A stretch of 64,000 nucleotides of DNA from Lytechinus pictus (lineage: Eukaryota), in contig NC_087251.1 of the NCBI RefSeq assembly GCF_037042905.1, positions 3,536,001 to 3,600,000 on the forward strand. The letters are read 5' to 3'. The stretch's first letter is position 1, and every line of letters begins with the position of its first letter. Shown piece by piece: positions 1 to 64,000 of this stretch. The notes beneath the pieces are model-generated. The model saw nothing but the letters and a program-made list of their open reading frames with translations. It did not search any database and was not told the origin of the DNA. A program made the translations under genes and the position numbers.

Positions 1-459
1 GGACATCGGCACACAATCCTTGTTTAGGGTGCCCAAGTGGCCTAATCCTGGGTTAGGGTGCTTTTTTCACTAAGATGATTCTCAAGGATGCTGTCCACTC
101 TTCAATTGAAGTACCTCCATCCCGAAGCTTGTTGTATCAAAGATCCCTGGGTCCATCAGGAACTGTAATGTTAATAAAGGCAGAATATAGATTATTTTAA
201 GGCAAATCCAACCTTTGTCATAAAATGTGTTGGAAAAGAGAAAAATAAGAAAAACAGAATTGTGAAAGTTTGAAAGAAGTCGCATAAGCAATAAGAAAGT
301 TGTGGCTGCTTTAAAATTGAGATCCCTAAGAATATGTAAATTTCAAATTGGCAACTGGGTAAGTAAATTATGACAAGGGACAAGGACAATTTTCCCATTG
401 GACATTTATGATTATCATGATTTTTTCTTTCTTCAAGTACATATTCTCTTGTGGCAGTA

Positions 460-778
460 ATCAAAATATAACCCAGGTAGCGTATTTTATATCCTCATGA
501 AAGATAAATACAATTTGAAGTTAAACTTATGAAAAAAAGAAGGCTTTTTAGCCATTTTATATATTCTAGTTAGTGGAAGAGTAGCCTCCTTGCCTTACAT
601 CAATATGACATCACAAATGTGGCCAATTTGAAGTCTTCATAGGTATAGTGATTACCGGTTTTTACAACTTTTAAAATTCATATCTTATTTGTCCGATACT
701 CAAACTTTCACACATCAACTTGTCTGATTTTTTTCTTTTTCCTCTAAAAACAACTTTTTATTTGGGTTGGACTCCACT
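460..778. mobile_element. Degenerate Kolobok-like MITE remnant
   Basis: Ends gggttggactccact|ttaa, with preceding sequence similar in style to the right ends of the other TTAA MITEs. Left end uncertain. Confidence 0.45.
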
Positions 779-3059
779 TTAAGTGTGAATGATTTGTATT
801 TAAAAAGCAAATGTGTGTTTATACGTTCCCGCTTTTCTAAAAGTGAAAAAGTAGTGTTGGTCCTTTCTGGAGATGGTAAGCAACTCTATTTTGTATTCAA
901 AACCTACTGGTTCAATGTTATTTACTTAAGAATGTAAATACGGTTAATGTATTTTGTTTTATTTCAATTGTAATAGATTTCTGAAATATTGCAGGTACTT
1001 TATGACATGGTTTTGACTTGAATGAAGAATATTAAAAGAACATATTTTTCAGGATTTCAAACAAGATTTTATTGCTTGAATGATTGTAGAAACAACAATA
1101 CACTTTTATATTTGAATGCCTACCAAGTATGGTAATAATTGCTGTATTGCATCTGTTATTGAGCTTTTCCAGCTGCCATTGTATTTCATGCATAGGCTAA
1201 GAAAATACCATACGTTGCTATATCTCTTCGTAATTAATGTTTCTCTATAGAAGTGAAATGTTGTAGCATTTGAGCATATATGTTTATAATAAAGCTTGTT
1301 TGATTCATGTCTAAAAATGGAAAATAGTCTTCGGTTAAAGTTATAGAATACTCATATAGGTTATCTTGAAATTCTTTTTCCTTGATACTGAATGTTAAGA
1401 TATTGACATTTATTATTTGTAATGATTGAAATATTGATTGTGGGGTGGGGAATTGGAATATAATTGCTTTTATTTTGAGGTCACTTATACTCAGTGTGAT
1501 GTTTCATCTCAATTAGTGATGCTATATTTTTCTGATATATTTGAGTTTTGATTAGGCAGAAATTGGCGAATGTAATGTAAAATGTAGCGCTCAGTGAAGA
1601 TATTTATTTTCCATCATGTAGCAATTAAACTCAGGATTTCATTAGGTGTATATGTTGCAATAATAATATGAATTAAACGAATGTCTGGAAAATGCAGATT
1701 CCATGTGTATTGGACATGTTATTGTTGAGTCTTGTGTGATATTTCATTTTTTAGGAGAGCATGGAGATGTTAAATGAGTTGATCAAGTAATGAACTGTAT
1801 GATGTGAGGTGTGATCTGTTTTGTGTGCAAGTACTGAGTTTTACATGTGGCTTCATCCTGGTGTTGCTGTACAATCATTCACATTTCAATTATCATAAAT
1901 CCTGATGACTATATGCTGCAACCAGTCTGCTAATGTGTGAAGATACTGTTTTATTATAATTATACATATCATGTCTCATGACGAAAACCTCCATTTGAGA
2001 ACACTATACCCCAGTTTCCCTTCTCATCAATTCTCTTCTCCTAGTACGACAAACCCTAACTGCCCCAATCAAGCAATTTAAAGTATCAAGACACCTGTTT
2101 CTTGACGTCGGTCAGAAGATAACACAACAGCTCGGCAATACAGTCACAGCAGGGGGCCACACACGATGGGATGCATGCGCAGCGCTGAGCGCGGTCCCTG
2201 CAAAGCATGCCGTCATTTTTATTCGCTTACTTTCCTTATTTCGAGGTCGATTTTCTTTGTTCGAAATAGAAAATTGACTAACATTGGATTACTGAACACA
2301 ATATGCCTTTGAAAACGTGATTAAATATCGAATACAATAATTTCATTCCGAAGGTCCTACTACAGGCAGAAAAGTCTTACGTAATAGCACAGCTGTTGTT
2401 TATATTTTCGTCCTTTGCTCAACGCTCATATAAGTGGCCCGTGGAGGTGAAATTGAGACAGCGGGGATTACCCCGGGATTACCTGGCCAAGCACGGTTGA
2501 TAAGGGCTTGGAAATGATTTTTGGGAGATCCAAATGGAAAATGGGGTACAATACCGCAGTTTGCAATCTGAACTGCGGTCTTTCTCCAAACGGGGTTTAA
2601 CGTAATGTGTTGATAATCTTGAACCAGAATATGAACCACATAAAAAATAGTAAAATCATATCACAAGTACGTATGCACAGCTATAAATACAAAAAAAAAT
2701 ATTTGTCTAGTAAACTAAAGTCTTTTCATTAAAACAGGCAATCTGAATATCGGATCATATCTGGAACTTCAAGATTATGATCTGATATTCAGATTGCTTA
2801 TTTTAATGATACACAAAACAAGATGATGATGAGTTTCTAACTTTTGGGTTCATCAAAATCAAATGAAATTTATAAATAGGATTATAATATACCAGTAATT
2901 GTAATAAAAGTAAATTATTTTTGTAGGCCTTTACTGCGAAGCTAAACGTAACATGATTCGGTTTCACTTTCCAGAAAAATAGAAAAGCCTCGCCTCGCGT
3001 TAGAAGCTACCATACTACTACTATGTACAGTATTTTATTTTTACACACACACACACGTC

Positions 3060-4357
3060 ACCAGGCTGAAGCCAGCGCACAAACCCAGCGCACAGAATAT
3101 ATTGTAGCAAGCCAGCGCACAAACCCAGCGCACAGAGCTATCGCGATACAAACCGCCCTACACCGTGTGCGTAGTCTATTAGTCGCAGACCCTAAATACA
3201 GCTTAAATTCTCAAACGTCTCGAATATTGTCATAATGCGCACGGAAATGGTATAGTAAAAAGGCATAGTTACCGGAACTTACAGATGATTGAAAATATGG
3301 AACTTCCATAATGCACTATTCCACATTATGATTGCTTCAAATATTAGTATATGACTGATTTGAATATAATCATTAAGAATTGAATGGAGTATGTTTCTAT
3401 ATGGCATGAGTGCAGCTGAAAATAATACAGATAAAGAAGAATCAAACAAAGTTGGTAAAATGTAAACAATATCGGACAAGGTTAATAGAGTTATGATATT
3501 TTAAAGATCCGCATTTCGGCCAGTTCTATATGCATTTCTTCTTTAACATTCAATGGAGAAAAGTAATCTCTCCTGTATATTCCCACTTTTTTAATCACAT
3601 GAATTCATGATTATTCAAATTTCCTCCTCCTATAGAATTACAAATATTGTATTAAAACTATTTAATGCATTTTCTCATTAATTTATGGACATTATTTTAA
3701 TAAGAGACATCACATGATTAAAAGATGATTTCATGCAAGAGCATTTTATAAGCAAAACGAAGTTGGAACACGTCATCATGATCACTTCAAATAGATAGTT
3801 ATGACTGCGTGCATTTTATTTTCACAAAATACTGCTTACTTCAAAATTCAGTATCAGAGTTTGATGATTGCTTCCGGATTCTCTTTTGTAAATTCAACTC
3901 TTATTAATAACTATACCCAGTTGTTGTGTGTCCGGACAGGTTGTGTGTCCGGACGATCAATTTTAGAAAGTCATTTTGAAAAATTTACAAGCGATCGAAG
4001 TTTCATCAATTTTTAGTACAAAATGTTAGGAAACAATATAAAGAACACAACAGAAGATGATTACAGCTATTGAATTCATATTTTTAGTGTAATCCAAAGA
4101 CAAAAAAGAAGGCTTCAAAAATATAAAGTGTCCGGACACCCGACCTCCCATCCTATTTCCAGCGCGGAGTATGCAACCATTTTATGTGTTCTGAGTTTCC
4201 TATGTGAATCAATATAGTTTTTGCTTATTCCCTAAATAAAATGCATCAGTTAATAAATTTCATATGAAAGATCAGTCCCTCTCGCATGGGCCTTGGAACA
4301 GGGGGGGGGGGGTAGACCACATTAAATTCTCAGAAAAAATTACATAACAACTTTGAA
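3060..4357 (+). repeat. Left unique terminal inverted repeat of the giant element (~1.3 kb)
   Basis: Reverse complement of 38870-40169 with only a handful of substitutions and one 2-bp indel seen. Mirror ORFs in the track (3801..4016+ / 39211..39426-; 3279..3479- / 39750..39950+) confirm this. Confidence 0.95.
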
Positions 4358-5065
4358 GCACTACCTGCGTTTCGGGGCATCTTAGACGCCGTCCCCTTTT
4401 TTGTGCGCCATTTAAAATTCACCCCTAAATCGATGAAGTGATTAATGAAGATAACTCTGGTTAATTTTCATGACATAAAATGTTATTTTCGATTAGCGGC
4501 TAATTTATTACCAGCTCCCGGCCACCAAAGCAAAAATGTTGGAATACACGTACACACATAGCGCGCGCGATATTTTCGTCAACGCACCCCGACATTTCGG
4601 GGCACCGTAGACCCCGTCCCCTTTTGCTGTGCACCAATGTTCACCCCTAGACCGATGAAGTGATTAATAAAGATCAATTTGGTTGATTTTCAAGACATAA
4701 AATTGTGATTTTGATTAGGGGCGAATTTATTACCAGACCAAAGCGGAATTGTTGGAATACACGTACATAATATAGCACGCCATAATAGCAAGTGCCGTAT
4801 TTTCGTCAATGCACCCCCACCTTTCGGGGCATCGTAGACCCCGTCCCCCTTTTCTGTGCACCAATGTTCACCCCTAGATCGATGAACTGATTAATAAAGA
4901 TCAATTTGGTTGATTTTCAAGAAATAAAATCCTGATTTCGATTAGCGGCGAATTTATTACCAGACCAAAGCGGAATTGCTTGAATACACGTACATAATAT
5001 AGCACGCCATAATAGCAAGTGCCGTATTTTCGTCAATGCACCCCCACCTTTCGGGGCATCGTAGG
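4358..5065 (+). repeat. About three outer satellite monomers (first ones diverged), part of the left TIR
   Basis: 227-bp periodicity (tttcgtcaat at 4801 and 5028). The diverged first monomers are mirrored almost exactly at ~38162-38869. Confidence 0.9.
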
Positions 5066-6606
5066 CAGCGGCGTAACAGGGGTCGGTGGCCAGGGGGGGC
5101 AAGAGCCAAAAATTTCCCGGTCATATCATGGAACAGGCAATGGCGTCATAAGGCAAAAATTTTGAGGGGGCGATATGGCGTATCGGGCAAATATATATAT
5201 ATATAAAAGCGAGCGAGCAAAAATTTTTGACATTTTTATTGCAAAAATCAAATTTTGTGATAGATTTTGACATAATGTTAAAAAGATGATATCATATTTC
5301 ACCCTCCTCTTTCCTTTTTTTCTCTTTTTTTTTGTACGCCACGGTGAACAGGATTTTTGTTATGATTGTGAGCATCAGGGCGAAGCTCTATATGCTCGAG
5401 GGGGCCGAATATGGCGCTTCTGGCAAGAAGTAGCTTAATGAAGGTCCCGAGCGAGCGAAGCGAGCGAGATAAAAAAATCACCTTTTCATGAGAATCTAAC
5501 ATGAAGATAGATTTTAACGTGATATTCAGAAAAAATTAATACACTTTCCTTTCTTTCCTCATTTTTTTTTGTTTGGTTGTAGAACTTTTTGGGGCCATGG
5601 TCCAAACTCATCCATATAACAGTGCTTTATGGGTGGGGTCCAGGGCAGAGCCCCGGAACCTCTTGATATCAAAGCCATTTTTAACCTTACAGAGGGCCAC
5701 TTATTTTAATCAAATTGCGTGTATATTTATATAGCTTTAACACAACACATAAATTCAATGCAGTTGTGTATCGTAATCATCCAAATATTGTGAGGGGCAC
5801 ACCATAGCAAATGTGTGAAAATTTGTAAAAAGTCGCCAGCGAGCGAAGCGAGCCAGAAAAAAATGGCCTGTTAAAATGAAATTCTAATTATGTGATAGAT
5901 TTTTACATCATTATAGTAAATATCATGTCATACATTTTTTTTCATTCATCTCATTTCGCTGCCTCCTTTATTTTCTTTTATTTCCCCTTGAAAGCTTAAT
6001 GCAGGAAGGGTCCATATAGGGGCCCGTTATAGAACCCATTAAAGGTTACAGATGAAGAGCCCCCACTGCACGGGGTCTTGACTCTTGGACAGAGCCTTTG
6101 GAGATTTAGCAAGTTTATGATAGACTTTCATACGACATTATGCTATATACCATCCATTTTTCTTCCCGCTAGTTATCTCAATCCTCGGCAGCCCGGTAGT
6201 GTACGTTATCTTGTCCCTATTCCTTAATTTCCAATTTAGATTTTAGCTAATTCCATTCTGCATTTATTTCCCGCTTTTGTTTGCCTTTTTGTAATCTTTA
6301 ATTTATTTCCCTGTCTTACTAATCATGCTAATGTAATTGTATATCGGGGCGAATTGTTCTTTCTCACTTGTTCGTTTTTCCTTCCTTTTCCCGTTATCTT
6401 TCCGTTTCCGTTTTTTATGTTTTTTCTTAGTTTTCTTTTCCCTTTTCCTTTCCCTTTCCCCTTCCCCTTTCCCCTTTTTTCTTTCCTTTCCCTTTCCCTT
6501 TCTTCCCCCTTTTTTTTCTTTTTCCCGTTTTTTTCTTATTTTCCCGGTGAGCTCCGCCAGGGGGGGGCAGCTTGCCCCCCCTGCCCCCCCGCCTGTTACG
6601 CCACTG
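5066..6606. mobile_element. hAT-like non-autonomous element (1.54 kb) inserted in a satellite monomer of the left arm
   Basis: TIRs CAGCGGCGTAACAGG ... CCTGTTACGCCACTG. Flanks ATCGTAGG (5058-5065) and ATCGTAGA (6607-6614) match 7/8 as an 8-bp TSD. G/C-run subtermini and a pyrimidine-rich tract at 6340-6545. Absent from the mirror position in the right arm. Confidence 0.88.
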
Positions 6607-9600
6607 ATCGTAGACCCCGTCCCCCTTTTCTGTGCACCAATGTTCACCCCTAGATCGATGAAGTGATTAATAAAGATCAATTTGGTTGATTTTCAAGAAA
6701 TAAAATCCTGATTTCGATTAGCGGCGAATTTATTACCAGACCAAACCGGAATTGTTGGAATACACGTACATAATATAGCACGCCATAATAGCAAGCGCCG
6801 TATTTTCGTCAATGCACCCCCACCTTTCGGGGCATCGTAGACCCCGTCCTCTTTTTCTGTGCACCAATGTTCACCCCTAGATCGATGAAGTGATTAATAA
6901 AGATCAATTTGGTTGATTTTCAAGAAATAAAATCGTGATTTCGATTAGCGGCGAATTTATTACCAGACCAAACCGGAATTGTTGGAATACACGTACATAA
7001 TATAGCACGCCATAATAGCAAGCGCCGTATTTTCGTCAATGCACCCCCACCTTTCGGGGCATCGTAGACCCCGTCCCCCTTTTCTGTGCACCAATGTTCA
7101 CCCCTAGATCGATGAACTGATTAATAAAGATCAATTTGGTTGATTTTCAAGAAATAAAATCGTGATTTCGATTAGCGGCGAATTTATTACCAGACCAAAG
7201 CGGAATTGTTGGAATACACGTACATAATATAGCACGCCATAATAGCAAGTGCCGTATTTTCGTCAATGCACCCCCACCTTTCGGGGCATCGTAGACCCCG
7301 TCCCCCTTTTCTGTGCACCAATGTTCACCCCTAGATCGATGTAGTGATTAATAAAGATCAATTTGGTTGATTTTCAAGAAATAAAATCCTGATTTCGATT
7401 AGCGGCGAATTTATTACCAGACCAAAGCGGAATTGTTTGAATACACGTACATAATATAGCACGCCATAATAGCAAGTGCCGTATTTTCGTCAATGCACCC
7501 CCACCTTTCGGGGCATCGTAGACCCCGTCCCCCTTTTCTGTGCACCAATGTTCACCCCTAGATCGATGAAGTGATTAATAAAGATCAATTTGGTTGATTT
7601 TCAAGAAATAAAATCCTGATTTCGATTAGCGGCGAATTTATTACCAGACCAAACCGGAATTGTTGGAATACACGTACATAATATAGCACGCCATAATAGC
7701 AAGCGCCGTATTTTCGTCAATGCACCCCCACCTTTCGGGGCATCGTAGACCCCGTCCTCTTTTTCTGTGCACCAATGTTCACCCCTAGATCGATGAAGTG
7801 ATTAATAAAGATCAATTTGGTTGATTTTCAAGAAATAAAATCCTGATTTCGATTAGCGGCGAATTTATTACCAGACCAAAGCGGAATTGTTGGAATACAC
7901 GTACATAATATAGCACGCCATAATAGCAAGTGCCGTATTTTCGTCAATGCACCCCCACCTTTCGGGGCATCGTAGACCCCGTCCCCCTTTTCTGTGCACC
8001 AATGTTCACCCCTAGATCGATGAAGTGATTAATAAAGATCAATTTGGTTGATTTTCAAGAAATAAAATCCTGATTTCGAATAGCGGCGAATTTATTACCA
8101 GACCAAAGCGGAATTGTTTGAATACACGTACATAATATAGCACGCCATAATAGCAAGTGCCGTATTTTCGTCAATGCACCCCCACCTTTCGGGGCATCGT
8201 AGACCCCGTCCCCCTTTTCTGTGCACCAATGTTCACCCCTAGATCGATGAAGTGATTAATAAAGATCAATTTGGTTGATTTTCAAGAAATAAAATCCTGA
8301 TTTCGATTAGCGGCGAATTTATTACCAGACCAAAGCGGAATTGTTTGAATACACGTACATAATATAGCACGCCATAATAGCAAGTGCCGTATTTTCGTCA
8401 ATGCACCCCCACCTTTCGGGGCATCGTAGACCCCGTCCCCCTTTTCTGTGCACCAATGTTCACCCCTAGATCGATGAAGTGATTAATAAAGATCAATTTG
8501 GTTGATTTTCAAGAAATAAAATCGTGATTTCGATTAGCGGCGAATTTATTACCAGACCAAACCGGAATTGTTTGAATACACGTACATAATATAGCACGCC
8601 ATAATAGCAAGTGCCGTATTTTCGTCAATGCACCCCCACCTTTCGGGGCATCGTAGACCCCGTCCCCCTTTTCTGTGCACCAATGTTCACCCCTAGATCG
8701 ATGAAGTGATTAATAAAGATCAATTTGGTTGATTTTCAAGAAATAAAATCGTGATTTCGATTAGCGGCGAATTTATTACCAGACCAAAGCGGAATTGTTG
8801 GAATACACGTACATAATATAGCACGCCATAATAGCAAGTGCCGTATTTTCGTCAATGCACCCCCACCTTTCGGTGCATCGTAGACCCCGTCCCGCTTTTC
8901 TGTGCACCAATGTTCACCCCTAGATCGATGAAGTGATTAATAAAGATCAATTTGGTTGATTTTCAAGAAATAAAATCCTGATTTCGATTAGCGGCGAATT
9001 TATTACCAGACCAAACCGGAATTGTTGGAATACACGTACATAATATAGCACGCCATAATAGCAAGCGCCGTATTTTCGTCAATGCACCCCCACCTTTCGG
9101 GGCATCGTAGACCCCGTCCTCTTTTTCTGTGCACCAATGTTCACCCCTAGATCGATGAAGTGATTAATAAAGATCAATTTGGTTGATTTTCAAGAAATAA
9201 AATCGTGATTTCGATTAGCGGCGAATTTATTACCAGACCAAACCGGAATTGTTGGAATACACGTACATAATATAGCACGCCATAATAGCAAGCGCCGTAT
9301 TTTCGTCAATGCACCCCCACCTTTCGGGGCATCGTAGACCCCGTCCTCTTTTTCTGTGCACCAATGTTCACCCCTAGATCGATGAACTGATTAATAAAGA
9401 TCAATTTGGTTGATTTTCAAGAAATAAAATCGTGATTTCGATTAGCGGCGAATTTATTACCAGACCAAAGCGGAATTGTTGGAATACACGTACATAATAT
9501 AGCACGCCATAATAGCAAGTGCCGTATTTTCGTCAATGCACCCCCACCTTTCGGGGCATCGTAGACCCCGTCCCCCTTTTCTGTGCACCAATGTTCACCC

Positions 9601-12600
9601 CTAGATCGATGTAGTGATTAATAAAGATCAATTTGGTTGATTTTCAAGAAATAAAATCCTGATTTCGATTAGCGGCGAATTTATTACCAGACCAAAGCGG
9701 AATTGTTGGAATACACGTACATAATATAGCACGCCATAATAGCAAGTGCCGTATTTTCGTCAATGCACCCCCACCTTTCGGGGCATCGTAGACCCCGTCC
9801 CCCTTTTCTGTGCACCAATGTTCACCCCTAGATCGATGGAGTGATTAATAAAGATCAATTTGGTTGATTTTCAAGAAATAAAATCCTGATTTCGATTAGC
9901 GGCGAATTTATTACCAGACCAAACCGGAATTGTTGGAATACACGTACATAATATAGCACGCCATAATAGCAAGCGCCGTATTTTCGTCAATGCACCCCCA
10001 CCTTTCGGGGCATCGTAGACCCCGTCCTCTTTTTCTGTGCACCAATGTTCACCCCTAGATCGATGAAGTGATTAATAAAGATCAATTTGGTTGATTTTCA
10101 AGAAATAAAATCGTGATTTCGATTAGCGGCGAATTTATTACCAGACCAAAGCGGAATTGTTGGAATACACGTACATAATATAGCACGCCATAATAGCAAG
10201 TGCCGTATTTTCGTCAATGCACCCCCACCTTTCGGGGCATCGTAGACCCCGTCCCCCTTTTCTGTGCACCAATGTTCACCCCTAGATCGATGAACTGATT
10301 AATAAAGATCAATTTGGTTGATTTTCAAGAAATAAAATCCTGATTTCGAATAGCGGCGAATTTATTACCAGACCAAAGCGGAATTGTTTGAATACACGTA
10401 CATAATATAGCACGCCATAATAGCAAGTGCCGTATTTTCGTCAATGCACCCCCACCTTTCGGGGCATCGTAGACCCCGTCCCCCTTTTCTGTGCACCAAT
10501 GTTCACCCCTAGATCGATGAAGTGATTAATAAAGATCAATTTGGTTGATTTTCAAGAAAAAAAATCCTGATTTCGATTAGCGGCGAATTTATTACCAGAC
10601 CAAAGCGGAATTGTTGGAATACACGTACATAATATAGCACGCCATAATAGCAAGTGCCGTATTTTCGTCAATGCACCCCCACCTTTCGGGGCATCGTAGA
10701 CCCCGTCCCCCTTTTCTGTGCACCAATGTTCACCCCTAGATCGATGAAGTGATTAATAAAGATCAATTTGGTTGATTTTCAAGAAATAAAATCGTGATTT
10801 CGATTAGCGGCGAATTTATTACCAGACCAAACCGGAATTGTTTGAATACACGTACATAATATAGCACGCCATAATAGCAAGTGCCGTATTTTCGTCAATG
10901 CACCCCCACCTTTCGGGGCATCGTAGACCCCGTCCCCCTTTTCTGTGCACCAATGTTCACCCCTAGATCGATGAAGTGATTAATAAAGATCAATTTGGTT
11001 GATTTTCAAGAAATAAAATCCTGATTTCGATTAGCGGCGAATTTATTACCAGACCAAAGCGGAATTGTTTGAATACACGTACATAATATAGCACGCCATA
11101 ATAGCAAGTGCCGTATTTTCGTCAATGCACCCCCACCTTTCGGGGCATCGTAGACCCCGTCCCCCTTTTCTGTGCACCAATGTTCACCCCTAGATCGATG
11201 GAGTGATTAATAAAGATCAATTTGGTTGATTTTCAAGAAATAAAATCCTGATTTCGATTAGCGGCGAATTTATTACCAGACCAAACCGGAATTGTTGGAA
11301 TACACGTACATAATATAGCACGCCATAATAGCAAGCGCCGTATTTTCGTCAATGCACCCCCACCTTTCGGGGCATCGTAGACCCCGTCCTCTTTTTCTGT
11401 GCACCAATGTTCACCCCTAGATCGATGAAGTGATTAATAAAAATCAATTTGGTTGATTTTCAAGAAATAAAATCGTGATTTCGATTAGCGGCGAATTTAT
11501 TACCAGACCAAAGCGGAATTGTTTGAATACACGTACATAATATAGCACGCCATAATAGCAAGTGCCGTATTTTCGTCAATGCACCCCCACCTTTCGGGGC
11601 ATCGTAGACCCCGTCCCCCTTTTCTGTGCACCAATGTTCACCCCTAGATCGATGAAGTGATTAATAAAGATCAATTTGGTTGATTTTCAAGAAATAAAAT
11701 CCTGATTTCGATTAGCGGCGAATTTATTACCAGACCAAACCGGAATTGTTGGAATACACGTACATAATATAGCACGCCATAATAGCAAGCGCCGTATTTT
11801 CGTCAATGCACCCCCACCTTTCGGGGCATCGTAGACCCCGTCCTCTTTTTCTGTGCACCAATGTTCACCCCTAGATCGATGAAGTGATTAATAAAGATCA
11901 ATTTGGTTGATTTTCAAGAAATAAAATCGTGATTTCGATTAGCGGCGAATTTATTACCAGACCAAAGCGGAATTGTTGGAATACACGTACATAATATAGC
12001 ACGCCATAATAGCAAGTGCCGTATTTTCGTCAATGCACCCCCATCTTTCGGGGCATCGTAGACCCCGTCCCCCTTTTCTGTGCACCAATGTTCACCCCTA
12101 GATCGATGAAGTGATTAATAAAGATCAATTTGGTTGATTTTCAAGAAATAAAATCCTGATTTCGATTAGCGGCGAATTTATTACCAGACCAAACCGGAAT
12201 TGTTTGAATACACGTACATAATATAGCACGCCATAATAGCAAGTGCCGTATTTTCGTCAATGCACCCCCACCTTTCGGGGCATCGTAGACCCCGTCCCCC
12301 TTTTCTGTGCACCAATGTTCACCCCTAGATCGATGAAGTGATTAATAAAGATCAATTTGGTTGATTTTCAAGAAAAAAAATCCTGATTTCGATTAGCGGC
12401 GAATTTATTACCAGACCAAAGCGGAATTGTTTGAATACACGTACATAATATAGCACGCCATAATAGCAAGTGCCGTATTTTCGTCAATGCACCCCCACCT
12501 TTCGGGGCATCGTAGACCCCGTCCCCCTTTTCTGTGCACCAATGTTCACCCCTAGATCGATGAAGTGATTAATAAAGATCAATTTGGTTGATTTTCAAGA

Positions 12601-15600
12601 AATAAAATCCTGATTTCGATTAGCGGCGAATTTATTACCAGACCAAAGCGGAATTGTTTGAATACACGTACATAATATAGCACGCCATAATAGCAAGTGC
12701 CGTATTTTCGTCAATGCACCCCCACCTTTCGGGGCATCGTAGACCCCGTCCCCCTTTTCTGTGCACCAATGTTCACCCCTAGATCGATGAAGTGATTAAT
12801 AAAGATCAATTTGGTTGATTTTCAAGAAATAAAATCGTGATTTCGATTAGCGGCGAATTTATTACCAGACCAAACCGGAATTGTTTGAATACACGTACAT
12901 AATATAGCACGCCATAATAGCAAGTGCCGTATTTTCGTCAATGCACCCCCACCTTTCGGGGCATCGTAGACCCCGTCCCCCTTTTCTGTGCACCAATGTT
13001 CACCCCTAGATCGATGAAGTGATTAATAAAGATCAATTTGGTTGATTTTCAAGAAATAAAATCGTGATTTCGATTAGCGGCGAATTTATTACCAGACCAA
13101 AGCGGAATTGTTGGAATACACGTACATAATATAGCACGCCATAATAGCAAGTGCCGTATTTTCGTCAATGCACCCCCACCTTTCGGTGCATCGTAGACCC
13201 CGTCCCGCTTTTCTGTGCACCAATGTTCACCCCTAGATCGATGAAGTGATTAATAAAGATCAATTTGGTTGATTTTCAAGAAATAAAATCCTGATTTCGA
13301 TTAGCGGCGAATTTATTACCAGACCAAACCGGAATTGTTGGAATACACGTACATAATATAGCACGCCATAATAGCAAGCGCCGTATTTTCGTCAATGCAC
13401 CCCCACCTTTCGGGGCATCGTAGACCCCGTCCTCTTTTTCTGTGCACCAATGTTCACCCCTAGATCGATGAAGTGATTAATAAAGATCAATTTGGTTGAT
13501 TTTCAAGAAATAAAATCGTGATTTCGATTAGCGGCGAATTTATTACCAGACCAAACCGGAATTGTTGGAATACACGTACATAATATAGCACGCCATAATA
13601 GCAAGCGCCGTATTTTCGTCAATGCACCCCCACCTTTCGGGGCATCGTAGACCCCGTCCTCTTTTTCTGTGCACCAATGTTCACCCCTAGATCGATGAAC
13701 TGATTAATAAAGATCAATTTGGTTGATTTTCAAGAAATAAAATCGTGATTTCGATTAGCGGCGAATTTATTACCAGACCAAAGCGGAATTGTTGGAATAC
13801 ACGTACATAATATAGCACGCCATAATAGCAAGTGCCGTATTTTCGTCAATGCACCCCCACCTTTCGGGGCATCGTAGACCCCGTCCCCCTTTTCTGTGCA
13901 CCAATGTTCACCCCTAGATCGATGTAGTGATTAATAAAGATCAATTTGGTTGATTTTCAAGAAATAAAATCCTGATTTCGATTAGCGGCGAATTTATTAC
14001 CAGACCAAAGCGGAATTGTTGGAATACACGTACATAATATAGCACGCCATAATAGCAAGTGCCGTATTTTCGTCAATGCACCCCCACCTTTCGGGGCATC
14101 GTAGACCCCGTCCCCCTTTTCTGTGCACCAATGTTCACCCCTAGATCGATGGAGTGATTAATAAAGATCAATTTGGTTGATTTTCAAGAAATAAAATCCT
14201 GATTTCGATTAGCGGCGAATTTATTACCAGACCAAACCGGAATTGTTGGAATACACGTACATAATATAGCACGCCATAATAGCAAGCGCCGTATTTTCGT
14301 CAATGCACCCCCACCTTTCGGGGCATCGTAGACCCCGTCCTCTTTTTCTGTGCACCAATGTTCACCCCTAGATCGATGAAGTGATTAATAAAGATCAATT
14401 TGGTTGATTTTCAAGAAATAAAATCGTGATTTCGATTAGCGGCGAATTTATTACCAGACCAAAGCGGAATTGTTGGAATACACGTACATAATATAGCACG
14501 CCATAATAGCAAGTGCCGTATTTTCGTCAATGCACCCCCACCTTTCGGGGCATCGTAGACCCCGTCCCCCTTTTCTGTGCACCAATGTTCACCCCTAGAT
14601 CGATGAACTGATTAATAAAGATCAATTTGGTTGATTTTCAAGAAATAAAATCCTGATTTCGAATAGCGGCGAATTTATTACCAGACCAAAGCGGAATTGT
14701 TTGAATACACGTACATAATATAGCACGCCATAATAGCAAGTGCCGTATTTTCGTCAATGCACCCCCACCTTTCGGGGCATCGTAGACCCCGTCCCCCTTT
14801 TCTGTGCACCAATGTTCACCCCTAGATCGATGGAGTGATTAATAAAGATCAATTTGGTTGATTTTCAAGAAATAAAATCCTGATTTCGATTAGCGGCGAA
14901 TTTATTACCAGACCAAACCGGAATTGTTGGAATACACGTACATAATATAGCACGCCATAATAGCAAGCGCCGTATTTTCGTCAATGCACCCCCACCTTTC
15001 GGGGCATCGTAGACCCCGTCCTCTTTTTCTGTGCACCAATGTTCACCCCTAGATCGATGAAGTGATTAATAAAGATCAATTTGGTTGATTTTCAAGAAAT
15101 AAAATCGTGATTTCGATTAGCGGCGAATTTATTACCAGACCAAAGCGGAATTGTTGGAATACACGTACATAATATAGCACGCCATAATAGCAAGTGCCGT
15201 ATTTTCGTCAATGCACCCCCACCTTTCGGGGCATCGTAGACCCCGTCCCCCTTTTCTGTGCACCAATGTTCACCCCTAGATCGATGAACTGATTAATAAA
15301 GATCAATTTGGTTGATTTTCAAGAAATAAAATCCTGATTTCGAATAGCGGCGAATTTATTACCAGACCAAAGCGGAATTGTTTGAATACACGTACATAAT
15401 ATAGCACGCCATAATAGCAAGTGCCGTATTTTCGTCAATGCACCCCCACCTTTCGGGGCATCGTAGACCCCGTCCCCCTTTTCTGTGCACCAATGTTCAC
15501 CCCTAGATCGATGAAGTGATTAATAAAGATCAATTTGGTTGATTTTCAAGAAAAAAAATCCTGATTTCGATTAGCGGCGAATTTATTACCAGACCAAAGC

Positions 15601-18600
15601 GGAATTGTTGGAATACACGTACATAATATAGCACGCCATAATAGCAAGTGCCGTATTTTCGTCAATGCACCCCCACCTTTCGGGGCATCGTAGACCCCGT
15701 CCCCCTTTTCTGTGCACCAATGTTCACCCCTAGATCGATGAAGTGATTAATAAAGATCAATTTGGTTGATTTTCAAGAAATAAAATCGTGATTTCGATTA
15801 GCGGCGAATTTATTACCAGACCAAACCGGAATTGTTTGAATACACGTACATAATATAGCACGCCATAATAGCAAGTGCCGTATTTTCGTCAATGCACCCC
15901 CACCTTTCGGGGCATCGTAGACCCCGTCCCCCTTTTCTGTGCACCAATGTTCACCCCTAGATCGATGAAGTGATTAATAAAGATCAATTTGGTTGATTTT
16001 CAAGAAATAAAATCCTGATTTCGATTAGCGGCGAATTTATTACCAGACCAAAGCGGAATTGTTTGAATACACGTACATAATATAGCACGCCATAATAGCA
16101 AGTGCCGTATTTTCGTCAATGCACCCCCACCTTTCGGGGCATCGTAGACCCCGTCCCCCTTTTCTGTGCACCAATGTTCACCCCTAGATCGATGGAGTGA
16201 TTAATAAAGATCAATTTGGTTGATTTTCAAGAAATAAAATCCTGATTTCGATTAGCGGCGAATTTATTACCAGACCAAACCGGAATTGTTGGAATACACG
16301 TACATAATATAGCACGCCATAATAGCAAGCGCCGTATTTTCGTCAATGCACCCCCACCTTTCGGGGCATCGTAGACCCCGTCCTCTTTTTCTGTGCACCA
16401 ATGTTCACCCCTAGATCGATGAAGTGATTAATAAAAATCAATTTGGTTGATTTTCAAGAAATAAAATCGTGATTTCGATTAGCGGCGAATTTATTACCAG
16501 ACCAAAGCGGAATTGTTTGAATACACGTACATAATATAGCACGCCATAATAGCAAGTGCCGTATTTTCGTCAATGCACCCCCACCTTTCGGGGCATCGTA
16601 GACCCCGTCCCCCTTTTCTGTGCACCAATGTTCACCCCTAGATCGATGAAGTGATTAATAAAGATCAATTTGGTTGATTTTCAAGAAATAAAATCCTGAT
16701 TTCGATTAGCGGCGAATTTATTACCAGACCAAACCGGAATTGTTGGAATACACGTACATAATATAGCACGCCATAATAGCAAGCGCCGTATTTTCGTCAA
16801 TGCACCCCCACCTTTCGGGGCATCGTAGACCCCGTCCTCTTTTTCTGTGCACCAATGTTCACCCCTAGATCGATGAAGTGATTAATAAAGATCAATTTGG
16901 TTGATTTTCAAGAAATAAAATCGTGATTTCGATTAGCGGCGAATTTATTACCAGACCAAAGCGGAATTGTTGGAATACACGTACATAATATAGCACGCCA
17001 TAATAGCAAGTGCCGTATTTTCGTCAATGCACCCCCATCTTTCGGGGCATCGTAGACCCCGTCCCCCTTTTCTGTGCACCAATGTTCACCCCTAGATCGA
17101 TGAAGTGATTAATAAAGATCAATTTGGTTGATTTTCAAGAAATAAAATCCTGATTTCGATTAGCGGCGAATTTATTACCAGACCAAACCGGAATTGTTGG
17201 AATACACGTACATAATATAGCACGCCATAATAGCAAGTGCCGTATTTTCGTCAATGCACCCCCACCTTTCGGGGCATCGTAGACCCCGTCCCCCTTTTCT
17301 GTGCACCAATGTTCACCCCTAGATCGATGAAGTGATTAATAAAGATCAATTTGGTTGATTTTCAAGAAAAAAAATCCTGATTTCGATTAGCGGCGAATTT
17401 ATTACCAGACCAAAGCGGAATTGTTTGAATACACGTACATAATATAGCACGCCATAATAGCAAGTGCCGTATTTTCGTCAATGCACCCCCACCTTTCGGG
17501 GCATCGTAGACCCCGTCCCCCTTTTCTGTGCACCAATGTTCACCCCTAGATCGATGAAGTGATTAATAAAGATCAATTTGGTTGATTTTCAAGAAATAAA
17601 ATCCTGATTTCGATTAGCGGCGAATTTATTACCAGACCAAACCGGAATTGTTGGAATACACGTACATAATATAGCACGCCATAATAGCAAGCGCCGTATT
17701 TTCGTCAATGCACCCCCACCTTTCGGGGCATCGTAGACCCCGTCCTCTTTTTCTGTGCACCAATGTTCACCCCTAGATCGATGAAGTGATTAATAAAGAT
17801 CAATTTGGTTGATTTTCAAGAAATAAAATCGTGATTTCGATTAGCGGCGAATTTATTACCAGACCAAAGCGGAATTGTTGGAATACACGTACATAATATA
17901 GCACGCCATAATAGCAAGTGCCGTATTTTCGTCAATGCACCCCCATCTTTCGGGGCATCGTAGACCCCGTCCCCCTTTTCTGTGCACCAATGTTCACCCC
18001 TAGATCGATGAAGTGATTAATAAAGATCAATTTGGTTGATTTTCAAGAAATAAAATCCTGATTTCGATTAGCGGCGAATTTATTACCAGACCAAACCGGA
18101 ATTGTTGGAATACACGTACATAATATAGCACGCCATAATAGCAAGCGCCGTATTTTCGTCAATGCACCCCCACCTTTCGGGGCATCGTAGACCCCGTCCT
18201 CTTTTTCTGTGCACCAATGTTCACCCCTAGATCGATGAAGTGATTAATAAAAATCAATTTGGTTGATTTTCAAGAAATAAAATCGTGATTTCGATTAGCG
18301 GCGAATTTATTACCAGACCAAAGCGGAATTGTTTGAATACACGTACATAATATAGCACGCCATAATAGCAAGTGCCGTATTTTCGTCAATGCACCCCCAC
18401 CTTTCGGGGCATCGTAGACCCCGTCCCCCTTTTCTGTGCACCAATGTTCACCCCTAGATCGATGAAGTGATTAATAAAGATCAATTTGGTTGATTTTCAA
18501 GAAATAAAATCCTGATTTCGATTAGCGGCGAATTTATTACCAGACCAAAGCGGAATTGTTTGAATACACGTACATAATATAGCACGCCATAATAGCAAGT

Positions 18601-21600
18601 GCCGTATTTTCGTCAATGCACCCCCACCTTTCGGGGCATCGTAGACCCCGTCCCCCTTTTCTGTGCACCAATGTTCACCCCTAGATCGATGAAGTGATTA
18701 ATAAAGATCAATTTGGTTGATTTTCAAGAAATAAAATCGTGATTTCGATTAGCGGCGAATTTATTACCAGACCAAACCGGAATTGTTTGAATACACGTAC
18801 ATAATATAGCACGCCATAATAGCAAGTGCCGTATTTTCGTCAATGCACCCCCACCTTTCGGGGCATCGTAGACCCCGTCCCCCTTTTCTGTGCACCAATG
18901 TTCACCCCTAGATCGATGAAGTGATTAATAAAGATCAATTTGGTTGATTTTCAAGAAATAAAATCGTGATTTCGATTAGCGGCGAATTTATTACCAGACC
19001 AAAGCGGAATTGTTGGAATACACGTACATAATATAGCACGCCATAATAGCAAGTGCCGTATTTTCGTCAATGCACCCCCACCTTTCGGTGCATCGTAGAC
19101 CCCGTCCCGCTTTTCTGTGCACCAATGTTCACCCCTAGATCGATGAAGTGATTAATAAAGATCAATTTGGTTGATTTTCAAGAAATAAAATCCTGATTTC
19201 GATTAGCGGCGAATTTATTACCAGACCAAACCGGAATTGTTGGAATACACGTACATAATATAGCACGCCATAATAGCAAGCGCCGTATTTTCGTCAATGC
19301 ACCCCCACCTTTCGGGGCATCGTAGACCCCGTCCTCTTTTTCTGTGCACCAATGTTCACCCCTAGATCGATGAAGTGATTAATAAAGATCAATTTGGTTG
19401 ATTTTCAAGAAATAAAATCGTGATTTCGATTAGCGGCGAATTTATTACCAGACCAAACCGGAATTGTTGGAATACACGTACATAATATAGCACGCCATAA
19501 TAGCAAGCGCCGTATTTTCGTCAATGCACCCCCACCTTTCGGGGCATCGTAGACCCCGTCCTCTTTTTCTGTGCACCAATGTTCACCCCTAGATCGATGA
19601 ACTGATTAATAAAGATCAATTTGGTTGATTTTCAAGAAATAAAATCGTGATTTCGATTAGCGGCGAATTTATTACCAGACCAAAGCGGAATTGTTGGAAT
19701 ACACGTACATAATATAGCACGCCATAATAGCAAGTGCCGTATTTTCGTCAATGCACCCCCACCTTTCGGGGCATCGTAGACCCCGTCCCCCTTTTCTGTG
19801 CACCAATGTTCACCCCTAGATCGATGTAGTGATTAATAAAGATCAATTTGGTTGATTTTCAAGAAATAAAATCCTGATTTCGATTAGCGGCGAATTTATT
19901 ACCAGACCAAAGCGGAATTGTTGGAATACACGTACATAATATAGCACGCCATAATAGCAAGTGCCGTATTTTCGTCAATGCACCCCCACCTTTCGGGGCA
20001 TCGTAGACCCCGTCCCCCTTTTCTGTGCACCAATGTTCACCCCTAGATCGATGGAGTGATTAATAAAGATCAATTTGGTTGATTTTCAAGAAATAAAATC
20101 CTGATTTCGATTAGCGGCGAATTTATTACCAGACCAAACCGGAATTGTTGGAATACACGTACATAATATAGCACGCCATAATAGCAAGCGCCGTATTTTC
20201 GTCAATGCACCCCCACCTTTCGGGGCATCGTAGACCCCGTCCTCTTTTTCTGTGCACCAATGTTCACCCCTAGATCGATGAAGTGATTAATAAAGATCAA
20301 TTTGGTTGATTTTCAAGAAATAAAATCGTGATTTCGATTAGCGGCGAATTTATTACCAGACCAAAGCGGAATTGTTGGAATACACGTACATAATATAGCA
20401 CGCCATAATAGCAAGTGCCGTATTTTCGTCAATGCACCCCCACCTTTCGGGGCATCGTAGACCCCGTCCCCCTTTTCTGTGCACCAATGTTCACCCCTAG
20501 ATCGATGAACTGATTAATAAAGATCAATTTGGTTGATTTTCAAGAAATAAAATCCTGATTTCGAATAGCGGCGAATTTATTACCAGACCAAAGCGGAATT
20601 GTTTGAATACACGTACATAATATAGCACGCCATAATAGCAAGTGCCGTATTTTCGTCAATGCACCCCCACCTTTCGGGGCATCGTAGACCCCGTCCCCCT
20701 TTTCTGTGCACCAATGTTCACCCCTAGATCGATGAACTGATTAATAAAGATCAATTTGGTTGATTTTCAAGAAATAAAATCCTGATTTCGAATAGCGGCG
20801 AATTTATTACCAGACCAAAGCGGAATTGTTTGAATACACGTACATAATATAGCACGCCATAATAGCAAGCGCCGTATTTTCGTCAATGCACCCCCACCTT
20901 TCGGGGCATCGTAGACCCCGTCCTCTTTTTCTGTGCACCAATGTTCACCCCTAGATCGATGAAGTGATTAATAAAGATCAATTTGGTTGATTTTCAAGAA
21001 ATAAAATCCTGATTTCGATTAGCGGCGAATTTATTACCAGACCAAAGCGGAATTGTTGGAATACACGTACATAATATAGCACGCCATAATAGCAAGTGCC
21101 GTATTTTCGTCAATGCACCCCCACCTTTCGGGGCATCGTAGACCCCGTCCCCCTTTTCTGTGCACCAATGTTCACCCCTAGATCGATGAAGTGATTAATA
21201 AAGATCAATTTGGTTGATTTTCAAGAAAAAAAATCCTGATTTCGATTAGCGGCGAATTTATTACCAGACCAAAGCGGAATTGTTTGAATACACGTACATA
21301 ATATAGCACGCCATAATAGCAAGTGCCGTATTTTCGTCAATGCACCCCCACCTTTCGGGGCATCGTAGACCCCGTCCCCCTTTTCTGTGCACCAATGTTC
21401 ACCCCTAGATCGATGAAGTGATTAATAAAGATCAATTTGGTTGATTTTCAAGAAATAAAATCCTGATTTCGATTAGCGGCGAATTTATTACCAGACCAAA
21501 CCGGAATTGTTTGAATACACGTACATAATATAGCACGCCATAATAGCAAGTGCCGTATTTTCGTCAATGCACCCCCACCTTTCGGGGCATCGTAGACCCC

Positions 21601-24600
21601 GTCCCCCTTTTCTGTGCACCAATGTTCACCCCTAGATCGATGAAGTGATTAATAAAGATCAATTTGGTTGATTTTCAAGAAATAAAATCGTGATTTCGAT
21701 TAGCGGCGAATTTATTACCAGACCAAAGCGGAATTGTTGGAATACACGTACATAATATAGCACGCCATAATAGCAAGTGCCGTATTTTCGTCAATGCACC
21801 CCCACCTTTCGGGGCATCGTAGACCCCGTCCCCCTTTTCTGTGCACCAATGTTCACCCCTAGATCGATGAAGTGATTAATAAAGATCAATTTGGTTGATT
21901 TTCAAGAAATAAAATCGTGATTTCGATTAGCGGCGAATTTATTACCAGACCAAAGCGGAATTGTTGGAATACACGTACATAATATAGCACGCCATAATAG
22001 CAAGTGCCGTATTTTCGTCAATGCACCCCCACCTTTCGGGGCATCGTAGACCCCGTCCCCCTTTTCTGTGCACCAATGTTCACCCCTAGATCGATGAACT
22101 GATTAATAAAGATCAATTTGGTTGATTTTCAAGAAATAAAATCCTGATTTCGAATAGCGGCGAATTTATTTCCAGACCAAAGCGGAATCGTTTGAATACA
22201 CGTACATAATATAGCACGCCATAATAGCAAATGCCGTATTTTCGTCAATGCACCCCCACCTTTCGGGGCATCGTAGACCCCGTCCCCCTTTTCTGTGCAC
22301 CAATGTTCACCCCTAGATCGATGAACTGATTAATAAAGATCAATTTGGTTGATTTTCAAGAAATAAAATCGTGATTTCGATTAGCGGCGAATTTATTACC
22401 AGACCAAAGCGGAATTGTTGGAATACACGTACATAATATAGCACGCCATAATAGCAAGTGCCGTATTTTCGTCAATGCACCCCCACCTTTCGGGGCATCG
22501 TAGACCCCGTCCCCCTTTTCTGTGCACCAATGTTCACCCCTAGATCGATGAAGTGATTAATAAAGATCAATTTGGTTGATTTTCAAGAAATAAAATCCTG
22601 ATTTCGATTAGCGGCGAATTTATTACCAGACCAAACCGGAATTGTTGGAATACACGTACATAATATAGCACGCCATAATAGCAAGCGCCGTATTTTCGTC
22701 AATGCACCCCCACCTTTCGGGGCATCGTAGACCCCGTCCTCTTTTTCTGTGCACCAATGTTCACCCCTAGATCGATGAAGTGATTAATAAAGATCAATTT
22801 GGTTGATTTTCAAGAAATAAAATCGTGATTTCGATTAGCGGCGAATTTATTACCAGACCAAACCGGAATTGTTGGAATACACGTACATAATATAGCACGC
22901 CATAATAGCAAGCGCCGTATTTTCGTCAATGCACCCCCACCTTTCGGGGCATCGTAGACCCCGTCCCCCTTTTCTGTGCACCAATGTTCACCCCTAGATC
23001 GATGAACTGATTAATAAAGATCAATTTGGTTGATTTTCAAGAAATAAAATCGTGATTTCGATTAGCGGCGAATTTATTACCAGACCAAAGCGGAATTGTT
23101 GGAATACACGTACATAATATAGCACGCCATAATAGCAAGTGCCGTATTTTCGTCAATGCACCCCCACCTTTCGGGGCATCGTAGACCCCGTCCCCCTTTT
23201 CTGTGCACCAATGTTCACCCCTAGATCGATGTAGTGATTAATAAAGATCAATTTGGTTGATTTTCAAGAAATAAAATCCTGATTTCGATTAGCGGCGAAT
23301 TTATTACCAGACCAAAGCGGAATTGTTTGAATACACGTACATAATATAGCACGCCATAATAGCAAGTGCCGTATTTTCGTCAATGCACCCCCACCTTTCG
23401 GGGCATCGTAGACCCCGTCCCCCTTTTCTGTGCACCAATGTTCACCCCTAGATCGATGAAGTGATTAATAAAGATCAATTTGGTTGATTTTCAAGAAATA
23501 AAATCCTGATTTCGATTAGCGGCGAATTTATTACCAGACCAAAGCGGAATTGTTGGAATACACGTACATAATATAGCACGCCATAATAGCAAGTGCCGTA
23601 TTTTCGTCAATGCACCCCCACCTTTCGGGGCATCGTAGACCCCGTCCCCCTTTTCTGTGCACCAATGTTCACCCCTAGATCGATGAACTGATTAATAAAG
23701 ATCAATTTGGTTGATTTTCAAGAAATAAAATCCTGATTTCGAATAGCGGCGAATTTATTACCAGACCAAAGCGGAATTGTTTGAATACACGTACATAATA
23801 TAGCACGCCATAATAGCAAGTGCCGTATTTTCGTCAATGCACCCCCACCTTTCGGGGCATCGTAGACCCCGTCCCCCTTTTCTGTGCACCAATGTTCACC
23901 CCTAGATCGATGAATTGATTAATAAAGATCAATTTGGTTGATTTTCAAGAAAAAAAATCCTGATTTCGATTAGCGGCGAATTTATTACCAGACCAAAGCG
24001 GAATTGTTTGAATACACGTACATAATATAGCACGCCATAATAGCAAGTGCCGTATTTTCGTCAATGCACCCCCACCTTTCGGGGCATCGTAGACCCCGTC
24101 CCTCTTTTCTGTGCACCAATGTTCACCCCTAGATCGATGAAGTGATTAATAAAGATCAATTTGGTTGATTTTCAAGAAATAAAATCCTGATTTAGATTAG
24201 CGGCGAATTTATTACCAGACCAAAGCGGAATTGTTTGAATACACGTACATAATATAGCACGCCATAATAGCAAGTGCCGTATTTTCGTCAATGCACCCCC
24301 ACCTTTCGGGGCATCGTAGACCCCGTCCCCCTTTTCTGTGCACCAATGTTCACCCCTAGATCGATGAAGTGATTAATAAAGATCAATTTGGTTGATTTTC
24401 AAGAAATAAAATCCTGATTTCGATTAGCGGCGAATTTATTACCAGACCAAAGCGGAATTGTTTGAATACACGTACATAATATAGCACGCCATAATAGCAA
24501 GTGCCGTATTTTCGTCAATGCACCCCCACCTTTCGGGGCATCGTAGACCCCGTCCCCCTTTTCTGTGCACCAATGTTCACCCCTAGATCGATGAAGTGAT

Positions 24601-27420
24601 TAATAAAGATCAATTTGGTTGATTTTCAAGAAATAAAATCCTGATTTCGATTAGCGGCGAATTTATTACCAGACCAAACCGGAATTGTTGGAATACACGT
24701 ACATAATATAGCACGCCATAATAGCAAGCGCCGTATTTTCGTCAATGCACCCCCACCTTTCGGGGCATCGTAGACCCCGTCCTCTTTTTCTGTGCACCAA
24801 TGTTCACCCCTAGATCGATGAAGTGATTAATAAAAATCAATTTGGTTGATTTTCAAGAAATAAAATCGTGATTTCGATTAGCGGCGAATTTATTACCAGA
24901 CCAAAGCGGAATTGTTTGAATACACGTACATAATATAGCACGCCATAATAGCAAGTGCCGTATTTTCGTCAATGCACCCCCACCTTTCGGGGCATCGTAG
25001 ACCCCGTCCCCCTTTTCTGTGCACCAATGTTCACCCCTAGATCGATGAAGTGATTAATAAAGATCAATTTGGTTGATTTTCAAGAAATAAAATCCTGATT
25101 TCGATTAGCGGCGAATTTATTACCAGACCAAACCGGAATTGTTGGAATACACGTACATAATATAGCACGCCATAATAGCAAGCGCCGTATTTTCGTCAAT
25201 GCACCCCCACCTTTCGGGGCATCGTAGACCCCGTCCTCTTTTTCTGCGCACCAATGTTCACCCCTAGATCGATGAAGTGATTAATAAAGATCAATTTGGT
25301 TGATTTTCAAGAAATAAAATCGTGATTTCGATTAGCGGCGAATTTATTACCAGACCAAAGCGGAATTGTTGGAATACACGTACATAATATAGCACGGCAT
25401 AATAGCAAGTGCCGTATTTTCGTCAATGCACCCCCACCTTTCGGGGCATCGTAGACCCCGTCCCCCTTTTCTGTGCACCAATGTTCACCCCTAGATCGAT
25501 GAAGTGATTAATAAAGATCAATTTGGTTGATTTTCAAGAAATAAAATCCTGATTTCGATTAGCGGCGAATTTATTACCAGACCAAACCGGAATTGTTTGA
25601 ATACACGTACATAATATAGCACGCCATAATAGCAAGTGCCGTATTTTCGTCAATGCACCCCCACCTTTCGGGGCATCGTAGACCCCGTCCCCCTTTTCTG
25701 TGCACCAATGTTCACCCCTAGATCGATGAAGTGATTAATAAAGATCAATTTGGTTGATTTTCAAGAAAAAAAATCCTGATTTCGATTAGCGGCGAATTTA
25801 TTACCAGACCAAAGCGGAATTGTTTGAATACACGTACATAATATAGCACGCCATAATAGCAAGTGCCGTATTTTCGTCAATGCACCCCCACCTTTCGGGG
25901 CATCGTAGACCCCGTCCCCCTTTTCTGTGCACCAATGTTCACCCCTAGATCGATGAAGTGATTAATAAAGATCAATTTGGTTGATTTTCAAGAAATAAAA
26001 TCCTGATTTCGATTAGCGGCGAATTTATTACCAGACCAAACCGGAATTGTTGGAATACACGTACATAATATAGCACGCCATAATAGCAAGCGCCGTATTT
26101 TCGTCAATGCACCCCCACCTTTCGGGGCATCGTAGACCCCGTCCTCTTTTTCTGTGCACCAATGTTCACCCCTAGATCGATGAAGTGATTAATAAAGATC
26201 AATTTGGTTGATTTTCAAGAAATAAAATCGTGATTTCGATTAGCGGCGAATTTATTACCAGACCAAAGCGGAATTGTTGGAATACACGTACATAATATAG
26301 CACGCCATAATAGCAAGTGCCGTATTTTCGTCAATGCACCCCCACCTTTCGGGGCATCGTAGACCCCGTCCCCCTTTTCTGTGCACCAATGTTCACCCCT
26401 AGATCGATGAAGTGATTAATAAAGATCAATTTGGTTGATTTTCAAGAAATAAAATCGTGATTTCGATTAGCGGCGAATTTATTACCAGACCAAACCGGAA
26501 TTGTTTGAATACACGTACATAATATAGCACGCCATAATAGCAAGTGCCGTATTTTCGTCAATGCACCCCCACCTTTCGGGGCATCGTAGACCCCGTCCCC
26601 CTTTTCTGTGCACCAATGTTCACCCCTAGATCGATGAAGTGATTAATAAAGATCAATTTGGTTGATTTTCAAGAAATAAAATCGTGATTTCGATTAGCGG
26701 CGAATTTATTACCAGACCAAACCGGAATTGTTTGAATACACGTACATAATATAGCACGCCATAATAGCAAGTGCCGTATTTTCGTCAATGCACCCCCACC
26801 TTTCGGGGCATCGTAGACCCCGTCCCCCTTTTCTGTGCACCAATGTTCACCCCTAGATCGATGAAGTGATTAATAAAGATCAATTTGGTTGATTTTCAAG
26901 AAATAAAATCGTGATTTCGATTAGCGGCGAATTTATTACCAGACCAAAGCGGAATTGTTGGAATACACGTACATAATATAGCACGCCATAATAGCAAGTG
27001 CCGTATTTTCGTCAATGCACCCCCACCTTTCGGGGCATCGTAGACCCCGTCCCCCTTTTCTGTGCACCAATGTTCACCCCTAGATCGATGAACTGATTAA
27101 TAAAGATCAATTTGGTTGATTTTCAAGAAATAAAATCCTGATTTCGAATAGCGGCGAATTTATTTCCAGACCAAAGCGGAATCGTTTGAATACACGTACA
27201 TAATATAGCACGCCATAATAGCAAATGCCGTATTTTCGTCAATGCACCCCCACCTTTCGGGGCATCGTAGACCCCGTCCCCCTTTTCTGTGCACCAATGT
27301 TCACCCCTAGATCGATGAACTGATTAATAAAGATCAATTTGGTTGATTTTCAAGAAATAAAATCCTGATTTCGATTAGCGGCGAATTTATTACCAGACCA
27401 AACCGGAGTTGTTGGAATAC
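6607..27420 (+). repeat. Satellite array, 227-bp monomer, ~92 highly homogeneous copies
   Basis: The same phase recurs at 6841 and 20461 (13620 = 60 x 227). Copies differ only at a few recurrent substitution sites (e.g. aatcctg/aatcgtg, aaagcgg/aaaccgg, gttgg/gtttg, aagtg/aagcg). Confidence 0.98.
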
Positions 27421-28118
27421 AACTATTAAATTCGTCAATTGAAACAGTAAAATAGCCCTAATTTTTCCGCCACAGTAAAAAAATAGTTCCAAAGTCATTG
27501 ATATATCTTCCCAATTTGGGCAAAGGAAGTTCAGTAGTTACTATTTTTAGAATCAGTGTTAGATTTTTATTGATATTCATGCACTTTTGTTAATCATCAA
27601 TATCATATTATAGAAAAATCGAATGGGTTGGGTCGAACGAATATCTTTTGTATTCTTGCTGTAATTAGTCTAATGGCATCCGTAGTGCGCTTATAATCGT
27701 TCCGATGTATGAATCGCTATATAAATTGGATTACTGAATTTTAATTATTGTTACTTTTATTATCATTCTTATAGATTTCCCTCCAATTTCGTCAATATAT
27801 CAACCGACTTAATGATGTAATAATGCACTTCAACTATTTTGAGTGACCTATGAGATTAGCATTTCAATAGCCAAATTCAATTCCATTTTCTTGGCACGCG
27901 ATTTTATGGTTATCTCGTTTAAACATGTTTAAAGAATTAATGATCAAATTGAAATAGCTGAAGAAATGTTTTCAAATTAGCACTTGTACCCTCCTTGCAA
28001 ACGTGTATGAATTTTTTTTTTTAATCAAAAGATATGGACAATGTTTCGTGTTTTTTATTTTTTACTTCTTTTGAATAGTTATGGAAATGGGTTTCACTTT
28101 GATATTGATCAATGTTTA
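27420..28118 (+). repeat. Inner inverted repeat, left copy (~700 bp, non-satellite)
   Basis: Reverse complement of 30035-30743, roughly 95% identical by eye. The first ~240 bp also match 47775-48010. Confidence 0.92.
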
Positions 28119-28299
28119 CCATTTTACTGATCAATTGATCATCCATCTGACAAACGTTTATCGGACGAACTCCGTTTTGTTTAAATTTCGTAACTATAGA
28201 ATCGACTGTGGTCAATACCATGTTTCTTATAATGACAATTATAAAAAAAAAAAAGAAAAAGAAGAAGATGTTGATAAATAATGCGTTGCATCGACATAA

Positions 28300-28686
28300 T
28301 ATTACACGTGCTATATGTTATATGTATTCCAAGTATTTTACTTTGGTGGGGGCTCGTAATAAATTCGCCGCTAAATCAAGCAAATTGATCTTTATTAATT
28401 TCTTCATCGATCTAGTGGTGAACATTGATTCATCGGTGCATCGACGTATATAGCACGTGCTCTATGTATATAAATGCCATGAAACTATTTTACTTTGGTG
28501 GGGGCTGGTAATAAATTCGCCGCTGATAGAAATCAACTTTTAACGTCTTAAAGTAAATTGATCTTCATTTATCTCTTTATCGATCTAGGGATGAACATTG
28601 GTGCACAGGAAAGGGGGACAGGGTCTATAAGATGCCCCCAAAAGTAGGGATTGCATCTAACTACATAGCACGTGCTATGTATATGT
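28300..28686 (-). repeat. Decayed satellite monomers in the centre of the element (right-arm orientation)
   Basis: Recognisable motifs taataaattcgccgcta, ttgatctttattaat, catcgatctag..gtgaacattggtgcacag, gggtcta..gatgcccc, with many substitutions and deletions. Confidence 0.85.
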
Positions 28687-29808
28687 CAGTGGCGCACCGT
28701 GGGTCACGGCACTAGGGGGGGGGGGGCACCCGTAAAAATTTCGAGTCACATAGTGAGCGCGCAAAGCGCGCTCAGTTGCCAGATATACTGACCTAATAGA
28801 GGTGCCATTAAACGGATATATATCTCACTGATCAAATAATCCAAGCGCGAGCTGATTTTTTTTTATATTCATACCTAAAAAGGGACATAACAAGCCAATT
28901 TTTGTAATCATGATACGTACCTGTCTCCCTATGAAACAAATCAATGCGAGCTGAAAGTTTTGTATTAACCCCAAACAGAGATATTTCAAATTAAAACGAC
29001 ATTTTAGTAATTCATTAAGGGTATGCATGTCTTACCATAGTCATCTAATGCGAGTGCCAAGTGCTTGCTGATTTTGTTAAAATTACATCCAAAACAGAAG
29101 CACTTGTAGTCATTGTAATCATGACAAACGCATATAACTAATCAAATATTGCGAGCGCGAAGCGCGAGCTGAAAATTTAGGAAATTCAGACGTCCCGGGG
29201 AGGATTTAAGGCTTGTTTGCAGGAATTCACGAAGATCATACGTGTTTCACTAACCAAAGAATGCAAGCACGAAGCGGGAGCTAAAAATGTTTGATATTCA
29301 GATCAGAAAAAGGGACATTTTAAGGTCGGACTGATTCGCGGAATTCATGAAGAGCAGACATATTTCACTAATCCACTAATGCGAACGTAAGCACGGACAG
29401 GAAATGTTTTATATGAAGAACTTATAATGAGACAATCACTTTAAGTATAGTCATGAAAAAGAGTCATATGTCACTACATAAAACAATAATAACTCGAAGT
29501 GCGAGGAAATATATTTGGTGTATATTGCCCGTGTATATTGACTTGAACACGGAAGGTTTAAGTGCAACAAGATTATATATCTCGTTAAACAGACGATGGG
29601 AGCACCAGGAACAATAAAGACATAAAGTTATGAAAAAATGTTTCTTATGTAATATACCATAATTATGATATAATTTAACCTTATAATGAACAAGGATTTC
29701 TTATTTCCAACTGAGTTCCTCTTCCTTTTTTCCTTTTTTTTTTTTTGGGGGGGGGGCAGCCGATGGGGGGCACATGCAAACCCCGCCCCCTCCCATAGTT
29801 CGGCACTG
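28687..29808. mobile_element. hAT-like MITE (1.12 kb) interrupting a decayed monomer
   Basis: Ends CAGTGGCGCACC ... TAGTTCGGCACTG (imperfect TIR), G-run subtermini and internal gcgagcgcgaagcgcgagc motifs. The flanks rejoin as satellite sequence (atatgt|attccaac). No TSD visible. Confidence 0.7.
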
Positions 29809-30034
29809 ATTCCAACTATTTTACTTTGGTGGCGGCCGCTGGTAATAAATTCGCCGCTAATCGAAATCACCTTTTCATGTCTTGAAAATCATTTGATTTG
29901 ATCTTCATTAATCTTTTCATCGATCTAGGGGTGAACATTGGTGCACAGAAAAGGGGGACGGGGTCTACGATGCCCCGAAAGATGGGGGTGCATTGACGTA
30001 AATATAGCCGCGTGCTATGTATTATATACGTGTA
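29809..30034 (-). repeat. Diverged satellite monomer (right-arm orientation)
   Basis: One ~226-bp monomer ending tatacgtgta directly before the inner inverted repeat. Confidence 0.88.
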
Positions 30035-30743
30035 TAAACATTGATCAATATCAAAGTGAAACCCATTTCCATAACTATTCAAAAGAAGTAACAAAAAAAA
30101 AACACGAAACATTGTCCATATCTTTTGATTAAAAAAAAAAAATTCATACACGTTTGCAAGGAGGGTACAGGTGCTAATTTGAAAACATTTCTTCAGCTAT
30201 TTCAATTTGATCATTAATTCTTTATACATGTTTAAACGAGATAACCATAAAATCGCGTGCCAAGAAAATGGAATTGAATTTGGCTATTGAAATGCTAATC
30301 TCATAGGTCACTTAAATTAGTTGAAGTGCATTATTACATCATTAAGTCGGTTGATATATTGACGAAATTGGAGGAAAATCTATAAGAATGATAATAATAG
30401 TAACAATAATTAAAATTCAATAATGCAATTTATTTAGCGATTCATACATCGGAACGATGTTAAGCGCACTACGGATGCCATTATACTAATTACAGCAAGA
30501 ATGCAAAAGATATTCATTCGACCCAACCCATTCGATTTTTCTATAATATGATATTGATGGTTAACAAAACTTGAAAAGTGCATGAATATGATTAAAAATC
30601 TAACACTGATTCTAAAAATGGTAACTACTGAACTTCCTTTGCCCGAATTGGGAAGATATATCAATGACTTTGGAACTATTTTTTTTACTGTGGCGGAAGA
30701 ATTAGGGCTATTTTACCGTTTCAATTGACGAATTTGATAGTTG
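30035..30743 (-). repeat. Inner inverted repeat, right copy (~700 bp)
   Basis: Reverse complement of 27420-28118. Confidence 0.92.
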
Positions 30744-33700
30744 AATTCCAACAATTCCACTTTGGTCTGGTAATAAATTCGCCGCTAATCGAAATCACCA
30801 TTTTATGTCTTGAAAATCAACCAAATTGATCTTTATTAATCACTTCATCGATCTAGGGGTGAACATTGGTGCACAGAAAAGGGGGACGGGGTCTACGATG
30901 CCCCGAAAGGTAGGGGGTGCAAGGACGAAAATATAGCGCGTGCTATATATGTATTATATACGTGTATTCCAACAATTCCACTTTGGTCTGGTAATAAATT
31001 CGCCGCTAATCGAAATCACAATTTTACGTCTTGAAAATCAACCAAATTGATCTTTATCAATCACTTCATCGATCTAGGGGTGAACATTGGTGCACAGAAA
31101 AAGGGGACGGGGTCTACGATGCCCCGAAAGGTGGGGGTGCATTGACGAAAATACGGCGCCTGCTATTATGGCGTGCTATATATATTATGTACGTGTATAT
31201 TCCAACAATTCCACTTTGGTCTGGTAATAAATTCGCCGCTAATCGAAATCACCATTTTATGTCTTGAAAATCAACCAAATTGATCTTTATTAATCACTTC
31301 ATCGATCTAGGGGTGAACATTGGTGCACAGAAAAGGGGGACGGGGTCTACGATGCCCCGAAAGGTAGGGGGTGCAAGGACGAAAATATAGCGCGTGCTAT
31401 ATATGTATTATATACGTGTATTCCAACAATTCCACTTTGGTCTGGTAATAAATTCGCCGCTAATCGAAATCACAATTTTACGTCTTGAAAATCAACCAAA
31501 TTGATCTTTATCAATCACTTCATCGATCTAGGGGTGAACATTGGTGCACAGAAAAAGGGGACGGGGTCTACGATGCCCCGAAAGGTGGGGGTGCATTGAC
31601 GAAAATACGGCGCCTGCTATTATGGCGTGCTATATATATTATGTACGTGTATATTCCAACAATTCCACTTTGGTCTGGTAATAAATTCGCCGCTAATCGA
31701 AATCACCATTTTATGTCTTGAAAATCAACCAAATTGATCTTTATTAATCACTTCATCGATCTAGGGGTGAACATTGGTGCACAGAAAAGGGGGACGGGGT
31801 CTACGATGCCCCGAAAGGTAGGGGGTGCAAGGACGAAAATATAGCGCGTGCTATATATGTATTATATACGTGTATTCCAACAATTCCACTTTGGTCTGGT
31901 AATAAATTCGCCGCTAATCGAAATCACAATTTTACGTCTTGAAAATCAACCAAATTGATCTTTATCAATCACTTCATCGATCTAGGGGTGAACATTGGTG
32001 CACAGAAAAAGGGGACGGGGTCTACGATGCCCCGAAAGGTGGGGGTGCATTGACGAAAATACGGCGCCTGCTATTATGGCGTGCTATATATATTATGTAC
32101 GTGTATATTCCAACAATTCCACTTTGGTCTGGTAATAAATTCGCCGCTAATCGAAATCACCATTTTATGTCTTGAAAATCAACCAAATTGATCTTTATTA
32201 ATCACTTCATCGATCTAGGGGTGAACATTGGTGCACAGAAAAGGGGGACGGGGTCTACGATGCCCCGAAAGGTAGGGGGTGCAAGGACGAAAATATAGCG
32301 CGTGCTATATATGTATTATATACGTGTATTCCAACAATTCCACTTTGGTCTGGTAATAAATTCGCCGCTAATCGAAATCACAATTTTACGTCTTGAAAAT
32401 CAACCAAATTGATCTTTATCAATCACTTCATCGATCTAGGGGTGAACATTGGTGCACAGAAAAAGGGGACGGGGTCTACGATGCCCCGAAAGGTGGGGGT
32501 GCATTGACGAAAATACGGCGCCTGCTATTATGGCGTGCTATATATATTATGTACGTGTATATTCCAACAATTCCACTTTGGTCTGGTAATAAATTCGCCG
32601 CTAATCGAAATCACCATTTTATGTCTTGAAAATCAACCAAATTGATCTTTATTAATCACTTCATCGATCTAGGGGTGAACATTGGTGCACAGAAAAGGGG
32701 GACGGGGTCTACGATGCCCCGAAAGGTAGGGGGTGCAAGGACGAAAATATAGCGCGTGCTATATATGTATTATATACGTGTATTCCAACAATTCCACTTT
32801 GGTCTGGTAATAAATTCGCCGCTAATCGAAATCACAATTTTACGTCTTGAAAATCAACCAAATTGATCTTTATCAATCACTTCATCGATCTAGGGGTGAA
32901 CATTGGTGCACAGAAAAAGGGGACGGGGTCTACGATGCCCCGAAAGGTGGGGGTGCATTGACGAAAATACGGCGCCTGCTATTATGGCGTGCTATATATA
33001 TTATGTACGTGTATATTCCAACAATTCCACTTTGGTCTGGTAATAAATTCGCCGCTAATCGAAATCACCATTTTATGTCTTGAAAATCAACCAAATTGAT
33101 CTTTATTAATCACTTCATCGATCTAGGGGTGAACATTGGTGCACAGAAAAGGGGGACGGGGTCTACGATGCCCCGAAAGGTAGGGGGTGCAATTAAGGAC
33201 GAAAATATAGCGCGTGCTATATATGTATTATATACGTGTATTCCAACAATTCCACTTTGGTCTGGTAATAAATTCGCCGCTAATCGAAATCACAATTTTA
33301 CGTCTTGAAAATCAACCAAATTGATCTTTATCAATCACTTCATCGATCTAGGGGTGAACATTGGTGCACAGAAAAAGGGGACGGGGTCTACGATGCCCCG
33401 AAAGGTGGGGGTGCATTGACGAAAATACGGCGCCTGCTATTATGGCGTGCTATATATATTATGTACGTGTATATTCCAACAATTCCACTTTGGTCTGGTA
33501 ATAAATTCGCCGCTAATCGAAATCACCATTTTATGTCTTGAAAATCAACCAAATTGATCTTTATTAATCACTTCATCGATCTAGGGGTGAACATTGGTGC
33601 ACAGAAAAGGGGGACGGGGTCTACGATGCCCCGAAAGGTAGGGGGTGCAAGGACGAAAATATAGCGCGTGCTATATATGTATTATATACGTGTATTCCAA

Positions 33701-36700
33701 CAATTCCACTTTGGTCTGGTAATAAATTCGCCGCTAATCGAAATCACAATTTTACGTCTTGAAAATCAACCAAATTGATCTTTATCAATCACTTCATCGA
33801 TCTAGGGGTGAACATTGGTGCACAGAAAAAGGGGACGGGGTCTACGATGCCCCGAAAGGTGGGGGTGCATTGACGAAAATACGGCGCCTGCTATTATGGC
33901 GTGCTATATATATTATGTACGTGTATATTCCAACAATTCCACTTTGGTCTGGTAATAAATTCGCCGCTAATCGAAATCACCATTTTATGTCTTGAAAATC
34001 AACCAAATTGATCTTTATTAATCACTTCATCGATCTAGGGGTGAACATTGGTGCACAGAAAAGGGGGACGGGGTCTACGATGCCCCGAAAGGTAGGGGGT
34101 GCAAGGACGAAAATATAGCGCGTGCTATATATGTATTATATACGTGTATTCCAACAATTCCACTTTGGTCTGGTAATAAATTCGCCGCTAATCGAAATCA
34201 CAATTTTACGTCTTGAAAATCAACCAAATTGATCTTTATCAATCACTTCATCGATCTAGGGGTGAACATTGGTGCACAGAAAAAGGGGACGGGGTCTACG
34301 ATGCCCCGAAAGGTGGGGGTGCATTGACGAAAATACGGCGCCTGCTATTATGGCGTGCTATATATATTATGTACGTGTATATTCCAACAATTCCACTTTG
34401 GTCTGGTAATAAATTCGCCGCTAATCGAAATCACCATTTTATGTCTTGAAAATCAACCAAATTGATCTTTATTAATCACTTCATCGATCTAGGGGTGAAC
34501 ATTGGTGCACAGAAAAGGGGGACGGGGTCTACGATGCCCCGAAAGGTAGGGGGTGCAAGGACGAAAATATAGCGCGTGCTATATATGTATTATATACGTG
34601 TATTCCAACAATTCCACTTTGGTCTGGTAATAAATTCGCCGCTAATCGAAATCACAATTTTACGTCTTGAAAATCAACCAAATTGATCTTTATCAATCAC
34701 TTCATCGATCTAGGGGTGAACATTGGTGCACAGAAAAAGGGGACGGGGTCTACGATGCCCCGAAAGGTGGGGGTGCATTGACGAAAATACGGCGCCTGCT
34801 ATTATGGCGTGCTATATATATTATGTACGTGTATATTCCAACAATTCCACTTTGGTCTGGTAATAAATTCGCCGCTAATCGAAATCACCATTTTATGTCT
34901 TGAAAATCAACCAAATTGATCTTTATTAATCACTTCATCGATCTAGGGGTGAACATTGGTGCACAGAAAAGGGGGACGGGGTCTACGATGCCCCGAAAGG
35001 TAGGGGGTGCAAGGACGAAAATATAGCGCGTGCTATATATGTATTATATACGTGTATTCCAACAATTCCACTTTGGTCTGGTAATAAATTCGCCGCTAAT
35101 CGAAATCACAATTTTACGTCTTGAAAATCAACCAAATTGATCTTTATCAATCACTTCATCGATCTAGGGGTGAACATTGGTGCACAGAAAAAGGGGACGG
35201 GGTCTACGATGCCCCGAAAGGTGGGGGTGCATTGACGAAAATACGGCGCCTGCTATTATGGCGTGCTATATATATTATGTACGTGTATATTCCAACAATT
35301 CCACTTTGGTCTGGTAATAAATTCGCCGCTAATCGAAATCACCATTTTATGTCTTGAAAATCAACCAAATTGATCTTTATTAATCACTTCATCGATCTAG
35401 GGGTGAACATTGGTGCACAGAAAAGGGGGACGGGGTCTACGATGCCCCGAAAGGTAGGGGGTGCAAGGACGAAAATATAGCGCGTGCTATATATGTATTA
35501 TATACGTGTATTCCAACAATTCCACTTTGGTCTGGTAATAAATTCGCCGCTAATCGAAATCACAATTTTACGTCTTGAAAATCAACCAAATTGATCTTTA
35601 TCAATCACTTCATCGATCTAGGGGTGAACATTGGTGCACAGAAAAAGGGGACGGGGTCTACGATGCCCCGAAAGGTGGGGGTGCATTGACGAAAATACGG
35701 CGCCTGCTATTATGGCGTGCTATATATATTATGTACGTGTATATTCCAACAATTCCACTTTGGTCTGGTAATAAATTCGCCGCTAATCGAAATCACCATT
35801 TTATGTCTTGAAAATCAACCAAATTGATCTTTATTAATCACTTCATCGATCTAGGGGTGAACATTGGTGCACAGAAAAGGGGGACGGGGTCTACGATGCC
35901 CCGAAAGGTAGGGGGTGCAATTAAGGACGAAAATATAGCGCGTGCTATATATGTATTATATACGTGTATTCCAACAATTCCACTTTGGTCTGGTAATAAA
36001 TTCGCCGCTAATCGAAATCACAATTTTACGTCTTGAAAATCAACCAAATTGATCTTTATCAATCACTTCATCGATCTAGGGGTGAACATTGGTGCACAGA
36101 AAAAGGGGACGGGGTCTACGATGCCCCGAAAGGTGGGGGTGCATTGACGAAAATACGGCGCCTGCTATTATGGCGTGCTATATATATTATGTACGTGTAT
36201 ATTCCAACAATTCCACTTTGGTCTGGTAATAAATTCGCCGCTAATCGAAATCACCATTTTATGTCTTGAAAATCAACCAAATTGATCTTTATTAATCACT
36301 TCATCGATCTAGGGGTGAACATTGGTGCACAGAAAAGGGGGACGGGGTCTACGATGCCCCGAAAGGTAGGGGGTGCAAGGACGAAAATATAGCGCGTGCT
36401 ATATATGTATTATATACGTGTATTCCAACAATTCCACTTTGGTCTGGTAATAAATTCGCCGCTAATCGAAATCACAATTTTACGTCTTGAAAATCAACCA
36501 AATTGATCTTTATCAATCACTTCATCGATCTAGGGGTGAACATTGGTGCACAGAAAAAGGGGACGGGGTCTACGATGCCCCGAAAGGTGGGGGTGCATTG
36601 ACGAAAATACGGCGCCTGCTATTATGGCGTGCTATATATATTATGTACGTGTATATTCCAACAATTCCACTTTGGTCTGGTAATAAATTCGCCGCTAATC

Positions 36701-37848
36701 GAAATCACCATTTTATGTCTTGAAAATCAACCAAATTGATCTTTATTAATCACTTCATCGATCTAGGGGTGAACATTGGTGCACAGAAAAGGGGGACGGG
36801 GTCTACGATGCCCCGAAAGGTAGGGGGTGCAAGGACGAAAATATAGCGCGTGCTATATATGTATTATATACGTGTATTCCAACAATTCCACTTTGGTCTG
36901 GTAATAAATTCGCCGCTAATCGAAATCACAATTTTACGTCTTGAAAATCAACCAAATTGATCTTTATCAATCACTTCATCGATCTAGGGGTGAACATTGG
37001 TGCACAGAAAAAGGGGACGGGGTCTACGATGCCCCGAAAGGTGGGGGTGCATTGACGAAAATACGGCGCCTGCTATTATGGCGTGCTATATATATTATGT
37101 ACGTGTATATTCCAACAATTCCACTTTGGTCTGGTAATAAATTCGCCGCTAATCGAAATCACCATTTTATGTCTTGAAAATCAACCAAATTGATCTTTAT
37201 TAATCACTTCATCGATCTAGGGGTGAACATTGGTGCACAGAAAAGGGGGACGGGGTCTACGATGCCCCGAAAGGTAGGGGGTGCAAGGACGAAAATATAG
37301 CGCGTGCTATATATGTATTATATACGTGTATTCCAACAATTCCACTTTGGTCTGGTAATAAATTCGCCGCTAATCGAAATCACAATTTTACGTCTTGAAA
37401 ATCAACCAAATTGATCTTTATCAATCACTTCATCGATCTAGGGGTGAACATTGGTGCACAGAAAAGGGGGACGGGGTCTACGATGCCCCGAAAGGTGGGG
37501 GTGCATTGACGAAAATACGGCGCCTGCTATTATGGCGTGCTATATATATTATGTACGTGTATATTCCAACAATTCCACTTTGGTCTGGTAATAAATTCGC
37601 CGCTAATCGAAATCACCATTTTATGTCTTGAAAATCAACCAAATTGATCTTTATTAATCACTTCATCGATCTAGGGGTGAACATTGGTGCACAGAAAAGG
37701 GGGACGGGGTCTACGATGCCCCGAAAGGTAGGGGGTGCAAGGACGAAAATATAGCGCGTGCTATATATGTATTATATACGTGTATTCCAACAATTCCACT
37801 TTGGTCTGGTAATAAATTCGCCGCTAATCGAAATCACAATTTTACGTC
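30744..37848 (-). repeat. Satellite array in opposite orientation, 454-bp dimeric higher-order repeat (221 + 233 bp), ~15.5 copies
   Basis: Identical 78-aa pseudo-ORFs recur every 454 bp (31031, 31485, 31939...). Sub-monomer starts ttgaaaatc at 30810, 31031 and 31264. Both sub-monomers are reverse-complement homologues of the 227-bp unit. Confidence 0.97.
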
Positions 37849-38869
37849 TTGAAAATCAACCAAATTGATCTTTATTAATCACTTCATCGATCTAGGGGTG
37901 AACATTAATTGGTGCACAGAAAAAGGGAACGGGGTCTACGATGCCCCGAAAGGTGGGGGTGCATTGACGAAAATACGGCACTTGCTATTATGGCGTGCTA
38001 TATTATGTACGTGTATTCCAACAATTCCGGTTTGGTCTGGTAATAAATTCGCCGCTAATCGAAATCAGGATTTTATTTCTTGAAAATCAACCAAATTGGT
38101 CTTTATTAATCAGTTCATCGATCTAGGGGTGAACATTGGTGCACAGAAAAGGGGGACGGGGTCTACGATGCCCCGAAAGGTGGGCGTGCATTGACGAAAA
38201 TACGGCACTTGCTATTATGGCGTGCTATATTATGTACGTGTATTCAAGCAATTCCGCTTTGGTCTGGTAATAAATTCGCCGCTAATCGAAATCAGGATTT
38301 TATTTCTTGGAAATCAACCAAATTGATCTTTATTAATCAGTTCATCGATCTAGGGGTGAACATTGGTGCACAGAAAAGGGGGACGGGGTCTACGATGCCC
38401 CGAAAGGTGGGGGTGCATTGACGAAAATACGGCACTTGCTATTATGGCGTGCTATATTATGTACGTGTATTCCAACAATTCCGCTTTGGTCTGGTAATAA
38501 ATTCGCCCCTAATCAAAATCACAATTTTATGTCTTGAAAATCAACCAAATTGATCTTTATTAATCACTTCATCGGTCTAGGGGTGAACATTGGTGCACAG
38601 CAAAAGGGGACGGGGTCTACGGTGCCCCGAAATGTCGGGGTGCGTTGACGAAAATATCGCGCGCGCTATGTGTGTACGTGTATTCCAACATTTTTGCTTT
38701 GGTGGCCGGGAGCTGGTAATAAATTAGCCGCTAATCGAAAATAACATTTTATGTCATGAAAATTAACCAGAGTTATCTTCATTAATCACTTCATCGATTT
38801 AGGGGTGAATTTTAAATGGCGCACAAAAAAGGGGACGGCGTCTAAGATGCCCCGAAACGCAGGTAGTGC
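37849..38869 (-). repeat. About 4.5 left-type satellite monomers, part of the right TIR
   Basis: The sequence switches to the left-arm haplotype (ggcacttgc, aaatcaggattttatttct) and mirrors 4358-5065 plus the first monomer after 6607. Confidence 0.9.
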
Positions 38870-40169
38870 TTCAAAGTTGTTATGTAATTTTTTCTGAGAA
38901 TTTAATGTGGTCTACCCCCCCCCCCCTGTTCCAAGGCCCATGCGAGAGGGACTGATCTTTCATATGAAATTTATTAACTGATGCATTTTATTTAGGGAAT
39001 AAGCAAAAACTATATTGATTCACATAGGAAACTCAGAACACATAAAATGGTTGCATACTCCGCGCTGGAAATAGGATGGGAGGTCGGGTGTCCGGACACT
39101 TTATATTTTTGAAGCCTTCTTTTTTGTCTTTGGATTACACTAAAAATATGAATTCAATAGCTGTAATCATCTTCTGTTGTGTTCTTTATATTGTTTCCTA
39201 ACATTTTGTACTAAAAATTGATGAAACTTCGATCGCTTGTAAATTTTTCAAAATGACTTTCTAAAATTGATCGTCCGGACACACAACCTGTCCGGACACA
39301 CAACAACTGGGTATAGTTATTAATAAGAGTTGAATTTACAAAAGAGAATCCGGAAGCAATCATCAAACTCTGATACTGAATTTTGAAGTAAGCAGTATTT
39401 TGTGAAAATAAAATGCACGCAGTCATAACTATCTATTTGAAGTGATCATGATGACGTGTTCCAACTTCGTTTTGCTTATAAAATGCTCTTGCATGAAATC
39501 ATCTTTTAATCATGTGATGTCTCTTATTAAAATAATGTCCATAAATTAATGAGAAAATGCATTAAATAGTTTTAATACAATATTTGTAATTCTATATAGG
39601 AGGAGGAAATTTGAATAATCATGAATTCATGTGATTAAAAAAGTGGGAATATACAGGAGAGATTACTTTTCTCCATTGAATGTTAAAGAAGAAATGCATA
39701 TAGAACTGGCCGAAATGCGGATCTTTAAAATATCATAACTCTATTAACCTTGTCCGATATTGTTTACATTTTACCAACTTTGTTTGATTCTTCTTCATCT
39801 GTATTATTTTCAGCTGCACTCATGCCATATAGAAACATACTCCATTCAATTCTTAATGATTATATTCAAATCAGTCATATACTAATATTTGAAGCAATCA
39901 TAATGTGGAATAGTGCATTATGGAAGTTCCATATTTTCAATCATCTGTAAGTTCCGGTAACTATGCCTTTTTACTATACTATTTCCGTGCGCATTATGAC
40001 AATATTCGAGACGTTTGAGAATTTAAGCTGTATTTAGGGTCTGCGACTAATAGACTACGCACACGGTGTAGGGCGGTTTGTATCGCGATAGCTCTGTGCG
40101 CTGGATTTGTGCGCTGGCTTGCTTCAATATATTCTGTGCGCTGGGTTTGTGCGCTGGCTTCAGCCTGGT
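38870..40169 (-). repeat. Right unique terminal inverted repeat of the giant element (~1.3 kb)
   Basis: Reverse complement of 3060-4357. Confidence 0.95.
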
Positions 40170-40178
40170 ACACACGTC

Positions 40179-40560
40179 CACACACAACGTACCGTGAAGG
40201 ATCATCATATATCATCGATACCTCGGCGAAATGCATTGCAGCAAACGTTAAACTTTTAAGGCCCACAACACTGGCCAGGAACGACAGTCAACATGTCACT
40301 TTAATTCACTTGGAATTTGTAGTAAGTAAGGAACCACTCATGTGATTTTTGCTGTCATAATCAGAGGACAATTTAGATAACGATTGAGTTGTTGGTAAGA
40401 CTAAGAGTGCAGTCTGCAAAAATTAATATTTGTTCCTTATCCGAGTCCGAGCTCTCCGGCCGCGTCAACGTCAGCGGAGCCGAGAGGCGAGAATGGAATG
40501 CGGGCCGAATGCATAAACTAAGACCTAAACTTGGTTAGGCCTAGGCCTAGTAACTAACAG
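40179..40560 (+). promoter_or_regulatory. Possible promoter / non-coding first exon region of the Smaug-like gene
   Basis: Locally CpG-retaining, non-repetitive-looking sequence with candidate donors (gtaagt ~40322, gtaaga ~40395), 11 kb upstream of the coding exon. Inference only. Confidence 0.3.
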
Positions 40561-40592
40561 TAAACACAGTTACTCCTGCGACATTGGTATGG

Positions 40593-41231
40593 TATGGCAG
40601 TGTGTCCAAACTTCGCGCGTGTCCATACTTCGCAGACGGTCCTTATCTCAAAAACTAGCCAATATCCTTAAAATCTGACATCATCAACGTGAAAAGCGAC
40701 CTAAAATTACCGTATAATGAAAATTTCTTTAGGATGAGTTCAGTATTCATGAAAATATTGGCAAAAGATCGGCAAATTTGTCACCGCTAGCGCCCGTTTT
40801 GAAGAAATCACAAGCATCACGATATCACCATTTTGCAAGCAGAAATCATCAAAAATGTGAGTTAAATGTGGTACTAACCGATTCTATAGCATTTTGCCAT
40901 CAATCTGATATAAATATTTCACCTTTTGAGCTTGAGTTTTGTTTAAATCTCCACAAAAGCTTTGGTGCGCGAAGTTAGGTCACACTTTTCTGAACGGTTT
41001 TCCAGGACAGCCCGCATTCGCCGATCGGAATAGAATTTTGAGATCGCGATACCGGCGAAACCCCTTGACCTACTTTACATTTTCGTCCATGATTTCATAG
41101 TTTATGATCTTGCCGTCAATGTGGTAACTATTTCTTGAATTGGTTTTGTATAAATTATGAATATTTTGTGAACAAAATTATGCCTGATGAATATTTTTGA
41201 AAAGTGCGCGAAGTTTGGACACCCCATCATA
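40593..41231. mobile_element. MITE (~640 bp) with TIRs ..GTGTCCAAACTTCGCGC; TA-flanked, possibly Tc1/mariner-like
   Basis: tatggcagtgtgtccaaacttcgcgc ... gcgcgaagtttggacaccccatcata. Sibling copies at 41284-41920 (inverted) and 42120-46215 (interrupted). Confidence 0.75.
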
Positions 41232-41283
41232 CTGACCGTACTCATTTACATTACAGTTAGGCCCCTACAGTTAGGCCTAGATC

Positions 41284-41920
41284 TGTGATGGGGTGTCCAA
41301 ATTTCACGGACTTTTCATTAATAAATATACCGATTACCGGTACCGGTATGTATCTATCAGGCTTAAAATTGTTCACAAAATATTCACAATTTATACAGTA
41401 ACAAAACCAATTCAAGAAATGGTTACCAAATTGACAGCAAGATCGTAACTTTATTCTAGGGGGTCTAATCATTGATGAAAATGTGAAGTAGGCCAAATGG
41501 TTTCGCCGGTATGGTATCGCGATCTCAAGACAAAATTCTATTCTGATCGACGAATGCGCGCTGTGCTGGAAAACCGTTCTGAAAAAGTGTGACCTAACTT
41601 CGTGGACCAAAATGTTTGTGGAGGTTTAAACAAAAACCAAGCTCAAATGGTGAGATATTTATATCAGATTGACAACCAAAATGCTATAGAATCAACCAGT
41701 AACACATTGAACTCACATTTTTGATGATATCTGCTTGCAAAATGATGATACCGTGATGCATGTTGAGAACATCCAATTTCTTTGGAACGGGCGCTAACGG
41801 TGACAAATTTGATCTCTTGATCTTTTGTCAATATTTTCATGAATACTGAACTCATCCTAAAGAAACTTACGTCGAAGGGTAATTTTAGGTCGCTTTTCAC
41901 GTTGATGATGTCAGATTTTG
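41284..41920. mobile_element. Inverted, truncated second copy of the 40593-41231 MITE
   Basis: Starts tgtgatggggtgtccaaa. The interior is the diverged reverse complement of 40670-41229 (e.g. aaaatctgacatcatcaacgtgaaaagcgacctaaaattacc). Confidence 0.8.
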
Positions 41921-42280
41921 TCCGTTAATAACCGCAGTTGGATAATCGGAACACAGCTATCTTATACATGTACAGCATACAGGTATCAATATCTATCATT
42001 TTAACTCCATAAAAAAAAGATGATCATGATGATGGGGTGGACACTTGCACATATCCAGTACAAAAGTAGATCTAATCAGGGTAAAATCCATCAAGAAATA
42101 TATTTTATACCAAACCAGTTCAAATACATGTATTAGCCAACAAATTGACAGCACGATTGTATACTAAAAATTTATTGATAAAAATGTGAAGCACATCAAT
42201 GGGTTTACATGTGGCTGGTATCGCAATCCGACTCGAGTAAAAATTCTACATGTAATGCTGATCGAAAAGTGTGTGCTGTG

Positions 42281-42767
42281 CCCGGGGGGGGGGGGGGGGG
42301 GGGGGCACTCAAATTATTTTTTGATGGGGGTGTGCTTCACCAAACTCTGAAATGGGGGTCTAAGGAAGTGACTACAAACGGGTCATTGGAACTAAATATA
42401 TACCGCGGTGTGTGAAAAAGGGGGTCTACGGAACGGGATCGCGGCACTGTAGATACGGTCAATGGTATCTTTGGTACGGTGCACACTAGCGCTGTGCATG
42501 CGCTAGCCATGCATGGAGCGGCTACTAGTTATGGACGGAATTGCGAAGCCGTGCGTGCATCTCTCACATGTGGCGATTGCGCTCGACAATTTTGGCAGGG
42601 CTGGGGAACTGAGATGTCTCGTAACGGGGGTCTTGCGCGAGCGGGGCTGGGCGGCTTCTGAACTGAACCTTTGTCATTCGTGGTATCTAGAAAACTGAAA
42701 ATTAGTCTGAAAAAGGGAGCCATCAAAGCGGCAAGTCACCGTACCACCAATATATGTGAGTGCCCCC
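42281..42767. mobile_element. MITE with CCCGGGGG..GCACTC / GAGTGCCCCC ends
   Basis: Inverted ends GGGGCACTC ... GAGTGCCCC, flanked by a repeated TGTGCTGTG (42272-42280; 42768-42776). It interrupts a third copy of the 40593 MITE. Confidence 0.7.
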
Positions 42768-43000
42768 TGTGCTGTGCTGGACACAGTTCTGAAAAAGTGT
42801 GACCTCATTTGGGTGCATGGGAGCAGGGTTGTAATAAAAAACGTTTTTTATTTAAAAAAACGAAAAAAACGTTTTTTATTGTTTTAAAACGTTTTAAATC
42901 GTTTTAAAATGTTTTTTTTCCAACGAACGATGAAATTTTCTGTAAATCAATTAAACTATACACCTAATACAGTACAGTTTAAGCTCTTGATGTTTTTTTC

Positions 43001-43150
43001 AATTCAATTCAATTCAATTCGGTTTATTAGATATAAAACAGAATACAATGCTGTAGTCCGAAGACTAATTGTGCAATGTTTACATTGATTATTATTTACA
43101 TTTGAAGATTGTATATACACTTAAAAAAATGATTCACATATAAATGAGAA
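43001..43150 (-). mobile_element. Possible 3' tail of a non-LTR retroelement
   Basis: On the minus strand, AATAAA is followed immediately by (GAATT)4, the typical tail format of CR1/L2-group elements. Extent unknown. Confidence 0.35.
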
Positions 43151-44076
43151 ACAGTTGGTTGATTAATTGAGTCATGCATAAGTGAGATTTCAGTAGATAT
43201 TACTAGCAAGAATTCTGATAATTGTGTATTGGGGAAAAACCTGTTTTAAACTTACAATTATACAACAGAAAGGTCAGAAATATAATTCAGATTTGATATT
43301 CATTATGAAGAGATTTAGAATCAAGTTATTGCAACAGGATTAATCATAGTTATAGAACATTTAAATAATAATAATAACCTTTGAGATATGAAATCCATTA
43401 AGAATGGAACCAAGATTACTTTGAGATATGCGATTGAGGCTGATAAAATAATTCATAATAATTCTAAAGAAAATCAAAATTAACAATTAATGAGAACAAA
43501 TACATGCATATAAATAAAAAAAATCATTCATATAGCTAAACATTTACAACTGAGCATTGACCAGTTTGACAAGTGAGGGTGCACTTGATTTCCTATATCG
43601 TTCAGTTCTAGTATAAGGAAGGTCCAAGTGATGGGAATTCCTCAGTCTACCTCGCGAGACATGCTGCCGTTCAGCAGGTAGCAAATGACGATAAAAGAAT
43701 TTTAAATACATTTTTGGAGTAAGTAAGATATAACTACAATTTTTGTTACTGACTTTCCAATAGAAAAGTTCATATTTTCCCCCAAATTACTCTAAATCAT
43801 TGAAATTGAATGCAAAAAAGTAAGTTGACATTTTTTAAGTTCATTCCTCATACATATTATACATACATACTTTTGAGTCTTGTCAATCTATAGGGGTGAG
43901 AAGAATTTGCACAATGTATTAATGAAATAATCTATAGACTATGGGCTTTCAAAGCTTAATTTCATTTAATCAATATGCTTCATTTCATATTAATTAATTA
44001 TACAGATTTTAGTGCACGAAATACAAGTTTGCGTTTAAATCTATAAATAAAGCCCTTGAACTGCTTATTTCTTTAA

Positions 44077-44662
44077 AGGACAAGTCCACCCCAACAAAAG
44101 GATGATTTGAATAAAAAGAGAAAAATCCAACAAGCATAACACTGAAAATTTCATCAAAATCGGCTGTAAAATAAGAAAGTTATGACATTTTAAAGTTTTG
44201 CTTAATTTCACAAAACAGTGATATACACATCCTGGCTTGTATGCAAATGAGGAGACTATGACGTCATCCACTCACTATTTCTTTTGTATATTATTATATG
44301 AAATGTGAAATATTCTTATTTTCTCCTCATTGTCAAGTGATACAATGATTAATTCCTCCCTGAACATGTGGAATTAGCATTGTTTAATACTATGTCGTTC
44401 AGTCAAGTTGGTCCTTATTGTCAAATCTATAAACAATGAAATATTGTATAATTCAAACAATAAAAAATGAAAGAAACAGTGAGGGATGGACATCATCGAC
44501 TGGCTCACCTAGTTGTGCATATCACTGTTCTGTGAAAAATAAGCAAAACTTAAAAATGTCATAACGTTCTTATTTTACATCCGATTTTGATGAAATTTTC
44601 AGCACTATGCTAGTTTGATTTTCTCTATTCAAGTCAGCATTTTCCTGGGGTGGACTTGACCT
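44077..44662. mobile_element. Kolobok-like MITE (TTAA TSD)
   Basis: TTAA|AGGACAAGTCCACCCC ... GGGGTGGACTTGACCT|TTAA, with long internal dyad symmetry. Confidence 0.88.
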
Positions 44663-45024
44663 TTAATTGAGGAATTCTGATCAAAATTTTTTTTTTTAAT
44701 TTAATGTTTGTTTTAACTTTTTCTTTTAATATTTCTTATGTGCAGTTTTTTTGGTTAGTTTTATTTTTTTCAATTGTTTTTTTAATGGAAATTATTGGCA
44801 ATAATTTTCCAATCATGTAAAAATTTGCATTGGCTTTTTACATGAAATCACGTTATTGAGCAATTTGGGGTCTGATATGCACTTGTGTAATATCATAATC
44901 GCATACCCATGCATGCATCCCAAAAATAGTCTGAACAATATGGCGTGGCACGGTCGTGCTTATGGATTAATCATAGAAATTTTTTTAGGGGGCCATTACA
45001 GTCCCCTGGGATTGTTAGGGTTAA

Positions 45025-45564
45025 AGGTCAAGTCCACCCCAGAAAAATGTTGATATCAATCAGTTGAAAAAATTCAAACAAGTATAATGCTGAAAATTTC
45101 ATCGAAATCAGATTTAAAATAAGTTACGGTACATATATGACATTTTAAAGTTTGGCTTATTTTTCACAAAACAGTAATAATATCTCAGTGATATGCAAAT
45201 GAGACAGTTGTGTGATGTCCCTCACTCACTATTTCTTTGTTTTTTATTGTTTGAACAATACAATTTCAGATTCAGATTTGATAATAATGACCTACATGTA
45301 CTTGACTGAATAAAAAAAATAAAAACAATGGTAGTTCCACATGTTCAGGGAGGAATAAAACTTTATCTCACATGGCAATGAGAAAATAACGAAATACAAA
45401 ATAGTGAGTGATGTCATCAGTCCCCTCATTTGCATACCAACCAAGATGGGCATATAACTGTTTTGCAAAATTAAGCAAAACTTTAAAATGTCATAACTTC
45501 ATTATTTTACATCCGATTTTGACGAAATTTTCAGCATATATTTTTCTTGGGGTGGACTTTTCCT
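45025..45564. mobile_element. Kolobok-like MITE (TTAA TSD), opposite orientation to 44077-44662
   Basis: TTAA|AGGTCAAGTCCACCCC ... GGGGTGGACTTTTCCT|TTAA. Confidence 0.88.
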
Positions 45565-47774
45565 TTAAGGTTTGCTAGATGACTATCTTATACTGAATCA
45601 AAGTACTTACCTTCATTTTTACGAAGCGCAGTTACACCTGCTTTTGTGTGTACCTCAAGAATACAATGTCAGTTTTACAGTCTAATTGTAAAATGTTATT
45701 ATGCTTGTGCAACACTTCCATTTTATTCAAGTACTACATATTTGAGCTTATTTTAAATACATTGTAGTGTTTCTTTATCTGTCTAAAAAGTGAGCACAAC
45801 ACTCGGATGTTTGTTATAACGAGAATATTCTAAAATGAAAGGGGTAATAGATTTGATGTGCACAATGGAACAAGAGGATTTCAAGGAACATGACAAAGAT
45901 GGAGAAAGGGGGAATAAGGGGGAAAGACAGAGAAAAGAGTGGTGTTGAGAAAGAGATTTAGTTAGAAGAAAATAATATACATGTACCTCTTAAGAAATAA
46001 AAGTATAAAAAAATATTCATCTAAAATCACATCCATGACCATGCATATTTATTACACAGAAGTCTATGAGGTGTTTTAAAACATGTTTTTTTTGTAAAAA
46101 AAACTGGTGTTTTTTAAAACACACTGTTTTAAACGTGCCAACCCTGCATGGGAGTTTGTGGAGATATAATTTTAAACAATAATTTGAGCACCAAAGGTGA
46201 GATTTTTATATTAGATTCAAAATTTTGAAATCACAATCTTATGGTATCAGTACAAGCAATGCTACATGTAAACATGAGGAATAAAGTAATTAAATCTTTT
46301 TATAGAATTTGTTAAATGAATGAAATGGAACTGTGGAAAAACGTGTAAGGAATATCTCTAATACTTCCATTTTGTTCATTCAAAGTGGGAAATTTTTTAT
46401 TAGATCTATGTGAAAATTCTACTTGGAAAATAAAGTCTTTTAACCATTTTAGATTTATTTATTTTTATTGGCACACTGGTTCTGACAAAATCAAAACCAG
46501 TCTCAACGCAATCACTTGGTTGACCATCCAGACTATGTAGATACATATCAAGTTTCAAGCTTTTTTCCAATTCTACAAAACATTTACATGTCATCAATGA
46601 AGTAACAATGAATTAAAAATAATTAAAATGCAGAACTGAGGTGTGATCTATTAAAAAGCACAGTGAGACATAGATCACATGTGAAACATATATACAGTGC
46701 AAAGATACATAAGAGTATAAAGCAAACAGAATAGGAGAGAAGAAAGTGTAGAGTAATAGCTTGTAATGCTATCAGGAATGGAGATGTTTTAGAAAGTATT
46801 TGTAAGATATTTTTTAACATCCTACATTGCCTGGTTTTATATACTTTGATAGTGCTTAGTCTTTTATTGAGAGTAAGGTAGAAATTAGTGATTAACATAA
46901 TAATCTGGTATACATGTAGAGTCACAATTTATTTAGTATCTGTATATTAAGTAAAGGCAGCAAAATGTTTTCTCTGGGGGTTTCCACTTTTCAACATCAC
47001 AAGACGCATGCATATTCCATGAATATGCCACCTTCAAACCTGCATGTAATATCGAGGAGCTTGGTCTCTGCCTATCCATCTGATAACATTGAATTCAGAT
47101 GCTGATTGGAAGGAAACTGAACAAGGCTAGGAAGCTGAGAAGACTGATTTGTTGAAGCGAAAATTCCCAGAGAAGAGATCAGTCAATCAACCCAGTTGTG
47201 GTAAAGAAAACAATGCAACCTGTTGTCCAATTAATATTTAAGATAAGATTTGTCTCTTTGTGAATGATATTGTTGACTTTTGAATGTTCAATATAGAGTA
47301 TAAACTAAAAAGGATGAAGAATTAAAATTTAAATTTTCCAAACAATTTTATTGAAATGTTTAATAATTTGACTCGAAAAAACTGTCTCTCAAGTGACAAG
47401 TGCACATGTACACAAAAGCATGTGTGCTGACAAGATCTGCCAAATTTTGATCGTTAATTATAAACCATCTTTTTCTAACTTTCTTGTAAATTGATTTATG
47501 TTTAATATGGAGCTAGGAAGCTGCTGTATTTCTTTTTTTTTCCTTGAATTGTTTTAGGTGTCACGCATGTAAAACATTCCCCATAGACTTGTGTGTTAAA
47601 ATGACACTATTGAAAAATTCATAAAAAATAAATGTGAAATTAGAGGGTCGAATGTTTACTACCATTGGATAGGATATATCTCTGACATTCCATATCTGAC
47701 AAGAGAAGGGTATCGTAGCCAGCTCATTTTAAAAATAAATCGCCGTTTATGAAGGTAACTATGATGGGATCAAA

Positions 47775-48010
47775 TTTATCAACTCAAACAGTAAAATAGC
47801 CCTAATTCTTCCACCAGTCAAAAAATAGTTCCAAAGTCATTGATATGTCTTCCCAATTTGGGCAAAAGAAGTTCAGTAGTTACCATTTCTAGAATCAGTG
47901 TTAGATTTTCAATTATATTCATACACTTTTGTCAATCAGCAATATCAAATCGAAAAAAATTTGAATGGGTTGTGTCGAACAAATATCTTTAGCCTTCCTG
48001 TTGTAATTAG
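47775..48010 (+). repeat. Dispersed repeat fragment homologous to the inner inverted repeat of the giant element
   Basis: aaacagtaaaatagccctaatt...aaaaatagttccaaagtcattgatat..cttcccaatttgggcaaa.gaagttcagtagttac.attt.tagaatcagtgttagatttt matches 27442-27670. Confidence 0.85.
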
Positions 48011-49773
48011 GCTCATGGAACCTTCAATGTCTACAGGTTTTTATAATGAAGAGAGCCCTCTAGTGCTGGTTTTGATAATATGCTTGCTTTCCGATTAATT
48101 GTTCAGCACTAGCTTACAAGAGAATAGTTAGTGTCATACTAGGCAGTATTAGATGCACATGATCTGGTAAATGAAAGGGTAGGAAGTGAGGAAGGTTAAA
48201 AATAGTTTGTTGCTAATGTGTCACACACAGATGGAAGGTACAGTAAAGGGTTGTAAAGAAGTTTCATATTCATAGAGGCCTATATTGTAATTTCTTTTCA
48301 GGAGGGGGGGGGGGGGGGGGTCATTTGCATTGAGTATTATATGAATTGGTTTGTAAATTTTGAGGGAGGAGTTTGTTTATCAGCTTGTGTTGTTGTGCTC
48401 CGGTTATTAATTTGAATGCCCCAACAAATTTTGAGAACAGTCTGTAGTTTGCAAATTGATTTTGAAGTTGAAATTTAAAGAAATTCAAGTTTTTCAACAT
48501 TTCAGTAATTACTGTATATCCTTTGAATGATGAGGAAAATGTAGGAGGAACTATCTGTTGTTCATCATTTATTTAAGAGCACTTACTGTATATTTGTAAT
48601 TTTTTTAATGTCTCAAACGGAAGTCTTGATTGGGTTTACCATCTTTCTTGGGTATGTTTTGCTGACTCATCTTACAGTTTTGTAATGAAATCTTCATGGT
48701 TGTATTAAATGCATTTTCATGTTTTTGTAGGGTTTATTTTTGTTTAGGAGCTCACATTGTTTTAATACATGTAGTTTCATCACGTTGATTGACATACATG
48801 TAATAAATGGGCATTTAATCATTTATAAATGATTCAACAATTGTAAATCTGGAATAGCATTCCTTTGTTTAAAAACTGAAATGAAAATGCTAGTTTTCAG
48901 ATCTCTGGAAATATACAGTTATGCACTGGTTCATGTATTTTTTTTATTAGGAAAGTTTCATGGGAAATGTGAAGAACATTTATTTTAGGTGTATCATGAA
49001 TTGAGTACATGTATATTGGTATAGCTTTTGTATCAATTTTTGATGACCTTGTGATGTCAGTTCAGTGAATATCTTCTCTACCAAATAAGGTAAACTAAAT
49101 ACATGATTAGTACAATGATGCACAGTTTTCTTTAGAAAATTTTGTGTGAGTGATGCTTAGTTTAAATTGATGATGAAAATACATATTTTAAGAACTCAGT
49201 ATGCCCAGTAATGTCCTATTTACATAAATTGATCATGATGTTTAATAGTTAATTATCACTGCATTTTCATTTCTATGATTATTATTTTTGGTGTGTGTGT
49301 TTTTGTGATCAATTTGGGCTACCATTTCAATCAATCAATTTCACTTTATAAAATTGTTTATTCACTTTTGAGGTTTAAAAATATAATAAGTATAATTTAT
49401 AGAGGATGAAGAGAAAATAACAAGCAATTTCACTCCCAGTTGAATAAAAGAAAAAAAGAAAAGAAAATGGAAGGATGCCACTGCTTGAACTGCTGTCTGA
49501 GCGAAGATTGCTCACTAAAAAGACAGTCACTTTCTCCTTTTTTTGGTACCGAGAGTTTTTTCTAGGGGAACTTCCTTGATATGTTAGTTCCTGGTTGTCT
49601 GTTGCTCATAGGATATTACACACACTATGATGTATAATTCACACACAGGTTTCAAGCATGAAGTGCTGAGAGTAAGTGAGTACGAAACTGAGAGGGAGAG
49701 AGAGAGTTATATATATATATTTTTAATCACTGGTTATCTGCCATTGCCGAATGAAAGAAGTGCCTGAACAGCC

Positions 49774-49776
49774 ATG
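49774..49776 (+). CDS. Putative Met-only initial coding exon end (GCCATG|GTGAGT) of the Smaug-like gene
   Basis: The ATG is directly followed by a consensus donor, and phase 0 matches the acceptor at 51723/51724. Inference. Confidence 0.4.
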
Positions 49777-51723
49777 GTGAGTGGAGTAGAGTTAACAGAT
49801 CTTTTGGGTTTTTTAATATATGATCATTTAACTTGTTGCATGTATCTTCTTTGTTTCATGTCAGCATATACTGATAGCTCTATGATTATAATTTTTTAGT
49901 GAACTTGCTTAAAAAAGGACAATTTTGCAATCACGTTTCATTTGTGATTGTAAACAGAGCCACTGAAGTGGGAACGCATTCCCAAACATTGTTGTGATCT
50001 GTGTCATCTTTGTTGATATTGAGGGGGATTTTACTTTTCATGGTGTGATTGTGAAATAAAATATAATTATAACCATGGATACATTATTTTTTTTCTTTAC
50101 ATTCCCTGATCTAATTTACTCTTTAATGCTGATGTACATGTATGCACTCAATAAGTTGGGGAAGGAGGAGTTTGTTTTGAGTAAGTTTTGAAGTGTAGCA
50201 TAGCCCTTAGTTTTTAGGACAAGTTGTTACCAACTTGATTTATTTGGGTCAGATTATCAAATGTACCATTGATTTTTATTTTGCTGTCTGGTGTAATTTT
50301 ATTGATAATTTATTGCAATAGTTTTTATTTCATTTATTTATGTATTTATTTTATATTTTTTAAGTTTTGACTGAAGTTGACTTTTCTAGTAGGGGTGCCT
50401 GTCCATATTCATATACATGCAGATACTTTAACTCATTTAGTACCATGAATCTTCTTTTTATTTTTCTTATAAATAATAATAATTACATGCAGAAAATTGA
50501 TTTCAAGTGAATTGGAAAGTGAGACTAATCACTTCAGTGTAATTCAGTAATTACACACATGGTGAAAGCGAGTAAGTTTTTTCTTTGTACTTTGTAAATC
50601 AAGGTTGATTGAATAAAACAACTGAGTCATTTAGTGCTATTTATAATATGTTGCCTTCTTTCATACATGTATGTGCCTCACTTGTTTCCTGAAAATCTAC
50701 ATGCTTTTTTGTACATGTAGTTTTTCTTGAAATTACATACAGAAGTGACCAGATTTGGTGTATGTCATAGAACCAAATGTTTCATTTGAAAAAGTAATTG
50801 TACATGTATGTAGACCGATAGCATGCAGGTGTCTCTGTATTATTGAATTAATAGTTGTTTCATTACCAAAACCTAGTAATATACAGGTAGTAAGAAACAA
50901 TCTTGGGACTTTGATATACATTTATTTTCATGTCAGTTATTAAGTCATCCAGTAGCAAATTGCAAGTATATTTTATATAATTTATGCTCACAAGATCATC
51001 TACTGTAGGAATATTGTAAATAGTAAATTAGTCATATACAGTTTGAGTGAACAATGGCAGCTGAAGATAAGTAAGGTTAAATGCGGAGGATACGGTATGT
51101 CTTTCAATTCTAATATGCATGAAGTTTGCCAACTGCCAAGATATAACAACCCATTGTGAAGATTCAACATCTTAGAAAAAAAAGAATCAACATAATTTTG
51201 TAGCCAAGAAAGATTTACTATTTAGCCAAAGTGGGCCTCTGTGAGGCTTAAAAATAATATCAGTGCAGAAATATTGCATTTACATTGTTTATGATATTAG
51301 TGTTTTCATTTGCTTCCAAAATGTAAATTGTATCATTCATGTACTATTTAATAGTATCTTGTAAACACCATTTTCTGTGATAAATATTGAACCACATATA
51401 CAACCTGATAATATTTATATCTCTTGTGTATTGAGATGAACATCATGTTATTCCCACATTCATTATTTGGGAATTTTGTATCCAACTCTTCTTGAAATTA
51501 TTTAATATTCTAATTTTCCTCTAAAAATTTTCAGCTGATCTACATTTATAGATTTTCTTGTTTCTAATAGATTTTTTCAAAATTGCTTTCTTTGTATAAG
51601 AAAATCATGCACATATGTAGGCCTACCCCACCTATCAATACTGTGGATGCATTTATTTGGCAATTCAATGAATTAATAAAGCATTAATATGATTCTCCCA
51701 TTTTTCTTATCGTTTTTGAGCAG

Positions 51724-52126
51724 AAAGGCATACAGAAATTACCGGAGCAGCACCAGCTAAGCAGCTTATTCCCCATCGTAGACCACTGGAACCCGTTTGG
51801 TAGCTATGATGGTAGGCAAGTGAAGGGTTTTGACCCCCATTCTTCCTTCAACACTACATCTTCTTCACCCACAAACAACACCAACACCTGTAAAGCCAAA
51901 CCATCTGTACCTACTAGCAGTATGAAACCAACAGACCTATTCAGAGATCAGGTCAATGCTCTTTGGTCCTGCTTCAAGGACTGGAATGAATGTGAGCAGA
52001 CCCTGGTCCTTTACTCTCTCCTCAAAGGGGTGTCTGGAACTCAGGCTAAGTTCCTGTCCCTGGTGCTAGATCAGGCACTTGCAGAGTCAGACCTTCAACA
52101 TACAGAGAGAGAAGCAAATGATCCTG
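51724..52126 (+). CDS. SAMD4: N-terminal coding exon of a Smaug/SAMD4-family RNA-binding translational repressor
   Basis: Translation LFRDQVNALWSCFKDWNECEQTLVLYSLLKGVSGTQAKFLSLVLDQALAESDLQHTEREANDPG closely resembles the conserved Smaug/SAMD4 N-terminus as I recall it (FRDQV..[28 protein letters not shown]...EREAN.PG). Polypyrimidine tract plus CAG acceptor ending 51723. Donor G|GTAAGT at 52126/52127 (phase 1). In-frame ATG at 51922. The frame is open from 51724. Confidence 0.92.
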
Positions 52127-52212
52127 GTAAGTACTCTACATGTATTGCACTATATAAATCTGTTCATTCTATCACCTGTCTAATTATATTATACACATAC
52201 ACCAGTATGTAA

Positions 52213-52480
52213 AATGGCAGGTCCACCCAAATGAGAACTTAACTTGAATAAAAAGGGAAACTAAAACAAGATTAATGCTGAAAAAATTAAAATGAGAGTT
52301 AAAACATTTCATTTTGTTCTTAATTTTACAATTAAACAGTTATTATGCATATCCTGGTCAGTATGCAAATGAAGGAATTGATGGCATCATTCGCTCACTA
52401 TTAAAAAAAATATATATATGAAATATGGAATATTCTAATTTTGAAACAATTCTTTTTTTATTCTTCCTTGAACTGGAACA
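52213..52480. mobile_element. Degenerate partial Kolobok-like MITE
   Basis: caggtccaccca...tgaataaaaagggaaa...catatcctggtcagtatgcaaatga aligns with 44077-44380. Confidence 0.6.
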
Positions 52481-53804
52481 CATCTATAAATATTATAAAT
52501 AAAGTGAATAATTTTTCTGGTATCACATCACAATTTTAAAGACTGCTAAATAACCTTAATTGTAGCAGATTTGTTCAACTTGAAGTTACTTGAGAGCTTT
52601 TCTCTAATGATAAAAAATGTTAATCAAATTTGGTAAGTAAAATTATCCCAGTAACACATTATTTTCCCACAAAATTGAATAGGTCTTTCAATTTTCAGAT
52701 AGCAGCAAGGTACTTCTTGGTAAAATTCTTGCAAGCGGTGACAATTTTAGAGTAACAAAAACATTTAGTGGGTGTATAATTTTTCACATTTAAGGCACAC
52801 ATTGTACCCATATGGATGCATATGGTATTCAAACCGGTTTGTTCTATAAAAAGTTTGAGGATATTGGATTGTGAACTAAAGGGACTATCATACAGGACCT
52901 CACTCATAGTCTAGCCTGATAATATAGGGCTTTAAAATGTTCTCTCCCATCTCTTCAGTTGTGACAAGACAGGATATTGTCACATCTGAGTTCATGAGGG
53001 ACTCGGTTGCAAGGGGAAGTTGCCCCAGACTAGGGGGGCTAGAAATTATTGAACTCACCAACAAACCATGTGGTAATCTGAAAGATTAATACATTCAATT
53101 ATGACTCTGTATTTCCCCCATCTCAAGATAAGATGAAGATAATGAAATTGTCTTGAGTTTAAATTTGGGCTTTTTTACCGTGGAACAGAAAATTTAAAAG
53201 AAAATTTCAATCTACAATTTCACAATTGCTTTTATATTCGAACTTATTTACTATTTTTTCCCTGACAACTTGGTATCCCAATTAAAGTTGATAGGAAATT
53301 ATCTTCTATTCAACTTTTATTCTAATGTAGTAATAATAATAGATGCCCCCCCCCAAAAAAAAAAAGAAGAAAGGTGTATAGGGTGAGATCCATGTATTGA
53401 GGACTTTAACATGTATGTAAATCTGAAATGGCTATTTTAAAAGTACAGTGTGCAGTAACATCTCCTGTGGGTTTTGTTTCAAACCTTTTTAAATTTGACA
53501 CATCGTGATAAAACACAAATTTCATCGGTTTGCATAAATGTAGCCAGTTCATATAACAAACCTCTTGCTTTGTCAAAAATCTTACTTGCTTGTTGATTAA
53601 TGTAATATCAATTAGATGTAGCATACACATTTTGATATTATAATGCATTATACACACATGTAAATGTAGTTCTGACAGTCAACCTGAACTAGCAGAATAT
53701 TGAGTCAGATTTGCATCTTGCAAAGTGCAAATATGAATCCATGCTCTTCACAAAGACCATTTAATTGGTTTCCTGATTTTTCTGCTTATCTTCAAGATTG
53801 GCAC

Positions 53805-54331
53805 AAGTTCAAGTCCACCTAAGCATAACCCTGAAATTTCCTCAAAAATCGGATGTAAAATAAATTTTTAAAATGTTTAAGGTTTTGCTAATTTTTCAGA
53901 AAACAGTTATTTCCACAGATTAGTGATATTCAAATATTAAGAGAGTCAATGATGTCCCTGACTTACTATTTTTTTTTTATTGTTTGTGTTTTACAAACAA
54001 TTATTTTTTTACAGATTTGATAATAAGGCCCTAGTTGACTGAACCACAACATGTTTAAATGGTAATTCTAAATGTTCAGTGAGGAATTCACTTTGTCAGA
54101 GGAGAAAATTTAGATATTTCACATTTCATATTAAGAAAATACAATTTAGAGATAGTTAATGGATAATGTCATCAGTCCCCTCATTTGTATACCAAACAGG
54201 ATGTGATTATAACTGTCCGTGAAATCAAGAGAAACTTTTAAATGTCATAACTTTTTGATTTTATATCCAATATTGATGAAATTTTCAGTGTTATTATTCA
54301 AATTAACTTTTTGTTTGGGTGGACTTGTCCT
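53805..54331. mobile_element. Kolobok-like MITE, degenerate left end
   Basis: caagtccacc ... gggtggacttgtcct|ttaa. The interior matches 45025-45564. Confidence 0.8.
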
Positions 54332-54709
54332 TTAAGATATTTGCAGCAGGCATTGTGTAAGAATTTCAGTAATTCAAATCAAAAAATTTCGCAAAGACTT
54401 AAAATCGGCTGTAAATGACTTAAATTTCCTGTTATCCTCATTGTACAGTATGCCAGTGTAAGTGTCATCAAGACTTGGCTATGTGCAATGTCTGTATAGT
54501 GCAGCATAGAAATTGGAATCAAGGGACTGATGGATGTTGTGTACATGGCTGTAGATTTTGTTCAATACTTTGATAAATCGTTAGATTTGTTGGCAAACTG
54601 GCAATACACCTCCTACAGTACAGTGTATATGAATTTAGCAGTATATTCTAAGCAAATAAAGAAGGATTACCTCTGTCATGGAATTGTAATTTTAGTCTAC
54701 CGGTATATA

Positions 54710-55251
54710 CAGTGCATCCCACAAAAAAGGAAACTCGTTTTCAGAGATAGAATTATTAAACATGTTTTTACTATGAAGTTGATACTTATGGTTAGAGTAG
54801 ACTCTAATCTGAGAGTCCAACTGCTTAGGAAATCATTCATGCATGGCAGATTAAAAACAATGAATATTGAGGCTTATCAGAAATGATTTGCACTGAAAAA
54901 CATACATGTGTTAATCAGAATCCACTCTCATTTCAGAGATTAGTGAGAGAAACTTAACAAAGAATACAAAAGAAATACTAATATTGTGCCTATCATCAAA
55001 TAAGCACAGTTGTCATATCACAAACCAATCTTGTCCAATTTCTCTGCGCAACCCGATTTTGACATTAAAATTTCAAATTTGTCTTGCTCATTAATGCGTG
55101 AAGTTTTCGACACATATTATTACTTGTACATGTAGGTATCAAAATGTAGAGGAATAGTTGAATTGTATGATTATGTAAATGAAATATCATAAATTTCCCT
55201 TTGAATAAAAAAGATGTGGGAATCCCGGTTTCCTTTTTCTGGGACACACTG
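54710..55251. mobile_element. Tc1/mariner-like MITE
   Basis: TA|CAGTGCATCCCACAAAAAAGGAAAC ... GTTTCCTTTTTCTGGGACACACTG|TA. Confidence 0.85.
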
Positions 55252-57767
55252 TATTATTAAATTTAATACAAAGTGATATGGTCAGATTCCAGGCACTGAT
55301 ATCTTATAAAATAAATTTGCATTTTTGTGGGAAGGTGGATTTGGATTCAAGTTTGCTGTGGTCTTCAGGCATGTTTATGCATCCACTTTTCAAGCTAGAA
55401 TCAGCATTTTAATTTTGAGTTATAAGTGTTTTGATTTGTTCAAAACACTTTTTTTTTTCATTTTTCATTCGCATTTATTTCATTCATAGATTGAAAATTA
55501 CAATTTACAAACATGTTGATGTAAAGGCACACAAGAAAAAGAAATAATTTATGAACAAGCAGACAGCTTAAAATTTCATTTCTTTAGATTGACATTTCAC
55601 CACACTGATCGCAAACTTACAAAAAAGTGTTTATCAGAACCTTGTTTCTCTAGAATCAGGGTTTGTTGGGGAGTATTTACAAAACCATGATCTTAAAAGT
55701 GTTTAAATTACATCAGTTGGTACATGCTTCTGGTGCAATGGAAATCTGCGAGCAAATACAGTTGCATGGTTCTGACAGGGAATTACTCCCAACTCCCCGG
55801 TTGTAATAATGACCAACAATTCGTACGTGTAACTATTTATTCAGTACTATCGCTGTTTACTCTGCTAATTTGGCATCATAACAAATGTGAAGGGACAAAA
55901 CTAACGGAACATACATGAGATGAGATGAGACATTGCTGAGCCAGAAGGACAAACAAAAATCATAACTCATGTCTTATTTATTTTCTTATATATTTTTATG
56001 TCTTACTATTATCCTCAACATGGTGGAAATTCTATGGCTGTGCCAAGGAGCTCCATACAAGTATGGTACTAGAATATTTTAAGTTGCTTGAATTTAAAAT
56101 GATAGTCAACCCAACAGCACTCACAAAAAATTTTGGAACACTGATTCTGTCTTCATAATGAAAGCATAAACTTACCCTAATCATTCCATATTAGATTTAT
56201 GTTTTTAGTGATTGTTTTTTCATATTTAATAATAGTAAATAAGCTTTTTCGGTATTGATATTTTCAATACCGGTATTACTAATTGCTTCAATACCGGTAT
56301 ACCGACTAATACCGGTGTAAATTCCCAATTCATTGTGCAAACAGTGTCCAATGTTTGTTTAGCCCTGATATGGCCTCGGATAAAGAGTGGATGCTTGCGG
56401 TCAGCTGAGGAATGCTCAGCATGGTCCGTTCTCATTGACAGAAACTTTCTCAAACATATTTTCATAGATTAAAAAAAATTAAAAATGACGAAGTTGAGAC
56501 TTGTCTTGAGCCTTGCAAGTCACCACTAACCTTAGATTTTCAAATGGAAATAATCATGATTTGTTTATTAAAGAGAGATTAGAAAATGAGAAATTATCGT
56601 ATTTCAAGTCCCAACTAGTATTATAAAGACCTGAGCAAAAAGTTATACGATCATGCTCTCTCCCGGCCCCACCGAGACGGCGAGAAAGAGTTACCTGTGT
56701 ACGTGCGCGAAATTATCTCAGCAAGCACGTGGTACAATTTATTAATCCTATCTCCATGCTGAAATGAATTAGATGTAGTCAAGTTACCAAATGCTATACC
56801 GCACCTACTCACTGCTATTTTGCTAAACTTGTGTACATGCCCCAAGTTCCAAGCACCAAATTCCCTGCTGAAATAGTCAAGGAGATTTGCGTGATTTTCC
56901 CTTCACCGATTTGGCCCCACTCATTCACATTTAGATACGCCCCTTTTTTTACCACTCACATCAACACGTGTTCGTCGAAGGTTCAAATATTGTTGACCTC
57001 AAATTTTGACATCTCGTAAATAACTTTTCTTATGTCCATTGTGTTGAACCCCCCCCCTCCCCCTCTTAGCTAACTCCCTTCAGGCCATGTTTTCTCCCTC
57101 TTGTGAATCTCCACATGTTGTCTAAAAAGTAAAAACCTCCCCCTTGACTTCTTATCCCGCGGCCGCCTCTTTCTCACTCTTTTTTCTTGATTTTGTTTTT
57201 CTTTATCTCCCAGCCCCTTAATTCCTCACTCTCTCTTTCCCATCGGCCCATCCTCTCCCCGTCACCACCCCTCTCTTACCACAAACAATCAACATCCTCC
57301 TCTTCTCAGAGTCTCGATCTTCCCCCCTTTTTTCTATTTCTGTCTTTTGCCCCCCCCCCCCAAGTCCTGGTCATCAATACTTTTTCATTTTAATAATGTC
57401 AATTCTATCTTTCACACATGCCAAAATTGAGTTGATCATCTTATCACGCCACCAGTCCATCATAAATTTAAATTAAAATCAATCCAATAGTTTATTTCAT
57501 TTTATTCATGACCGCACATGCACAAAAAGGATACATCACCCATCACAAATCACACAAATATTCCAGCCATTTTCTTCCATTCACGATCACTTCACAGATC
57601 ATTTTCAAAATAAACCAAGAGGGATTGCGTAACATTTTGTTTCCATGTTTTTTATTTATTTGTTATTATTTTTTATATTTATGTATGTATTTTTTTTTGG
57701 GGGGGGGAGGGGTGTCAAACGACTTTTGTAGCAGGCTGTATAAAAGTAAACTTGTCATAATTGAAAC

Positions 57768-58065
57768 AAGTTAAGAGCAGTCCGAGAAAAAAAACTTTCA
57801 CTAAGAAAAAAAAAGTGTTAATCCATGTGGTTTGTCTGTCGATGCCCAGCACCCCCTCCCTCCCCCCCCAAAAAAAAAGTTAAGAGCAGTCCGAGAAAAA
57901 AAAACTTGCATAAAGAAAAAAAAAGTGTTAATCCATGTGGTTTGTCTGTCGATGCCCAGCACCCCCTCCCTCCCCCCCCCCCCAAAAAAAAAAAGTTAAG
58001 AGCAGTCCGAGAAAAAAAAACTTGCATAAAGAAAAAAACAAGTGTTAATCTCTGTGGTTTGTCAG
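57768..58065 (+). repeat. Short tandem repeat, ~110-115-bp unit, ~2.6 copies
   Basis: aagttaagagcagtccgagaaaa recurs at ~57768, ~57877 and ~57992. Confidence 0.9.
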
Positions 58066-58122
58066 TCAACGCCCCAAGGTTGATACTTTGTTGAAGACAC
58101 CACGTGGTCAAAAGGCAGGCTG

Positions 58123-58263
58123 GGGAGTGTTTCAAAAAGAGTTTTGTCGGTGATTTTGTTTGTTTATAGAGAGATGTTACAAGCTATGACAAACCCTCGC
58201 ATGTGATTGGCGGAAAGCAAATCTGTTGTTGAAACCACTGAAAAATCTTCATGAAATGCTCCC
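58123..58263. mobile_element. Small MITE with GGGAGYRTTTCA ends (PIF/Harbinger-like)
   Basis: gggagtgtttcaaaaag ... cttcatgaaatgctccc imperfect TIR. TSD not evident. Confidence 0.55.
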
Positions 58264-58534
58264 ATCTCGATCGGCTTCGTTTGTTTTCTGTAGCTGTGTG
58301 CACAAGTGCATGCAGCCGATATGCACCCCATGTAGTATGAGGCGCCGAATGTACCAATATTATATAGAACAATTATTTGTTATATAATCATTATTTATTA
58401 AATAATAACTATTATTTATATATAATTTACATTTTATTTGTAAATAACTATTATATAAAATATCATTTCTAATTATTTATATATAATTCCAAGTAATACT
58501 TCATTATTTGTAAATAATAATAGTTCGACATTCT

Positions 58535-58921
58535 ATTATTTATAAATAATGATTATTTGTTTTTCATTATTTATAAATAATGATTATTTGTTTTTCATTA
58601 TTTATAAATAATGATTATTTGTTTTTCATTATTTACAAATAATGATTATTTGTTTTTCATTATTTATAAATAATGATTATTTGTTTTTCATTATTTATAA
58701 ATAATGATTATTTGTTTTTCATTATTTACAAATAATGATTATTTGTTTTTCATTATTTATAAATAATGATTATTTGTTTTTCATTATTTATAAATAATGA
58801 TAATTGGTTTTTCATTATTTATAAATAATGATTATTTGTTTTTCATTATTTACAAATAATGATTATTTGTTTTTCATTATTTATAAATAATGATTATTTG
58901 TTTTTCATTATTTATAAATAA
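58535..58921 (+). repeat. 31-bp AT-rich minisatellite (~12 copies) in the left arm
   Basis: Unit TTTTCATTATTTATAAATAATGATTATTTGT, containing the perfect palindrome TCATTATTTATAAATAATGA. Confidence 0.92.
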
Positions 58922-61900
58922 TTTGTTGAGTTTTCCATTATTTATAAATAATGATTATTTGTTAAATAATGAAAACGTCTACTTCATTATTTATAAATAA
59001 TTTTTTCGAGTGCACCATTATTCTCATTATTTATAAATAATCATTATTTAATGTTCGAGTTTTCCATTATTTATAAATAAAGATTATTTGTTAAATAATG
59101 AAATATCTACTTCATTATTTATAAATAATAATTTTGTTTCAATATCCCATTAATCATTATTTATAAACAATTTTTACAGTTTGCCATTATATACAAATAA
59201 TCATTATTTATATACAAATAACCATTATTTATTAAATAATGCCATTATTTATTAAATAATGCCATTATTTATTAAATAATGCCATTATTTATTAAATAAT
59301 GGAAAACTCGCTATAACATGCAAATGTGGGACCGCCCATGATATGAATATTCATGATGCGATTTCCTTTTTCGTGATTTTTCTTCACAAATTTTTGTCCA
59401 TTTCCTCTTCATAATGACATTTCTTGAAGCAATTTTCTAGGGATATGGTCTGATTGTAATATTCTTCATTTTCTATATAACTTCGTCTTCGTAGAAATAT
59501 CAAAAAGTGTAATTTTATACGATTTTTCCTACAGTTCACAATCCCCATAGGCGCGCGTGTACGGTAGGGACAACCGGTGAATCGACGGAGTGCTCTTCAT
59601 CGAAATACTACGTTGGTTGGTCCCCGGAAGTGGCGGGCGGAATTTAGCCCGAATCCTCGATGGAAGTCGATCAAGTGCATATGAGCTGAGAGAGTGAAAT
59701 ATCAGTGTACTTGTACAGGCCCTTCTACTTTTTATAAATATTTCTTGTTGCTTTTTTTGTTAAGTTAATTTTTCCTGGTGTAGAGATAAGTTTCAGTTCT
59801 AATAATGCACTTCAAATACATTTTGGAGTGTCTGTTTGAGGCGTTTGGGGCGATTTCACCCTGGCCCCAAAATGCTCGCAACGACAATACGGGGGCATGA
59901 TGACCCCTAAATTTTTAAAAACTTATTTTTCTATTGAAAATTATCACAAAATTCACCAAAAGTGTGCACGAAAGCCTTCGTATTTCACTTTTAAAACTCC
60001 AAAAAGTGCCCAAATGACAAGCTTGGTCGCTTCGCTGTGTCGCTTTCAACTTGAGAAAGTTTACGCGTCTGCTTCCCCCCCCCCCCCTCCTCCGAAAGAA
60101 ATTCTGTGAACGGCCATGCTCAAAAGAGCATATGGCACATTGATTTATATGTACTTTTCATTTTCGGGGGGTGGGGGCAGACGCGCGTAAACGTTCTCAA
60201 GTTGAAAGCGAGACAGCGAAGCGACCAAGCTTGTCATTTGGGCTTGGTCCCGTGGCTGTCTCGCTTTCAAGATTTTTTCGATATATCCCCCCCCCCCCTC
60301 CTCCGAAAGAAATTCTGTATACGGCCATGCTCTAAAGAGCCTGGCACATTGATTTATGTATACTTTAATTCATTTTCATTATTTTTATCTCATTATCAAC
60401 ATGGCCTTACGCAAAATTTTTTCCAGGGGGGCTGGGGCCGGAGCATATGACGCGCGTAAACTTTCTCAAAAAAATCTTGAAAGCAAGACAGCCACGGGAC
60501 CAAGCCCAAATGACAAGCTTGGTCGCTTCGCTGTCTCGCTTTCAACTTGAGAACGTTTACGCGCGTCTGCCCCCACCCCCCGAAAGAAATTCTGTGAACG
60601 GCCATGCTCAAAAGAGCATATGGCACATTGATTTATATGTACTTTTCATTTTCATTATTTTTATCACATTATCATCATGGCCTTACACAGAATTTTTACC
60701 GGGGGGGGGGGGGGGGGGGAGCAGCTAGGACGCGCGTAAAGTTTCTAAAAAAAATCTTGAAAGCGAGACAGCGACGCGACCAAGCTCAAATGACAAGCTT
60801 GGTCGCTTCGCTTTTTCAAGATTTTTATGAGAAAGTTTACGCGCGTCCTGCTCCCCCCACCCCCCCCCCCCCCCCCGGAAAAAATTCTGCGTAAGGCCAT
60901 GATGATAATGAGATAAAAATAATGAAAATGAAGTATACATAAATCAATGTGCCAGGCTCTTTAGAGCATGGCCGTATACATAATTTCTTTCGGAGGAGGG
61001 GGGGGGGGGGAAGCAGACGCGTAAACTTTCTCAAGTTGAAAGCGACACAGCGAAGCGACCAAGCTTGTCATTTGGGCACTTTTTGGAGTTTTAAAAGTGA
61101 AATACGAAGGCTTTCGTGCACACTTTTGGTGAATTTTGTGATAATTTTCAATAGAAAAATAAGTTTTTTAAAATTTAGGGGTCATCATGCCCCCGTATTG
61201 TCGTTGCGAGCATTTTGGGGCCAGGGTGAAATCGCCCCAAACGCCTCAAACAGACACTCCAAAATGTATTTGAAGTGCATTATTAGAACTGAAACTTATC
61301 TCTACACCAGGAAAAATTAACTTAACAAAAAAAGCAACAAGAAATATTTATAAAAAGTAGAAGGGCCTGTACAAGTACACTGATATTTCACTCTCTCTGC
61401 TCATATGCACTTGATCGACTTCCATCGAGGATTCGGGCTAAATTCCGCCCGCCACTTCCGGGGACCAACCAACGTAGTATTTCGATGAAGAGCACTCCGT
61501 CGATTCACCGGTTGTCCCTACCGTACACGCGCGCCTATGGGGATTGTGAACTGTAGGAAAAATCGTATAAAATTACACTTTTTGATATTTCTACGAAGAC
61601 GAAGTTATATAGAAAATGAAGAATATTACAATCAGACCATATCCCTAGAAAATTGCTTCAAGAAATGTCATTATGAAGAGGAAATGGACAAAAATTTGTG
61701 AAGAAAAATCACGAAAAAGGAAATCGCATCATGAATATTCATATCATGGGCGGTCCCACATTTGCATGTTATAGCGAGTTTTCCATTATTTAATAAATAA
61801 TGGCATTATTTAATAAATAATGGCATTATTTAATAAATAATGGCATTATTTAATAAATAATGGTTATTTGTATATAAATAATGATTATTTGTATATAATG

Positions 61901-62162
61901 GCAAACTGTAAAAATTGTTTATAAATAATGATTAATGGGATATTGAAACAAAATTATTATTTATAAATAATGAAGTAGATATTTCATTATTTAACAAATA
62001 ATCTTTATTTATAAATAATGGAAAACTCGAACATTAAATAATGATTATTTATAAATAATGAGAATAATGGTGCACTCGAAAAAATTATTTATAAATAATG
62101 AAGTAGACGTTTTCATTATTTAACAAATAATCATTATTTATAAATAATGGAAAACTCAACAA

Positions 62163-62550
62163 ATTATTTATAAATAATGAAAAACAAATAATCATTATTT
62201 ATAAATAATGAAAAACAAATAATCATTATTTGTAAATAATGAAAAACAAATAATCATTATTTATAAATAATGAAAAACCAATTATCATTATTTATAAATA
62301 ATGAAAAACAAATAATCATTATTTATAAATAATGAAAAACAAATAATCATTATTTGTAAATAATGAAAAACAAATAATCATTATTTATAAATAATGAAAA
62401 ACAAATAATCATTATTTATAAATAATGAAAAACAAATAATCATTATTTGTAAATAATGAAAAACAAATAATCATTATTTATAAATAATGAAAAACAAATA
62501 ATCATTATTTATAAATAATGAAAAACAAATAATCATTATTTATAAATAAT
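62163..62550 (-). repeat. 31-bp AT-rich minisatellite (~12 copies) in the right arm
   Basis: Reverse complement of 58535-58921, including the positions of the tttac/gtaaa variants. Confidence 0.92.
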
Positions 62551-64000
62551 GGAATGTCGAACTATTATTATTTACAAATAATGAAGTATTACTTGGAATT
62601 ATATATAAATAATTAGAAATGATATTTTATATAATAGTAGTTATTTACAAATAAAATGTAAATTATATATAAATAATAGTTATTATTTAATAAATAATGA
62701 TTATATAACAAATAATTGTTCTATATAATATTGGTACATTCGGCGCCTCATAATGTAGGCCTAGCTACGTAGCGGTGGGGCCGAGGCCTTATGCAGCGGC
62801 TAGCGGAGCTCAGACATTAGTTCAGGGGCGATGTATTCATTTCGAGGTTAGATTATCGGATTCTGATTTCATTAAATACGTTGAGAGAGCCAAACGACTT
62901 ATTGTTTTGGCTTAATTTTACTGTAAAAATACCCATAGACGACAATACAGAAGAAAATACCGGTATGATATTTTCAACTTTTGGTATGACGGTATTTCGG
63001 TATTGAAATTTCAACGGCGGTATCCATACCGGTATGCCGTTCATACCGAACGGTATTACTAATACCGGTATACCGAAAAAGCTTAATAGTAAACCTACTT
63101 CATGTGCAGGCCTACATGTGCAGGCCTACATGTACATGTTCGATAAAAATTAAGCAATTAGCTTGTTAGTAATATGGCAGGAAAAGTCAAACTGTTGAAC
63201 AGCCAATAAGCTTGTGATTTTATTGCATAGTTTTACATATATTTAGCCCAATAGATCAAATACTTGATAGTTCAAAGACAGAAATAGCAATTGCAAACTT
63301 TCTGAAAGGTTGATTATTGTTTCCTCACGAGGCAGGACATATTGAAAATGAGTCATTTTGACATGACCTCCAGTCAGGAAATAGTTCACTTCAGCCAGTC
63401 TGCAACACTGTGTAATCACACACCCTCTATACTCTCTTTTGTTCAGCTTAATATGATTTCATACTAATTAACCACTGAATTTGTAAACAATTAATCTAAT
63501 CCCGATCATGAAGAGAAGCTGTTGTTGTTTGTTTGTATGTACATGTATGCGCAATATTTACGCACACCTTCATTCTCTGCCCCAAATGTCAAAGGGAATG
63601 AAAAGAATTTAAGCACATTTATAAGAGGATTATATACAGTGATATGAATGAAATTTAAGAATAAGCTACACCAAAATTGTCTAATACATTATCAAAGAAT
63701 TTGTTTCATTTTGGTTTTCTAATTTAATGTGCAATACTGTATACATGGATGGTTATACACATTGACAATTTTGGGATTTAACAATAGTACATTGCAGCTG
63801 AATTATAGAGCAAAGAGAGATTTAGTGCTTAAAGTGGTAGCTTGTCTTATTGTAGAAATGGGCTATACTACATGTAGTTATAATTCAATTAATCATTTGT
63901 AACCAAAAACACCCAAACCACAGCGAAACCTCACATGCTTTATCCTTTAAAGTTACCTAAATTACATTTGAATCATATTGATATTGTCAGCGTTTTAGTA

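Follow-up and report, generated by a model that had tools for sequence, protein, structure and literature searches.

A 37-kb MULE-like foldback element with satellite arms in Lytechinus pictus, extreme in size and known in kind

In this study, a stretch of 64,000 nucleotides from Lytechinus pictus (the window) was analysed, and we found that it holds a real MULE-like foldback element of 37,110 bp (3060-40169), which is extreme in size and known in kind. It belongs to a dispersed family whose copies share the same ends, 9-bp TSDs, centre and opposed arrays, each array having a private pattern. The reading that we favour, at a probability of roughly 0.7, is that the element is a gene-less foldback, which probably depends for its movement on a Mutator-type (MULE/Rehavkus-like) transposase encoded elsewhere, and that its subterminal 227-bp repeats likely expanded in place, to tens of kilobases, after insertion.

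The element is flanked by the perfect 9-bp TSD ACACACGTC (3051-3059 and 40170-40178, both read on the + strand), and its termini read ACCAGGCTG inward from 3060 and 40169. The non-satellite part of the left TIR (3060-4357, + strand), here named subtype A, carries a GCGCAC-containing motif as a doublet twice, at 3071-3096 and at 3111-3136; these doublets are likely transposase-binding sites. Three first satellite monomers follow (4370-5064, +), the outermost degenerate and the set mirrored in the right arm, and then a nested 1.54-kb insertion (5066-6606), whose ends are CAG..CTG and which has an 8-bp duplication matching at 7 of 8 positions; we take it to be hAT-like. Since this insertion is whole in the left arm only, it postdates the last arm-to-arm copying. 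The left satellite array (6607-27421, +) consists of 91.7 repeats of 227 bp with private higher-order blocks, whose best periods are 22 and 26 monomers, and leads to the left inner inverted domain (27422-28118, +; 697 bp), which is 95% identical to its right counterpart (30035-30742, - strand). Between these domains lies a non-coding centre of 1.9 kb (28119-30034), in which degenerate monomers occur together with a 1.1-kb insertion (28686-29808) that 12 of the 17 complete copies contain. The right array (30743-38857, -) is made of a 221+233-bp dimer, repeated 17.4 times as a 454-bp unit at 30745-38669 on the strand opposite to the left array. This dimer type is usually joined to TIR subtype B, and the outermost right monomers are of the left-arm type; the right TIR (38870-40169, -) is of subtype A and was likely copied from the left arm.

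An earlier note on this DNA had described near-identical TIRs, a perfect 9-bp TSD, about 30 kb of one satellite family in opposite orientations and no transposase, and our data confirm all of these. The satellite occupies 30,075 of the 37,110 bp on opposite strands, the arms are 99.6% alike over about 2.2 kb, with 99.6% identity across 1869-2007 bp, and only two ORFs of at least 120 aa are found in the element, both being low-complexity frames within or beside the nested insertion. The inverted arms of 25 and 10 kb proposed there are correct in orientation, but they are not copies of each other, as left and right monomers differ by a mean of 14.6 edits against 4.6 within the left array. When the left insertion is skipped, the differences between the arms number 12 across the outer 2200 bp and rise to 13-22 per 200 bp thereafter; the true inverted repeat is limited to the outer 2.2 kb. 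The window has no N bases, and region 3000-8000 gave no Rfam match. Downstream, some 11.7 kb away from the element, lies a coding exon of a Smaug/SAMD4 homologue (51850-52131, +; E 7.6e-18 against Smaug homolog 1).

The genome holds 40 exact ends, which form 17 facing pairs against none in the control. The resulting 17 complete copies measure 7.5-115 kb, 16 of them exceeding 20 kb and 15 lying between 20 and 53 kb; each carries 3 to 89 kb of satellite, and a single arm reaches about 97 kb (C8a). Their TSDs are perfect at 9 bp in 15 copies, 8 bp long in one and damaged in one, whereas none of 272 cross-paired flanks gave a matching TSD, so the pairing is not due to chance. The long modular TIRs, internal tandem repeats, variable middle and dispersed copies with their own TSDs are those of a foldback, and the view of the earlier note that this is a single non-autonomous mobile unit, with other TIR copies to be sought in the genome, is thus borne out, as is its proposal that the family placed satellite at many dispersed loci. 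In most copies the two TIRs belong to subtypes that are only 85-90% alike. With relaxed end patterns, C16 yielded one end with two mismatches and C8 one diverged end (C8:237368), the other matches being an unrelated repeat. The insertion sites contain 10.9 CpG per 209 bp against 5.1 in the background, with none of 5000 resamples as high, the background being 450 kb of fetched DNA and not a random genome sample. One contig from a public run, with one junction, hints at an insertion at a C3 site (18.518 Mb) that is empty in the assembly. No description of the family or its satellite in any sea urchin was found in the literature searched, most subscription journals lying outside the search.

It is highly improbable, in view of these copies, that mis-assembly produced the inverted structure or that it consists of two satellite blocks unrelated to each other. 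In public runs, which gave almost no flank cover, no independent read or contig spans the locus copy or its left junction; but the TSD is perfect, the 17 loci show the same plan with different TSDs, and the two arms at the locus differ in monomer type and in the nested insertion. Furthermore, for two other copies the structure recurs in small contigs apart from them: C368 is 99.5% identical to C13b, and 92% of the 150-mers of C332 are found in C25.

With regard to mobility, no transposase was seen in the 17 complete copies when their ORFs were read by eye (at least 120 aa in one pass and at least 170 aa in the other), so the search for a copy enclosing one, which the earlier note had proposed, came back empty. 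Genome matches to PF10551 (17) and PF20700 (114) were none of them inside any copy. Three PF10551 loci were opened as possible autonomous partners and none had the family TIR, and a DDE-like ORF of 699-804 aa, 27-35 kb from an unpaired C13 end, was judged unrelated, having no Pfam match, no facing TIR within 60 kb and relatives elsewhere. A genome search for a partner gave no further end with the family motif beyond the diverged C8 end; such a partner may be missing from this assembly. The same genome harbors a MULE transposase with a PHD domain (23.8 bits, cut-off 24) in a foldback on C18 with 2-kb repeat-filled TIRs, but its ends differ from those of the family, and the superfamily assignment therefore rests on TSD length and anatomy. 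MULE/Mutator transposons are given TSDs of 8-11 bp (PMC6446971), a range that includes the 9 bp of 15 copies and the 8 bp of one. They are also described as tending to insert in or near genes; the family's sites are CpG-rich, and proximity to genes was examined at the locus copy. The 9-bp TSD together with subterminal tandem repeats also agrees with Rehavkus, whose transposase bears a PHD finger, a protein seen in the C18 foldback and in no copy of the family.

Among 2,155 monomers, 693 distinct sequences were recognized, of which 19 (400 copies) occur in more than one locus, and any two of the 16 regions compared share at most seven reciprocal-best variants. Higher-order patterns differ from array to array, and so most of the length of each was likely gained in place. 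In C5, a block bearing a nested insertion occurs twice inside the array. The siblings C2b, C16 and C10 have ends up to 100% identical over 1271 bp and have a nested insertion and a basic dimer in common; their long arrays share no exact variants except the basic dimer and one outer monomer. The earlier note could not tell whether the element jumped at its present size or expanded where it stands; the evidence leans towards the latter. Exchange between arms and flipping of the interior are indicated because the locus copy and C2a have ends 99.6-99.7% alike on arrays of different types, and because the centres of the siblings C5 and C3a are oriented oppositely relative to their ends.

On the favoured reading, a transposase would bind the GCGCAC doublets and cut both ends, and the unit, at that time probably some 10-20 kb long, would enter CpG-rich open DNA and leave the 9-bp TSD. 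Monomer blocks would then be amplified separately in each arm by unequal exchange or slippage, while recombination between inverted arms may flip the interior or replace the outer part of one arm by that of its partner. The latter would account for the 99.6% ends of the locus copy. Finally, one arm lineage may have shed its TIR, or passed monomers on to regions at chromosome ends, and grown into arrays totalling roughly 2-3 Mb.

It is also conceivable, though we think it unlikely, that the copies jumped at near their present size (20-50 kb), whole arrays being moved between chromosomes and only rewritten by later turnover. The sizes of the 15 copies between 20 and 53 kb agree with this, the near lack of short progenitor-like copies is likewise in keeping with jumps at a larger size, and the 99-100% likeness of sibling ends leaves little time for growth. 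Matching total lengths (C2b and C16 are 145 bp apart in 45 kb, C12 and C21 3% apart) were discarded as proof, because unrelated copies match equally closely (C2a and C3b, 49 bp). The left arrays of C12 and C21 align at 99.8% over 7.3 kb, but this alignment joins homogeneous dimers and fits many registers; moreover, sibling dimer arrays are without any common rare variant, and higher-order blocks are private to each array. If turnover is fast, no sign of a long array that was inherited need have survived. We regard as equally doubtful the wider proposal that the family is still moved as 20-50-kb non-coding units, a cut-and-paste vehicle of whole satellite arrays into gene-near open chromatin, with one arm founding a megabase satellite at chromosome ends (possibly pericentromeric); if true, every stage between transposon arm and megabase block would be on view in one genome, in which the family is still mobile.

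Somewhat less probable again is that an older megabase satellite came first, and that a small foldback captured its monomers and dispersed them. About 80% of the satellite lies outside TIR-bound regions, including a 1.8-Mb scaffold: only 2,423 of 12,478 matches to a monomer 22-mer are inside fetched TIR-associated regions, and for the first monomer 22-mer, 591 of 3,140 matches have no assigned location. No TIR was found at these blocks, the outer starts of those on C9 and C11 being outside the fetched DNA. Besides, similarity between monomer and TIR does not rise above that of shuffles (local score 24; shuffle 95th percentile 26), in contrast to Tetris, where the monomer derives from the TIR flanking domain. 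Against this, the blocks consist of one narrow variant with elements nearly three times as diverse (7.5 against 20.4 edits), and degenerate monomers are fixed at the TIR and centre borders of the elements. The expanded arrays are thus more uniform than the element-borne repeats and probably drawn from them, and in one sample of scaffold C23 the commonest monomer matches that of the TIR-bound arm C16b exactly. With one narrow variant matching one element arm, the element is the likely source, and one satellite variant likely escaped from it into the megabase blocks. The monomer tree nests C23 among the arms with weak support (0.52), homogenisation could still mask the age of the blocks, and the direction of gene conversion could have been from block to arm instead of arm to block. 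The earlier note had held that a satellite found mainly without these TIRs would refute the idea of the element as its vehicle; by mass it is so found, but the seeding idea survives, since all the satellite without TIRs belongs to a single derived variant.

Fragments are usually all there is from which to infer the route between transposon repeats and megabase satellites. In this genome, array growth, arm conversion and flipping of the interior can each be followed in 17 copies that keep their ends and TSDs and so act as dated, independent replicates, alongside megabase blocks traceable to one arm lineage. The route has already been described for Tetris and Tribolium Rehavkus, and this is a large-scale case of it; the statement of the earlier note that the arms are far beyond known examples is therefore not supported in kind. 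As the concept is published and satellite-armed foldbacks appear common in the Lytechinus pictus genome, the surprise lies in scale and completeness.

Compared with known systems, the TU elements of sea urchins and FB of Drosophila melanogaster are a few kilobases long with short repeats (tens of bp), and the family is like them in its modular foldback arms with tandem repeats. Both are named as foldbacks in the report on Tetris, the Drosophila virilis foldback with ~220-bp tandem repeats in its TIRs and TSDs of 8-10 bp (PMC4079207). Each Tetris arm likewise comprises a flanking domain, ~220-bp tandem repeats and an inner domain, with a non-coding middle, no autonomous copy found and expansion of in-element repeats to satellite; its TIRs reach 1,735 bp in three complete copies, and its arrays, of up to 66 copies, lie mainly in beta-heterochromatin, as against 17 complete copies of 7.5-115 kb with intact TSDs and megabase TIR-less blocks in the sea urchin. 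Tetris repeats have 37 bp in common with the TIR (PMC4079207); no such shared stretch was found here. In Tribolium, the Rehavkus-associated satellites TfSat06, TfSat23 and TfSat25/TCsat12 are also arrays forming inverted foldback termini spread over chromosomes, one repeat having grown into long arrays; compared by description, those arms sometimes exceed 11 kb and the longest array is 80.5 kb (PMC12581902), against single arms of up to about 97 kb and blocks exceeding 1 Mb in the sea urchin. Galileo of Drosophila belongs to the P superfamily, with a known transposase and a 7-bp TSD (PMC3573991) that differs from the 9 bp seen here. It is similar in its long TIRs, ~210-bp internal repeats varying independently per arm, TIR extension and inter-arm exchange, and it gave the satellite CDSTR177 (PMC3573991, PMC13553610). 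However, Galileo copies with chimeric TIRs are described as being without matching TSDs, whereas the sea-urchin copies with arms 85-90% alike keep perfect TSDs, which argues that unlike arms were mobilised as such.

In the window (G000:C7:3536001-3600000, contig C7 of the Lytechinus pictus assembly G000), the foldback element occupies positions 3060-40169 and is flanked by two copies of ACACACGTC, its target site duplication (TSD). Satellite makes up 30,075 of its 37,110 bp, some 92 monomers of 227 bp forming the left array and 221+233-bp dimers, on the opposite strand, the right one; the 1.9-kb centre sits between 0.7-kb inner inverted domains. The earlier note called the kb-scale TIRs near-identical, which holds for the outer ends (99.6% identity on alignment) over ~2.2 kb, comprising the TIR and first monomers, beyond which near-identity ceases and the array types differ left and right. 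Only the left arm is interrupted, by a 1.54-kb insertion that carries an 8-bp duplication of its own. None of the frames of at least 120 aa in this copy was transposase-like, and a Smaug coding exon lies about 11.7 kb downstream. Also observed in the window were a second, unrelated foldback-like unit (~58350-62730) with inverted arms of AT-rich 31-bp and 20-bp repeats and a 280-bp repeat at its core, and MITE-like inverted repeats at 40592-41919, 44073-45569 and 52206-54339, the first pair of which recurs beside an arm at C8:0.23 Mb. Within a tandem repeat of ~1.47 kb at C331:1-8243 lies a 240-bp piece of the inner inverted domain, which also occurs at window 47769-48018.

A search of the 812-Mb genome with the terminal 22-mer gave 40 matches (20 forward, 20 reverse; control sequence, 0), forming 17 pairs that face each other and leaving 6 ends unpaired. 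All 17 paired copies were analysed at full length and measured 7,543-115,137 bp, with a median of 34,472. The TSD was a perfect 9 bp in 15 of them, 8 bp in one and damaged in another, and cross-paired flanks matched in 0 of 272 cases. In 16/17 copies the satellite has forward orientation in the left arm and reverse orientation in the right arm, the 7.5-kb copy having a single array, and the centre insertion was found in 12/17. The earlier note's reading of the window copy as one unit with a perfect 9-bp TSD and oppositely oriented satellite arms is borne out, and the check that it proposed, for further TIR copies with their own TSDs, found them. Because of these copies, their TSDs and two small contigs that repeat the structure of two copies, an assembly artefact is very unlikely to be the source, though no independent read spans the window copy; the element as observed is genuine, with good support. 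With relaxed end patterns, one more end emerged on C16 and a diverged one on C8 (237351-237368); nested MITEs and a 4.7-kb element bearing 965-bp TIRs lie between the latter and its arm. At C5:56.327-56.454 Mb, a single-ended arm carries ~115 kb of interrupted satellite, with no partner end within 280 kb.

Jumps of the family were recent, since ends at separate loci are up to 100% identical over 1271 bp. In one contig of the public sequencing run X16, the exact end of the element is fused to a flank that is single-copy in G000 (C3:18.518 Mb), where 15 kb are free of the element; with a single contig, one side and one junction-base mismatch, this hints at a candidate polymorphic insertion. The 17 target sites held 10.9 CpG per 209 bp against 5.1 in the background (0/5000 resamples as high) and 44% GC against 34%, the background being 450 kb of non-element DNA from the regions analysed rather than a random sample.

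As noted earlier from the sequence, the element lacks a transposase: none of the genome's PF10551 (17) or PF20700 (114) matches falls inside any family copy, and no transposase with the family's ends was found in the genome. Its TSD length and anatomy point to MULE-type mobilisation, and MULE membership is likely. A single 14.8-kb foldback at C18:17456661-17471427, with an 838-aa MULE frame, a borderline PHD finger, 48-bp repeats in 2-kb arms and an 8-9-bp duplication, agrees with the Rehavkus description in the accessible part of PMC6446971; its ends are unlike those of the satellite-armed family. Elsewhere, whole Mutator (PF20700) frames form head-to-tail arrays at C8:21.26-21.30 Mb and C5:35.92-35.97 Mb and on C109, C157, C174, C200, C214, C219, C273 and C361, with periods of 4.46 kb and 4.35 kb and dozens of open 696-723-aa copies. 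Two tandem DDE-like frames (804 and 699 aa) at C13:1181-1191 kb have no Pfam match and 39 genome matches.

About four TIR subtypes, 85-99% alike, can be told apart, and most copies combine two unlike subtypes yet keep a perfect TSD. In the window copy both ends are subtype A, but its right array, outermost monomers excepted, is of the type seen behind subtype B elsewhere; the left end has therefore probably overwritten the right one. Copy C2a displays the same pattern of like ends and differing arrays, and the centre of copy C5 is inverted relative to its sibling C3a. The 99.6% end identity dates arm-to-arm copying, not necessarily insertion.

The element could move at about its present length, as 15 of the 17 copies measure 20-53 kb, hardly any are short, and total lengths match in two sibling pairs. 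We consider this unlikely, given that higher-order periods are private to each array and that the siblings C2b, C16 and C10 share ends, nested insertion and basic dimer, and C2b and C16 the centre as well, yet build their long arrays from differing blocks. Summing these sibling parts, the inherited skeleton would be roughly 11-12 kb or more, and array length beyond it most simply grew after insertion. In a first set of regions, 2,155 monomers comprised 693 distinct sequences, of which 19 (400 copies) recurred across loci; any two loci had at most seven reciprocal-best variants in common among 16 regions, with eight others (the two largest arrays, a pair of duplicate contigs and four single arms) standing outside this comparison.

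The earlier note held that satellite found mainly without TIRs would argue against the element as its vehicle. By mass this is the case, with 2,423 of 12,478 monomer 22-mer matches in the TIR-associated regions analysed and the remainder largely one 225-bp variant, but an element that came first, with later escape of a variant to the blocks, is still the best reading. Scaffold C23, which is unplaced and 1.8 Mb long, contained the variant in 11/11 samples, both ends included. Further blocks occur on C9 (from 25.81 Mb to 25.99 Mb or beyond), on C11 (at least 35.44-35.53 of 35.7 Mb) and on C82 and C91; pattern searches of these five contigs gave no TIR, the C9 and C11 blocks having been read short of their outer starts. 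Between block monomers, also across chromosomes, there are 7.5 edits, and between element-borne ones 20.4. One C23 sample has as its commonest monomer the very sequence that is commonest in the TIR-bound arm C16b, with C13b next in closeness, both near contig ends, and the monomer tree relating blocks to arms had weak support. The reverse order, in which the element captured monomers from an older block, is less favoured than the element-first reading. Arrays with or nearest the block variant (C9, C11, C13:29.7 Mb, C16:28.97 Mb) lie 0.3-2 Mb from the high-coordinate contig end, which suggests exchange between chromosome ends.

The literature searched gave no account of this element family, and the review PMC12628747 added nothing specific. 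Tetris resembles it in having arms of three domains, repeats of ~220 bp, TSDs of 8-10 bp and expansion inside the element (PMC4079207). Satellite arms exceed 11 kb in Tribolium Rehavkus-like elements, which also gave rise to an array of 80.5 kb (PMC12581902 and its preprint), and in Galileo repeats change independently per arm and arms exchange (PMC3573991, PMC13553610). The family works like Tetris and Tribolium Rehavkus and is of a kind already known; what sets it apart is its extreme size and the unusually complete series from arm to megabase block.

Follow-up and report, generated by a model that had tools for sequence, protein, structure and literature searches.

The window analysed here (the whole stretch of DNA, 64 kb in length) contains a coding exon of a Smaug (SAMD4-like) gene and, downstream of it, a foldback element nested within an older repeat. 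The features referred to below are as follows.

51724..52126, + strand: Smaug (SAMD4-like) coding exon; the intron downstream of it in all likelihood contains the element
56240..63085, no strand: older host repeat with short degenerate terminal inverted repeats (TIRs), 2,423 bp long without the insert
58330..58335, + strand: left target-site duplication (TSD) ATGTAG, a single copy in the empty host site
58336-62752: foldback element, 4,417 bp, with TATGAG..CTCATA ends
58336..58499, + strand: left terminus and terminal domain of the arm, beginning TATGAGGCGCC; 15% GC
58500..59305, + strand: left tandem-repeat domain, in which 15 copies of a 31-bp unit are followed by degenerate units and units of 20 bp
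59306..60007, + strand: left inner unique domain, including a CpG-retaining patch of 52% GC (59531-59720)
60008..61077, no strand: middle domain, about four palindromic modules of 240-290 bp in a row; non-coding
61078..61779, - strand: right inner unique domain, mirroring the left inner domain
61780..62585, - strand: right tandem-repeat domain, with 1 difference from the left in 806 bp
62586..62752, - strand: right terminal domain and terminus, ending CTCATA; the boundary of the family in both DNA and RNA runs, with an A-to-I signal in family RNA
62753..62758, + strand: right TSD ATGTAG

Translated, the Smaug exon matches Lytechinus pictus Smaug homolog 1-like at 100% over residues 2-135. The exon ends at a GTAAGT donor, and the start ATG closes the upstream exon (49774-49776). 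Since the Smaug protein goes on past this exon in the full-length models (L. pictus, S. purpuratus, and one further record) and no later Smaug exon was found anywhere in the 64-kb window, the element very probably lies in an intron if the gene is collinear, as the preliminary description had proposed. A small doubt is left by a later RefSeq Smaug model, which begins at residue 182 and omits the window's exon. The older host repeat is flanked by an 8-bp duplication, ATAGTAAA (56232-56239 and 63086-63093), and by the length of this duplication only it may be hAT-like. Run X12 confirmed its right boundary at 63085 with high depth and indicated that the repeat is high in copy number. The preliminary description mentioned neither this nesting nor that the stretch between the arms is itself a series of hairpins.

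The ATGTAG duplication that bounds the element is exactly 6 bp long: the bases next to it are not the same on the two sides, and the inverted match reaches no further than the terminal base of each end. With a fixed junction and the local composition, a 6-bp match would occur by chance at ~3e-4. The termini, TATGAG..CTCATA, fit the TA..TA (TAY..RTA) definition. The arms (58336-60103 and 60982-62752; 1,768 and 1,771 bp, inverted) differ at 4 sites, namely one 3-bp indel (58447) and three substitutions (58534, 59687, and 59916). About three differences had been reported previously; those at 58447, 58534, and 59687 are real, and a fourth, at 59916, had been overlooked. Beyond the near-perfect arms, which extend ~96 bp into the middle domain, looser pairing continues to 60129/60956. 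From its end inward, each arm is made up of about 165 bp of terminal domain, 806 bp of AT-rich tandem repeats, and then a unique inner domain. At the core of the tandem domain is a perfect 16-bp palindrome, of which the left arm has 14 exact copies; outside the element the window has none. On the + strand, CCGGAAGT occurs in the window only in the GC patch of the inner domain (59531-59720; site at 59624), which also has a GC box (59635) and which we take to be promoter-like by its motifs only; the window's only CCGGAAGT sites and the GC box point inward in both arms. In the middle domain, which is predicted to fold by itself, the modules share a 29-bp core present in 7 copies and in both orientations. 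TIRs that are long, modular, and internally repeated in tandem, on either side of a non-coding middle, correspond to a foldback (FB-type) architecture. With a single difference between the tandem domains in 806 positions, the arms appear to have been equalised recently. Arm identity by itself does not date the insertion of the element, because arms can be homogenised.

To assess coding capacity, we compared with Pfam the 24 of 72 listed open reading frames that were at least 70 aa long and lay within the element and the host repeat. No family scored above the cut-off in any of the 24 frames, and three weak matches fell below it; the element is non-coding and without a transposase. Nine Rfam matches to microRNA hairpin models were all far below the gathering score and were rejected as microRNAs, since the palindromes of the element account for them.

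The right terminus and its flank (62586-64000) were compared with reads of 4 of the 24 runs listed; depth ratios from this mapping were not taken as copy numbers. Reads went loose at 62752 or 62753 in all four runs; three of these had mixed flanks, and X3 a single foreign one. Therefore, the end of the element is the boundary of a dispersed, multi-copy family. One X3 terminal contig was identical over 167 bp at another site, and contigs of X12, a run with a different organism label, carried the family at roughly 90%. The inner domain was present, whole or in part, in 20 of the 24 runs listed, with no RNA run named among those 20. The sole match to the terminal 20-mer in a metagenome contig (L001) covered 20-22 bases only, with unrelated flanks, and was taken as chance. 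Taken together, the modular arms, the multi-copy and mobile nature of the family, and the true 6-bp duplication support the earlier view of a foldback-type derivative.

IS3EU and GingerRoot form one lineage (PMC10045372; PMC6839031), of which IS3EU has TA..TA termini and usually a 6-bp TSD, with 17 of its 45 Repbase families autonomous and non-autonomous ones on record (PMC10045372), and GingerRoot shows TA..TA termini in 72 of 77 cases and a 6-bp TSD, with TIRs of 100-150 bp (PMC6839031). The preliminary description had named TAY..RTA termini with 6-bp TSDs as the IS3EU signature, in agreement with these two sources. Our element has such a 6-bp duplication, with ATGTAG present twice here and once in the single empty site recovered. 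All 15 fungal IS3EU ends compared by eye, out of 27 rows, read TAYGGARGY (PMC12730594 supplement), and the element end TATGAGGC (TATG-AGGC) equals this sequence minus one G, again by eye and against fungal ends only. The Repbase rule for non-autonomous elements considers positions 1-11 and tolerates one mismatch (PMC4455052); the terminal 11 bases matched those of IS3EU-4_PGr at 6/11 positions ungapped and at 9/11 with one gap, within the same 15 of 27 fungal rows. The best assignment of the element is thus to IS3EU/GingerRoot, which we regard as probable, not proven, from the termini, the 6-bp duplication, and the likeness to fungal ends. What it shares with this lineage is the TA..TA termini, the 6-bp TSD, and first 8-9 bases resembling TAYGGARGY. 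It differs from GingerRoot in its 1.77-kb arms with internal tandem arrays (vs. TIRs of 100-150 bp) and in having no transposase. Three other origins were rejected: Polinton/Maverick termini start with AG and those of Ginger2/TDD are TG..CA (both PMC6839031), whereas the element has TA..TA ends, and a Mutator-type foldback would need a TSD of 8-10 bp instead of 6 bp.

It is conceivable, though we consider it unlikely, that the same foldback owes its mobility to hAT6 or to some other, unclassified transposase with a 6-bp target duplication. Some hAT6 families, placed alongside the animal hATs, have TSDs of 6 bp (PMC12730594), and the TSD of our element would fit them. A link from the element to a transposase was not obtained, which leaves this reading some room. 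Many hAT ends start with TA, as do those of the element; however, the latter misfit the general hAT terminal consensus YARNG at position 3 (T) and position 5 (A), and they resemble fungal IS3EU ends.

With regard to RNA, we used two stranded rRNA-depleted runs under organism label B, which may not be the species of the window. Reads at the element end numbered 25 of 8.7 million and 24 of 8.3 million, nearly all of them junction reads from other insertions. No RNA reads extended into the flank of the window's copy (62778-64000) among the ~6 in 100 of each run that were read, which is no evidence of silence. Among 38 variant rows, the 18 with RNA support were used (20 DNA-only rows were omitted) and comprised 8 A>G, 5 T>C, and 5 other changes. 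Twelve of the 13 A>G and T>C sites were confined to the read direction consistent with editing. Once DNA-variable sites were set aside, all 8 remaining A>G and T>C sites occurred in the editing direction only and were absent from both DNA runs, which came from individuals other than those of the RNA runs. Counted as read-sites, A>G reached 33/109 against 0/114 in the opposite direction, and T>C 11/48 against 0/46. Binomial P values for the read-direction bias of the sites (0.002 and 0.004) assume that sites are independent, which these are not. Edits in both directions would be expected from a transcript through both arms that is mapped onto one of them. Two loose-end consensuses, built from 3 and 4 reads, differed from the arm at 10/30 and 6/30 letters, and with all 16 differences being A>G they read as hyper-edited reads. 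The base 5' of the edited site was never G (13/13), in a sequence too AT-rich for this to carry weight. Two non-editing changes, 62716 T>G and 62731 T>A, were direction-specific, without DNA support, and are unexplained.

Instead of live editing, these A>G changes could reflect genomic variation among other copies, some of which might be edited copies that became fixed in the DNA. The RNA and DNA runs are different samples, the RNA reads come from few loci, and 62725 A>G was seen in both read directions and also in DNA, all of which such variants would accommodate. Nonetheless, variants would not restrict A>G to one read direction and T>C to the other, nor leave 8 of the sites absent from both DNA runs, and adjacent sites stood at unequal levels (3, 6, and 10 of 15 reads in X23); we therefore regard this alternative as improbable. 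Live editing, in contrast, is consistent with these patterns, which support dsRNA formation and ADAR editing for the element family in copies other than the window's. The preliminary description had suggested a dsRNA stem and an ADAR or Dicer substrate in the Smaug pre-mRNA; the ADAR part is borne out for the family, whose arms are A-to-I edited in RNA. The window's own copy, with no RNA reads in its flank, is a candidate substrate, and Dicer processing is a prediction. Young repeats are subject to A-to-I editing across animals, sea urchins among them, and in S. purpuratus 86% of editing sites lie within repeats (PMC9989829). Our case is alike in showing clustered A-to-I changes in a young DNA-transposon inverted repeat and is the same in kind, with the distinction that one element here contains both arms (PMC9989829).

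A second X3 DNA contig ran from the right flank into left-flank sequence (26/28 letters, by eye) with ATGTAG once and the element absent. The contig also lacks the 4 nt found at 62761-62764 and probably represents a paralogous copy of the host repeat. At this one site, the empty sequence matches the prediction of a 6-bp duplication and not that of a TA duplication, so that the perfect ATGTAG duplication described earlier stands. A Tc1/mariner-type element, for which the 6-bp match would be a chance event beside a TA duplication, is highly improbable in our view. The ends can be parsed as TA/TGAGG..CCTCA/TA, and reads going loose after 62752 agree with both readings, but under Tc1/mariner an empty site should keep the two ATGTAG copies on either side of a single TA, and the chance of the 6-bp match is as small as given above. 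A TA-only duplication, which had been named beforehand as the outcome that would speak against the IS3EU-like reading, is contradicted at this site by the empty contig. An assembly artefact from fold-back reads, which the near-perfect palindrome might bring to mind, is equally improbable in view of the 4 differing sites between the arms, the TSD that bounds the element, the known empty site in which its flanks are joined, and independent runs that show this terminus at insertions elsewhere.

Our results indicated that the element was inserted into the older repeat in the Smaug intron with duplication of 6 bp of target. We consider it likely to be a non-autonomous cut-and-paste foldback DNA transposon, most probably moved in trans by a transposase of the IS3EU/GingerRoot (integrase-like DDE) kind. 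Such a transposase would recognise the TATGAG ends and cut the target with a 6-nt stagger, and the 31-bp units with their palindromic core may be extra, putative transposase-binding sites, by analogy with Galileo. The arms could have been lengthened by slippage and kept identical through recent copying or arm-to-arm conversion. Host transcription through a copy would then lead to co-transcriptional pairing of the arms, a long stem, and ADAR hyper-editing. For Smaug, the element is probably a near-neutral passenger that is spliced out.

A bolder model, which we offer as a speculation that is more probably wrong than right by a wide measure, has the IS3EU-derived foldback acting like maize Mu killer: intronic copies would give 1.8-kb hairpins, the share that escapes ADAR would be diced, and the small RNAs would silence the IS3EU transposase in trans. 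These hairpins would contain the termini of the autonomous element, the putative binding-site array, and the promoter-like patch. Mu killer is alike in being a transposon-derived inverted repeat that yields a long hairpin through host-gene read-through, but it contains transposase sequence and was shown to silence MuDR (PMC3440606), whereas the element here is without transposase sequence. If the model is true, IS3EU would join the superfamilies that evolved foldbacks, and the 16-bp palindrome would be a candidate recognition site for an unstudied transposase. The structure and function of IS3EU are described as largely unexplored (PMC11934779), and the tandem arrays of our element suggest a candidate binding site. 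In addition, the family gives a model sea urchin a neat, naturally occurring substrate for ADAR. Foldbacks and the editing of young repeats are already known, and in this respect the element is a clean but fairly ordinary transposon.

Sea-urchin TU elements are foldback elements whose long arms are modular around a non-coding middle, a build that our element shares. We found no account of an IS3EU foldback in the literature covered, which lies outside Repbase Reports and most subscription journals. Most foldbacks have been assigned to Mutator, as is Tetris (8-10 bp TSD), Galileo has been assigned to P, with repeats within its TIRs cited as binding sites, and foldbacks are known in sea urchins (PMC4079207). 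Our element is alike to Drosophila FB, Galileo, and Tetris in having a middle without coding sequence flanked by long arms that divide into terminal, tandem-repeat, and inner domains (PMC4079207). It differs from the foldbacks assigned to Mutator or P in its 6-bp TSD and IS3EU-like ends, and a foldback with ends of this type supports the view of a repeated origin of the foldback build from unrelated transposons.

Seven RNA reads in run X24, one of the sequencing runs compared with the right terminus and flank of the foldback (62586-64000), exit the arm at 62677, 76 bp from its end, and continue into unrelated sequence. The source of these reads is a short or truncated member of the foldback family with a different interior.

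The foldback (58336-62752) sits within an older TIR repeat at 56240-63085, which is bounded by an 8-bp duplication. This host repeat was present at very high abundance in run X12, which carries another organism label, and in the same run the insertion site of the foldback occurred without a short motif that the window has. Within the host repeat lies a tandem array:

57764-58074: 110-bp tandem repeat, 2.8 copies

The window also holds a larger foldback (3060-40171), to which the 227-bp satellite arrays belong and whose flanks are rich in CACAC. Its parts and its neighbour are as follows:

3631-5064 and 38163-39596: perfectly complementary stretches of the inverted arms
about 5065-6605: insertion with GC-rich ends, splitting the left-arm 227-bp array (by eye)
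about 27420-28300 and 29960-30740: internal inverted pair (by eye)
about 40590-41920: further inverted-repeat element, directly past the large foldback (by eye)

As judged by eye, part of the inner-pair module recurs near 47800 (47790-48030), and the neighbouring element has diverged arms of about 600 bp.

With regard to the gene model, the later RefSeq version of Smaug (529 aa) lacks both the conserved coding exon at 51724-52126 and the 46 residues that follow it. Introns swollen by repeats may have led the annotation or the assembly to miss this part of the gene.
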